The translations under genes were made by a program, and so were the position numbers. Positions 1 to 64,000 of a stretch of DNA of 64,000 nt are shown piece after piece. The notes under the pieces were generated by a model. It was given only the letters and a program-made list of their open reading frames with translations. It ran no database searches and was not told where the DNA came from. How positions within the stretch are numbered: the first letter of the stretch is position 1; each line of letters begins with the position of its first letter. The DNA comes from Anthoceros angustus. Taxonomy: Eukaryota > Plantae > Anthocerotophyta. Location of the stretch: positions 186,001-250,000 of the forward strand of contig VJWM01000172.1 of the NCBI GenBank assembly GCA_010909165.1, read 5' to 3'.

Positions 1-756
1 GATGTGTGCTTGATGATGTGCAGGGTGGGGTTGCAACGGTCTGAGGCAGGGGATGTGCATGATCCTTGAGTCCAATGCTGTGTTGGGTATTAACGATGGC
101 TGCACTCGTGGGCTGGGAGCAGGGAGTGTGTGCTCGCCGTAGCCCTCCTCGGCAGGAGAATGGCTGCCGAGAGCATGCTGGTGCAGCAGGGAAGGTGATG
201 AAGATGGAGGAGCAGGTGCTGGGGTTAGGGCAACGGACGGACGTCCATGGTTGCACTGAATGAATGTGGCAATGCTGCAGTATGTGTGCTCGGGCTTGAG
301 ACCTGAGAGAGCTGCTGGGGCCCTGTGATGAGATGGGCTCGAGGATGGTGTGCTCATCTGTTGTCGGAGAAGAACCTTGTGCTTTCATAACAGCAGATAA
401 GGATAAGGTGCCTGTCTGATTTGATAAGGGTCATGCTCGTTTTTCGATCCTCTCCTTCTCTGAAGGTGTGTGTTCTGATGGGGGATTGGCTGTAACAGGT
501 TGCCGCCTCGAACAGAGAGTCAGAGTGAAGTGGAAGGACACACAGTTCCTGGTGGTAGTGTGAGATGGCGTGCTAGAGGTAGAGGCAGAAGATGTTTGGT
601 CCTTCATATCTATTTCGACAACCATTTTCCTGGAGGGATGGTCCGTAAGGAAATAGATGCGATTGGGTCTTGCTCAACTAGCCATGTTTGGCAAATCGTG
701 GAGACTTATTGCTTGCTTATGAGACGAGCCTCTTGTTGTCAGTGACTGTTGTCCAG

Positions 757-1100
757 TTTGATGAATATGAATAAGGAACAGACTTCGTTCCTCAATTGGT
801 TCTATTTGGCAAATCAATTTGGGAGCTTTGATCTCGTCTTCAATTCTGTGTACATCCAAGGCACTTTGAGCTGGGCACTGGGATTTGGAATACCAGCAGC
901 CGCCATCAATCTGAGAGGTCTGGGAGGTTTTGTGTCATGCTTAATTCTGGTGTACATCCTAGACAATGTGAGCTGGGCATTGGGATTCGGAATACCACAA
1001 CGGCCATGTGAATTGTACTGTCTGACGTCATACAGACATCAGGAGGGGGCAGCCCTTTGACCAGGATTGCCCAGGTCATTGTTGTTGCGGTGAGAAAGTA
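757..1100 (+). pseudogene. NPF/PTR (NRT1) transporter gene fragment, frameshifted, with an internal duplication
   Basis: Translates to QFDE..(frameshift)..SFLNWFY..VYIQGTLSWALGFGIP, then again VYILDNVSWALGFGIP, then after another frameshift GSPLTRIAQVIVVAVRK*. These are NPF-family motifs; the rest of the gene is not seen. Confidence 0.8.
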
Positions 1101-1257
1101 GGGAGGTGTCTTCCGCTAAACTTTTGGATCAGGTGTGAGAAGATGAGTCATACAAGAGGAAAAGAAAACTTTACGTAAAAAATAGATTGGGAAAAATCCA
1201 CCCACCCCAAAAACAAAGGGAAAAAACCTAACATCCTTCGAAACCTCAGCGTGCAGT

Positions 1258-1338
1258 CTGCCCTTCACCTCCTCCACCCGAGTGTGTGTGAAGAGCTGCC
1301 CTTCACCTCCTCCACCCGAGTGTGTGTGAAGAGCTGCC
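1258..1338. repeat. 38-bp direct tandem repeat x2
   Basis: CTGCCCTTCACCTCCTCCACCCGAGTGTGTGTGAAGAG at 1258 and 1296, plus a partial third copy. Confidence 0.9.
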
Positions 1339-2697
1339 ATGTATGTCAATGGCAGGCTTGTCCATGAATCTGAAATGGAGCGAATGTGATCTGATTCCGT
1401 GAAAACTACTTGATCAACATAATAGCAACTGAGCAACAACACGAGCACAAGGAGGACAGACTTACCTGAACTGTAGGGTATGTTTCAAGCTTTCTGCGTG
1501 CCTGCTCGTCCTTTTATGATCGTGGGGGGCACTACTTTTATGATCGTGGGGGCTAGTCCGCTGGCATGGTGCCCTTGAGCTTGTGATGGGGACATTTGCC
1601 ATGGTGGCAGGATAGAAGACATCAGCCTCTTCTCTGACAAGCATTTGGAGTTATTCTCGCACCTCCAATCTCTTGGTTTCGCATCACCATGTCCAAGGAT
1701 CAGTACTCAGCATCAGTTCCAAAGACTGCATCGCTTTATGGGTTGGGTGAAAGTACTCGTCATGATGGCCTTCGACTTACTCCATGGCAGAACCTGCGTT
1801 GTGGGCTGTGCAGATAATGCCAGCTTATCCATAGAAATCGATATGCTTGGGGCTTTCCCCTTCTAGCTGGATGTAAGAGACCCATTGCGTCCTTCTCGTG
1901 AACAGCGATGCTACGAACACTACATACATATGGGAATGACTCCTTAACCTATCGGGTTATGGGAGGCGTCCTGGGCTTGTAATACTTCGCGGGCCCTTCC
2001 CGTTTGTCACTGGTTTCTCAATAGGTACACTGATCATGCAGTAGGAAGGCCCGCACTCATGCCCCACAGATTCTTCGTTCCTCCATTACAGCGCGGCAGA
2101 GTCATGTACTCATTCACCTTGCTCTTCCCCAGCGTTGATGCAAGAAACTAACAATATTACCCTCAAGTCCCCCCAAATTCAGTGATTTGCCGACACTGCA
2201 CCCGCATCCTCTCCTGGCTCCTGAAGTGTCGGCATGTCGCCAAAGCTCCAAACCCAGCCGTCGTTTTGGACCGCCAGCCTGCGCAGCTCACGACATGCAA
2301 GGAGAAGGTGGACAGAGTGCGGCTGCCACAGTTAGCATGAGTTACGGCATTGTGCAGTGGACTCGAAGCCATGGCTAGCAGTGCGTGTCCTATCCAGCTT
2401 CTGGCGCTGTGCTGTGCGAGTTGCCGCAGATCAGACAGCGGAGCGGAATTAGGGTTACGGCGTTGCCGAGCAGCGGTTCAACGAGGGGCGAGCAGGTGTC
2501 CGCCATGACTCCCCTGTGCATGTTGCCACAGGAAGACGAACCAAGGATGAACCAGGTGAGGAAGGTGGCAGGAGAGCGGGCAGGTGTACGCCGCCACGAA
2601 TCCCCTCGTGCATGCTTCTCCAGGCAGAAGGATCGGGGATGAACCAGGAGGACGGATCAAGGATTGTGAATCAAGGATGAACCTGGAGCGCGCACGC

Positions 2698-2834
2698 ATC
2701 AAGGATGGACCAGGAATTCGAATCAAGGATGGACCAGGAATTCGAATCAAAGATGAACCAGGAATTCGAATCAAGGATGAACCAGGAATTCGAATCAAGC
2801 ATGAACCAGGAATTCGAATCAGGATGAACCAGGA
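2698..2834. repeat. 24-bp minisatellite x5.7
   Basis: Unit ATCAAGGATG(A/G)ACCAGGAATTCGA at 2698, 2722, 2746, 2770 and 2794, partial at 2818. GGATGAACCAGG-like motifs also occur at ~2545, ~2637 and ~2860. Confidence 0.95.
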
Positions 2835-3176
2835 AAGGGTGAACCTAAGAAAACGAAAAGGATGAACCAGGAAGACGAACCAAACATTCAATCAGTATGG
2901 CTATCCTTGAAGTGGGTTGATGTTTACCATTCAGGTACTTCGGATTGTTTTGTTTTACACCTTTACAAGCAACCGCTTGCTCCCGTTACTGTCCGCTGCA
3001 TTCATGAGCCGCCCGCTCCACCTGCGATTCTATGCCACTTGATTTTCTTTTAACTGTCCCAAATCTATCTTAATGTCTAACTTATCTTTACTTATCATAT
3101 GTATATATAGTATACTACATATATACACATCATATACATATTCATGATATCAGACACATGGATTCTATTATTCATC

Positions 3177-3266
3177 ATGGCACATACGTGCATACCATCA
3201 TCCACCATGGTACATACGTGCATACCATCATCCACCATGGCATATATGTGTATACCATCATCCACA
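3177..3266. repeat. 30-bp tandem repeat x3
   Basis: ATGGCACATACGTGCATACCATCATCCACC and two variants. Confidence 0.9.
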
Positions 3267-6119
3267 ATCCTAGGGCATGACTATCATCCCACAATCCTGC
3301 CATCCATGAGCATGACTATCATCCAGCCATCTCAAGAAACATCCTACTTCATGCCATGATATTTTCTTGTGTTAGGTTCCTGATCCGACTTTGCAACAAA
3401 GCTAAGAAGCGGATTACTTGTTATGAAAATATATATTTTATTTAAAAGTTTTTAAAAATAGAAATATTATAGCAGATTATAACGAAACTATACTAATTAT
3501 ATCCCAAAAACTAATCTTGGACTGATTCCTCTAGTCGCACGTACGAACTACATGTATGCAAGTATAGGCTCGAGCCAAAATCCAATTCTACTCAAGTTTA
3601 ACTCAAGTTGTACTACCAGTTTACTTAACTTACCATCTTTGATCCAAGGCTTCTTACTTTCTAGGTTTCTATCGGTTTCGACATGAAAATTTGACCTAAG
3701 GTATAAATTTATATAATAGATTTTTGATCTCTAATAAAAATATCAAATAACATCTTTTTCCTCTTACTTTTATATTCATTTATCTTCTTTTATATTTGTG
3801 CTTCTTAACATCATCTTTCACCTTCTTTTTTAGTCTTTTAAGGGTTCAGGGTTCTTTCTTCGGTTACAAAAGATCCTTCTTCTTAACCTTTCAAGGTTGC
3901 AATGTATTGCCATTATACAAGATCCTTAAAGGATCTTTGAGGGCTTTAAAGTTTACATTGAGGGCTTGATCTGGGGTCGTTCACAAGCACTACCATAACA
4001 TCTAACAGTTGGCATTATTGAGAATAGCATTGTTTCCAACTTGGATAATGTTTGCTTGGAAATCCAATTGCGAGTCAATTAAGATCTCGAGTTTATTACA
4101 AGGATGATCCTGCTCTCACTAAATATAGTCACCGTCTTTAGGCTACTTAACCAAACGAGATCCTTCTGCGTATTCCATTTAGATTTCAAACTCAGATCAA
4201 AGACGTTTATAATACGATGGCTTCACTCGGCTAATACGATGACATTAGCCGAAGAAATGGTTATCCGTTCATTAAGCCAGTCGGGTCCTTAGATGGTGAA
4301 ATAGTCACCCATTCACATTAGCTATGGTTTACCTATTATGTCCAATAAAATTTTCCTAATTTAAAACCAAGATCCTATACTAGCAAGGGTCATATGCGTG
4401 GTAAGTTTTTATTAAGGAAAGAGGAGGTGGGTAAATCCATCTGGTCATTTGTGAATATTGGGGGTGGTCACCACCTGAAACAAAACCAAAAGGAAGGACT
4501 GACTGGTGAATAAAAACTTCTGGAAGTGTGAAACCGAAACAACCCTTTACATAGGTATAATATTTTAATATTTTAAATAAATCTATGTGATTTTTTTAAT
4601 ATTCAATAAAACGCCATGCCCCTTCCCCGGTCCGTAGCTTCTTCCCCTGACCCTGCCACGTTAGTGTTGACCCGAGGCTCTATAGGGTGCAGCGACGACA
4701 ATAATTCTGCCCTCAATTTCAAGATCATCATGGCAACCTCATCTCCTTCTTGCGAGTACGAATTCAGAAGTGACTTTGTCGGGATCCAATGTCCCCGGGA
4801 GAGCATGACCTGGGAACCCATACTGGTGACGCAGATGAGGATACAGAGTCTGTGCTATGTCATCCTGCGACCCCGCCGCCTGTGCAACAAAGCTTGGCAA
4901 CGCTGGGGTTCTACATCCATTGTCGCTTTCCCATCGGATGAGGAGATTGAGGCTTGGTTGGGGGGGGGGCTCTTTGGTTGCTGTTCCATTTTGACCCACC
5001 GTTTACAATTGCAGGCAATCCCGAAGCACTTCACAGAAGCCCAAAATCTACTTATTTAATGACCCTTCCACTCTGGCCTATCAAGGCTGGCTCAATGATC
5101 AGCTTTGTGCTGTAACCCATCTGATGTTTGCAGCTGATGACAAATGACTGAAGTCTTTGGAGGGGCCCTTCCTTTTTTGAAACAAGAAATTTCAACTTGT
5201 ATGAGTTTATAATTTTATTTTGAACAAAAACATATATTGATATTTTATATATCGCTAATATATTGAATAAATACGATATTATACCTTGATATATAATTTT
5301 ATAATACATTGTAAATCATAAATAAAAAGAAAAGATCACGAAAAAATATTATGATTATAACAGGTTTGCACATGCAGACCCTATTCATATAGAGAAAGAA
5401 AACATGGACAGCCCAAGGCTAACCTACGCCCATACCGGGATGTTATTGTTGCTGTTGCATCTCATGCTGCCCCTCCCACGCTAGCAGCTCGATCCCTAGC
5501 AAAGCCTAAAAATCTTTGCAACAATGTGCTACCGCCTGTATGTACCATCGGTGCAAAGAGATTCGACCCTTCGAAGGATTGAATCCACTCCCGATGTGTA
5601 GCCGGGAGATTGGATCTAGCAGTGTGCGCCTCCCCTTCACGCCGAGGTAGACGCATCTGCTCGAATTGAGGTGTGTGCACACCAACATATTTTCGGCCCT
5701 TACCATTTTGCATTTTTCAATTTTTGACCACTCATTTCAGTATTTTTTTTAAAGATTCAGCGTTTGCATTGGTTAATTAATTTCTGTCAAAAATCGTTGG
5801 CTCTTATGGTAGATATATATTTTAAACTATTTATCGAAGTCCCTTATTGGGAGTTTTTTTAATCTGGAGTAACCTCTTAGGACACTAACAATTGGTCGGC
5901 TGGCCCATACATTGCAGACCTATAAAAGGTGGACCCACATGACTTGGAGGTGGGGAATGGGTGGCACCCCACTCGAACACGGATTCGTCCCAAGGACCGT
6001 GGAATTGGGAATTGGGTGGCACCCCAGCCGAACACTGATTTCTACCAAGAACGCTTAACTGTGGAGTTCTAATGAATCCATGTGTGGATGTGAGTGCTCA
6101 AAGGCAGGACAAGGTTACC

Positions 6120-9100
6120 TTTGACCTAGGGAAATATTTTATTGAGGTGAAAAACGATGGGAAAAGCCCATCTAGGAGGGGACAACCAAAGAGGACCAGG
6201 GGTCAAGGTGAAGAGGAGCAAATAAGCTCCCTACCTAAAGTCACCCTCTTGCACCCCACAATGTCATATGCGGGAAGAATAAGCGGCACGCAAACCACGG
6301 AGGTAGAGGAAGATCGTCACCTCACGCCGCCTTGTGGAGGATCGCCGTTGAGGCGCCGTTGAAGGGCAATTGAAACCCGTTGTCGGAAGTATCTTTGTAC
6401 GAGAGGCGACCCAGCGTGTCGTGCATGGTAAGCTTTGTACGGACTTGACAAATTTGTCAAAGTCCTCGACCATTACTTATCGTTTCTAGTGCAAGCGGAA
6501 TAAAGAGGTGGCCCGCTTGCATCCCGCAATATTTGCGGACCTTGAGCATTGCTCGTGACGACAACACGGCGGTTAGTGATGACTGGCGGAGATGGTGTCT
6601 CGTGTAGGATCGGTAACCACCACATACGCCACACAGTACGCCACGGACAAAAGTGCAGTCGGCCGGATTGAGCGACATGCGGAGTATACATCCGCTCCCT
6701 CCATGCCATGTAGCCGCTTTCGCGGCGATGGCGAACATGTTTATCGCGGATGGCGTCGTGAGTGGCAATGCGATGACTCGAGGGACAACGAGCAAGGTGT
6801 ACCCCGTAATCATCGAGGCGAGCCGCACTGCAAGTAAGGAGCGAAGAAGCCACGGTGGGCGGGCCAGACGGAATCGCATCGCGATGGTGAAGGTGGTTGG
6901 TGCGATGTGAAACCCGTATGCATGGGCGGGCCAATAGCCAAGCACTGCGCCTTCCCGAGAACAAGGCGGGCCGCGCCTTGTGGACTGGGATGGAGGGGTC
7001 TGGAGGCGGGGCGGAAAGCTGGCGGCTTCTCGGCGAGATGCACCACCTGAAACCATCGGTAATAAATGTCGAGAAAGGAGGGAAGTCCTTGAGCATCCCG
7101 ATAACATGTCCCTAGCTTGCCTCAAGGGCGTTTGGAGAGAAGGTTCCCTCCTCCACACGTCGAGATCCTCGAAAGAAGGGCTGTCATGGAGGATGAACCG
7201 AGAAGCCAAAGCGAGGCGGAGGGCCCAGCGCGAAAGCAGGGAAGAGACCTCCAGCGAGCGGAACTGTGCCTCAAATTGCAGTGGGGCCGCTTGCAGTGAG
7301 CGGATGCGCCACCCACCGCCGCCGCCTTGTGGAGGATCGCTGCTGAGAGCGCCTGCTGAAGGGCAATTGAAACCCGTTGTCGGAAGTATGCGCCGTGAAG
7401 TACGAGAGGGACACGCATCGGTTCACGTGCATGGTAAGCGGTGACTTGACAAATTTGTCAAAGTCCTCGCCCATTGCCCCATACGCTTCTAGTGCAAGCG
7501 GAATAAAGAGGTGGCCCGCTTGCATCCCGCAATATTTGCGGACCTTGAGAGCCGCCCGGCAGCCCAACCCGGACGCTAGTGATGACCGAGCGAGATGGTG
7601 TCTCGTAGGATCTGAACCACCACATCTCGCCATCAAACCGGTCGCCACGACAAGGTGTGTCACCGATTGAACGACTTGAGAGTATACATCCGCCTCCATG
7701 CCATGTAGCCGCGATGGCGAACATGACATCGCGGATGGCGCCGTGAGTGGCAATGCGATGACTCGAGGGACAACGAGCAAGGTGTACCCCGTAATCATCG
7801 AGGCGAGCCGCACTGCAAGTAAGGAGCGAAGAAGCCACGGTGGGCGGGCCAGACGGAATCGCATCGCGATGGTGAAGGTGGTTGGTGCGATGTGAAACCC
7901 GTATGCATGGGCGGGCCAATAGCCAAGCACTGCGCCTTCCCGAGAACAGGCGGGCCGCGCCTTGTGGACTGGGATGGAGGGGTCTGGAGGCGGGGCGGAA
8001 AGCTGGCGGCTTCTCGGCGAGATGCACCACCTGAAACCATCGGTAATAAATGTCGAGAAAGGAGGGAAGTCCTTGAGCATCCCGATAACATGTCCCTAGC
8101 TTGCCTCAAGGGCGTTTGGAGAGAAGGTTCCCTCCTCCACACGTCGAGATCCTCGAAAGAAGGGCTGTCATGGAGGATGAACCGAGAAGCCAAAGCGAGG
8201 CGGAGGGCCCAGCGCGAAAGCAGGAAGAGACCTCCAGCGAGCGGAACTGTGCCTCAAATTGCAGTGGGGCCGCTTGCAGTGAGCGGATGCGCCACCCACC
8301 GCCGCCTTGTGGAGGATCGCTGAGAGCGCCTGCTGAAGGGCAATTGAAACCCGTTGTCGGAAGTATGCGCCGTGAAGTACGAGGGACACGACCGCGGTTA
8401 CGCAGCATGGTAAGCGGGGCATGTGACTTGACAAATTTGTCAAAGTCCTCACCATTGCCCCATACGCTTCTAGTGAATAAAGAGGTGGCCCGCTTGCATC
8501 CCGCAATATTTGCGGACCTTGAGAGCCGCCCGGCAAAATTTCAACCCGGACTGCTAGTGATGACCGAGCGAGATGGTGTCTCGTGTAGGATCGGTAACCA
8601 CCACATCCGCCATCAAACCGGTCGCCACGACAAGGTACACCGATTGAACGACCAGACGGAGAGTACATCCGCCTCCTCCATGCCATGTAGCCGCGATGGC
8701 GAACATGACATCGCGATGGATGGCGTGAGTGAGTGGCAATGCGATGACTCGAGGGACAACGAGCAAGGTGTACCCCGTAATCATCGAGGCGAGCCGCACT
8801 GCAAGTAAGGAGCGAAGAAGCCACAGTTGGAGCAGCCCACGGAATCGCATCGCAGAGTGAAGGTGGTTGGTGCGATGTGAAAACCCCTGTATGCATGGGC
8901 CAACAGCCAAGCACCGCGCCTTCCTGAACAAGAGCGAGCCGAGCCGCCTTGTGGACTGGGATGGAGGGGTCCCGGAGGGCGATCGAAAGCCCGCCGAGCC
9001 GCTTCGAGCAGATGCCTCGCAACCCCTCAAAACCATCAATGTCGAAAGGAGGGAAGTCCTTCCGAGCATCCACCGATAACATGTCCCTAGCTTGCCTCAA

Positions 9101-10195
9101 GGACGCTTTGGAGAGAGAAGGTTCCTCCTCCACACTGAGCACGAGATCCTCCGTAAAGGGCCTGTCATGGAGGATGAACCGAGAAGCCAAAGAGAGGGCC
9201 CAACCGCCTGAAAGCCGCCGGGAAGAGACCTCCAAGAGTGCACTGCCTCCAAATTGCATGTAGGGACGCTGCTGGGCTGACGCCCATAGGGCACTCAAAA
9301 GCCCAGGCCGGGATGTCCCCGAGTATCCATAATCTTCCTATCAAAGCGGTAGGGACAAAAGTGTCGGGGAGGCGTGTCTGGATGAGGTAACGGGCGCCTA
9401 GCAAAGCAGGAGGAAAGAATTCCAAAGGCCACTGTGCATCCTCCAAAGAAAGGGAGGTCCTCGACATGGGGAGGTCCTCGACATGGGAGAGGTCTCTGAG
9501 AGCCCGTCCAGAAGCTCCCGATGAAGTCGAGGAAGAGGGACCCCTAGAATCCAGGGCCAGGAGCAATCTCCCCAGTGAAATTGCAAAGTAGGTAGAATCC
9601 CGGCGGAGACGGACAGCACTTGGGCGGCTTGACCTTCAAGCCCACCAGAAGCTCATGAGAGAAGAGCTCAAAGGCCTCCTTAACTTTGTCCCTGTGCCCG
9701 AGGATGTGAGAGTCGTGCAGTGAAGGAAGACACGATCAGGAGGCGGCCCTAGAAAGGGCCCTATAGTGAGCAATGGCGAAGAGAGCACCGCCTAGGGGGT
9801 CGCCTTGCACACTGGCCGATTCAAGGCAGAGGCAGCAAATCCACGAAGAGCGTTCTTGTCTTTGGTAGTAGAGGTTGGAGGACCTCCGTAGAAACCGGAC
9901 AAAAGGTATAAGGCTCCCAGGCGCCGATCCCTAAGCTCCTCGAAGATGGCCTAGAGATGGTATTGAAGGCGTTCTCGACATCAACTGCTAAGACCACCCA
10001 CTCGGGTGGGTATCAAGGCATGCCTTCACTCCAAGCACCACGGACTCACGGCCCCGGGTGGCAATGCCAAATTGAAGGGGTTGAGGTCTTCTTGAAGAAG
10101 GCGGCCGAAGGGCAATAGTCTTGGTGAGTAGTCGCATGAAGGCTTCGCCGACCGCGAGTGGACGCACGCCCAGTATGACCTAGGTATGTTGTGGC
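6120..10195 (-). mobile_element. 5'-truncated CRE-like non-LTR retrotransposon (RT + Zn knuckle + restriction-like endonuclease), broken reading frame
   Basis: Minus strand, in order: GVRPLAVGEAFMR (~10170), VDVENAFN (~9980), VQGDPLGG (~9800), LLTCSAARLDDYGVHLARC..HDAIRD, LKVRKY..HLFIPLALE and FRQRVSIALQQAL. The 3' UTR has a hairpin at 6156-6172 and AATAAA at 6138-6143. Confidence 0.85.
6323..9290 (-). repeat. Three tandem ~985-bp copies of the retroelement C-terminal module
   Basis: The anchor GCCGCCTTGTGGAGGATCGC..GAAGGGCAATTGAAACCCGTTGTCGGAAGTAT recurs at ~6325, ~7321 and ~8303. ORF-track peptides repeat accordingly. Confidence 0.9.
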
Positions 10196-10783
10196 TCATG
10201 CGTTGAGTTCGTTATAACGGGTCCTTTATGTAAAGCCCAAATATTTCTCTAAAAAAAAAAACGCCACGCTTATGATATAGGTATTAGAGGTATGCCCTAA
10301 TATGAATTGCGCAGATCTTATAACCATTGGTAATAATAACACTACCAAGTCGATGCTTACAGTAACCCGACTGATGCGAATTAAAATAACAAATGCGTTG
10401 GTCACGCGTGGCAGAGAGTGTCCGCCTACAGAGCAAGCTGGTTGGAAACGGGGATCCCAGATGTCTGTCGCCTCGCCTCATGACATCTCCCAGCCGGAGC
10501 TCAGGTGCAGTAAGATGCGCTGAAATCCTTTGTTTCTTGTAGTTTAGATCTTATCTGCAAGAATTCCAGCTGGAAGAAATGCGGGGAGCAGAAGCTGATT
10601 GCTGAGAATGTGGGCTCTTTCTGCTTTGCACAGCACCGCGGAGGTAGCGAGCTGATCAAGATTTCAGCTAGGCTTGGAGGAACCAAGCGGATCAGGATTT
10701 CAGCCAGGATAGAGGAGCCAGGTGGAAGTGCAGCTCAGCGTTGGTGCTGAGGTGGCCTGCGGGGCACTGGAGCAGCGTCCAAC

Positions 10784-13700
10784 ATGGGGGTGAAGATGGA
10801 TCTCTACCGATCCGAGGACATGGAGCTTGTGCAGCTCATAATCCCTGCCGAGTCAGCACATGATACCGTGACCTACGTGGGGGAGCTCGGCCTGATCCAG
10901 TTCAAAGATGTATGACTCGAAGCGCTTGCCTTTTCGTTCCCCCCCCGCCTGAAGACATTTTTTTTGCAGCGAACTAGTGGATGGGAGGGCGGATTGTGTT
11001 CGTGGTGAAATTAATGTTGGTCTTGTTGTATGGATTGGCAGCTCAACTCCGACAAGAGTCCATTTCAGCGAACCTTTGCCGTCCAGGTAGTGTATCGGAG
11101 CACGGTGTCTCATGTGAGTGTGTCTGGGTTTTGTTTTGCAAGATGGGGTTTTGAGCATCAGTGCTGGTGATATTCAGGTGAAGCGCTGTGGAGAGATGGA
11201 GAGGAAGCTGAGGTTCTTCAAGGATCAGCTCATTAAAGCTGGCCTACATCCTGCTGCAAGACCCGTGTCGGAAACCGACGTCAATCTTGATGAGCTTGAG
11301 GTGCGTGCGGCCTATTTGGTCGCAGATTATTTGGCAAAGCTTTATCTTGGAGTACTGCATTGTGACCCGCCTGTGCTCACAGGTGAAGCTTGCGGACCTG
11401 GAGTCAGAGCTGCTGGAGATCAACTCCAACAGTGAAAAGTTGACACGCAGTCATAGCGAACTTAACGAGCTTAGGCTGGTATTGCAACAGGTGGGTCAAC
11501 TCTCTGAGCAATGTATACTTGACTTGAGTTGGTTCTGAGGGTGATGGTTGTCCAAGAACCTAGTAGATGTGCCAGGGATCTATTGCCCTGGAGCTTTTCT
11601 ACACTGAGAGTAGCCTTGTGTGCTTTGACAGGCAGGAGCTTTCTTCACGTCAGCCCGGTCCACTGCAACTGCAGCACAAAGGGAACTTGACAGTGCATCT
11701 CCAGCTTCTGGGGATGAAATAGACAGCCCTCTTCTTGAGCAGGTGTGTTCTCAAGTATCTAACTCAGCAGCTTGAGGTGGTTGTATACTTCGAGTTTCCA
11801 GCGATGAGTAATCTCACAATGTCTCTCGTTGGTTTTTTGTGACTGTCTCAGGAAATGCAAACTGAGCCTTCTAAACCAGTTCGCTTGGGGTTCATTGCTG
11901 GCGTAGTGCCCACAGAGAAATCCCTGCTATTTGAGCGAATCCTGTTCCGAGCTACGCGCGGAAATATGTTCCTCAAACTGGCTCCTATCCAAGATTCTAT
12001 TGTTGATCCAGTCACTGGTGAAAAGGTAGATGCTGGTGTCTTTTTGGAAGTCAGAGAATGTATATGTGGGTGGTGCAACGTTGGAGATGCTCTTCGCGCT
12101 TGAAAGTTCTAACATTTTCCACCTGGCAATGGTGCACTAGATCGCGAAATCAGTATTTGTGGTGTTCTTTGCTGGGGAGAGAGCGCGCACCAAGATATCC
12201 AAAATTGCTGACGTTTTTGCTGCCAACTGTTACCCTTTCCCTGATGACGTCCCTAGTCAAAGGAAGCTGCTGCAAGATGTAATGCAGTTGAAGTGAAATA
12301 TCTGGAAGCAGCAACGTTCTGAGTTGCAGTAGAGTGTGGCTTCTGAACTAGGTGCTGGCTTCTCCCAGGTTGCAGCAAGGCTAGAGGATCTTCAGACAAC
12401 CATAGATGCAAGCATTTATCATCGGGACAGTGTGCTGACAACAATTGGGTATCAGCTGGAGCAGTGGATCTCGCTGGTATGTACACGAGGGCTTGCTTTG
12501 GGTAGTTGATTTGTTGTGCTGGTAAGGGCTGCAGAAACTTCAGCTTGCCATGCCCCTCAGCTGGTGTCAGGATTTGTGTGTTGCAGGTACACCAGGAAAA
12601 GGCTGTGTTTCATGTTCTCAATTTGTTAAGTATGGATGTGACGAAGAAATGCCTCGTGGGTGAGGGCTGGTGTCCTGTGGCTTCGAAGGCCAAGGTACAG
12701 TTGCCCACAAAGAGCACTTGGGATTGCATGTCCAATGACTGCCTGCTCATGATTGTTATTTCACTTCAACAGATTCAGGATGCTCTTCAGCGAGCTGCAT
12801 TTGATAGCAATTCTCAAGTTGGAACAATTTTTCAAGTTTTGCATACAAAAGAGGAGCCACCGACTTATTTCATCACAAACAAGTTCACTAACTCATTCCA
12901 AGAGATTGTAGATGCATACGGGTGAGTGGAAGTTTTGGAGGGTGGTGTGTGTCAAATCCTGAGTGGATGTTCTGGAGGGCGGTGTGTGTCGAAGCCTGAC
13001 GTCATGCTTGGGCACCCTTTCACCTGGATTGTGTTTTTGGCGTTGCAGTATTGCTAAATATCACGAAGCAAATCCTGGGGTTTTCACAATCATCAGCTTC
13101 CCATTCCTCTTCGCTGTCATGTTTGGTGACTGGGGCCATGGGATTGTGCTATTTCTGGCATCTCTTTATCTTATTGTAAATGAAAAGAAGTACTTACGAA
13201 CGGTAAGATCCTGGAGTTATGGACTTTTCTCCCTTCTATTGTTTGGTTATGCATCAACATCTGGACTCAAACAGTGTTCTTTGGGTGTCAGAAATTGTCA
13301 GATATGGTGGAGATGACATTTGGAGGAAGATATGTGATACTTCTCATGTCAATCTTTTCAATGTATACAGGACTCATTTATAATGAGTTCTTTTCTGTTC
13401 CATTTGAGATCTTTGGCAAAACTGCGTACTCATGCACAGTATCCGAAGAGTACTGCAGGTATTACTTTTGAAGCAGGTGTCAATTCAGTTTGCTCTTGTA
13501 TGGGAAAGTTGTTGAGCCACAACATGAAATCTGGCCTTTTGATTGAAAGCTGTTAATGTCAGTGCAGCACAGAAGGCTTTCAAAAAGTTGGACGAACTTA
13601 TCCTTTTGGTATTGACCCGATTTGGCATGGTACTCGGTCTGAGCTCCCCTTTTTGAACTCTGTGAAGATGAAAATGTCAATACTGCTGGGGGTTGCACAA

Positions 13701-15087
13701 ATGACACTGGGAATATTCCTGAGCTTGTCCAATGCAAGGTTCTTCAAGAACTCTTTGAACATATGGTATGTGTGATAAAATACATGTGTTGAAGGTTATA
13801 TGAAGGTTGAATGGTCATGGTTTGAAGGTAACTTTTCAAGTCTGCTCACGTTGGCCGAGTTACTTTCTGGCAGGTATGAATTTGTGCCTCAGCTGCTTTT
13901 CCTCGGCTCCTTATTTGGATATCTGTGTGTCCTTATCATCATCAAGTGGGTAACAGGCTCACAGGCCGATCTTTATCATGTGATGATATACATGTTTCTG
14001 TCTCCCTTGGAGGATCCAGGGGAGAATCAACTTTTCTGGGGTCAAAGAGGGGTTCAGGTGATGAAATGGAGCATCTGTAGGACATAGTGTCTAGCCTGGA
14101 GATTTTTGGTGAATGTTGCAGTGTTTTCCTGCTTTTGATTCTGATCTGTGAGTCGTGGTCCTAATTTCCAGGTGGTGTTATTGCTGGTTGCACTCGTTGC
14201 TGTTCCCTGGATGCTTTTGCCTAAACCTTTGATCCTAAGAAGCCGGCATATGAAAGTGAGATTTTAGATGTAGCATTTGTCTATCCTCTTTTTCCTTGTT
14301 GCAGTTTTTTCCCCCCCCCTTGAGTTCTTTCAGTCTTTTAAACAGGATTCTTTGTTTGCTGGGTATTATGGACGATAGAAAGTGCAGAACCGGAGGTATG
14401 AAGCCCTCAGGGAGTCAGACACGGATGATATCCACGACGACGATCAGAACGAGCATGATGAGTTTGAATTTAGTGAAATCTTTGTCCACCAGATGATTCA
14501 CACCATCGAGTTTGTTCTGGGAGCAGTTTCGAATACAGCTTCATATCTCCGGCTTTGGGCGTTGAGGTATCGTGCTTTGATGTTCCTCCTTTCCCCTTGT
14601 TACATCACTTAGCATGGCTACCTACCTGGTCTGTTGCTGTTTGTTATTGCATTATCTGATATGGGTTTACCCTCTTGCGGAGCTGTTGTATCCGTTGACA
14701 TGGTCAGCTGATTTTCTGTTTGTCTTCATGTTGCAGTCTTGCTCATTCACAGCTGTCATCTGTCTTCTACGAAAAAGTTCTACTGACTGCACTCTCGTAA
14801 GGCTGAGCAAGGACCTGCAAGAGAACCTTCGTGTAAGAGACTCTGGTCATGTGCCACGGTTCTAACATCTTGATTTCCACAGGTACTCAAACCCTGTATT
14901 CTGGGCCATCGGTTTCCTGGTGTTTGCGCTAGCTACAGTGGGGGTGTTACTAGTTATGGAGACGCTCAGTGCATTTCTGCACGCATTGAGGCTTCACTGG
15001 GTGGAATTCCAAAACAAGTTCTTCGCGGGCGATGGCTACAAGTTCCAACCATTCTCCTTCAAAACTGTGGCAGAAGATGAAATATAG
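10784..15087 (+). CDS. VHA-a: V-type H+-ATPase V0 subunit a (multi-exon)
   Basis: Exon 1 [42 protein letters not shown]. Internal exons [27 protein letters not shown] and [26 protein letters not shown]. Ends [35 protein letters not shown] introns. Confidence 0.97.
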
Positions 15088-15351
15088 CACCTCTTGCGTC
15101 GGTCTTGGTTTTATCCTGTCGGCCACTAGACGTAGCAGTCGACGCAGACAGAGGTCGATGGTTTCACGTTTGACGGGTGTGTGACGGGCAAGGATTCTTG
15201 TGGGTGCTTGTATATCCTCAGTGGCATTTGTACCTATTTGGAAGCAGCAAGCACAGAATGGGTTTTATGACAATCGCCACGGAAACCTAATCGGCTGCGC
15301 TTTGTTCACCATTGTGATCTAATTGGCTGCCGAGAATTTCGTGGTGGCATT

Positions 15352-18300
15352 TCAAGCACCTCCGAATTTTTTTGTGTGTTCAATCTTGAAAGCCTTCACT
15401 TCTCGGGTGTACATCCTGGGAGCTATGGCCATGGACATGAGCTCCTGAAACAGGAGCTTGCAAGCATATGGAACGTGGACTTGCACTATATCCGTCTTGT
15501 TCTTACATCCTCGGCACTCGTAGGTGTTCTTCTTCAAGTTGGCGATGGCGATGAGCCCGCAGTGCTGGCAGACATGTACTCTGTAAGCGTCGCTCTGATC
15601 GAAGAGTCTTTCCTTGAGGAAATGGGCTGCCCCATGTGCTATCATGCAGTCCCTCTCCATCTCCCCGAACCTGAGCCCTCCATCCCTGGACCTTCCTTCA
15701 GCAGGCTGCCGGGTAAGGATCTGCACGGGCCCTCTCCCTCGGGAATGGATCTTGTCGTCCACCATGTGCTTCAGCCTCTGATAGTAGGTGGGTCCTAAGA
15801 AAACCATGGCAGCCAGAGGCCTCCCTGTGTGCCCGTTGTACATCCTCTCGAACCCCCGCATCTGGTACCCGCACTTATTCAGTGCCTTGCTGATGTTGTC
15901 CACAGTGACATCCGTGAAGGGGGTAGCGTCCCCCTCCTTCCCCATGTGCGCTGCCACCTTCCCCATGATGCACTCGATCAGCTGCCCGATGGTCATCCGG
16001 GACGGGATGGCATGTGGGTTCACGATGATGTCCGGGGTGATGCCCTCCTGGGTCCATGGCATGTCCTCCTGCGTGTACGTCATCCCCACAGTCCCCTTCT
16101 GCCCGTGCCTGCTGCTGAACTTGTCTCCGATCTGCGGGATCCTGATGGACCGAACCCTGATCTTCACAAACCTGAGCCCATCAGCGTTGGTGGTGAGCAG
16201 AACCTGGTCGATCATCCCGCTCTCGCTGTGCCGCAGACATGTGCTCTGATCCCTCTTGGAGTATCTCTGATGGGTCTGATCCCCATGCTCCTCCCCATGC
16301 AGAGGAGTGGTCTTGCCTATGATCACATCCTCCCCAGACACCCTGGTCCCGGGAGGAGCCAGCCCATCCAGATCCAGCTTGTCATACGAGCCATGCCTCA
16401 TACCCGTCGTGTTCTCCCTGTTGGGCCTCTCGAACTCCTCCTTCACCAGGCTCCCCTGCTTCTTCTCCTCATCCCTGTACGACCTGTAGAAGATGGAGCG
16501 GAAGAAGCCCCGGTCTATGGCAGACTGGTTCATGATCACCGAGTCCTCCTGGTTGTACCCAGAGTAGCATGCAATGGCCACGATAGCATTGATCCCCGCA
16601 GGCAGCTGCCTGAAATGCAGATGCTCCATGGCCCTGGTGGTCACCAGAGGCTTCTGCGGGTAGTACAGCACGTAGGCCAAAGTATCCATCCGGAGCTGGT
16701 AGTTTGTGACATAGATCCCCATGGCCTGCTTCCCCATGGCAGACTGGTAGGTGTTCCTCGGGCTCTGGTTATGGTCAGGGAAGGGGATGATGGACCCACA
16801 CACTCCCAGAATCATGGACGGATGGATCTCACAATGGGTGTATATATCAGAGTATGCCTCATCCGGATTGTTCCTGGCATTCACAAGATCAGCAATGGTC
16901 ATGGAGATCATGGTCGTCTCCTCCTCCTCCGTATCCACATACTCGAAGAAACCCTTATCCACCAGCACATTCCACCCTCCCGCCGCCGACTCCCTCTGCT
17001 GCAAAGCCCTCATATCCGACTTCTTGATCAACAGCCGCTGCTTCTCCACGATAAACAAGGGCCGGCTACACCGCCCATAATCTGTGTACAGCCTCAGCTC
17101 CTTCAACCTGATGTCCCTCACAACCCCAACCTCCGGATTCACATCCACCTGCCTCCTCAGCGACCTCAAAGTCCTCACCAGCAGCTCGGGGTCCCTATGT
17201 ATCCCCACCCAACACCCATTCACAAACACCTTGGTGGAGTTGGGGATCACGGCAGGGGAGATCTCCTCGAACCCCTCCGTGCTCCACTCGTCCAGAAACT
17301 CCAGAATTGGGTTTGCCACAGATCCCACCGTGATGTAAGCCATGAGAGCCAGATTCTTCACCAACCCACAAGCTTGCCCTTCAGGAGTCTCTGCCGGGCA
17401 CATCATCCCCCAATGCGAATTATGCAGCTGCCGGGGCTTGGCCAGCTTTCCTTCCCTCCCGATGGGAGAATTCAGCCTCCTCAGATGGGAAAGGGTAGAA
17501 GCATAGGTCAGCCTGTTCAACACCTGCGACACTCCAGCCCTCACCCCCGCCGTGTTGGCCTGCCCCCAGTTCCCCGTTGCCAGAGAATACTTCAAGGCAC
17601 TGGTGATGGTCTTTGCCTTCACAGCATAGGCCAAATTCACATCCTTCCCATCATCCACACACTTCTGCAGATAGCTCCTCACATCCTTGGTCAGCTTCCT
17701 GAACAGCATCCTGAACAAACCTCCCAGCAAAGGTCCTGCCAGATCCAGCCTCTTATTCCCATAGTGATCCCTATCATCCTCAGCCCTCCTCCCCAAAGCA
17801 CAGAGCAGCAGCCGGTGGATGATGTATCCGAAGAAATACGCTTTCTTGGTCTCAAAGAACTCGCCTACTCCGACATGGGGAAGCATCTCCTTCTGCAAGA
17901 TCTCTTTCGCATACTTGATCCGCTTCTCCCTCGTCACCCCAACAGTGGATCCCCTCTTCCCGATATAATCCAGCGCCACCTGCTGGTTCTGGATCACAAA
18001 CGCCTCCTCCAGCGACGGCCTCAAAAGCTCCATCATGGCCGTGTCCGTGAAGTCGTAGCAGATGTGCTCCAGAATGTCCTTGTCTGCGACATAGCCCAGA
18101 GCTCGGAACACGACGATGATGGGAATCTCGGTTCTGATGTACGGGAGAGTGGCTCTGATGTACTGCCCCGAGGACCCCCCTTTTGCCCCGGCTCTGGAGA
18201 GCATGCGGACAAACATGCTGCTTGCTGGCCGGTTCTGATTCTCCGCCATAGACCTCACCTCCGCGACGAAAGCGTATTTGTTCGGCTGTCGTTTCTTGAA

Positions 18301-18921
18301 GACGTAGACGTGGTTTGTGCTCATTTTCTCCTGCGCGATCAGAACCTTCTCGCTGCCGTTGATGATGAAGTAGCCGCCCTGGTCGTAGGGACATTCTCCG
18401 AGCTCGGTGAGATCCTTATCCGAGTTACCATGCAGCGTGCAGTTCCGCGACCTCAGCATGATGGGAACCTTGCCAATGTACACCTTGGGGAGCTCCTCCT
18501 GCTCCACTTCCTCCTCCCCGTCGTCGCCCTTCCTCATCACCTTCTTCACCACGTCCATGTAGAGGGGAGCCGAGTAGGTGAGGTTCCGCAGCCTGGCGGC
18601 TTTCGGAAAGAGGGTGGCTGTCTCCCCGTCTGATTCTGTCATCATCGGCCGGCTCAGGTATATCTGCCCGAAGTTGATCTTGTACAGCGTCTCCCCCTGA
18701 TCCGCCTCCCCCGCGCTCCTGCCCGGGTTGTGCTGCGACTCCGAACGGATCTCGATGTCCGCCGACTCGTCCACGATCTCCTGCATCGTGTTCAGGATGA
18801 ACTCGTCGAACGAGTCCAGCTGCTGCCGCACCAGCCCTTTCTCTTCGAAGAAGGCGCTGATCACAGCCCACGCATCCTCCTGCGTGATCTCCTCGTCTTC
18901 TTCCTCCTCGTCCCCGAACAT
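15352..18921 (-). CDS. NRPB2: RNA polymerase II second-largest subunit, copy 1, intronless (1189 aa)
   Basis: One uninterrupted ORF with [51 protein letters not shown] and a C-terminal Zn ribbon. The track start at 18996 is TTG; the first ATG is 18921 (MFGDEEE). Confidence 0.98.
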
Positions 18922-19068
18922 TTCTGCTGCTGCTGCGTCTTCTTCTTGCGACCCCCAGCTGCTGCAAAGTGCGAGCGAACAAGCTTCAAGCTTCAAGAAC
19001 CGCCTCTTCCCGTCGCTGGGAACGCCGTTGATGTATGTACGTCGTGTTGAGGGTGAGCATGCTGACTC

Positions 19069-19108
19069 GGGTTAGTCGGGAATGTAACCAGGGTTAGTCG
19101 CGGGTTAG
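19069..19108. promoter_or_regulatory. Three GGGTTAG (telomere-like) motifs in the head-to-head RPB2-1/AIM24 intergenic region
   Basis: GGGTTAG at 19069, 19091 and 19102. No TATA box seen upstream of RPB2-1. Function is inferred only. Confidence 0.35.
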
Positions 19109-19581
19109 CAGCCGGCCATTCTAGCGACTGGCACGAGAGGATGCACAGCGGGGTTTTGTCGGAACTGCACCGTTTTGGTGGACGGAGACGTTTTTTCTGC
19201 TCGTTTCGAGACACGGTGAGGTGAGATTGTGCGGCGGAGCCTTTAGTTGTAGAATTGGTGCTATTCTATTCTGGAATCAGGTATTTGTGCTTGATTCTGC
19301 TTCCGTCTGGTGATGTGGGAGCAGTGTGGGGTTTTAAGGCCTCTGTGCGTTGCTTGGAGGATTGGAGGTGATGTGACGGTTGGTGCGGTGGAGGGAGAAT
19401 TGATTTCGTTTTCAGATCCGGGTTGGTGTGGCAGGTGATGCTCAGCTAGACAGTTTAATTGGAGCTGAGGGAGAGGGAAGCGGTCGCGGATGGAGTGCGA
19501 GGGAGCATCTGTAGCTGCCTGATTTGCTGAGGCTGCTCAGGCTAGCCATGCCATGCATGCGTGCTTTGTCTCATTGCAACC

Positions 19582-21929
19582 ATGGCTGCTCCGGCTCTGT
19601 CGACGCCCTTCCAGCCATATGTTTATCAGGTATGACTGCTTTGCGGAAAGCTGCAGGTTTTGATCTCCTCGTCGATGCGGTTTCGTAGTGCGCAATCGGC
19701 ACTCTATCGGTGTGCGGTCCTAGAGTGCTGTTAGGTTGGGTATGAGTCCGCAGCTGCTGGTTTTCTGTTAGCAAGGCCTGCAATTTCCTTGGATGCTTTG
19801 TTCAGCTGTGTGTAGAAGGAGACGAATGGTTTGGTTGCCATCTTATGGAGGTCTGGTTGGTGAATTCTAGTAGATTTGTAATTGCCAGAGTAGCTATGGC
19901 GCCGTGATTCTACTGTAGGAGTTCAGTTCGATTCGTGTGGATGCACCTTCTTGATTCAAAGGGTTCCTATGGTGTTTAGATGCATGACGCATGAATTGGC
20001 TGTTACAGAGTCCGCAGGCATCGATAACGCCGTTTCAAATACTTGGTGGGGAAGCACAAGTCGTACAGGCATGGTTTTTCTACCTCCTTGTACTGCTTCT
20101 TGCCTTTCCGGTCCTTTTCCTTTAGGTGTTTCTGACCTGTTATTGGTGCCTATTGTGGTGCAGATAATGTTGAAACCAGATGAGAAAATCCTAGCAAGGC
20201 CAGGTATGCGTTTTAGCGGTCACACGCTTGTTTGAGGAGAGCAAGACTGGGTCTGACAATTCCGATAATATGCAGGCACTCATGTCTCGGTTTCTTCTCA
20301 CTTCCTTGGTGCCTGTGGTGTGAACTGCATGCAGGAATGATGTGCTACATGTCTGGATCAGTGCAGGTGGAAAATAATCTACCTGTGGACAATAACCTCC
20401 TTGCTGGTTTCTTTCAATGGCTGTTTGCAAAACATCAGCCAACAATCACGTACTACTCAAGTTCCACAGCTCTTGTGATTGTCATGTGCACTGAACTATG
20501 CAACATGTGCACTCGTGGAAACCAAAATGTCAATGTTAATTCTAAAATGGCCAAACTGGTTGTGAACACTGTCTCAGGTTTGTCAACTCCGGAGGTGGAG
20601 ATGGCTACATTGGTTTAGCTGCCCCTGCACCAGCAAGGATTCTTCCAGTGCGGCCCTAGCCCTTAGTCCAAATTCGCCTTTTCGTCTGGAAGCACTGCTT
20701 GGAGACATTGATATCTAGCTGTGGTTCCTTGTTGACAGGTTGACCTGGCCTTGTTTGGTGGGGAGATTATCTGCCAGGTTTTGTTCCAAGCCTCTGGCAA
20801 AATGCACAGTGCCTTACTCTCCAACATGGCTTTGATTAACAATTCTGATTGTCTTGCAGCGGGATTCATATTTATGCTCCATCAATGACGTGAAAGTGTC
20901 CTCTCTCACAACCCGACGGGTGCGGGCTGGGTTTTTGGTGGCAGAGGTGGGTTCAATAGAATTTCGCTGAGTAACAGACTGAATGTGCTCGGCAAAGTAG
21001 CTGAGCATGCAATGATTAGATATTCTCGGCAAAGTTGGCTTGTCGAGCAGCCACTAATCTGTCAGGTCTGGTTGCAGGCTGTTTATATGCACAAGCTAGT
21101 AGGACGCGGGCTTGCCTTCATCACAGCTGGAGGGTCTAGTAGGTTCTTGTCTGCAGTAATACCTGTTTAGTTGGCATTCGCTGGTTCTGAATTGTCAACA
21201 AGATGCTCTCTGAATGTCTTTATGTGGTGTTGGTGGTGCCAATATCTTGCATTCCATGCCCAGACATGTCTTGCTGGATTTGCGCTTAACAGTCTCCATC
21301 CCGTGTGGTGTGTGCAGTTGTTCAAAAAAGTCTTGCCCGGGGGGAAGCGTTGATTGTTGATGCTGGTTGTGTTGTCGCCATGACAAGCAATGTCAGTATG
21401 GAGGTCAAATACGTCGGCAACCTCAAGTGGCCGTTGTTTGCGGTAAATTTTACTGTTCACCTGCAAGTTGCTATGTCTGTCAGTTGAGTTCATCCTAGGT
21501 TCACACGAATTGATTCTTCAAGAGTCCATCTGAACCAACTTGCGTCTGTATTGAGCATCCCACCTACAGCATGCAAGATGTTTTTATTTTGAGTCACCTC
21601 TGGCGGTTGGTTCTAAGGACGGAGTTCATGCATGTGTTGCAGAGTGAGGGACTCTTTCAAGCGCATCTGACCGGACCCGGAGTTGTCTTCATTCAAAGCT
21701 TGCCTTTCAGTCGCTTTGCTCAGCGTATAGCAAGGTACAGTCTATTTGGCTTCATCAGTTGTGGCGTTTCGGTTTGGTGCTTCGTGTTGTTCTGAGTTAA
21801 TGCCTCTCTTCTTTCAGGGCCGTCTCAAACTCTAATATGCGAGAGAACCCACGCGTCCTATTCCAACTCATCTTGTTCTTCTTCTTAGCTTATGTCATGA
21901 TTCTTACTTCGATACTCTTCTCCGAGTGA
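19582..21929 (+). CDS. AIM24: AIM24-domain protein (plant type, C-terminal TM), multi-exon
   Basis: MAAPALSTPFQPYVYQ | ITPFQILGGEAQVVQ | IMLKPDEKILARPG .. GYIGLAAPAPARILP .. LTGPGVVFIQSLPFSRFAQRIAR .. MRENPRVLFQLILFFFLAYVMILTSILFSE*. Includes a GC-AG intron at 20069-20163. Confidence 0.92.
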
Positions 21930-22434
21930 CCAAAGATATTTAGCTTGCTGCTGGCATGCAGAAGTCAAGGACGACTGCTTGCGAAAATGCAACAGGAAGG
22001 AAGTGCACATCCTTGAGTGTGTTTCCGGCTTAACTTTCTCTTAACTTATCGAAGCGGGAATGAGTTGAACTCTCGCAACCTTGAGACTAGAACTCCCGAG
22101 CATGCTGCTGTGACCAGGCTGCTATCCTCCTGATTTGGATCAAGGTCGTCAAGCTCTAGCAGTTCATGCATATTACCACAAATTTGCTCGAGTAGAACAC
22201 GAGCCCTGGATTTTAATCACACTGGCCATTTTTGTCTCTGATTTCAATGGCCGTCAAACCTGTATGCCTTAGCAAGTCGCGCCATGGCAATCAGCATAGG
22301 GAATCGATTTGGAACAATAACAGCCTCCGTTGTGAAAGTGTATGGGAACAGGATCTCCGGGCCTGTAAACCACAGCTCCACAAAGAAGCGTCATAGCGAA
22401 CCTGGTCAAGGACGTGACAACAATCGTTCTTACT
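21521..22434. repeat. Duplicated segment A (AIM24 3' end, intergenic DNA, PqaA last exon); partner at 24955-25800
   Basis: Colinear near-identity by eye, e.g. ATCTGAACCAACTTG.GTCTGTATTGAGCATCCCACCTAC and TTTGCTCGAGTAGAAC..GCGCCATGGCAATCAGCATAGGG in both copies. Confidence 0.92.
22254..22401 (-). pseudogene. Orphan frameshifted copy of the PqaA-like last exon
   Basis: Homologous to 25622-25771 but with 1-nt deletions (CATAGGGA vs CATAGGGGA; AAAGAAGCG vs AAAGAAAGCG). Confidence 0.85.
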
Positions 22435-22802
22435 GACAAGGGCGGCGGACTCCGTTGCCATGGTCACCTCCACTTCCAACTTCCGACCTTCTTCGCTCTC
22501 TAGAAGCTCCACACGTCAAAGGGACAATTCCTTTTGTGGGCACAAGACCCTGCAACAGCTTAGAATTAGCATATAATGCTTCTATTCTTTGAAAAGTTTG
22601 TCCCTTATTTCATGTGGTTCATCAACCAATAGAATATCACTGTCGTAGTGGATGCTAGTTGATCGATCTTTTGACTACTAGTCACAAGGCTGATAAATGC
22701 CTCGTATGTAAGAAGAGGCTGTGGGCATTGCTCTTTGCTGTCACTACAAAATGGCAGCACCAAGGATCGCTTTCTCTCCATCGCTCACATTCCGCAACTC
22801 CA
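22435..22802. repeat. Duplicated segment B (promoter and first codons of the CRAL-TRIO gene); partner at 29902-30276
   Basis: GACAAGGGCGG..TTCCACTTCCAACTTCCGACCTTCTTCGCTCTCT..CTTTCATGTGGTTCATCAACCA..CATCGCTCACATTCCGCA.CTCCA in both copies. Truncated start MAAPRIAFSPSLTFRNS at 22751. Confidence 0.92.
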
Positions 22803-23069
22803 TTGACATGTTATGAAGGATGGATGAATACGGCAAGAAATTCATTAATAATAGTCCATATCTAAATTTATTTCTAACTTGTATCTTAATACGTCGGCTC
22901 TGCAAAACATTGCAGAACCTTGGGCGAAAGTTAAAGGAAACTTGGATATTTTCCATGACCCATATATCTGTTGAAGTTGTGATAAGGCTTGAAATTTATC
23001 GTCGAGTATATGTCCGGAAAGTATACTATAGATATCTATCATGCCTTTAACCTGGTCACCAACAATTAG

Positions 23070-23205
23070 CTCTAATTCCTAGATATCGTACTTAACCTTC
23101 AGTTCTCTTCAAAGAGCTCTAAAACACTCATACTTAACTCTAATTCCTAGATATCATACTTAACCTTCAGTTCTCTTCAAAGAGCTCTAAAACACTCATA
23201 CTTAA
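23070..23205. repeat. 68-bp tandem repeat x2
   Basis: CTCTAATTCCTAGATATC.TACTTAACCTTCAGTTCTCTTCAAAGAGCTCTAAAACACTCATACTTAA at 23070 and 23138. Confidence 0.9.
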
Positions 23206-23924
23206 CCTTCAGCTTCTCTGCGAAGAGCTTGAAATGCTTTTTATGTGGTTGGCGCTTCTTGCCGACATAAGTTGAAATTCGAGATCGTCAAATTTCTTTT
23301 CACAATTTTTGGCCCATATAACCTGATTCTTGGCATGTATGGCTTGGTCCTCCTTTTGCTTTATGGATCGTAAGACTTGTTCATGGGATCGTAAGACTTC
23401 CTCATGCAGCTCTTTGACGGAATCAAATAGCTTTTGTTCCTTCTCAATGTTCTTCTTTGCCCTTAATAGAACCTTACTACGTTCTTTCTGTCCTTAATAG
23501 AACCTTAGTAAGGACAAAACCTTAGTTATCAACAAAGGTTCTTCGCTGTCCTTAAGAGAGTCAACAAAGGGGTGATACCGTAACACCGAAAGCTCTGGGC
23601 ATATTGCTTTGATTCTGGGCATATTGCTTTAATACGAGAGAATGCGATGGAGATTCCCCTAATTGCGGACTTCGGTGGGGAAAGCCCACAAAGGCAAGCC
23701 GCAATGCAAAAAGGAGAGATGCGAAAAGGTTACTGAAAAGGAGATCCCAAAGGTGTAAACCATCAAGGAAAGGGAAGGGTACGGGAAAGCCAGGATCTTC
23801 AACTCAGGGTAAGACCAGAGCTAGAGCAATAAACGCTAGCCAAACGCGATATGTTCTATCCAAAGAGGCTCCCAAGCCTCTTAAGGATCCGGATTCCACC
23901 ACCCACCACCGACGAGTGGAATCA

Positions 23925-23980
23925 CCTCGTGGGTGTTAGCAAGTAGGCCGAAGTGGCCCTACTTGCTAACACCCACGAGG
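23925..23980. other. Perfect 23-bp inverted repeat with a 10-nt loop, directly after an 8-bp stem-loop (23892-23923)
   Basis: CCTCGTGGGTGTTAGCAAGTAGG-ccgaagtggc-CCTACTTGCTAACACCCACGAGG; GATTCCAC..GTGGAATC. Confidence 0.9.
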
Positions 23981-24232
23981 GGGGTGTGCTGAAGGCTAAC
24001 CGGTTGGAGAGGTCCTATTCAAGACACTTGAATTCCTTCCTCCCAAAATTCAAGAGGTTCAACGGGGCTAGGAACGGTTGGTCTTAGGAAATGTAGCACA
24101 CTTACTGCCTCGAAGCTTGACAATAAGGTAAATACCAACACTAAGCCGTGAAAGCTCTGGGCAGAGTCAAGCCCATCATGGATCCACACCCATCACAGTT
24201 CGAAACCCCCCAAGCCCCCCTAAGCTCCGACC

Positions 24233-24304
24233 AGCAAATCATGGATCCACACCCAGAGCAAATCATGGATCCACACCCAGAGCAAATCATGGATCCACAC
24301 CCAG
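24233..24304. repeat. 24-bp tandem repeat x3
   Basis: AGCAAATCATGGATCCACACCCAG x3. Confidence 0.92.
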
Positions 24305-24954
24305 AGGCGGTACAGGACAGCAGAGCCGTCACAGTTCGAAACCGCCCCTAAGCTCCGACCAGGAATCGCTACCGATCGATGACCTTTATCTCTGGAAGCT
24401 ATCCGAAGGTCTCCGGAAGCTCTCCGAAGCTCAAAGGCAAAGCCCCTCCCTCCAATTCGTTCGTCTCTCCCGTAAGGCGTAGGTGAGGACCGCGGTGGAC
24501 CCAAGGACAGCCAGCCCAGCCGAGCCCAGCGAAGCAGAGAGTGCAGCAACTTCACAAGAGCACAAACCTCCTAAGGCAACAGGAAGAAAAGGCGGCTTCT
24601 TGCCTCAGAAGAGGAAAGGATGGTTATGACAGGTAGAGAGTGAGCAGAAGGAGGCGGCATGCTTCCAAGATGCGAGAGCACCACCGGGACTCAAATTCCC
24701 TTCAGCATCGAATTCAGGGGAGCTGTGCTGTAGAGCGGAAGACAGCGGGCGGGAGGGGAACAGCGCAAGGGGGCAGGGAATTGCAGGAAGGCACAAGCAT
24801 AGGCGAGGGCCATCGACAACACAATCAAACACTTCAAACACTCAAACAAGCCACACACTGTGCGGCAAGGGGGACACTCAAAGCGGGAGGCGCAGGAGCG
24901 GAGAGCGAGGAGCGGAGGTCAGCACTGAAAGAGGAAAAGGGAACGGGTCATTCC

Positions 24955-25367
24955 AGGGTCTATCTGAACCAACTTGAGTCTGTATTGAGCATCCCACCTA
25001 CAACATGCAAAATGATTTTTTTTTTTTTGAGTCTCCTCCCGCGATCGGTTCCGAGGACGGAGTTCATGCATGTGTTGCAGAGTGAGGGACTCTGTCAAGC
25101 GCATCTGACCGGACCTGGAGTTGTCTTCACTGAAAGCTTGCCTTTCAGTCGCTTTGCTCAGCGAATAGCAAGGTACAGTCTATTCGACTTCCTCAGTTGT
25201 GGCATTTCGGCTTGGTGCTGCATGTTGTTCTGAGTCGATGCCTCTCTTCTTTGAGGGCCATCTCAAATTCTGATATGCGACAGAACCCCCGCGTCCTATT
25301 CCAACTCATCTTGTTCTTCTTCTCAGCTTGTGTCATGATTCTCAATTCGATACTCTTCTCCGAGTGA
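24955..25367 (+). pseudogene. Partial duplicate of the last two AIM24 exons
   Basis: SEGLCQAHLTGPGVVFTESLPFSRFAQRIAR and the last exon ending CTCCGAGTGA. No upstream exons; the acceptor context TTCAG is changed to TTGAG. Confidence 0.85.
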
Positions 25368-25621
25368 TCAAAGATACTTTGCTTGCTGCTGGTATGCAGA
25401 AGTCAAGGACGACTGCTTGCGGAAGTGCAACGGGAAGGAAGTGCACATCCTGGAGCGTGTTTGCAGCTTCACTTTATCTTAACTTATCGCAGCGGAAATC
25501 AATTGAACTCTAGCAACCTTGAGATTGGAACCCATAATGACACAACTTTGCTCGAGTAGAACATGAGTCCTGAATTTTAATCACACTGGCCATTTTTGTC
25601 TCTGATTATCAGCAACGGCTA

Positions 25622-28535
25622 TCAAACCAGTACGCCCTGACAAGCCGCGCCATGGCAATCAGCATAGGGGAATCGATTTGGAACAATGACGGCCTCCGTT
25701 GTGAAAATGTATGGGAACAGGATCTCCGGGCCTGCAAACCAGAGCTCCACAAAGAAAGCGCCATAGCGCTCCTGGTCAAGCACATGACAACAATCGTTAC
25801 TATCAGAAAATATGAGCCGTAGCTTTGATAAACATTCTGGTCAATGTTTCCGGGCAAGAGATCTCTACTGTAAATCTCAACCCTGTTCGTAATGAGTAAA
25901 TATGAACTCTGCAAATATGGACTCTTCAAGCAAAAATTCCATAAACATGAACTCTGTGCAAATGAACCAGCGTGACATTGGAGTTGGAACCTTGGGGTAA
26001 GACAAAAGTGACTTTGAGCTCGCCAACATACCTCCTGGGAAGCTATGGATGCAGTGTAGGTTCTGACCCCATCAACAGTGGAAGGACTGATATTCTTTTC
26101 TCGGAAAAAGATGGGCTGGAAGCAGCCTCCCGAGATCACAAAAGTTGGGCTGCAACAGTTGTTGGCAACACATTTACATTGAAGATCTTAAGAAGCATAA
26201 AATAACCAGTAGGCAGCGACTCACCAGTCATCGATGTTGCCGGTCAGCCACCGGAAGTCCCGCCTCCTGCTGTCCTTGGTGTAAGCATACCACAAGGTCG
26301 CCTTTAGGGGCTTGTCTAGAGTTGTGATCTGTAGAATCCCAGTGTCCCTGTCAATTTGCCACCAGTAGCTGGGCCGACTGATGTTCAGCTTTGTCGGAGA
26401 ACAGGACCTCACGATGCTCATGCCAACATCATTCTCTGTCGAGGATGGTTGGAGGTTTGTTACTTTCTCACTTCCAGTGACGATGCTGAGATAGAATGCC
26501 TGCACAGCTGCTACAAGCTGGTGCACATATGTGGAAACCAGAATGAGTGTCCCCATTTGGTGTTACAGCAGCAAAGAGGCCATAGCATACGGTGCAGGGC
26601 AGTCATACCTTGACCAGCCCCGTTGCTAGTGAGTGCTCTGTATTGGGCAGTACCAGCATGTGCTTTTCGCCCTTCAACTCATTCCAGTAGTACAGGCTGC
26701 ATATACATGGCAGCAGGGAGTTTATCCTTCCTGAGGACTGCTATGGTTAAGCAACCACACAAGCTAACAAAGTATGTACCTGTCATCCATCAAGAAGAAC
26801 TCGTCATTTGAAGCGATGACAATGAGCTTTGGCATGGTGAGCCGTTCCTTGTACACCAAGGGGTCCACTATGCTCTGCAATGTACGAGAAGCATCATGAC
26901 GGGTCCCTTCTACCATCAGATGATACAGTAGCCCGCTTAAGAGATTTTGGAGACTGACCATAAGTTGTGCCATTTCCGGTGTATCCAGCTGTGCAGTGAT
27001 GTTCAGGGCGTAGTATGGCTGAAATGCAAAGGTCCAGCCGCCAAGAGATTGATAGAAGTGGTGAAGGTTTGGCACGAAGTTTAGGGCATCCATAACGATA
27101 GGGACAATCCCGACGACACGCTGCAGACCCACGCATGAACGTTAAGCTCATTCTTTCAACACAAGGACAGGCCATTGCAACTGTCAAAGTCTGCATTGAA
27201 ACCAAACAAGACCTTCTGTCGGCATGAACTGTACCACTACTGGTTGTTGGAGGGTTAGTAGGTCCATGCCTTGTCCACGGCACCTGTGGTCCAGGTTGTC
27301 CAACCACGTTTGCTTGCCCCGGCGACCACAAAACTGGCAACCTGTAAGATCGCAAGGTCAGAAACGCACTGTCCTAAGGTTCATGTACACCACTGGCCCC
27401 ATGTGGGCAGGTGGTCAATTGGATTGGGGATGCATGGAAGACCTCAGCATTCAGCTGTAGGCTGGCATATTCCTGAATCACATCCATTGCTCGAACAGCA
27501 GACTTGGTCATGGGAAGTCGAGCGAGCCATCTAGCACTGTCAGGGTGCTTCATAAAGTAGTACCAAGTATCTGGAAAACGTGTAGGAAAACAACGAAATC
27601 TGACTTAAGTTCAGCAGAAGAGATGAACCAGCAGAAGAGATGAACCAAGTAAGCAGGTGAAGGGAGTGCACAAACGGCAATCATTTGAAAATACAGAAGA
27701 CCTACAGGCAATGAGATCATCTTCATAACGATGCATTCGACTCCCATCACTTGTGAAACGGCAAGGCTGGTTGGGCACTTGATAAAGCACGGCAGTAATG
27801 GTCTTTGTGTTCACAGCAACACTAACCAACCAGGCAAACCATTACGGCTACATTCTCACAGCTCGATCACCTCCTTCTCCATACGGCATTGACATAAACA
27901 TAAACCTCATAACAAGGAATCCTTACGCCGCTGCTAGCTCAAGAAGCTCGTCTTTGGCTGTGGGCGGATCATTTGTGTTGCTACCTCCTCCGATGAGCAT
28001 AAACGCTGTGTCTACGTACTTGATTGAGCCAGGCTTCTGCAAGAGGAGTACAGAATCGACCAAACCTTCATTCATGCTGTCCATCTCACAAGAAGCTATT
28101 ACACCAAGTCAGACCACACTTCTCCTCACCACAATGACGAGGTGATGCGTCCAGACTGTACAGTCCACATCGTTGGTGGATAGCCACCCTTGGCTGGTCA
28201 TGTTTAGCACATAACCCTCCCATCTCCCCGTAGGAAACCATCCGTTCACTCGTGTGCCTGTGTCAAACCAGCTAGACAGTAGAGGACACCCTGCCTATGA
28301 GGCAAATTCCATCGAAGGATGAATTCTGAACCTAACAGCAGGACACTTCTCAACTGCTCCTCCCAGTTCTGATCATATCTAGCATGCATGCACACCTGAA
28401 GTGTGGATCTGGCTGAAGAATGTAATCGTCCAGAGGAGTCCCTAAGACTGGCCCACACAGAAGGACCCCGAGAAACAGTAAGAACATCGCTCCAATCCAG
28501 ATTCTTGCCATAGCTGCTGGCATGGCACAGTACAT
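25622..28535 (-). CDS. PqaA / AprA-like (PhoPQ-activated pathogenicity-related family) secreted alpha/beta-hydrolase-like protein, multi-exon
   Basis: Signal peptide then GTPLDDYILQPDPHF. Motifs YVLNMTSQGW, FMLIGGGSN, LYQVPNQP, YEDDLIA, LPMTKSAVRAMD, FVVAGASKRGWTTW, NFVPNLHHFYQSLGGWTF, IVDPLVY..MPKLIVIASNDEFF, LPNTEH, RRRDFR and C-terminal FTTEAVIVPNRFPYADCHGAACQGVLV*. ATG could be 28535, 28523 or 28511. Confidence 0.9.
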
Positions 28536-28906
28536 AGCAGCACCCACGTGCACTGTAGGGGATCAGACTGGGAAATTGGAGTGCGAGCTCAATGGTTGTC
28601 GGGGTCAAACGAGGGCGCAAGTGGACGAAGCTGAGATGCTGGATTTCGTTATTTTCCAAGAGCGACCCTCCAAACTGGAAACACGAACCGTCTTCTTTGC
28701 GACCCACTTCGCCGGACACGCTGTTCTCACCGGTGTGAGTGTCACCTGGCCCAGGAAAGCAAGTTCTTGATATCTTCCTCGTAGGATACCCTGCGACTAC
28801 GACTCTGCACCGCAGATTGCCTGACCCACATGCCCATCTTCACAACCATGAGCCCATCGTGTGACCTACATCACCTTTTTAGCAAGCATGAGCACTGTGG
28901 AAGAGG

Positions 28907-29590
28907 ATGCTGGAGGTTGTGCCTGACTGGATGCTGCATGCAGAGAATCAAAGTGTCAACAAGCGGACGGAGAAGATGGGGTACCACCACGTACTGTCCA
29001 AACATGAGGGTGCGATTGTCCAGCACAGCAAGGCCTTCGATCAGCAGGTTCTTCGAGGTAGAAGGCTGGAGAAAGAGCAGAAGCTAAAAGAAGTAATGCG
29101 GGAGGAGACTCAAATTCAAGACTGGTGGGGGAAGGCCAGAGAAGGGCAAGTGTATCGCGAACTCCAGGCAGAGCAACGGTACATCATCGATAAGCACTGG
29201 AGGCAAGAGAATTACTTCAGAAACTGCGCCGATGGGGAGGTTCACAGGATGAGGGAGGTGGCCACTCTCAAGATGGCTGAGAAGGAGCTCAACAGACTTC
29301 GCGAAATCGACGAGTTCAACCAACACGTGTGGGACATGGAGATCAAGTGGAGAGATTACGAGGCTGACAGGGAAAGGTGGCATGACAGGCGGTACCAGAG
29401 ATTCAGGGACAATTTGAAGATTCCCAAGATTTCTCTCATCACATACCCTGTGACGGTGAACAAGGTCCGCCTGTGCAAGTCCTTGGGCCTCGATCTCAGG
29501 AAACTGCCGATGCATGGAAATGCACACAGAGCACCTTGCCTGGATGGCAGCACTGGGCGGTTTGGAACTGACAATACCTATATCCGCTAA
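28907..29590 (+). CDS. Single-exon 227-aa hypothetical protein, charged/coiled-coil
   Basis: ATG-initiated ORF with protein-like composition (E/R/K/W-rich helical centre), divergent from PqaA. No family recognised. Confidence 0.65.
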   Translation: MLEVVPDWMLHAENQSVNKRTEKMGYHHVLSKHEGAIVQHSKAFDQQVLRGRRLEKEQKLKEVMREETQIQDWWGKAREGQVYRELQAEQRYIIDKHWRQENYFRNCADGEVHRMREVATLKMAEKELNRLREIDEFNQHVWDMEIKWRDYEADRERWHDRRYQRFRDNLKIPKISLITYPVTVNKVRLCKSLGLDLRKLPMHGNAHRAPCLDGSTGRFGTDNTYIR

Positions 29591-30224
29591 CTTGGATTGG
29601 ATTGGATTTAACATCAGCCAACCATAACTTGTCCTCGCATTGCAACAATAGTTGCGGGTAAGCCCCCATGTCTTTGCTGTGTCAAGATCTTGTCCAGCTC
29701 CTCAGGTGTGATGGATGTTTTCAGCCTGACCAAACATCACACCGACAGGGACTCTGTCTTGCTCAGGTATCAGCAGAGCATCCCTAATCTGACGCATCTG
29801 CCATGAAGACAAAACAAGTCATGGAACTACTATCTCCACTTCATGGATCAATCACAACCTACAGGACGCTGAATATATATGCCAGACATGGCTCATGGTG
29901 GGACAAGGGCGGTGGACTGCGTTGCCACAGTCAGTTCCACTTCCAACTTCCGACCTTCTTCGCTCTCTGGAAGTGGAAGGAAGCTCCAGACGTCAAAGGG
30001 ACACTTCCTTCCTGGGCACAAAACCCTGCAACAGCCTAGAAATAGCATATAATGCCATTATTCTGTGAAAATTGTCCCTTCTTTCATGTGGTTCATCAAC
30101 CAACTGGATGTCACTGTCGTAGTAGATGCTCGTTGATCGATCTTTTGACTACCGGTCACCAGGCTGATGAATGCCTCATATGTAAGAAGAGCCTGTGGGC
30201 ATTGCTCTTTGCTGTCACGACAGA

Positions 30225-31743
30225 ATGGCAGCAGCAAGGGCCGCCTTCTCTCCATCGCTCACATTCCGCAGCTCCACAAAAGCCGACAGCAGATTGCGGC
30301 AAGTGGGCATCAGATTGCATCGTCGACATCCCCTACCCTCCGTGTCCACTGCTCTGACTGCCCAACCATGGACTTCATCCGGGCGGCACAGTAAGCTCAC
30401 CTCCTGCACATCGGACCTGGCCTCCATTTCCAGGACACTTCTCACCACTGTTGTTTGCTTGCCCAGGAAAATTGGAACCTGCCCGATTCTCACTGGATGT
30501 GAGTAATGCTGTGGCTGACAATGAAAGGGAGCTTCTGGGCAACCTGCGGGTGGCCATCTCCAGCCTGGGTGGAAACTCGGAGGTCAGCTGAAGCATGCCA
30601 TGCCCATTCCCAGATGTGCCCACGACATCTAATGCATGTGTGTCTAGCCTTTCGCCGTGCCAGTTTGATTCCCATGTTTCCTTGCTTTAGGATATGGACG
30701 AGAATGGCCTGCTACGGTTTCTACGAGCCCATTCACTCAAAGTCGAGAAAGCTGCCGAGAAGGTTGTAGCCCATCTGCAGTGGAGGGCCGATTTCAAGCC
30801 CCAAGGATTCGTCTCGGAGGCAGAGATTCCTGATCAGCTTGCCATGGCCACAACGTATTTGCAAGGCCATACTAAACAAGGATATCCTCTGTTTGTCACA
30901 ATGGGACGCAAGCATTTCCCAGCCGCTGATTTCGATCAATTCAAACGTATACTGTGTGATTGCCTGCATTTGCTTCTTTTGTGGACAGGACCATGCAGCC
31001 CAGATGCTGAGTGAAATTTGGGCTCTCGTTTTTGCAGGTTTTGTGGTATATTTTCTGGATAAGGCCTTAGCCTGGTGAGTTGGAATTCACCTCCTGCTCG
31101 TGCTTGCTGGACTTGTTCGATACAGGGCCCTAATAGCATTGTCCATCCATGGTCGCAGTGCCCCTTCCGGAGAGCCGCATTTTGTGGGTATAGTGGATCT
31201 CAAGGGCCTTGGGTTGAAGAATTTAGATGCCAATGCCTTCATTGGTGCATTCACAATTGTTCAGGTATCTCCTCTTTTCTGGATGGATGTATTGATCGAT
31301 TGCAAGCAATTCTAGATACATTGACTTGCTAGGAATTCTAAGGTCAGTGATTTGGTAGCAACTCTTCTTAAAAGCAAGCATTCCCCTTGCACATTGTTGT
31401 TGTGCAGGATCACTATCCGGGCAATTTGCACAAGCTTTACATGGTGAACGTTCCGTTCATATTCAACGGTGTCTGGAAAGTGGCTTCTCCATTTCTGGAC
31501 GAACAAACCCGATCCAAGGTGGACTACCGTCATGAGCTTCAAGTGCCCTTGCACTTGCATGTCCTGAATTTGTGTGTCATAACTTTCGGCTTACAATGGC
31601 AGGTCATATTCGTTCCTGACAAGAAGACGAAGGAAACGCTTTTGTCTGAAATTGACGAAGAACAGTTACCAATTGAATATGGTGGGAGAGCGAACCTCGT
31701 TCCCCTCGAAGAGGCTGTGGTAACCGCGTACACTGGATTGTGA
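30225..31743 (+). CDS. CRAL-TRIO (Sec14-like) lipid-binding protein with a probable plastid transit peptide
   Basis: Exon 1 MAAARAAFSPSLTFRSS.. splices in phase (30390/30467). Then LLRFLRAHSLKVEKA, YLQGHTKQGYPL, VGIVDLKGLG, QDHYPGNLHKLYMVNVPFIFNGVWKVASPFLDEQTRSK and EEQLPIEYGG. Confidence 0.9.
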
Positions 31744-31874
31744 CGGTTCTGGCGGTCATTTCCTGGACTGCCAAATGCGAATGCCAATCAAGTATGTACA
31801 GCTGATGTCCTGGTGACCTTGTTCTACATAATGAGTCCTACATCAACAGCCAAATCTTGGACACACCCTCATAT

Positions 31875-34185
<2,311 letters not shown>

Positions 34186-34816
34186 ACCAATGACACCTCG
34201 ATTTTGTCAGCTGATTGTCAGTATGCAACAATCAAAGAAGCTGCGACACTTGGTGACTCGTGAGGAATTTCCTTCTGTTCAAATCCAAAGCTCAGGATCC
34301 AAGCATGGCCCTCACACGCGCTTGTGCATGGCTCCAAAGATCAACCAACAATGCTAGAAGCGCGAGATCGCAGAAGCATTGTCGCAAGAGAAAATTTTCA
34401 ACAGCCGCGCCTTTGAAAGCATCATGCAGATCTGGCTGCTCACCTGAACTCCGAACAACAAATTGAGGTCTGATCCGAGGAGGAGGGCCACTGGATTAAG
34501 CTTCCCCGGAAGATGCGAATTCGGCAAAAGAGACGCGCATGTCGATTCATCCAGCTCCCAAGCTAAGCTAAGCCAGCTGCCGATTGTCGCCTTCCTCAAG
34601 AATCAAACTTCCCGGGTTTTCAAACGTGCCCGCGCTGGCAGACGTGCTTCCCTCGGAGCCACTGGTGCAGCCAAGCATGTCCATTGCACCACGGGAATCA
34701 TTGGCGAGGACATAACCGACGAAACCCACATTTTAAACTCCAGTTAACTTCCTGTCAGAGGAGCCGAGAAGGTTAGAAGTCCGCTTGTTACTAAGGGAAG
34801 AGTATGGGGAATTGTC

Positions 34817-36986
34817 CTACAGCTTTTGAGATGGCTTGATTAGCTTTGACAAGGTCTCAGCAGCTGCCAGGCCACTCAGAATGGCGCTTTCCACTCTTGG
34901 CCCAACACAGAAGTCTCCACATACAACAAGGCGTTTTACTTCGTCTTTGATGCATTTTTCGCGTGGCGAGATCGCTGATAGAGGAAATGCACTCCCCCTG
35001 CAAGAGACGGAAAGGGAGAATGAGGTTCTGATCTGTCAGCTGCTTGAGGATAGGAGATGTATCATCTGTGATGATACGCACCAGCGGTGAGCTTTGATGA
35101 AAAAGGGGGCTGGCAAATCCGGGACAGCTGCTTGGAACTCTTTGAGGAGATCAGTCGCAACCTTGGAGAGAAGTTCCTCTGATGGCTTACTGAAGCCAGC
35201 ATTGCTTATGACTGCCTCTGCGTATTCTGCAGTGGAATGCAGAACCCAGCACTCTCTGTGCAGTAGTCCAGAGGAACAAGTAATTAGGGTGATGGGCCAG
35301 GGTCACGGAAGACGGGTGATACATGAACGCGGCGGCGAGCAACTTGCCTGTGATCATTTGGTCGACCAGGCTTGCTGCTATCACGTGATGCCCAGGACAG
35401 CACATTCGAGCCTAGCACAGAGAATCCATCGAGAGGAATCTGCATGTTCCAGTGGAAGATTGTTAATGGTGGACTCCTGTCGAGGATTAATGTTATGTGT
35501 TGCTATCCAAACATTGGAACGAAAGCAACAATGGGATGCAAGCTCATCAATACATCCATCCAGTTTCTCACCGAGAAAAGGCCAGTGCTGAAAGCAAGCA
35601 TTACTGCAAAGCTGGGAGCAGATTGTACTGATCCCACAGTCTTGCTTACAGTCTCCACACCGGCTGCCCCTGCAGGGAAATCGTTTTAGACGCCATTTCA
35701 ACCACTCTGATGTACGTGGAACGAAGATTGCGGCTATCTTGCGGGAAGATCACCATGTGCGTCACCTTTCTTATGCCTATGCTCCTCACAATTAGCACAT
35801 ACCAAGGGGTGCGGGAAGTCCTGTCAGTGCAGTAAACCGTTGGGAGGCTAAACCTTTGTCTGCAACAACCACGGCTCTAAATGTCCCAAGCGGTTTGGCA
35901 TCTTTGGAAGCAAGTGCCCAAAAACCTCCTCCATCCTCTGTCCAGCTAAGTGATGTTACTTGAACACCATAAAGCGCTTGTACACCTGAACAATTTGCAA
36001 TTAAGATTTTAGACTCCGCACATCATACTCCGCAAGTCCCATGCCACATACGCCCCCACTCCCTCTTCATACAAAGGAACAGTATCTCTACTACGAACCG
36101 GCCTGCTGTGACATTGCTTTGCAGATGGAGTTCATCCCCGGCACTCCCACATATCTCTTCTTGCCTTCGTCCTGTATTAAGTCCACTAATCATTCTGCTT
36201 GTGGCGGAAACTCATGCTGCACGGGCACATGGGTCATCACACCTCAAACAATCCACACCTTGTAACACGCTCCAAATAGGTGGTGGGAACAAACAAGGAA
36301 TGCAAATGCCAAGAGACTGATCCAGCACCGAGCAACCCAAGGATGCAGTTGCTACTCACAGTTTCCGCTGTGAATCTGCCAGAGCCAAATTCCAGACTCC
36401 CAAACTTGCCTTCCCATTCCGCAACTATGCCTGCAGCCTTCCATTTATCTAAAAGCTCTTGCACAGCTGGGTCCTTCAAGGTGAAATACTGAGCACCATG
36501 GTCGAAAAGCAGCTGGGAGCCATCCGGCGTCCTCTCTCTTGCCATGCCCACAACGCCATTTCACAGTCAGGTCGGGCATCAACTACCCTTAGCTTCATAC
36601 CTAAGTCAGACAGAGGCTTTGCAGCTGCATACCGGCGCTGCGACATACGACCCCCTGGCCCCCGACCCGTCTCGAAGACCGTCACTCTTGCTCCCCTTTC
36701 TGCCAAGGATGATGCACAAGCCAGGCCAGCCACTGCATAACAACCGCATTCAGCACCCAACCGCGTTCAGCATCCAACAATTTTTTTCCTCTTCCTCCGC
36801 TCGGATCGGATTAAATCGGATGAAAGCAAGCTCACCTCCTGCTCCAATCACCGCCACGCTGGCCTCGTCTACAACAGCCGCCATCGCACAGAAAGCACTG
36901 GATCGGGGACTGCGGAGCGTGAAGCCTGGAGCAGCCTTGTGGGCAAGAAGGGAACGCTGCAGGAGGGCACGAGGCAGCCCGAGCAT
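34817..36986 (-). CDS. FAD/NAD(P)-binding oxidoreductase, renalase-like, with an organellar transit peptide
   Basis: VAVIGAG..GLACASSL..VTVFETGRGPGGRMSQRR, FDHGAQYFT, and last exon CGDFCVGPRVESAILSGLAAAE..KL*. Confidence 0.88.
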
Positions 36987-37120
36987 ACTGCTTCTCTCAC
37001 TCCCTTTTCTGTCCGCTTGAAGGAGGTAGGCTCGTGGGACGATGTCTGCGCTCCCTGCTTCTTCTTCGCAAAATTCTGGCTAGGTCATAAAATTCTTCAT
37101 GCGCTCGAGCAGGGAAGAAG

Positions 37121-37545
37121 ATGGCAGGGAGCAAGGAGGTGACGTCGGCGTTCAGAGCTCTGCTGCGGACTCGAAGGCAGTGCTTCCAAGGGGACCACGC
37201 GATGCTGGCAGCCTCCGCTAAGCAGATCCGAGACGAATTCGACAGCCACCGCCAAGCTTCAGAGCCGTCGGAGATAGAAGGCCTCCTAGAGAAGGCTCGC
37301 GAGGCCGTGGAGTTCATGAACCTCAACATTGTTCAAGCCAAGCTCAATGACCGCGGCAACTATGGTGTGATCCTCTGCCCCTACCGTGCATTGCTGCACC
37401 ATGTACTTGTGCTTGAATAGCTCGGAAGAAAGCTGACGGAACAGAAAATGATGTGCTGCTGGCAGAGATGAAGCTGAAGAAGGAGCACATGGGAGCTGAA
37501 CTTGCAGCAGCGGCAGAGGCCTCTCCAACATCCTCAACAAGGTGA
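37121..37545 (+). CDS. LYRM7: LYR-motif complex III assembly factor (LYRM7/MZM1-like), 2 exons
   Basis: AFRALLRTRRQCFQGDHAMLAAS..IRDEF..NIVQAKLNDRGNY|EMKLKKEH..R*. Confidence 0.8.
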
Positions 37546-38056
37546 TGCATCCTCCGGGACGATGCAAACGCGCTAGGTGTACTAGTTTGGAAAAGACAAC
37601 ATCGGACATGCCTGAGCATTCTAAGCCATTGCTTGGAATTTTGAAGTGAACCATGTTTCTCACTGTCACCCTACCACTGCAATGTCAACCGGCAAGGATC
37701 CAACAAGTTCAACTTCCTGCAACAGAGTGCGTTTCAGATCCCGCGCACGAAGGTCTCAAACTAGATCCCAAGGTCAAGCTTCCAGGGCAAGCAGAATTCG
37801 CTCGAGGTGTGCGTGCGGCTTGAATTGAGACGCACGCACACCTGCAAGCTCGCATTCCTGCAGAAATGTCCCAGAGATCAAGTCAGGACGAGCTGGAGCA
37901 GATACCAAGCTTGAAACAATGCTGTTCATCTATGATGCTGTCCACATGATGAGGTTTAATCAACAATCCGGTGCGGTGCGTTTTCAGTGTGTGGGCCGAT
38001 TGGAAGCGAAAGCCCTAGAAAACCCCTAGCTTGCAAGTGAGCGAAAATGGACGGCG

Positions 38057-41000
38057 ATGGCGAGCGTGGGTCTCCTCTTCCACCACGCCCGACCTCGGTA
38101 CTCTCTTATTATATCCCCTCCTGCACCTCCCTCGATCTCCTCCCCGCGCCCATGCGTTGTGGGCGTCGCGACTGCGGGATATTCTAATCCCACCTGCCGA
38201 TCGCGATCGCAGCTGCTGTCCGTGCTCGCACGCGCACGCGCCCGCTGCCGCGCCTGGTGTGCTTCCACCATGGGGGTGGAGAATTTGCATGCGGAGGCGG
38301 TGGCTGCGGCGCCTGCGACCGTGATCAAGGCGCCCTCTGATGAGCGGGAGTACGAGGTGCTGCGGCTGCGCAACGGCATTGTGGCGCTGCTGATTCACGA
38401 TCCGCACATAAAGGTTGCGGATGCCGATGCCCAGGAGCGGAAAGGCGGGAAGCGGCCGCTGGGGGATGTGGATGAGGAAGACGAGGATGATGATGATGAT
38501 GATGATGACTATGTGGTTGGGGAGGACGGGGACGTGGAGGCCGACGATGGGGATTCCTGGGTGACTGATGATGGGGATGCGCATGAGGGTGGGCACGTGC
38601 ACGGAGAGCATTGTACTCACGAGCTGCATGAACACTGTGACGAAATGGAGGATAGCGATATGGAGAGTGGGGAGGAGGAGGACAGTGATGAAGGAAGTGG
38701 GCCTGGCGGGGCTGGGAGCCTGGCTCCGACGAAGAAGGTTGGTGTTTCTCTGCTTGGAATCGGGCAAATTCAGTGGTGCGGTGAGCATGAATTGGTGTGC
38801 AGAGTCGTAGCTTGCAATCTGGATGTGGAGGATCGGAATTCGGTGGTGGGTTTAAACCCTAAACCCTCCTCTTGGTGCATCGTGAATTCCTGCTGACTGG
38901 AATTTCTCATGCAGGCAGCTGCAGCGATGTGTGTGGGTGTGGGGAGCTTTTCGGATCCGGCTGATGCTCAAGGTCTTGCGCACTTCCTTGGTAAGGATTC
39001 TGCCCTCTGACATCAGTGGATGCTGCATTAGTTTTCTGGTTTTGGATTGGTTGCCTTTGTTTTTTGACTCAATGTCTCCATTTTCGTTCTGGAATTCTGC
39101 AGAGCACATGCTGTTCATGGGCAGCGAAAAGTTTTCTGACGAAAATGAGGTGTGGAGCTGACTTATGGTGGATGCAAAGCCTTGAGTATTTCTGGCAATT
39201 CTGGTGTAGGCCCGTCGTTGGCTAACATGGAACTTGTTTTTGATGCCCTGCACGGTTGGCAGATCTGACCGACAACTTTACTGGCCTGGTCCTGCAGTAT
39301 GACACGTTCTTGTCACAACACGGGGGTGGGTCAAACGCTTTTACTGACACAGAGTTCACATGCTACCACTTTGATGTGAGTCACAACTACTTGAAACCTG
39401 CCCTTGACAGGTACAATCTCTTTCCGGATATGACCCAAAGAGCTGGTCTAGACAAGTGTTACGTAGCTTCGTGGTCTGATTGCTGTTGTGTGACCTGAGG
39501 TTCTTGTTCCCCTGTTTTAACAGGTTTTCACAATTCTTTATAGCACCCTTGGTTAAGGCTGATGCTATGGAACGTGAAGTTCAGGCAGTTGAGTCAGGTA
39601 TGCTGTAAATATTCGCAGGGTGACTGGTTTGAATCCCTGAACCACTGAGCATTACCTACATATTTCATAGTTTTCATCTTGATGAGTAATTGATTAGCAG
39701 CAGAAACTATCATTTTCCCAGCTATTGCATTGGCAGAGGCAGAGTCGAAGATTTCAGGAGGTCGTTGACGTGGAAGAATGCTGCTTGTGACAGAATTCAA
39801 TCAAGTTCTACAAAGTGATAGCGCCCGCCTCCTGCAGCTCCAATGTCACACGGCCCATCCTTCCCACCCGTTCCACAGTTTCTCTTGGGGTATGGATGGC
39901 CCTGAGTTGTCAGGCTGGCCACCATCACTGCTGCTTTTCTTCATGAAAATTATGTGTGCAGTGTTTTCTCTGGAGAAATCTCATTCTGAGCATGATGGCT
40001 GCAGGTAACCGCAAGAGTTTGAGTGACCCCGTGTCCAAGGGAGTGGACATGAGAAGCAAGCTGTTGGAGTTGTATAACCAGCACTATCTTGGTGGTCGTA
40101 TGAAACTAACCGTTCTTGGTGGAGGTGGGTGGTAAGCTCTAAGTAGCTGCAGTACATTTCTGGTTGCTGATGCCAATTTTTATGGTTGTAATGGAGAGGA
40201 ATTTTCCTGTGAATAGAGCCCTTAGCAACGCTGAAGAGCTGGGTCCTGGAGCTTTTTGACAAAGTACGTGATGGAGGTGATCAGCGGTTGCAATTTAGCT
40301 GGGAAGGGCCTATATGGGAATCTGGAAGAATCTACCGAGTAGAATCTGTCAAAGAGCAGCACCTGCTGTCTTTGATTTGGCCTCTGCCCTGTCTTGCTCA
40401 TGCATATCTAAAAAAGCCTCAAGACTACATTTCTCACCTTGTTGGACATGGTATAAACATTGATGAACCTAGCTCTTCATGGAGCCTACCTTTTCAGTTG
40501 TGTGTGTGTTTTACAATGCTTGTGTCGTTAATGTACTTACTCTTCTTCCTGAACAGAGGGAGCTGGAAGCCTGTTGTCACTCTTAAAATTGAAGGGTTGG
40601 GCGATAGGGCTATCGGCTGGGGTCGGAGAAGGCGGTCATGAACGCAGCTCTGTGGGCTACATCTTTAACGTTAATATTCACCTAACAGATTCAGGCCTAG
40701 TAAAGGTTTGTAGCTGTGGAGCTTTCTCCTGCACAGCTAGGTTGTATATTCTAGTACTTGTGGTGCTTTTGTAAGCCTTTTGCTTTCTGCCCCCAACATT
40801 GTTCATTGTTTTCCCTTTGTAGGTCCACGATGTTATTGGACTAGTGTTTCAGTACCTGAAGATGCTGCGGGAAGTTAAACCTCAGGAATGGGTTTTTCAA
40901 GAACTACAATCAATGGCTATGATGGAGTTCAAATTTGCAGAAGAGGAGTCTGCCGACAATTACACAGTGCGCTTAGCAAGTACAGCTTGAACCTCATTGA

Positions 41001-43709
41001 CCAACCCTGCCTATTACAAGGTTGATTTCCAGGTTTGTGTGCTTATCATTGTCATGAATGTGATCTTGTTTCATTCTGCAGCAAACATGACTTATTACTC
41101 AAAAGAACACATCATCTATGGTGATTATGCTTTTGAGGAGTGGGATGCTGCGCTGGTGGAAGAGCTGTTGGCAAGTATGACTCCCTTGAGTATGAGGGTG
41201 GATCTATTGACAAAGCCTTTTGATAGGAATGCTCCAGGTAATTGTGCTCGGCTTGTCATTGCCCCTTGTAAATGTGCTGTCAAACCAAGCTGTTTGAATA
41301 CCTTCTGAGTGTTTAGCGACACTTGTAATTGTCACAGAGGTGCTTGGTTATTGGATCTTCGAACTATAACTGAGAAGTCTACTCACTTGTTGCTGACACT
41401 TTTTTCTTGGTGACATCAGATGTGCTATATGAACCGTGGTTTGAAGTCCCTTACACTGTGGAGATCATCTCTGCTGACATGTTGGCAGCCTGGGCTGATC
41501 CCCCTCATGTGGATGGAGCATTGCGTATGCCAGTGGTGAATGAGTTTATACCCCGCGACTTCAGTCTGAGGTGTGAGGACAATGCAAATTCAGTTTCAGA
41601 GGTCTCCGATGTGCCAAAGGTTATTGTGGATGAGCCTTGCCTCAAGTTATGGTACAAGATGGACACAACCTTCAAGACTCCCCGTGCAAACACATACTTT
41701 TCAGTAACAACTAAGGCAGCTTCAGAAAATGTTCGAGCATCAGTGTTGACAGACTTGTATCTGAAAACACTGGAAGATGACTTGAATGAAACTATCTATC
41801 TGGTATGTCTTTCCCACATCCTGCAGTGTGTGAGTGCGTTTGACCCTTGCATGTGAGTGGTTTCAGTTTGCGAGTAATCCAACTGTAAGGGATTCTGTCC
41901 TGTCTTTTTTCCAGGCCAATGTTGCAAAGCTGGAATCCTCTCTTTCAGCTGCTGGTGATAAGTTGGAAATTAAACTATATGGGTTCAATGAAAAGCTCCT
42001 TGTCTTGGCAAGGAAGATTGGCGAGAGGATCAGCGCACTGTCTCCTAAAGCTGATCGCTTTCAGGTTTTGTTCAGTATCCTCTTAGGATGTCTCTGCAGA
42101 CCAGCTAAGCTAAGAAAGGGGGCTATGTGAATTTCACGGGAGTCAATTGTTTAGACGCTAATGATACCATGACTGGGATCGATAACAGATAGCCAAGGAG
42201 GAGTTGGAGAAAGTGTATCGCAATGCGAATATGAAGCCCTTGAAGCACTCTAGCTATTTGCGTCTAAAGGTGTTGAAGGAGAGGTTTTGGTGTGTTGAGG
42301 ACAAGCTCGAAGTTCTCTTGACTTTAGGTCTGGCTGACCTGGCTGCTTTTATTCCTCGCCTTTTTGAACAGGTAGTTGCTCCTTGTGTGTCTCTTCTGTA
42401 ATTCAAAGTCTTTCTGCAGGACATTGGAGGTAGCCTCTTCATATGCCTCAGTATCCTAACTGATTTGTTTCTGTTCATTGCAGACTTACATTGAAGGGCT
42501 TTGCCATGGTAATTTAACCAGGGATGAGGCTGTCAGCATTGCTAACACGTTTAAAACGTATCTGGTTGCCCAAGAACTTCCAGAGGAGTCGAGATATCGT
42601 GATACAATTATCAAACTACCTCTTGGTTCCTCATTTATTTACTCAACAAAGGTCAAGAATGAATCAGAAGAGAACTCGGTTGTTGAGGTATGGCCAGTAC
42701 ATGTTTGGCCACCATTCAGCTTGCAGGACTTGGGCTCTTTAATAATGCCCCATATCTTGCAGGTGTACTATCAAGCTGACCAAGATATGGGTGAGAAGTC
42801 AATACGATCACGGGCATTGGTTGACCTTTTTGAGCAACTTGCTTTTGAACCGTGTTTCAATCAGTTGAGGTAATTACTGTCCCGGCTTTAAGACTAGCAA
42901 GCTCTTCTCTTGTCGTGAGCCTGTTCGACAGTCTGGCTGACGAATTGCTACTTCTGCAGGACCAAAGAGCAGCTCGGATACCGAGTGGATTGTGGAGTAC
43001 GGGTAACATACCGAGTCCATGGCTTTTGCTTCCGCGTGCAGTCAGCAAAGTATAACCCTGCGTTCCTTCAAGAAAGAGTTGATGCTTTTACGGCTGACTT
43101 GAAGCGGATTCTGGTATGCAGTTTTTGTTCTTTGCTCGTGTTTACCTCACGACTGCTGCAGCCGATGCACCCTTGACTCGTTTGTTGAACCAACAAGGCA
43201 AGTTTCTGGTGTGCAGGATGACATGGAAGATGATGAGTTCCATAAATACAGGGAGTCTCTTATTGCTGTGAAACTAGAAAAGGACCATTCTTTGGTGAAT
43301 GAAACGGAGCGGCATTGGGAGCAAATATGGGATCAGCGGTATGGCTGTAGCAAATGAATCTTCTGCACCCCCTTTAGCAAGTGAAACCCCGCCACTACCT
43401 TACGGATCTTCCGTTCTTGAGCGTGTATGTGGTTTTTTATTATGTTCTTGGGTTGTCTTCAGGTACTTATTCGAGTCAAGGAAGCTGCTGGCTGCCGATG
43501 TGGGAAACATCTCGAAGTCAGACATCATTGATTGGTACAACAAATTTTTGGACGTGGGCTCACCCTCGCGCAGGAAGCTCATGGTGCATATCTGGGGCTG
43601 CAATACTAAACCAGACTCCAACTCGGACAAGGCGAGCGATAGCACAGTTTCTATTGAAGACATCGCGGCATTCAAGAAGAGCAGCGAATTTTTTGGCCGT
43701 GTAGGTTAG
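38057..43709 (+). CDS. Nardilysin-like M16 metalloendopeptidase (multi-exon)
   Basis: IKAPSDEREYEVLRLRNG, acidic insert, GLAHFL|EHMLFMGS (HXXEH), SNAFTDTEFTCYHF, KLWYKMDTTFKTPRA, QLGYRVDCG, F..SSEFF. Upstream ATG 38057 adds a transit-peptide-like leader; a second ATG lies at ~38270. Confidence 0.93.
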
Positions 43710-44331
43710 GGTTCGCGGTCGTCGTATATTCTTCAGCCACTATTTTTTGTGCCCTGTTGGCCGGACACATTTTTTGAAATACGAAGACTTCCGAAGGGAA
43801 GTGTGGCCAGCCGCCATGTGTGTTTCAGATTCCGCCTCGTTTGATGTCCTCCCAACAATGTTATACGGCAACCTACGCAAGAACCACGAACAAGAAACAA
43901 AGATGTTTCAACGGAGCCACGTGCCGAAGACAGCCAGTTGCAGGCCGCCAGGTCCGGGTGTTCATCTGTTGGACAGCTGGGCCTCTCTGACAAGTAGTGG
44001 ACAGGTGGCAAATAAGCAAGCACAGCGGAGACCATAAAGACTGCGCTCTCACTTCGCTAGATGCATTCAATCTCATCTCTTTCGCATTCAATTCTTCTTT
44101 CAGCGCACTTCCAAGCTCTGCACTTTCTGGGATACATAGAGAAGTGGCTTTCCTCAATCCTACAGAGCAACTGTTTCAGGAAGCGTGTGTCCCTCGTACT
44201 TGGCAGGAAGGAAGGTCTTCAATCTCTGGCAGGGGGAACTGCGCTGCAACCTGAGCAGGAGGAAGAGTGACGTTAAGCATTGCGGTTCAGCGGACAAGGA
44301 AGGCCTTCGAAGTGGAAGCTTGCTAGCGACA

Positions 44332-44556
44332 ATGCCGTACATTCCTTGCTGCGTGCAATGCGGCACCCACCAGAACTCCTGTGGATGCAAGGTGGTTGGC
44401 CCGACTGTTGGGTTTGTGGCCTTCGCAGTGGCCGCGCTGGTGGAGTGGCCTGTGGGTGCTGTTGTCTGGCTCTTCAAGCATCATAAGGGGCGCCGCATCA
44501 TACGCCACCCTGCCAACATCGTCTACCCCCGCGTCAGCAACGCCATCCCCATTTAA
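44332..44556 (+). CDS. Small 74-aa Cys-rich membrane protein of an uncharacterised plant family
   Basis: MPYIPCCVQCGTHQNSCGCKVVGPTVGFVAFAVAALVEWPVGAVVWLFKHHKGRRIIRHPANIVYPRVSNAIPI. I recall this pattern from conserved small plant proteins but did not verify it by search. Confidence 0.7.
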   Translation: MPYIPCCVQCGTHQNSCGCKVVGPTVGFVAFAVAALVEWPVGAVVWLFKHHKGRRIIRHPANIVYPRVSNAIPI

Positions 44557-44810
44557 ATGCATCAAATGCAAGACTGGAAGGACAAGGCCCCAAGGCCCCA
44601 TCTCGGCAGAGTCCCAGAGCTTAGGAGTGACCAACATTCAGGACATGCGCAATACTCGCAGGGAACCTTTCATTGCCTTGCAGAGCATCTGCTTGGGACC
44701 TGTACAGTAGGCTGACTGTATCAATAAAGGGGCATAGTTGCCAATTGCACAATTCAGACACGTTTCCTCGCTCACCCTTGCACCTTCCATGACCTCGGCC
44801 TGTTTGCAAC

Positions 44811-46136
44811 TTACAGCTCCACGGGCAGACAATGGATTATAGAAGCCACAAGAAAATCACAGGGCGCTACATCTGACCACACCACCCTCCCTATGATGTC
44901 GTCTTGCCGCACCTCCCCTAGCTCTAAAGCTGTAGTCACTAGCTCAGACTGCCTCCTCAACTCCCTCTTGCTTGGCCCTACCACATACAGCTTCCCCTTA
45001 CTGCCAGCAAGAATTGGCCCACATTTCAACCTGGGTAGCTTCTTGCCGCTGTCCCTCAAGTTGAGCGCCCTCCACAAATCCATGCCAGGATCATAGCCTA
45101 GAATATCGTTCCAGTGATTAGAACAGAAGAGAAAATTCCTGGCAATGGCTGCCTTTCCCTTCCACCCACTCTCCAGATTCCTTGAGATGGGCTCCCAGAG
45201 GTCCAACCCAGGTTCGAACACTATCCCTCCCGAGTCCGAGAAGCAGTATATCCTTCCTCCCAACACCACGCTCCCGTGCATCCACCGAGATCTAACTGCA
45301 GGACCACTCTGCACTACACTCCACCTATTGGTCTCCGGATCATACACCTCTGCCCAGGCATGGGAGCCCGCCCAGCACCCTCCAAACACGTAGATCTTGC
45401 CCTCCACTGTACCAGCCGCAGGAAACTCTCTGCGTACCCGCATCGGAGGCCCTAAAGCCCACTCACCCTTCAAAGGGTCGAATACCCACACTTGCTTGGA
45501 AGCAATGCCTCCCCGCAATCCTCCCATCAGAAAAACTTTAAAATTCACAACGGAGCATGCAGCACCGATAGGATGCCCGGGCAGGGACGGCAGCACACGC
45601 CAGCGCTGCTGCGAGACCTCAAAAGCTCTCCAGTGGTAACTCCCCTTGAAATCTCTCAACATTACGTACAGCCATTCTTCACAAAGGCCTTGCGAAGCCC
45701 TGAGGTAAAAAATGTTGGGATGCGATGAAGAACTCAGCATGTCCCGCCATGCCCTGCAAACCCCTCGCAGAACTCCATGAAAGTAGAAGGGAACCCGGAT
45801 CAGGCACTGCAGCGCCAAATCGTAGGGCAACCCTGGAATCAGCTCCTGGCAGCCCTCCCCTCCTCTGCTCGGCGCCCTCGGCGGGGCAACCTCGGCCCGT
45901 CTTGCAAACCCTAGCGCATCATCGTCCACAAACTCTCCAACCGTCTCCTGCAATTCGTCAGCCACTGTCTGCAGGAGCAAGGTCGTTTCCCGCAATGCGG
46001 CCTTGTGATCCAGGTCGAAGCTCGTGGAGCCCTCCCAGCCTCCTACATCCGGAACGCTCTCCAAGCATCTCCCAACCACGGTGTCGTCTCTTGACGCCAG
46101 GCCGATTCTCCCCTCACCCTCGCCTGCCATTGGCAT
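44811..46136 (-). CDS. F-box/kelch-repeat protein, intronless
   Basis: LIPGLPYDLALQCLIRVP F-box, then kelch repeats (VFLMGG, VYDPETNRW, IYVFGG). ATG at 46136 or 46130. Confidence 0.92.
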   Translation of the reverse strand: MPMAGEGEGRIGLASRDDTVVGRCLESVPDVGGWEGSTSFDLDHKAALRETTLLLQTVADELQETVGEFVDDDALGFARRAEVAPPRAPSRGGEGCQELIPGLPYDLALQCLIRVPFYFHGVLRGVCRAWRDMLSSSSHPNIFYLRASQGLCEEWLYVMLRDFKGSYHWRAFEVSQQRWRVLPSLPGHPIGAACSVVNFKVFLMGGLRGGIASKQVWVFDPLKGEWALGPPMRVRREFPAAGTVEGKIYVFGGCWAGSHAWAEVYDPETNRWSVVQSGPAVRSRWMHGSVVLGGRIYCFSDSGGIVFEPGLDLWEPISRNLESGWKGKAAIARNFLFCSNHWNDILGYDPGMDLWRALNLRDSGKKLPRLKCGPILAGSKGKLYVVGPSKRELRRQSELVTTALELGEVRQDDIIGRVVWSDVAPCDFLVASIIHCLPVEL

Positions 46137-46823
46137 AAGCAAGGGATTTCCCGCTCCTCGATTTTTGTCACCAAATTACTCGCCAAAATCTCTCCTCACT
46201 TGCAAATGATAATGCGAAGCCATGACACACACAATTGCAGCGATGAGGAATTGGATGCAGGATACCTAATCAGCCATGGAAGATTTTGCCCTACCGTACG
46301 AAGCGGGTTGCAGCAGCGCAGCTGGGAGAGTGGTGCACCATCGCTCTGGAGGAAAACACAAGAAAATTTCACCTTCCGCTCCCATGGCAGAGGCAGGACG
46401 CTCCGGAATCCACAATCAGAAGGGCCAACGGACAGGGCAGAGGTCGGGTAGGATCCGGAGGAGCTCGGCCGATCAGTCGCGCAATTCCGCTTCCCGATGC
46501 CGGCCCCCGCGCGACCGACGCGAAATGCCCTACGCAAAATGCTCGTACGCAAGTTTCGCCAGGGGTTTCGCCGGTTAAGTTCTCGGGCTCGCGTTCGCAA
46601 CTGTCTGAACTGCTCGTCTTGGCGCGGCGTGGAGGGTGGAGGAAGCTGAACCTGCCCATCGGCGTCTGCTTGCTTGCGGCGTGTTGTCACCCGCGCCTGG
46701 CTATGGTCTCGGCCAGACCCCTGTCGCTCAGTCGGATTTCTGCGTGCAGGACGCGGCATGGCCTTCGTCTGGCTATGGAGGTCGACCGGGAGGGACCCAA
46801 GGCTGACCAAGAGAGCGAGGACC

Positions 46824-48524
46824 ATGGCTGATTTCCTGGAAGAGCTCCCGGATCGAGCTGCACCCAAACCCTATCTGCATCGGCCCCAGCTACTTGTGGC
46901 TGCTCGATCGCTGCCGTTTGTAGCTTCGAGTTGCTTCCCGAGCCCCGTCAACCAGAGTGTCAGGTGTACAGAGCTCTTGACCTGCGTCAAGCATCTCCCA
47001 ATCTGGCAGGAGAGTCGTTGTCCAGTGTCATACCCGTCTGCTGGATGTTCTGTTCATGGCGGAACAAGTAGGTTTTTTAGTGGAGTAACTGGCCAAGGTC
47101 CCGGAGATGCAGGTGCAGCACCGGTACCCTCCCATGAAGTTGTGCTGCGCTATGGTCCTTTCCGCGACGACGTTAGGATCGGGAGGTATAAGATGGGAAA
47201 GACTCTCGGGTCAGGAAGCTATGGCTTGGTCAGGGCGGGCTTCAATGCCGAGACGGGGGATGTGGTGGCCGTCAAGATTATGAATAAGAGAATGGAGGCA
47301 TTTAAAGTGGCTCGTTGTAAGGACCAACTCCGTCGGGAGATCTTTGCAATGACTAAGGTGTCTCATCCGAACATTGTCCAGCTGCTGGAAGTGATGGCTT
47401 CCAAGGAGAGGATCTTTTTGGTGATGGAGCTTGTGCCCGGTGGAGATCTGGAGAATAGTGTGCGAGCCAGACCGCAGAAGCTAACCGAGGCCCAAGCAAG
47501 ACGATACTTCCAGCAAATTCTGACGGCAGTGGACTTCTGCCACCTGAAGGGCGTGTATCACAGAGACCTGAAGCCTGCGAACGTTCTTTTGGATGCGGAT
47601 GACAACGCCAAAGTTGCAGATTTCGGGTTGGGCGCCCTAGCAGACACAGACAACATGACGTATTTCACGGCCGACCTCTTACTGAAGTCGCAGGTTGGAA
47701 CTCCTCTGTTCATGGCTCCGGAGATCCTTGATTACACAACGAAACCGCAGGAGGGTAGTGCAGCGGGCTACAGCGGAGCCAAAGCTGACGTCTTCTCTTG
47801 TGGAGTTATCCTGTACTATCTACTTTCAAAGCAGGTCCCGTTCAGTTGGAGGGCTTCGATGCCAGAACTTCAGCGCCACAAGTTGCAAGCACAGTACCCT
47901 CCCTGGCCCACGGAGATCTGTGCCGACGCTCGGAAGCTTATTACCAGCATGCTACATCCCATCCCTGCCAATCGCATTGCGATGGCATCGATCTTCAAGG
48001 ACAGATGGTTCACGCAGGACTTGCGGCCTTCGAACTTCCGGATGGTGAAGAAGGTGGCCGCCAGCCTTGAGGAAATCGACAAAGCCTTCAAGGAACCGCT
48101 CCCCCTGGATCGTAGCAAGCTGAAGCCGGCCAAGCCTAATGCATTCGCTTTGATAGCGGGTGCACCAAGCTTCAATCTGGGACACATGGTACAAGACAAG
48201 CACACAGAATGGGAGGAGAGGCGATATATATCGAAGCTCCCAGCTCTCGAGATTCTGGGGAAGATTGCAGATACTGTGTCGCGTTTTGGCTACAACGCTC
48301 AATGCAGAGGATACAAAGTAAGGTTGGACGCAGCAGTGCCTAGCCGGCAAGGACCGCTTTGCATCTTAGCAGAAGTGTTCCAAGCAGACGACGACCTCGT
48401 CATCGTGGAGGTCCGCAAAGTGGTTGGGGATTCCAAGGAATTCAAGATCTTCTTTATTAAGTTCACTACGGCACTCGAGAATGTCCTCGAGCTTGTTGAA
48501 TGGACTCCAGACTTCGAAGATTAA
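46824..48524 (+). CDS. CIPK: CBL-interacting protein kinase (SnRK3), intronless across the kinase, NAF and C-terminal domains
   Basis: RYKMGKTLGSGSYGLV, VAVKIM, HRDLKPANVLL, DFG, MAPE, NAF motif KPNAFALIA and C-terminal KA1-like domain in one ORF. Start uncertain (46758 or 46824). Confidence 0.88.
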   Translation: MADFLEELPDRAAPKPYLHRPQLLVAARSLPFVASSCFPSPVNQSVRCTELLTCVKHLPIWQESRCPVSYPSAGCSVHGGTSRFFSGVTGQGPGDAGAAPVPSHEVVLRYGPFRDDVRIGRYKMGKTLGSGSYGLVRAGFNAETGDVVAVKIMNKRMEAFKVARCKDQLRREIFAMTKVSHPNIVQLLEVMASKERIFLVMELVPGGDLENSVRARPQKLTEAQARRYFQQILTAVDFCHLKGVYHRDLKPANVLLDADDNAKVADFGLGALADTDNMTYFTADLLLKSQVGTPLFMAPEILDYTTKPQEGSAAGYSGAKADVFSCGVILYYLLSKQVPFSWRASMPELQRHKLQAQYPPWPTEICADARKLITSMLHPIPANRIAMASIFKDRWFTQDLRPSNFRMVKKVAASLEEIDKAFKEPLPLDRSKLKPAKPNAFALIAGAPSFNLGHMVQDKHTEWEERRYISKLPALEILGKIADTVSRFGYNAQCRGYKVRLDAAVPSRQGPLCILAEVFQADDDLVIVEVRKVVGDSKEFKIFFIKFTTALENVLELVEWTPDFED

Positions 48525-49744
48525 ACTTCTATGATGCTTAGAGGTCTGACTACCTTTTTCACTGAACTGAACTGAACTAAAGATCGCAATGTCTCATAAG
48601 ACGGACAGATACCACCTCGTAGGGTAGTTTATCTCTGTACAAGGTGCGGACAACCTAATGCATTGTTGGGTACCAAATTCGTGATGGAAGCTGCGCATCT
48701 GGTCTCAGCATGACTGTCTTGCCTCGGAAATACTTATCGTGGAACAGGTCGTCCACAAGCCTGCGACGCCACTTGCATCGGGCGGCACGTCTAGTGCGAT
48801 CCTCACCTCAAGGGTAGGGATGACCATGCCCTTATCACAAAACTGATTTCTAAGTAAAGAATGCCTGCTGCTGGCCTGGCTCTAGGGGATTGTTAGTCCC
48901 GGCATGTTAAACACCGCTCAAGGAGACCCCGCATGATGTCTTCACTATGTGCAATTTGCGCGTAGTTGTAGTCGCCCGGAAACATGTATCTCGGGTGCGT
49001 TTTCTTTTAACGTGTGTTTCTTAGTACACTTTATTTTTGTATGAAGAGTCCAAAGGCACACAAGGCAATGAAAATTTCGAAGAAAAGTTTGAAGATACAT
49101 AAGGTAAGATCTCACCATGCTGCTGTGCACGAAACTGATAACATTATCACAGAGGGCACTAGGTAGTAAGTTCATAGCCTTCATATACGTGGACCGAGTC
49201 AGGTGACCCGTGGAAAGTAATCGCATGGAATTGGTAGGAAAAACCGAAAAATGATATTTAAGAGTGATGTGTTTGGGCGGTGCAATCCACGTTCCATTGC
49301 GAAGGTCGTTGGCAGAGGAAAGGAGTTGGCGGCTAAGGCTACCAACGAACGGTAGGCCAAAAGGGTTGACAAAGTGGCCAGGGACATAAATGTGATGGTT
49401 GCCATGCGGGTTCAGCTGTCGAACTAGGGTGGTGAACAGACGGAGTGCATGACACGTAGTGTGGTAGGCATGCGGCAAGAGAACTGCAGCTGCCAATTGC
49501 AGAGGCTGCATGCAGGGCAAATCGGCGGGGGCGTAAATTGGGAGGCTCGATGCGGGCCGTTGCAGGCAAAGACGGTGGCAGACAGGATTTCGCATTAAGA
49601 ATCCATACCTGCGGCGACATGCGGAGTCAACAATAGGAGGACAGCGATGTCACCCCTGTCGTGAAGCGTGAAAAGTTTGGGACTACCGGTGTGCCGAGTA
49701 TGAGCTTGTCCCGGTGCAACTCCACCAATCTTAGCTGTGAGGAC

Positions 49745-49910
49745 TATGGGACTGCCTTGTCCCATGGGTGGGGCGATCCGGCGATCCGGTATGGGGCTGC
49801 CATGTCCCAAAAGCCCGGGATCCGGCGATCCGGCGGTGGGGCTGCCATGTCCCATGGGTGGGCTGTCGGCGATCGGCTATGGGGCTGCCATGTCCCATGG
49901 GCATCTGGTT
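49745..49910. repeat. Cluster of GGGGCTGCCATGTCCCA / GCGATCCGGCGATCC motifs
   Basis: Four ~40-bp degenerate units. The same motifs recur at 52066-52225 and, decayed, at 50640-50790. Confidence 0.85.
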
Positions 49911-51100
49911 GCTCCTTGCCTCCTTACCGGCGCACTTATCGTCACTCCGATTCGGGGCTGCATGCCGAATGGGGCCAAAGTTTGGCGATCCAGTATGAGT
50001 CCGCCACAAAGGGTCCCCTTGCAAGAACAAAATATCTTTGAGAGCATCTGCTCCTATAGAATCTCGCGATGTGTGCCGAGCCTCGAAAATTGCACAGTTG
50101 AGGGTCCTCCACCTTCCATGGTGTCGGAATCCTCCGAAAGATCAGTTGATTCTGATCTTGTCCCTGTAGGACTCGAATTGGGGCAAGTTTGTCCCAGTTG
50201 ATCTCCCCGCAAGGAGTCGGATGAATCTTTGCCGGCGCTGAGATTTGAAAATGGAGACCAGCTGGTTGTTGTCTCCAAGGTGGCAGGTGGCGTGCCAAGC
50301 TCCTGTAAACCGCTTGCCAACTCCTCCTGTGCTTGCTGTTGATGTTGGAAAGAACGCCTTCTTCTGGCCTGTGCCCGCTCAGGAGTGGTTCGTTGATGAA
50401 TGTCTCGTGTCCTCAAACGGTAGCGAGGACTGGCCTCATGTCCCTCGGGGTGCATCACCCATATGGCTAGCGCATGGAATTAGCGTGACACTCCCAAAGA
50501 TGTAAAGGAACAACGGATCCCCTCTACACACTCCACTCCAATCAAGCCTGATGTGAGCACTCCTCCTAACAGTCCTGGCAAAGGGGACTGTACTGTCCCT
50601 ACGCTAAGATTGTTTCAGTAGTCCCAGCGTTGGATTGGGACTGCCCAGCAGATCCGGCGGTGGGGCTGCCTCGACCTGCCAGTGGGCTGTCCCATGATCG
50701 AACGTGTAGGGACTGTCTCAAGCTATGTCCCCAAGCTGGGACTCTCCCAGCAGTCCCAATGTATGGGGCAGTCCCGAGTATGGGACAATCCCAGATCTTT
50801 AGAGATCAGCCCAAAACAACGCCTACAGGCCTGAATCACCAAGGACACCTACAGCTATCTCAGCTAGCATGCTCTTAGCCACGTCTACATGTATAAACAC
50901 ACAGCCATATGTAGCTAGATCTAGAAATTTTGGCTGAGCAAGCAATAGAAATGGGACAGACCCACAAATTTTGTCCCTAGCTGTTGGACATGACTGTAGC
51001 ACGCCTAGGCTAGGAATCTTGGGTGCAAGATCTGCAACTGGAAATGGTCAGCAGGTACGTGAAGGACCACCTATCTCGGTTAGCTCAAAAAAATCCTAGC

Positions 51101-51382
51101 TGACCTGCGAATGCCTTGTGAATTGGGCCTGAAAAATACGTTGCTGATGCAATAATCGCCCACCAACGTCCTCAGCACCAGAATGGCGTCTCCTTGAGTG
51201 GAGGAGGCACCTCGAATGCCACCGCTCCGGATTGGAGAGGCAGATCTGCAAATACCCTGAAGATTGGGCCTGGAAGAGACGTTGCTGATGCTGTAATCGC
51301 CCACCAACGTCCTCAGCACCAGAATGGCGTCGCCCTGAGTGGAGGAGGCGCCTCAAATACCCCCGCTCTGGATTGAAGAGGC
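51101..51382. repeat. 141-bp tandem duplication
   Basis: GTTGCTGATGC..AATCGCCCACCAACGTCCTCAGCACCAGAATGGCGTC..GAGTGGAGGAGGC at 51140 and 51281. Confidence 0.88.
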
Positions 51383-52065
51383 GCCCTTGAAAGATCAGTC
51401 TTTGAAATGAAGGGATCCGCTGCGCAATGGCAGGAATCACGAGATTTCTTGAAGATTTCTTGGCCAGCCCAGTTTGCGCTGGCTGGGAGCCTGTAAATCG
51501 AGCCTTGGCGCCTTGTAGGGAAGCACGCGCTGAGCAAAAAACACACAGATCTGATCGATCTTGGATTTCCAGATTGCAAGGGTTCACAAAGTGCTTTCCT
51601 CCCTAACCGTGGCGCGCTCCAAGCACGATTTCGAAGACTACCCTCTGTTCCTTGCCCCACGGTCCTCATTCTCGCGCTCGCCATCATCTCCACGCTCCGC
51701 CCAACTCGATTTCCAGCTGATGTTTGCGCCATGATGCGAAAGCAACCCTCACGCTTGGTGGTGCTCCTCCCATGTTGATCAGGTGCCTTGTTTGGGTTTG
51801 GGTCCAGTTTGGTTTCACACCTAAACTAAGTGGCTTTTTCTAGCCTACCTAGTTATCCGTTCATAACGGATCTATTTCCAATAACTAGTATTTAAAGGAA
51901 ATGAATCCTTGGACTATGGGCCAATCAAAATAAAGGATATGTTTTCATGTCCTTGGTTAATGAAAATGCCTAACCAAACGTAGTATATAAAAGCAAGCAT
52001 ACATCGAGTTCACATTCTTTGCATGCGTGCCTTAGTTCTTGTATCTTGACGTTGTGGTCATTGCG

Positions 52066-52225
52066 GCGATCCGGCGATCCATTGTGGGGCCATGTCCCAT
52101 GGGGGCGATCCCGGTCCCGGGTGTGGGGCGCCATGTCCCATGGGCGATCCCGGTATCCCGGGTGTGGGGCCATGTCCCATTTGGGGCGGTCCCCGTCCAG
52201 TGGATGCCATGTCCCATGTCTGGGA
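52066..52225. repeat. Second GCCATGTCCCA motif cluster
   Basis: GGCGATCCGGCGATCC followed by four GCCATGTCCCA-type units, same orientation as the 49745 cluster. Confidence 0.85.
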
Positions 52226-52480
52226 CGGTCTTGGCAACCTCCTGACACCCCGTCGACACCGAGGCCAAAGCGCGCAAGTACAGCGGGCAGGAGGAAAGGA
52301 GGGAGCATAGAAGGCCGTGGAAGAGGAGGGAGAGTAAAGGGGAGCTCGCGCGTGGAAGGGGGAAGAGTGATGGAGGAGGACAGGAGTGCGGTGGTGGCGG
52401 GGAGCGGTGAGGGCGGAGGCGACGCGGCCGGAGGCGCCATGGTGGAGGGCACTCTGTCCATGCCCATGCCCATGCCCATG

Positions 52481-52590
52481 GCGATGGCGATGGCGATGGC
52501 GATGGCGATGGCGATGGCGATGGCGATGGCGATGGCGATGGCGATGGCGATGCGATGGCGATGGCGATAGCGATGGCGATGGCGATAGCG
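52481..52590. repeat. (GCGATG)n microsatellite inside a very GC-rich block (about 52380-53570) with internal 70-120 bp repeats
   Basis: 12 perfect units at 52481-52552, then imperfect units. GCAGCGAAGGGGAGGATTGC..GGACACCGTGCTCTCCCCTTGGCGATGGC at ~52670 and ~52915. Confidence 0.92.
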
Positions 52591-54222
52591 GCGGAAGTGG
52601 GTGGTGGGGCGCCATGGGGAGGGCATGCCCTACGCCATGGCGATGGCGGCGGCGATGGCGGCAGCGGGCGGCAGCGAAGGGGAGGATTGCAGGAGAGAAG
52701 GCGGGGAGGACACCGTGCTCTCCCCTTGGCGATGGCGGCGGCGGCGGCAAGGCGGCGGCGCAGGGGAGGGCGTGCCTCCTGGCGATGGCGACAAGCGGAG
52801 GGGAGGTCATGCGGCGGCCGGAGGCGCTGGGAGGCACCATGCCCTCCCATTGGCGATGGCGGCGGCGGCGGCGGCGGCGCCATGGGGAGGCGTGTGCCTC
52901 CCAGCTATGGAGGCGGCAGCGAAGGGGAGGATTGCGGCGAGAGAAGGCGGGGAGGACACCGTGCTCTCCCCTTGGCGATGGCATCGGCGGTGGTGGCGGC
53001 ACCATGGGGAGGCGTGTGCCTCCCACAGCGATGGAGGCGGCGGAGGGAGGCGGCGGCGAAACAGCGGAGGGAGTGCACCGTGCCTCCCTTGGAGATGGCG
53101 GTGATGGCGGCGGTGAGTTGGCGGGGAGGCGGGCTCCTCCACCCTCAAGGCGGGGAGGGCATGGCCTCCCGGTGCCTCCCATCACTGCCCCCTCGCCACC
53201 TGCCACCTCCCACCTCCATCGCCCGAGGCAGGCATTGGCGGCGGGGGGACCCGTGTTAGTGGGCGCAGGGGAGGGCACCGTCCCTCCTCCTGGCGATGGG
53301 CGAGGCGACTGGGCGGAGGCTGGTGGGTTGCGTTCTTGCCACGCGCCCGAGGCCAAGCTCGTGCATGGCGGTGGCGGTTCATGCCGCCATGGAGCCGAGG
53401 CCGAGCTCGGGCATGGTGGCGAGGCGATGGCGCCCACCCAACCCGAGGCCGGCCGAAGGCGTGGCGATGGCGACAATTACGGCAGCGGCATGCATGGTGT
53501 GGATGGAGGCGACGCCGTGCAGGCGGCGGACGAAGAGCCAACGCCTGCAGTGCTGGCGGCAATCACGGTAGGGGAGTGGGATTGGTTTTTTGCTTTTTGT
53601 TAGGGGGGCCGAAGCACGCGCCGTAGGAAGGCCGCAATAGGAGATAGAGTTTGATGCAAGTTGTGCAACTTTGCGATGTGTGCAATGGACATCCTTTTTT
53701 TATGAATGGAATAGCTCCCCTTTGCTGTAAACTTCGGCTCGTTGCAGGGACCCTAAACATTCTTGGTGAGGTTGTTGGGTAGACGCTGGTGGTGGTGTGG
53801 CTAATTGCTGCAGATGCTGAAAGGTTCACATATAGCTGTGGCTGATGGCTGCTAATGCTGCAATATGTGGTGCTGCCCTCTGCAATCGTCAGCCTTCATG
53901 TTAGAGGACATTGAGGAGGTGCCTTCTCTGTATGAGCAGTTGCCTGCGAGTCTGGGCGAGGCAATGGCATCCATTCTTGCAGCCTGGGCGCGTCTTTAGT
54001 CGCTTATAGCCTGAACATTTCAGCAGCTTAATCTGAACGTTCATCTTAATCTACGGGAGCAGGCTGAAGAAGTGGCGTTGGTCACGGTATTCTTACTTAG
54101 CTGTTGCAGTGGGCCTTGAGCAGGACATTATGAGCAAGCACTGGTCTACTTCCGCCCCACCCCTGCTTCACCAATGTAGCGATCGATTTGTCTCTGGAGC
54201 CTACACTCCTGTCAACAAACTT

Positions 54223-54331
54223 GGCCCGCTCTAGATTTTTTTTATTTTTTAATTTGGTATTTTGAAAATAAATCAAAACAACCCCGGGGGAGAAATCTTC
54301 AGCAAGGGTTTATCTAGGGCCCGCTCTAGAT
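54223..54331 (-). mobile_element. Short retroposed insertion with a 13-14 bp target-site duplication and A-rich tail
   Basis: GGCCCGCTCTAGA(T) at 54223 and 54318 flanks ~81 bp that begin with T8-A-T6 (a polyA-like tail on the minus strand). Confidence 0.7.
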
Positions 54332-55339
54332 GTCCGTCTTGTTGTGAGGCCTGTATTCCTTGGCTGCACATCTCACGTGATTGTGTCATCATTCATGGGC
54401 ATTAGAGTCTCTGCTGGTATGAGCTCGACATTTGTTGATGTCTTGAGCTAGGGAGCAATTCGAGCTCGCACAACAATGTAGGTAGCTGGTTTCTTTGGGC
54501 TGCAGTTGTGAGCATTTCAATCGGTTTGGCATGTTTCTTTGAGCTATCATTTCATTATGTTAAGGTTGCTCCTACTTCATAGTGCCCCGCTAAGTCTACT
54601 TGTTAGCATTACATGTAATGCAAGGAACACCTTGTACAAGGTGTTTCTTGCAACCTGCTGTGATCTGGCCGAGGTTGCTGCACTGAATTACACCTTAAAG
54701 GTTATTGTTGTATTCATCAATTCAGAGATGGGGCTGCTGCTTTTCACATGTATCCAACAGATGAGTTGCAGGGCAACATGTTGTTGTGAAGGTGGAAACC
54801 ACTTGAAAAGCTACTATCGAAGAGAACTCTTTGCATACTCCTGATCAAAAGTTTCTCAAGACCATGCACCACTCTTGTAAGAAATGAAGCCATGCACCAG
54901 TCATGCATTGACCAATCACGCATCAGCGCTATCAAAGACCGTGCATCACTCTCCAATCCATTGTCATGCATCAGTTTGGCGTGATCCTTTGAGCTACCAT
55001 TTCTGTCTCTTCTTCTCTTGATCACAGCATTCACGAGCTCGCTGATTGGTGCAGATGGCGGAAGCCCAAGTCGTGTTGTACCTAAGGGTGTAGTTTGGGA
55101 TCGGCTGATGGCTAGCTGTAGTAAACTGGTGGGATTGCAAGGTCTCTATGTATAGCAGACTCGATAGTATGGAAGGGCTGGAATCATGGTGTTGTTCAAG
55201 GACTTGGGCATGATGTGGGGATTGAAGTTGTTTGGACGATGTTTAGTGCACCCAAATGTATTGAGAGGTATGCCAGTTGCTGTGAAGGCCCTGCCTCTAA
55301 AGCTCTGAAGGCGGCTTCCATGTTCCTGCACCATCCCCT

Positions 55340-55517
55340 CTTCCTGTTTCGAGCAGGATCGTGCTTCTTTCTATTTCGAGTAGGATCGTGCTTAATCCTG
55401 TTTCGAGCAGAATCGTGCTTCTTCCTGTTTCGAGCAGGATCGTGCTTCTTCCTCTTTCGAGCAGAATCATGCTTCTTCCTGTTTCGAGCAGGATCGTGCT
55501 TCTTCCTGTTTCGAGCA
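55340..55517. repeat. 27-bp minisatellite x6.6
   Basis: CTTCCTGTTTCGAGCAGGATCGTGCTT units at 55340, 55367, 55394, 55421, 55448 and 55475, partial at 55502. Confidence 0.95.
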
Positions 55518-56469
55518 TCGCGGGTTCCCCAACAAAAACACGATTCCAATGTCCCTAGCTGAGAAGATGCGGATACGACCGCGGGCATGTGCAGGGTTTG
55601 CAAACCATGGCAGTGCCGGCGCTCGTGGCCGTCATTGCTTGGAAGACAATGGCTACGGCCCGAGGTAGGGTTTGGCAACCAGATGGGGTGGCCGGTGCTG
55701 CGGCCGGCTTCGGGTTTGGCGGCCATGGGATAGCATCGAAGAAAACATAATCGCAGAAGGTAGAGCGGAGGAACTCTGAAAACATAGTGTCTCGGCTCTT
55801 TATTTTCAAGTTGCAAGGATTGAAACATTTTCAAGCACACACAGAGAATGAGTGTGTGTCCCCTTTGATGTTTGGCCGCTCTTGGTTAGGGCCCCAAAGC
55901 GGACATTTCAGCATGTGCTATGAGGGTGAAGCGCCGTACAGGAATCAATGGACTATTCTTCAAGATGCCTACGCGTAGTAGGGGTTTCACGCGAAAAAAA
56001 ATGCCCCATCCCCTCTGTCCTCTTTGGTATGCCATAAATAGTATAGAGGAGATTTGATGTTTTTTTATCTCCCCATCCAAGCATCGCGTTTTATGATTTA
56101 TGCCTAGCTTTAAGGGAAAGGAAAGGTTTTTGTAACAACATGATATTTATTTTATATTTTTATTAAAAATAATTCAAATTTCATAGAAGACAGAGAATTT
56201 TGCAAAGCCTAAAACCACTCAGTTCTTTTGGGGTTCAGTACTCATGGGGCAAGCGAAAAAAAAAATGGTGCAAGCGAGCGTTTACACAAAAAATAATGAA
56301 CCTATGCCTCAACCTCCGAAAGCTTTCCACAAAGCTTTCCACAAGGCTTTCCCCTCTCAATAAAAGAGAGCTGGGCTTGTTGCTTAGCAGGACAGGGCCA
56401 CATGGAGATTTGATGCCTATGAGAGTATACACATGCAAGTAATTTTGCGGAAAAGTCTAACTATCATGT

Positions 56470-59400
56470 TCACCCAGCAGATTTCTTCTGCTCCTTTTGA
56501 GACTTGGGGATTTCCTTCGTGAACATCCGAGGAGCAATGGCCATGGACATTAACTCCTGGAACAAGAGTTTACATGCGTAAGGAATATGAACCTGTACAA
56601 TGTCAGTCTTGTTCTTGCAGCCCCTGCATTCGTATGAGTTCTTCTTCAAGTTTGCAATGGCAATCAGACCGCAGTGCTCACACACGTGAACTCTGTATGC
56701 ATCACTTTGATCAAAAAGCCTCTCCTTCAAGAAGTGAGCGGCTCCATGGGCAATCATACAGTCACGTTCCATCTCCCCAAATCGCAGACCTCCATCCCGA
56801 GACCGACCTTCAGCAGGTTGCCGGGTGAGAATTTGCACTGGGCCTCGTCCTCGAGAGTGGATCTTGTCATCCACCATATGTTTCAGTCTCTGGTAATATG
56901 TCGGGCCTATGAAGATCATGGCAGCAAGTGGACGACCTGTATGTCCATTATACATCCGCTCAAAACCTCTCATTTGGTATCCACACTTGTGGAGTGCTTT
57001 ACTGATGTTATCCACTGTAACATCGGTAAAAGGAGTGGCATCACCTTCTTTTCCCATGTGAGCTGCCACCTTTCCCATGATACACTCGATCAGCTGGCCA
57101 ATTGTCATACGAGAGGGAATAGCATGCGGATTGACAATGATGTCAGGGGTGATGCCTTCACAAGTCCAGGGCATATCCTCCTGGGTGTAAGTCATCCCCA
57201 CTGTACCCTTCTGCCCATGCCTACTGCTGAACTTGTCTCCAATCTGCGGCACGCGAATGGAACGGACCCTGACTTTCACAAACCTGAGCCCATCAGCATT
57301 TGTTGTCAGCAGGACCTGGTCAATCATCCCACTCTCACTGTGGCGGAGACACGTGCTTTGGTCCCGTTTTGAGTATTTCTGAGCCTGACCACTTTGGTCT
57401 TCACCTTGCAGGGGGGAGGTTTTTCCTATGATGACATCTTCACCAGAAACCCTTGTTCCTGGAGGGGCCAGACCATCAAGATCCAGCTTGTCATAGGAGC
57501 CATGACGCATCCCTGTCGTATTCTCTCTGTTTGGCCTCTCAAACTCCTCCTTCACCAAAGTCCCTTGCTTCTTCTCCTCATCTCTGTAAGAACGGTAGAA
57601 GATGGACCGGAAGAAGCCACGGTCGATGGAAGACTGATTCATGATAACAGAATCCTCCTGATTGTACCCAGAGTAGCAGGCGATGGCCACAATAGCATTG
57701 ATGCCTGCAGGGAGCTGCCTAAAATGCAGGTGCTCCATGGCCCGGGTGGTTACAAGTGGCTTCTGTGGGTAGTACAACACATATGCCAGGGTGTCCATGC
57801 GCAGCTGATAATTGGTGACGTATATCCCCATAGCTTGCTTTCCCATGGCAGACTGATAGGTGTTCCTCGGACTCTGATTGTGGTCAGGAAACGGAATAAT
57901 GGACCCACAGACTCCCAGAATCATGGACGGGTGAATTTCACAGTGTGTGTACGTATCTGAGTAAGCCTCATCTGGCACATTTCTTGCATTCACAAGATCT
58001 GCAATAGTCATGGAAATCATAGTAGTTTCCTCTTCTTCAGTGTCCACATACTCAATGAACCCCTTATCCACAAGGACATTCCAACCACCAGCTGTATTCT
58101 CCCTCTGCTGCAAGGCACGAATATCTGACTTCTTTATGAGGAGCCTCTGCTTGTCGACAATAAACAATGGGCGACTGCAGCGCCCATAATCTGTGTACAG
58201 CCGCAGTTCCCTAAGTCGAATATCACGCACCACTCCTACCTCAGGGTTGACATCAACCTGTCGCCTCAAGGAGCGGAGAGTCCTAACAAGCAAATCAGGA
58301 TCACGATGGATGCCCACCCAGGAACCATTTACAAAAACTTTGGTGGAGCTGGGAATCACGGCTGGCGATATCTCCTCAAAACCCTCTGTGCTCCACTCGT
58401 CCAAAAACTCCAAAATGGGGTTGGCCACAGAACCTACAGTGATGTAGGCCATGAGAGCCAGATTCTTCACCAAACCACAAGCCTGGCCCTCCGGAGTTTC
58501 AGCAGGGCACATCATTCCCCAGTGGGAGTTATGCAGCTGCCTCGGCTTTGCTAGCTTCCCTTCACGACCAATCGGGGAATTCAACCTCCGCAGATGGGAG
58601 AGAGTAGAAGCATACGTCAGCCTATTCAACACCTGCGACACTCCAGCTCTCACACCTGCAGTGTTAGCCTGACCCCAGTTCCCCGTTGCCAGCGAATACT
58701 TGAGACCACTAGTGATAGTTTTAGCTTTCACTGCATATGCCAGATTGATATCCTTCCCACTGTCAACACACTTCTGCAGATAGCTGCGCACATCCTTGGT
58801 CAGTTTCCGAAACAACATCCGAAATAGCCCTCCCAACAGGGGCCCGGCAAGATCCAGGCGCTTATTACCATAATGATCCCTGTCATCCTCTGCACGACGG
58901 CCTAGGGCACACAGTAGCAGCCTGTGAATAATGTACCCGAAAAAATAGGCCTTCTTGGTCTCAAAAAACTCCCCCACACCCACATGAGGCAGCATCTCCT
59001 TTTGCAAAATCTCCTTGGCATACTTGATACGCTTCTCCTTGGTCACTCCCACCGTGGACCCCCTCTTCCCGATGTAATCCAGAGCCACCTGCTGATTCTG
59101 AATGACAAAAGCCTCCTCCAAAGAAGGCCGCAACAGCTCCATCATGGCAATATCGTTGAAGTCATAGCATATGTGCTCCAAAATATCCTTATCAGCCACG
59201 AACCCCAAAGCCCTGAAAACAACGATAATAGGAATTTCGGTTCGAATGTAGGGCAGCGTGGCGCGAATGTACTGCCCCGAGGACCCCCCCTTGGCCCCCG
59301 CTCTGGACAGCATCCGCACGAACATACTACTGGCCGGCCGGTTCTGATTCTCAGCCATAGACCGCACCTCGGCAACGAAAGCGTACTTGTTCGGCTGCCG

Positions 59401-60078
59401 CTTCTTAAACACATACACATGGTTTGTGCTCATCTTCTCCTGCGCGATCAAAACCTTCTCACTCCCGTTGATAATGAAGTACCCGCCCTGGTCATAAGGA
59501 CACTCTCCCAGCTCCGTCAGGTCCTTGTCCGAATTCCCATGCAAAGTGCAATTCCGCGACCTCAGCATGATGGGAACCTTGCCGATGTACACCTTGGGGA
59601 GCTCCTCCTGCTCCACCTCCTCCTCCCCGTCGTCCCCCTTCCTGATCACCTTCTTCACCACGTCCATGTACAGGGGCGCGGAGTAGGTCAGGTTCCGCAG
59701 CCGAGCTGCCTTAGGGAAGAGCGTGGCCGTCTCGCCGTCCGACTCCGTCATCATCGGCCTGCTCAGGTAGATCTGCCCGAAGTTGATCTTGTACAGCGTC
59801 TCCGCATCCGCCTCCGCATTCCTCCCCGGATTGTGCTGCGACTCGGACCGGATTTCGATGTCCGCCGACTCGTCCACGATCTCCTGCATCGTGTTCAGGA
59901 TGAATTCGTCGAAGGAATCCAGCTGCTGCCTCACCAGCCCCTTCTCCTCGAAGAAGGCGCTGATCACAGCCCACGCATCTTCCTGAGTTATCTCCTCGCT
60001 TTCCTCCTCATCGTCTTCGTCCATCTCCACTTCCCCTCCCTCTCCTTCGTACTCATCCTCCTCCTCCCCCCCATACAT
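56470..60078 (-). CDS. NRPB2: RNA polymerase II second-largest subunit, copy 2, intronless (1202 aa)
   Basis: One uninterrupted ORF with all RPB2 motifs. The track start at 60105 is GTG; the first ATG is 60078 (MYGGEEED). Confidence 0.98.
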
Positions 60079-60166
60079 CTTTCCTTTCCTTTTGTTCCCT
60101 TCCACTCTCAGCTAGACGTTCTTGTCGGCGAGTGCCGCAAGTAAGGGGGACTGTCACCCCCTCGCG

Positions 60167-60176
60167 TATTTATATA
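60167..60176 (-). promoter_or_regulatory. TATA box of RPB2 copy 2
   Basis: TATATAAATA on the minus strand about 90 bp upstream of the ATG. Confidence 0.6.
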
Positions 60177-60285
60177 GACGGCGTTCGGTGATGAAAACCT
60201 AACTTCGTGGACCTGCCTTGAAGAAACGGTCGCTCACCGAGATCCTGCTTCGAAACTTCAAAGCCAAGTCACTCACATCCTAAAA

Positions 60286-60620
60286 CATCCATATCAAGGC
60301 ATAAAATTCGGTAATCGAGACCAAGGCCCAGATTCTCCGATTGAGACGTTCGGGATAGCTTTTCGAGTCACTTAAACCTACATCCATATATAGGCATAAA
60401 ATTGGGTAGCCGAGGATGACCAAAGCGACAGCTACATCCTAAAACATATGGCCATATATAGGCATAAAATTGGGTAAGCGAGAATGACCAAAGAGACACT
60501 CTCAACAACAAGGATTCTTTAATTGAGACGTTCGAGGATAGCTTTCCAAGAGAGTGTAGAAATTTGAGACCAAGACCTAGATGAGACTCCATTTGATACG
60601 TTCGAGGATAGCTTTTCAAG
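60286..60620. repeat. Two-motif mosaic repeat upstream of RPB2 copy 2
   Basis: CATAT..AGGCATAAAATT.GGTA x3 (~60289, ~60384, ~60454) interleaved with TTGA.ACGTTCG(A)GGATAGCTTT x3 (~60341, ~60522, ~60593). Confidence 0.8.
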
Positions 60621-60929
60621 AAAATAAGGCGTTTGTATGATGTTTTTAATTAAATAATATTTTGTATTTAATATATATTTTTAGTTTTATAAAATATTTA
60701 AAGTTTTATAGAAACTTTTGGTGTATCCTACTTGTGAAACTTATGATGTGGATGCAAGTCAACCATCTGTTAATATGTCTTCAACCACCAGAATGATATG
60801 TAAGTCATCATGTCATCCTCGATATGGTTATAACATCATATATGAGTATTTTTCATCTTCAAAACTACGATGCTATCCATGTGTAATAAACACTTTTAAC
60901 TCTAGTATCTTGGCGGTGGCGCTAGCTTA

Positions 60930-63490
60930 CGAGGAGACCATCGCTGCTCTTCGCGCCCTTCATCCGGCAGCTTTAGCGAGGCGGGAGACTCCTCTTCGAA
61001 TTTCTCAGGTTTTGGTCGAATTTCTCAGGTTTTGGGTGCTAGCAGGTTACTAGTAGGCTATGGAGAAGCCCACCCTTGAGGTGCGCCCTTTCGCCATGGG
61101 GGAGGTGCTCTAGCAGCTTATTAATCGCAACATTGTCATCCAGCTACAGGAGCAATTCCAGGCCCATCTTAGCCCCCACCAATTCGAGATTGCTACCCAG
61201 GGGGGCTGCGAGTTGGTGGTTTTTGGGGTTGAGGCAGTTCTTGAGTCTCATCCGGATAGAGTTGCTTTACAAGTCGACGTTCAGAATGCCTTTGACACTA
61301 TCTCCAGGGCGACTATCTTCGACAAGCTCAAGGACGCAGGCGGGCTACTGGCAAGCCTTATTCCTTTTGTCCACTCATTCTATGGGTCTCACTCTAATCT
61401 CTATTATCAAAATTGGCTCTCAGTGGAGGAGGTTTTTGTACACAACTTGACGATGGGCATGAGGCAAGGGGACCCTATGGGGGGTGCCCTCTTCGCTGTG
61501 GTGCACTTTAGGGCTCTGTCATTAACTGCCTCTTCGGTTTAGGAATACTTGGATCCGTCACTGGCTAACAATACCAATATCCCTGGGCCAGGAGACAAGG
61601 CTAAGGATGCTTTTGAACTCTTCTCCTCGAAGCTCTCTCACCTAGGCCTCAAAGTCAAGATCTTAAAGTACAGGATTTGGTCCCCCGCAGGTACTTGGGC
61701 CCCTCTTCATTATCCAGAGGGGGATATTACTTCTCCGCAGGGACTTCGTATTTTCGGCATCCTGGTGGGGGCCCGGCCTTCATACAAGAATATGTACATG
61801 GACATGGCTTTGAAGGAGAATTTGGCTCAAACTAGGGATCTTTCTCAATTGGGGGACCCGCCAATGGTGTTCAATATCCTTTCTTCATACTTTGCGCGTC
61901 GGTCGGGGTGCCTTATGTGGACGGTACCTCCATCCTCAGCTTTTGTGTCTAGCTTTAGGGGCTCTAACAAACAGGTTATGCATGTGTTGGGCGACAGTAT
62001 CGGTCCGGGCACCTTCGATTGCGCTGCCGAGAATCTAGCTCAAGGCGGCAACCATCCTTACCTATTGCTTTCGGGGGCACCGGTCTGCTAGGCACAGCGG
62101 CTTCTGCGTTGGTGGCCTTTCTAAGGAGCTGAGCTCTCTCTGCCCGCATCCTAGCCTCTCGTTTCTTAGTCAAGGATTCTTGCATCTTGGAGCCTTTGTC
62201 ACGGGTGTTGAGGAGGAGCTTTCCCCCTGCAAGTGTCCTTAAGATTGGCTTGGGGATTTTTACCCTCCGAGGCTAGGGTAGCTATGCCTCATTTTTCCTC
62301 CATCCCCACGGTTGGGTCGTGTGGGCTTTAAGCATCCCTCCTTAAGAAGCAATATGGGCAGGCGCAGCTATCCCTTCTCGGGGATTCCTCCACTCCCCAG
62401 CCCACTCGAGCTCGCCTCCATTCTTCCTCAGGGTAAGTTCTTGGCTGGCCCGACCTTGCATTCGGGCTTTTCGACCTTTCGTTCGTACTTGTTTGGATAT
62501 GTTTTGACTAATCACCGACCATCAACCCTTGCATTAGTTGATGACGAATGCCAAGCTTACAAGAAAGCTGGTGAGGTGGGCTCTCATTCTCTAAGAATAT
62601 GACTTTGTCATGAAACACTAGGCAGGTAGAGCACTCTTGGTCAAGGAATCCTCTACCTCGTAGTAAGCCCCCCTCTTTTTCTACCGTGATGAGGTTCCGC
62701 CTCGGCTTGGTCCAACCCCCAGCATACTCTCTCTCAACTTGCAGTTGTGGGGCACCCCTCAACGACTCTGGAACCCACATGGCTCGCTGTCCCGCTGCTG
62801 GGCAGTACAATGCTATGCACGACGCCGTCGCGACGTCATGTTCTCGGTGGCTAAGGAGATCGGGTTCTTTCCCTAAAGGAAGCGCCCATATACCCTGCTC
62901 AGCGTTGTTTCTCTCAAGGCTGATCTGTTTTTGATCTAAGGGAACCAAGTTTCTATTGCAGATATGGTTGTAATGGACCCTACCCAGAACATCGTATGCG
63001 AGCATGTTATCCTCAACCCGCCGGGTTGGGCGGCGAAGGGATGCGCGGCAGCCAAGGTCTACAAGTACTCTCCCATGCAGGTTAGCCACACCTTCATCCC
63101 CCTTACCATCGAGACTCAGGGGTTGTGGGCAAGGATTTCTCCGGTTCATTAAGGCCTGTGCCATAGCTTTACCACAACCTCAAGAATAGGGTTGGTCTCC
63201 CCGTTTTGTTATTGTGGCTTTCTTTAGGCAACGGGTGTCCATCGCCTTGTAGAGGGCACTAGCCAACGCGAAGTATAGGTGGCAGCGAGTACAGGGGATG
63301 CGACATCTTTGGCACCAATGGTAGGTAGGCCCTTATATATTCCGAACCACGACATTCTCGGAGCGGTAGGTAGTTTTGGGTGATCGCGGAGGATAGTTCC
63401 CCTGGGCCCGGTGCCCAAATGTGGGTTGTTCCCCTTTTTCTCACGCCCGGTAGATGGAATTTCCCATCTCTTTTCTTCAGTAAAGTCTTC
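60930..63490 (+). mobile_element. Decayed CRE-like non-LTR retrotransposon (RT + Zn knuckle + RLE)
   Basis: EVRPFAMGEVL*, VALQVDVQNAFDT, GMRQGDPMGG, LGLVQP..TCSCGAPLNDSGTHMARC..MHDAV, AKVYKY..TFIPLTIETQG and FRQRVSIAL*RAL. The 3' UTR hairpin is at 63452-63469. Confidence 0.88.
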
Positions 63491-63879
63491 ACGTTCCAGA
63501 AGCTTTTCACTTCCTATATGATGTTTTGTTTGGTCTAGTGGACTATAATGGACTTCTTTTTCTTCTTCTTTTTCTTCTAGCAGTGGGGACCACTTTGGAA
63601 TCCCTTGTATAGATTAGATTAGAAGGAAGAAATGTACTAATGTATATGCATGTTGTTTGTATATGTATATGACTGTTATAGGGAGATAATTGTACTTACA
63701 GAAATGGTGGGACGAACCTGGGGTTGAGGCTTGGTGAGAGAGAAGGAGCAAGGTGGTATTTTCTAGGGCTGGGATTGTTAGAGCCTGTTGCTAACTGCTG
63801 ATGCGAAGGAGGAGGGAAGGAAGGAAGGAAGAGGAGACACGAGGAGGAGGGCGCGGGAGACCGAAAGCAGGCAGGCGAC

Positions 63880-64000
63880 ATGGTGGATCCTGTGGCCGTG
63901 TCGGAGGAAGCGCTGCTGAAGGAGTTTTTCGCGGAGGTGAGCGAGGTGGAGCGGGACAACGAGGTGGTGCGGGTGCTGTCTTGTTTCAAGCTGAATCCGT
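63880..64000 (+). CDS. DNAJC8: J-domain protein DNAJC8/Spf31-like, N-terminus (runs off the window)
   Basis: MVDPVAVSEEALLKEFFAEVSEVERDNEVVRVLSCFKLNP matches the plant DNAJC8-type N-terminus as I recall it. Confidence 0.8.
   Translation, partial: MVDPVAVSEEALLKEFFAEVSEVERDNEVVRVLSCFKLNP

Follow-up and report, generated by a model that had tools for sequence, protein, structure and literature searches.

The window, a 64-kb stretch of the Anthoceros angustus genome (contig VJWM01000172.1), contains two complete NRPB2 genes on the minus strand, each consisting of a single reading frame that is uninterrupted from its first ATG. Copy A (15352..18921), referred to as the A-type, encodes a protein of 1189 aa, the N-terminus of which is short, and has a GC3 of 0.77. 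Copy B (56470..60078), the B-type, encodes 1202 aa and has a GC3 of 0.62, which is 0.89 at the 5' end and drops steeply to 0.58. The distance between the ATG of copy A and the stop codon of copy B is 37.5 kb, and a tblastn search within the window returned NRPB2 matches for these two copies only. Being members of one family on one strand, less than 100 kb apart and with few spacer genes between them, the copies are tandem duplicates as defined in PMC7027989, where 9.8% of the A. angustus genes are assigned to tandem clusters. The GC content of the window is 50.5%, compared with 49.6% for the genome (PMC7027989). The exact sequence of neither copy was found in the protein collection.

All seven Pfam domains from Rpb2_1 to Rpb2_7 were detected at full length and in canonical order in both proteins, with E-values ranging from 1e-15 to 1e-142. 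This agrees with the sequence-only reading of the locus, which had proposed two complete intronless RPB2 genes of these lengths and spacing. According to the translations and their alignment, both copies carry the acidic active-site motif GYNQEDS, starting at residue 788 in copy A, and the four C-terminal zinc cysteines are intact in both (residues 1118, 1121, 1136 and 1139 in copy A). Among solved structures, both copies match mammalian RPB2 with about 1760 bits and yeast RPB2 with 1627 bits, as opposed to 745-793 bits for RPC2, 650-660 bits for NRPD2/E2 and 380-396 bits for RPA2. Judged by these matches, the two copies are Pol II-type and not second subunits of Pol I, III or IV/V. Their identity to the NRPB2 of other bryophytes, mosses and liverworts, is 92%.

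The two proteins are identical at 1128 of 1184 aligned residues (95.3%). At the DNA level, the identity is 81.5% overall, 55% at third positions and 42% at four-fold sites. The corresponding dN is 0.035, and dS is above 1 and thus saturated. The earlier estimate of roughly 95% protein identity combined with heavily diverged silent sites was therefore accurate. A codon model resulted in an omega of 0.011, so that the dN/dS check also upheld the suggestion of purifying selection on both copies. Both have been held almost unchanged under very strong purifying selection. Given the age of the pair and its tight conservation, it is almost certain that both copies are in use, as far as this can be read from their sequences.

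The first 150 codons of A and B are more similar to each other (90% DNA identity) than the remaining sequence (80%). Gene conversion between the copies at the 5' end was considered as a reason for this and rejected, since convergent base composition explains the excess identity at least as well. In this region, GC3 is about 0.88 in both copies, and the quartet patterns of 5:8:8 do not favour a grouping of A with B.

Two intron-free NRPB2 copies, one short and one long, were also found in one other plant sample (Logan SRR33208241). They lie on separate contigs. When the C-terminal 450 aa were used to look for partial copies in further relatives or for copies in RNA assemblies, no protein above 90% identity was returned. 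In a maximum-likelihood tree, the four intron-free sequences form a clade (100/100) inside the land-plant NRPB2 and separate from those of mosses, liverworts, lycophytes, ferns and seed plants. Within this clade, copy A groups with the short copy of the relative (100/99). The grouping of copy B with the long copy is a weak node (94/39). An AU test rejected a clade of A and B (p=0.003). Because copy A groups with the short copy and the clade of A and B is rejected, the duplication is older than the split from this relative. The amino acid site patterns among the four copies comprise 11 paralogue-specific, 2 species-specific and 3 crossed sites. In a codon tree of five sequences, A again joins the short copy, whereas B and the long copy do not group together, and the quartet signal at the nucleotide level is fully saturated (80:85:85). 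Pairwise dN among the four copies is between 0.03 and 0.046, again with saturated dS. The stem branch of the A-type is longer than that of the B-type (0.022 versus 0.003). The excess of changes on the A-type stem, 9 versus 2, is not significant (p=0.065).

The NRPB2 genes of Marchantia paleacea and Sphagnum were each matched in 21 tblastn pieces and thus have at least 21 exons. In Physcomitrium, nine pieces were found, equivalent to about 9-10 exons, one of which spans residues 78-642. Both window copies and both copies of SRR33208241 are single ORFs on genomic contigs. Given the at least 21 exons of the liverwort and Sphagnum genes, the intron-free state is derived. In the stretch of about 700 bases 3' of each stop codon, neither a poly(A) remnant nor a target-site duplication was seen, and such marks would have been erased by age in any case. 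The data do not discriminate between retroposition and a cDNA-mediated loss of the introns in place.

The similarity between A and B at the DNA level is confined to the coding sequence (15407-18945 versus 56519-60048). No homology survives in the flanks, as expected for a pair of this age. With neither retroposition marks nor flank homology to go by, how the introns were lost and how the gene was duplicated can only be inferred.

The surroundings of the two genes had been described as intron-rich. This holds for several multi-exon neighbours, namely a V-ATPase a subunit, an M16 peptidase, an AAA ATPase and a gene at 25.6-28.3 kb, but not for an F-box/Kelch gene (44811-46142) and a CIPK-like kinase (46674-48524), both of which are single ORFs located between the copies. 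The locus of copy B and the contig with the long copy of SRR33208241 have the upstream neighbour and one nearby gene in common. The flanks of the short copy have no match in the window and, within the available contig, are unrelated to those of copy A. No shared neighbours were found within 10 kb of NRPB2 in Marchantia, Sphagnum or Physcomitrium. According to the gene tables, these three share none among themselves either, so that this comparison has no power to show a move of the gene. Retroelements are present in the window. The DNA 2-4 kb downstream of the M. paleacea NRPB2 matches the window at 61.06-63.3 kb (E 8e-103) and at 6.3-9.3 kb. This match was rejected as synteny, as it represents a decayed retroelement with a reverse transcriptase motif, a weak RVT_1 hit (22 bits) and stop codons in both species. 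For the NRPB2 flanks of Sphagnum and Physcomitrium, nothing in the window matched.

The derived residues of copy A are Y277, A442, M637, F659, I693, N1015, V1150 and Y1171, the first six of which occur in none of about 115-117 other plant RPB2s. The alignments show that the A-type has fixed about seven substitutions at positions that are near-invariant in 117 other green-plant RPB2s. All A-type changes are conservative (F/Y, G/A, I/F, I/M, T/I, H/N and I/V). Copy B has the ancestral residue at 9 of the 11 paralogue-specific sites. It carries an acidic N-terminal insert of 18 residues (60016..60069, minus strand; residues 4-21 of B when aligned with A), located after the start motif MYGG(D/E)EE(D/E)Y that is conserved in plants. 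The long copy of the relative has this insert as well. The A-type has instead lost about six residues of the start motif. Further differences are located in a variable surface loop inside Rpb2_6, which the alignments place at residues 871-886 of copy A (16264..16311, minus strand) and 887-901 of copy B (57376..57420, minus strand). The diagnostic peptides named in the sequence-only reading are real and correspond to these residues. The paralogues also differ in their C-terminal tails past the conserved APRM motif, at 15355..15423 in copy A and 56473..56535 in copy B, both on the minus strand. In addition, all four copies have 19 lineage-specific substitutions in common, at sites that are invariant in seven other land plants.

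Compared with other land-plant NRPB2 genes, such as Arabidopsis At4g21710 and the bryophyte orthologues, the window genes have the same seven-domain architecture and the same active-site and zinc motifs. They differ in the lack of introns, in the presence of two anciently diverged copies and in the 19 lineage-specific substitutions. More than one gene is also retained among the angiosperm RPB2 paralogues (the asterid RPB2-d and RPB2-i; duplicates in Penstemon, Trifolium, Striga and Brassica), and in some cases the genes are near each other on a single contig. For this reason, the earlier statement that RPB2 is usually single-copy was too strong, since duplicates exist in several angiosperms and in some of them, Penstemon and Trifolium, lie on one contig. 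The angiosperm paralogues retain most or some of their introns. They are also much younger or restricted to groups within the angiosperms, whereas the window pair is fully intron-free and split before a deep species divergence. Among bryophytes, the NRPB2 of Physcomitrium patens has likewise lost many introns, but it retains some of them, and a single copy was seen. So-called orphan retrogenes, which replaced their parent, are similar in that an essential gene lacks every parental intron. However, neither a poly(A) tract nor a target-site duplication nor a relocated position could be demonstrated for the window copies, so that membership in this class is unproven. Retrotransposition-derived Pol IV/V subunits have reportedly been described by Tucker et al. 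in 2010. NRPD2/NRPE2 is an NRPB2 duplicate that likewise took its own evolutionary path (PMC2834690, PMC5569507). In contrast to it, the window copies remain Pol II-type (about 1760 versus about 650 bits), and A and B have diverged by only 5%.

The sequence-only reading had raised the possibility that intronless RPB2 duplicates are already known across this clade. The same pair does occur in a second species, but no publication on it was found. In the hornwort and Anthoceros literature that was searched, including PMC10533338, PMC7994812, PMC5569507, PMC4476159 and PMC2834690, nothing was found on the copy number or intron content of NRPB2. Intron loss and duplication are an ordinary kind of event, here in a lineage for which no description was found.

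Taken as a whole, the locus is probably best explained by two working NRPB2 genes that arose by intron loss followed by local DNA duplication and were then both conserved for a long time. An ancestor would have shed the whole set of 20-odd introns from its NRPB2 gene, and a single step mediated by reverse transcriptase is the most likely way. This step could have been a retrocopy replacing its parent or gene conversion by the gene's own cDNA. The intron-free gene would then have been duplicated nearby at the DNA level, which is suggested by the linkage of the copies and the lack of introns in both. The local duplication proposed earlier is consistent with this, as the copies are linked and the duplication is old. 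The duplication took place before the species in the window and that of SRR33208241 separated. Afterwards, the core of the B-type stayed ancestral while the acidic N-terminal insert was gained, and the A-type fixed its approximately seven conservative substitutions soon after the duplication and has been frozen since. The survival of both genes would most likely reflect a division of labour in expression, whether by tissue, stage or dosage, and the small differences between the proteins may yield two slightly different forms of Pol II. The sequence-only reading had suggested two isoforms, for example a vegetative and a reproductive one.

Other explanations differ in how they account for the two copies. 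One of them, that A and B are independent retrocopies of an intron-bearing parent, which might still exist elsewhere in the genome, is unlikely. Every intron is absent from both copies, the flanks of A and B lack homology, as do the available flanks of A and the short copy of the relative, and there are retroelements in the window. Nevertheless, two insertions on one strand only 37.5 kb apart would be a coincidence, and the 19 substitutions common to the four copies at invariant sites fit a single intron-free ancestor that evolved for a long time before the duplication. It is very improbable that one copy is silent or decaying. Each reading frame has stayed open for about 1200 codons despite saturated silent sites, a state in which a neutral copy would long since have gained stop codons and frameshifts. 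The omega of 0.011 and the presence of each type, intact, in the second species also speak against decay. An assembly artefact or a haplotype duplicate is hardly conceivable, since the divergence of A from B refutes it. In total, 18% of the coding bases differ, the flanks are unrelated and the N-termini are different, and both types recur in a second sample. As the similarity does not extend beyond the coding sequence, the pair is not an assembly duplicate, and the earlier judgement that this was unlikely was justified.

The alternative with somewhat more weight, although it too is rather unlikely, regards the A-type as a specialised subunit that was adapted after the duplication to a distinct polymerase form or set of partners, in a small replay of the origin of NRPD2, rather than simply as a further unit of expression. 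The 6-7 substitutions at positions that do not vary among about 115-117 other plant RPB2s, which predate the split and have been retained since, point in this direction, as do the partial loss of the conserved N-terminal motif and the stem branch that is longer than that of the B-type. There is also a precedent, since NRPD2 itself is the product of an NRPB2 duplication (PMC2834690). However, the changes are all conservative, the protein still shares 95% of its residues with B and about 92% with the NRPB2 of other bryophytes, and the asymmetry in rate is not significant. That the A-type represents an incipient separate polymerase identity, a hornwort-specific Pol II variant used for example in one life stage or for one class of genes, is a speculative extension and would be less likely still. 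If the A-type were such a variant subunit, it would have been conserved since before a deep lineage split and would parallel the origin of Pol IV/V from Pol II through the duplication of subunits.

On the favoured explanation of intron loss, local duplication and long conservation, the two genes are of interest beyond this locus. NRPB2 belongs to the essential core genes and normally has many introns. An intron-free, duplicated and nearly frozen NRPB2 would therefore offer a clean natural example for the question of how essential genes come through a complete loss of their introns. A second question is why near-identical duplicates of a polymerase subunit persist in a plant group that is known for low gene redundancy (PMC7027989). 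The paralogue-specific peptides and the seven unusual residues of the A-type provide direct handles for proteomics and genetics.

Copy A (15352-18921, minus strand; 1189 AA) and copy B (56470-60078, minus strand; 1202 AA), the two NRPB2 paralogues of the window, lie 37.5 kb apart. Each is encoded by an ORF that is uninterrupted from its first ATG, and a Pfam search found seven RPB2 domains, in order, in both proteins. The proteins are 95.3% identical (1128/1184 aligned residues), compared to 81.5% for the coding DNA, 55% for third codon positions and 42% for four-fold sites. With a dN of 0.035 and a dS above 1, silent sites are saturated. These properties bear out the sequence-only reading, which had described two complete intronless RPB2 paralogues. 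Since the DNA similarity ends at the edges of the coding sequences, the pair is not an assembly duplicate. No further RPB2 fragments were detected by tblastn in the 64-kb window.

Both copies are classified by sequence as Pol II-type. Compared to solved structures, copy A scored about 1760 bits against mammalian and 1627 bits against yeast RPB2, but only 650-660 bits against the second subunit of Pol IV/V, 745-793 bits against that of Pol III and less than 400 bits against that of Pol I. The closest named proteins are bryophyte NRPB2 sequences with 92% identity (Sphagnum, Marchantia, Riccia, Ceratodon and Physcomitrium), followed in the hit table by lycophytes (90-91%) and seed plants (82-88%). 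Both copies carry the active-site motif GYNQEDS as well as the four C-terminal zinc cysteines.

The best database match, P0001 (1186 AA), comes from the Logan sample SRR33208241, where a 10-kb genomic contig encodes it in one ORF adjoining a long PPR gene. The only other protein in its 90% cluster, P0121 (1201 AA), stems from the same sample and is likewise encoded in one ORF; its contig measures 24.7 kb. P0001 has a short N-terminus like copy A, and P0121 a long acidic one like copy B. In a maximum-likelihood (ML) tree of 30 green-plant RPB2 proteins, these four sequences form a clade with a support of 100/100, within which A groups with P0001 (100/99) and B with P0121 (94/39). Constraining A and B together was 36 log-likelihood units worse and was rejected (AU p=0.003), and the amino-acid site patterns comprised 11 paralogue-specific, two species-specific and three crossed sites. 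Together, the tree, the AU test and the site patterns indicate that the duplication predates the split between A. angustus and this relative; each copy and its orthologue are therefore referred to as A-type and B-type. The split is deep, since the DNA identity between orthologues is only about 80% and their silent sites are saturated. In the ML tree, A and its orthologue are separated by a protein path of 0.088, about equal to that between Sphagnum and Physcomitrium. At the land-plant base, the clade forms part of a polytomy and is separate from mosses, liverworts, lycophytes, ferns and seed plants. Of the major land-plant groups, only hornworts lack a labelled sequence in the RPB2 hit table.

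A Goldman-Yang codon model for the four genes and Physcomitrium gave an omega of 0.011. At nine of the 11 paralogue-specific sites, the B-type kept the ancestral residue, as judged against 11 other streptophytes. The A-type residues Y277, A442, M637, F659, I693 and N1015 each occur in none of about 115-117 other plant RPB2s, V1150 in one of 117 and Y1171 in none of 115. All A-type changes are conservative; assigned by Pfam domain, they fall into the lobe, protrusion, external 2, hybrid-binding and clamp regions. Changes peculiar to the B-type comprise D at A-position 626, a residue common elsewhere, and K at A-position 886, a rare one. The B-type also carries an acidic insert of 18 residues after the conserved start MYGG(D/E)EE(D/E)Y, a motif of which about six residues are lost in the A-type. 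Other differences between A and B cluster in three peripheral segments, namely the N-terminus, one Rpb2_6 loop and the C-terminal tail. Across 1010 sites invariant in seven land plants, parsimony placed 19 changes on the common stem, nine on the A-type stem and two on the B-type stem, the latter asymmetry being not significant (p=0.065). For duplicates with so little protein change, the usual outcome is a division of expression. The conserved A-type substitutions may leave room for a modest protein-level difference between the copies.

The GC3 of the A-type exceeds that of the B-type both in the window (0.77 vs 0.62) and in the relative (0.62 vs 0.54). It reaches about 0.88-0.89 at the 5' ends (18472-18921, 150 codons of A; 59575-60078, about 168 codons of B) and then drops to 0.76 in A and 0.58 in B. 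The DNA identity between the copies is 90% at the 5' end and 80% elsewhere, which could reflect either ancient gene conversion or a 5' GC gradient that arose convergently. Antisense ORFs inside the RPB2 genes (15829-18633, 934 codons, and 58924-60144, 406 codons, both plus strand) most likely result from codon bias and do not represent genes.

Exon numbers were estimated from the tblastn pieces of each species' own NRPB2 on its genome. The gene was recovered in 21 pieces in both Marchantia paleacea (span 8.7 kb) and Sphagnum magellanicum (9.2 kb), indicating that the ancestral land-plant NRPB2 was intron-rich. Physcomitrium patens (CM009317.2; 5.1 kb) yielded nine pieces, or about 9-10 exons, one of which covers residues 78-642; set against the 21 or more exons of Sphagnum and Marchantia, this represents stepwise intron loss within mosses. 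On these gene structures, the intron-free NRPB2 is the derived state, with intron loss being partial in mosses and total in the A/B lineage. For the disappearance of more than 20 introns, a single reverse-transcriptase-mediated event would be the simplest explanation. Either a retrocopy could have displaced its parent gene, or NRPB2 itself could have undergone cDNA conversion. Neither a poly(A) remnant nor a target-site duplication was seen beside copy A or B, and a comparison within 10 kb with the NRPB2 loci of three other bryophytes, which had no power, revealed no common neighbours. Because all four genes lack introns and have 19 lineage-specific substitutions in common, the most economical order would be intron loss, a long single-gene period and then a local DNA-level duplication. 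The earlier proposal of an intron-free RPB2 that was duplicated locally and kept under purifying selection is largely right.

Synteny between the B locus and the P0121 contig (L006) is partial: two genes have orthologues on this contig, namely the divergent upstream neighbour of B (63880-63999) and a multi-exon gene (25622-28273, minus strand; L006 4661-7107), three of whose ORF pieces had no Pfam match. In the relative, the latter lies tail-to-tail with the B-type RPB2 at 0.45 kb, but in the window it is inverted and 28 kb from B, which indicates that the interval between A and B was rearranged. Within the short P0001 contig, the flanks of P0001 and A have nothing in common. The spacer between B and its upstream neighbour measures 3.8 kb in the window compared to 0.37 kb in the relative. 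It contains a decayed retroelement with a reverse transcriptase (60900-63300, plus strand), which has a weak RVT_1 match and in-frame stop codons and is missing at the corresponding spot in the relative. Later rearrangement would have wiped out the flank homology of A and B and put this element in place. Its 239-AA tblastx match (47% identity) to an element downstream of the M. paleacea NRPB2 (L007 ~20500-22500) accounts for an apparent shared neighbour, which is not synteny. At 6325-9270, related 3' pieces of the retroelement are arranged as three tandem repeats, each about 1 kb long. The segment 21517-22802 is 87-89% identical to 24951-25798 plus 29902-30276, i.e. the joined flanks of the 25.6-28.3 kb gene with the gene itself gone, and may have arisen by deletion from a local duplication or from a mobile unit. 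On L006, an SMG1 kinase gene (8417-14214 and beyond, minus strand), absent from the window, was called as an uninterrupted 3905-residue product and, as called, would be another very large intron-free gene in the lineage.

The description of the copies as surrounded by intron-rich genes holds for the V-ATPase a-subunit gene and the gene at 25622-28273, which are multi-exon, but not for an F-box/Kelch gene (44811-46142, minus strand) and the CIPK-like kinase gene with a NAF domain head-to-head with it (46674-48524, plus strand), which are single ORFs. The V-ATPase gene (~10000-15300, plus strand) converges on copy A and appears to end within about 100-300 bases of the stop of A, which may make the two 3' UTRs overlap. 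On both strands of the region 52000-53600 (65% GC), there are overlapping ORFs (405-472 codons), whose translation is of low complexity, Pro-rich with His-Arg repeats, and has no Pfam match.

RPB2 duplicates are known from angiosperms, and the hit table contains pairs from Penstemon davidsonii, Trifolium subterraneum, Striga and Brassica, some on one contig. NRPD2 was derived from NRPB2 through duplication (PMC2834690; PMC5569507), and retrotransposition is a recognised origin of polymerase subunit genes (Tucker et al. 2010, as cited in PMC4476159). The A. angustus genome has a GC content of 49.6% (50.5% in the window) and 4.8 exons per gene, and tandem clusters account for 9.8% of its genes (PMC7027989). 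In the literature searched, neither the copy number nor the intron content of hornwort NRPB2 was mentioned, and these genes are presumably included, uncommented, in published hornwort annotations. The intron-free NRPB2 pair adds a new case of known processes, from a lineage that has received little study.

Follow-up and report, generated by a model that had tools for sequence, protein, structure and literature searches.

A probable orthologue of an old green-lineage gene for a probably secreted serine hydrolase (PF10142, MEROPS S82) in the hornwort Anthoceros angustus

Background

The question raised by this locus is how a gene of the PqaA/AprA family came to stand in a hornwort genome, by transfer or by descent, and what kind of protein it encodes. 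The window, that is the whole stretch of DNA analysed, comprises 64,000 nucleotides of Anthoceros angustus (contig VJWM01000172.1, positions 186,001 to 250,000 of the forward strand). An original prediction made from its letters proposed an intron-rich gene for a secreted hydrolase, either horizontally acquired in ancient times or lost in seed plants, whose product might work in the apoplast against microbes or as a signal of density.

Peptidase family S82, to which the AprA/PqaA proteins are assigned, is barely characterised (PMC11878206). AprA is secreted, is predicted to resemble DPPIV and is reported to have a DPPIV-like protease activity; it acts as a proliferation repressor (chalone) and chemorepellent through the GPCR GrlH, a role known only in Dictyostelium (PMC8326840). 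An AprA paralogue is a major protein of secreted multilamellar bodies (PMC4920372). In the literature searched, no paper connected the family (PF10142, IPR009199, S82) with plants, and the PF10142 clusters in a Protein Atlas look-up were animal-dominated, with none on plants.

Results

Gene model

Exons were located by tblastn with three homologues as queries (Riccia fluitans P0003, Sphagnum fallax P0001 and the Logan transcript P0002), whose alignments span the entire gene, signal peptide and final residue included. Six-frame translation of 25400-28750 gave colinear open pieces on the minus strand bearing the motifs previously described. At each junction all frame-keeping donor/acceptor pairs were enumerated and the choice was made by homology and splice consensus. 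The resulting gene (Table 1) is read on the minus strand from an ATG at 28535, with alternative ATGs in exon 1 at 28523 and 28511, to a stop at 25624-25622; its coding sequence of 1614 nt has a single terminal stop and no internal one, and gives 537 amino acids. The introns are 75-260 nt long and their phases are, in order, 2,0,2,1,0,0,0,2,0,2,0. GT-AG borders were identified in 10 of the 11, and intron 6 was assigned a GC donor because the sole GT alternative removes the conserved V-D-K. The gene start and end originally proposed (25622-28535) are reproduced exactly by this homologue-guided model. The call of a genuine, intron-rich nuclear gene also stands; only the count of about ten introns has to be corrected, to 11.

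Table 1. Features of the PF10142/S82 gene and of its partial duplicate, in positions of the window
Feature	Position	Strand	Details
Whole coding gene, PF10142/S82 hydrolase precursor	25622..28535	-	12 exons, 11 introns, 537 aa; colinear with Riccia P0003 over the full length
Exon 1	28396..28535	-	Start codon, signal-peptide-like hydrophobic segment, then conserved TPLDDY (predicted start of mature protein)
Exon 2	28130..28271	-	N-terminal beta strands, conserved LNMTSQxW; PF10142 positions 24-55, 21.6 bits
Exon 3	27927..28036	-	Alignment to homologues; without a Pfam match of its own
Exon 4	27706..27821	-	PF10142 positions 93-128, 28.1 bits
Exon 5	27443..27570	-	PF10142 positions 130-165, 30.4 bits
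Exon 6, nucleophile elbow GASKRG 27320-27303, Ser222 codon 27314-27312	27270..27341	-	PF10142 positions 172-194, 37.7 bits
Intron 6, GC-AG, donor aag|GCATGG at 27269	27121..27269	-	Sole frame-keeping junction retaining the conserved V-D-K
Exon 7	26959..27120	-	PF10142 positions 195-248, 52.8 bits
Exon 8, putative catalytic acid in NDEFF 26808-26794, Asp314 codon 26805-26803	26780..26874	-	PF10142 positions 250-278, 36.5 bits
Exon 9, putative catalytic His in NTEH 26644-26633, His343 codon 26635-26633	26609..26696	-	PF10142 positions 282-304, 21.7 bits
Exon 10, end of catalytic domain, variable linker, start of all-beta C-terminal domain (RRDFR)	26225..26517	-	PF10142 positions 283-367; the orthologue's secondary structure
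Exon 11, C-terminal beta domain, Cys449 and Cys458	26032..26149	-	Alignment to homologues
Exon 12, conserved C-terminus FPYADCHGAACQGVLV with Cys527 and Cys532, then stop	25622..25771	-	66% identity to Riccia
Partial, degraded copy of the gene's 3' end (exon 12 with 27 bp of intron 11 before it, and 3' flank)	21862..22428	-	88-90% identical, frameshifted

Family membership and conserved residues

Pfam and database searches were run per exon, and the joined exons were used as one row in alignments and trees. Eight of the 12 exon translations (exons 2 and 4-10) exceeded the Pfam gathering score of PF10142 (20.3 bits), with scores of 20.7-52.8 bits and E values from 1e-4 to 3e-14, and their matches run colinear along the profile. 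Eight separate colinear matches are far beyond chance. Exons 1, 3, 11 and 12 had no Pfam match of their own in this exon-by-exon search, and the homologue alignment covers all four. The sole other Pfam signal among the window's exons was DUF4357, below threshold (E 0.026). The Riccia orthologue P0003 scored 340 bits against PF10142 and matched no other Pfam family at E <= 0.001; Peptidase_S9 and AXE1 (CE7) domains were found in Pfam searches neither in P0003 nor in the exon translations. The piece spanning exons 7-8, searched exhaustively with HMMER, identified 838 relatives, most of them matching in two stretches that flank the in-frame intron 7.

The protein was aligned with 94 homologues drawn from bacteria, protists, animals and plants, and it keeps all 69 of the columns that are at least 90% conserved among them. 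The putative catalytic residues are present in almost every homologue: Ser222 in 94/94, Asp314 in 93/94 and His343 in 94/94. The elbow GASKRGW occupies residues 220-226, with Ser, Lys and Gly invariant in the 94 homologues. The C-terminus, DCHGAACQGVLV, fits the family's conserved DCxGxxCxGxLV, and the pair Cys527 and Cys532 is present in 81 of the 94. Strong hydrophobicity is confined to the N-terminus (residues 3-36, with a Kyte-Doolittle peak of 2.3 at residues 8-36), which precedes the family-wide TPLDDY; the orthologues likewise have a single N-terminal hydrophobic segment. Of the features first read from the letters, these are supported: assignment to the PqaA/AprA family, the GASKRG nucleophile, the candidate Asp in NDEFF, the candidate His in PNTEH and the Cys-containing C-terminus, this last borne by the final exon. 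The predicted signal peptide corresponds to a signal-peptide-like N-terminus.

Distribution of the gene

Full-length searches of a collection of 5.8 billion proteins were made with a liverwort (Riccia) and a lycophyte query, and the best 120 matches of each were considered. With the Riccia query, the sequences ranking above every non-plant match came from liverworts (Riccia, Marchantia paleacea and Calypogeia), mosses (Sphagnum, Ceratodon and Physcomitrium), the lycophyte Diphasiastrum and streptophyte algae (Klebsormidium, Spirogloea and Closterium). The lycophyte query gave the identical plant set plus the chlorophyte Chloropicon. Next below the plants were choanoflagellates, sponges, amphioxus, molluscs, echinoderms and phagotrophic euglenids, with bacteria after them. 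Identity between the window's protein and the land-plant orthologues is 52-57% over the full length. Four Logan contigs of 1.9-3 kb carry full-length uninterrupted reading frames (confirmed in two, P0156 and P0002) and are spliced orthologue transcripts from other plants or algae. The window's own protein was absent from both full-length searches; the collection seems to lack the species, so this has no bearing on expression. Exon 10 alone gave a single unrelated match of 37% in the protein collection.

Neither search had a fern, gymnosperm or angiosperm protein among its best 120 matches. This absence speaks for loss, because a vertically inherited orthologue would be expected to rank beside those of other plants. 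Loss in seed plants, one of the two histories in the original prediction, therefore fits these searches and is favoured from the sequence matches, though not proven.

Intron positions

Exact exon maps were drawn from the genomic loci of five annotated orthologues and placed on one alignment; Diphasiastrum P0157, with no recorded gene, was left out. All 11 introns of the window's gene are identical in position and phase in Riccia and in Ceratodon; Klebsormidium has seven of the 11, and four further introns that are peculiar to it. In animals, amphioxus and the sponge Sycon have all 14 of their introns in common with each other and none in common with the plants. The plant intron pattern alone rules out recent transfer or contamination. 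The lack of introns shared between plants and animals is compatible with intron turnover, and bears on the origin of the gene as weak evidence.

Phylogeny

The careful maximum likelihood tree (LG+G4, 49 rows) recovered Streptophyta with support of 100/99, Viridiplantae with 100/97, land plants with 97/93 and animals with 100/95, and separated bacteria from eukaryotes with 100/100. The window's protein groups with mosses and the lycophyte pair (98/95), outside the liverworts (100/99), a placement that is the one expected for a hornwort. Its terminal branch is 0.39, against a median of 0.40. A quick mixture tree (LG+C20, 77 rows) has the same topology, with Streptophyta at 95, Viridiplantae including Chloropicon at 89, land plants at 96, animals at 99 and the split of bacteria from eukaryotes at 100. 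The topology was again the same, with the plant clades unbroken, in a FastTree of 130 rows, which included 53 extra unlabelled cluster representatives. The bacterial sample in these trees is biased to relatives of one Rhizobiales protein, which limits what they can say on how the family arose in eukaryotes.

Integrity and neighbourhood of the locus

Among the neighbouring genes are one of F-box/Kelch type, two of Rpb2 type and an intronless one for a CIPK-type kinase, so the locus sits among ordinary plant nuclear genes. Contamination is ruled out by these plant neighbours together with the plant-specific shared introns. The degraded duplicate in Table 1 is about 570 bp long and lies 3 kb from the gene.

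Predicted fold

The fold was modelled on the Riccia orthologue as a stand-in (53% identical to the window's protein). AlphaFold2 with the 94-sequence alignment gave a pLDDT of 92.7 and a pTM of 0.91. In the model a signal helix and four N-terminal strands come before an alpha/beta core (119-363), and a disordered linker connects this core with an all-beta C-terminal domain (394-533); this last domain, folded alone without an alignment, gave an unusable model (pLDDT 33.5). Strand 210-216 leads through the Ser into helix 218-229, strand 301-306 is followed by the Asp and strand 328-333 by the His, and this Ser-Asp-His order is, in the model, that of a canonical alpha/beta hydrolase. Neither P0003 nor the 94-sequence profile matched a solved structure by sequence, and the PF10142/S82 family is without one. 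The closest solved folds are CE7 acetyl esterases, followed by the catalytic domains of S9 peptidases including DPPIV, with identities of 11-16% for the best matches and of 12-19% for the nearest folds, esterases and peptidases alike.

Comparison with known relatives

The orthologues of Riccia fluitans (R1flu_007918), Marchantia paleacea (Mapa_015202), Ceratodon purpureus (M758_4G272900), Diphasiastrum complanatum (O6H91_12G017200) and Klebsormidium nitens (KFL_002940100) are uncharacterised PF10142 proteins with the same domain order as the window's protein, and they form one clade with it in every tree. The window's gene differs from plant orthologues by lineage-level divergence only, and has short introns and one GC-AG intron. 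In Klebsormidium and in the zygnematophyte-like transcript P0002 the linker between the domains has a long insert.

AprA of Dictyostelium discoideum, the type member of MEROPS S82, belongs to the same Pfam family, has a secretory signal and is of similar size. Animal homologues named 'AprA-like' by NCBI show about 40% identity with the window's protein, AprA itself being likened to it by family and description. Salmonella PqaA and the bacterial PhoPQ_related proteins have the same GxSKRGW elbow, C-terminal domain and Cys pair as the window's protein, the elbow reading GGSKRG in 46 and GASKRG in 30 of 80 sampled bacterial genes. Regulation by PhoPQ is an enterobacterial trait. Unlike the plant gene, the bacterial members have no introns, and they are split from all eukaryotic members.

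The best structural match of the Riccia catalytic domain is to the CE7 acetyl xylan esterases/cephalosporin C deacetylases (3fvr, 1l7a, 1vlq), with Z 21-22 and an rmsd of 3.3-3.6 A over 280-287 residues, nearly the whole CE7 chain including its N-terminal extension. The elbow of CE7 enzymes is GxSQG. The family differs from them in its GASKRG elbow, in an all-beta C-terminal domain that CE7 lacks and in sequence (12-16% identity), and on the model the CE7 likeness is one of fold only, not of sequence membership. The catalytic alpha/beta domains of S9 peptidases (acylaminoacyl peptidase, puromycin hydrolase and DPPIV) also align, with Z 18-20, but the Riccia model lacks a beta-propeller, only 11-15% of residues are identical and S9 is a different family. 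The S9 match is in line with the resemblance to DPPIV that has been predicted for AprA (PMC8326840).

Discussion

The reading that we prefer, with a probability of roughly 0.8, is that the locus is orthologous to a gene long present in the green lineage, which encodes a probably secreted serine hydrolase of PF10142 / MEROPS S82. The product would enter the secretory pathway by a signal peptide at its N-terminus, with cleavage probably just ahead of TPLDDY. Its catalytic domain would be an alpha/beta hydrolase with a CE7-like N-terminal strand extension, in which Ser222, placed in a strand-turn-helix elbow, would be activated by His343 and Asp314; on the modelled fold, Ser-Asp-His hydrolase chemistry is likely. 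The conserved Cys527-Cys532 pair may staple the all-beta C-terminal domain, and the substrate is probably a small ester or an N-terminal peptide bond, cleaved extracellularly or in a lytic compartment. The gene would have been present in the Viridiplantae ancestor and then lost on the line to seed plants.

Against this stands the ancient horizontal acquisition of the original prediction. A transfer from bacteria, into land plants or into the hornwort lineage, could be argued from the abundance of the family in bacteria (a relative in at least 597 species genomes), from bacterial proteins about 40% identical to the plant ones and from plant introns that share no position with the 14 animal introns. 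It is nevertheless very improbable, the two comparisons proposed at the outset, tree and intron positions, both speaking against it. The plant sequences are a single clade inside an all-eukaryote group, fully separated from bacteria, and this clade mirrors the species tree from chlorophyte to streptophyte algae to land plants; 11 old introns are common to liverwort and moss and seven of them to Klebsormidium. Acquisition by land plants or by streptophytes is not supported, the gene tracking the species tree to streptophyte algae and a chlorophyte with shared introns, and any transfer later than the origin of Viridiplantae is contradicted by the same trees and introns. An earlier transfer into eukaryotes, before Viridiplantae arose, may have occurred. 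The original prediction had set against itself orthologues spread along the species tree throughout green plants, angiosperms included; the species-tree part was found, the angiosperm part was not, none being among the best 120 matches. As judged from the sequences compared, the gene is one inherited vertically in green plants since their algal ancestors and not a transfer.

Two further explanations concern the state of the gene and the work of its product. A decaying or silent relic, unexpressed or no longer functional in Anthoceros angustus, would suit the non-canonical GC donor required by one intron and the degraded 3'-end duplicate nearby, but is improbable for a gene whose 12 exons run without stop or frameshift, with all 11 junctions keeping frame, the 69 conserved columns and the triad retained and a terminal branch of ordinary length; the frameshifts lie in the duplicate, in contrast to the intact gene. 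Somewhat less improbable, but still unlikely, is a non-enzymatic secreted signal, an AprA-like density or repellent factor acting through a receptor with catalysis irrelevant. The GrlH-dependent activity of AprA (PMC8326840) and the abundance of its paralogue in multilamellar bodies (PMC4920372) lend themselves to this idea, whereas a triad invariant or nearly so across bacteria, protists, animals and plants argues for conserved catalysis, and a protease activity has been reported for AprA itself (PMC8326840). The preferred reading remains that of an intact gene for a likely hydrolase.

More speculatively, non-seed plants might keep an AprA-like secreted S82 hydrolase that serves free-living gametophytes as an extracellular growth, spacing or density factor, or that processes microbial or own peptides; if this were true, its loss would accompany the reduced gametophyte of seed plants. 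As a separate matter, the absence of any intron position common to plants (11) and animals (14) would be compatible with the family having entered the two lineages independently from unsampled donors. We consider these readings improbable as well.

For the organism, the result removes a candidate for horizontal transfer and leaves one of many genes kept by bryophytes and lycophytes and apparently lacking in seed plants. For the family, it adds an ordinary member of a known group, of modest value given that the plant branch of S82 is, in the literature searched, wholly unstudied and that the family is still without a solved structure. The renown of AprA as a secreted growth repressor and chemorepellent makes a role in plant signalling or defence worth asking about.

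Splicing of the hydrolase gene

The PF10142/S82 (PqaA/AprA-family) hydrolase gene requires a GC-AG splice at its sixth intron, because the conserved V-D-K residues are otherwise not kept. The equivalent intron is GT-AG in the orthologues of the liverwort Riccia fluitans and the moss Ceratodon, whereas in the Ceratodon gene intron 1 is GC-AG.

Features in and around the hydrolase gene (window coordinates)
Feature	Position	Strand	Remarks
Rpb2-type gene, RNA polymerase second-largest subunit	15352-18996	-	intronless single ORF, 1214 aa
Partial copy, 3' end of hydrolase gene	21862-22428	-	88-90% identical
Hydrolase intron 6, GC-AG	27121-27269	-	donor aag|GCATGG
227-aa ORF	28907-29590	+	highly charged, coiled-coil-like
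F-box/Kelch protein	44811-46142	-	single ORF
CIPK-type kinase (Pkinase + NAF domain)	46674-48524	+	intronless, single ORF
Rpb2-type gene, RNA polymerase second-largest subunit	56470-60105	-	intronless single ORF, 1211 aa

Genomic neighbourhood

The partial copy, a dead fragment, is located about 3.2 kb downstream of the hydrolase gene. It takes in the last part of intron 11 together with exon 12 and a 3' flank of about 320 bp, and the portion corresponding to the exon carries frameshifts. On the other side, the 227-aa ORF begins about 370 bp upstream of the hydrolase ATG on the opposite strand, so placed that it could be a neighbouring gene transcribed divergently; no Pfam match was identified for it.

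The CIPK-type kinase and F-box/Kelch genes are ordinary plant nuclear genes. The two Rpb2-type genes, spaced about 41 kb apart, both contain all seven Rpb2 Pfam domains. Their proteins are 95% identical and their DNA only 82% identical over 3.5 kb, and from this comparison the pair looks like old duplicates subject to strong purifying selection.

Homologues in algae and animals

A long low-complexity insert was identified in the homologue from Klebsormidium nitens and in the Logan transcript P0002, in both cases at the inter-domain linker, which is disordered in the AF2 model of the Riccia orthologue. P0002 groups with Spirogloea, and its source is probably a zygnematophyte.

The AprA-like genes of amphioxus (Branchiostoma floridae) and a sponge (Sycon ciliatum) have all 14 of 14 intron positions and phases in common. 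None of these 14 introns coincides with any plant intron; being common to both animals, they are therefore of early-animal age.
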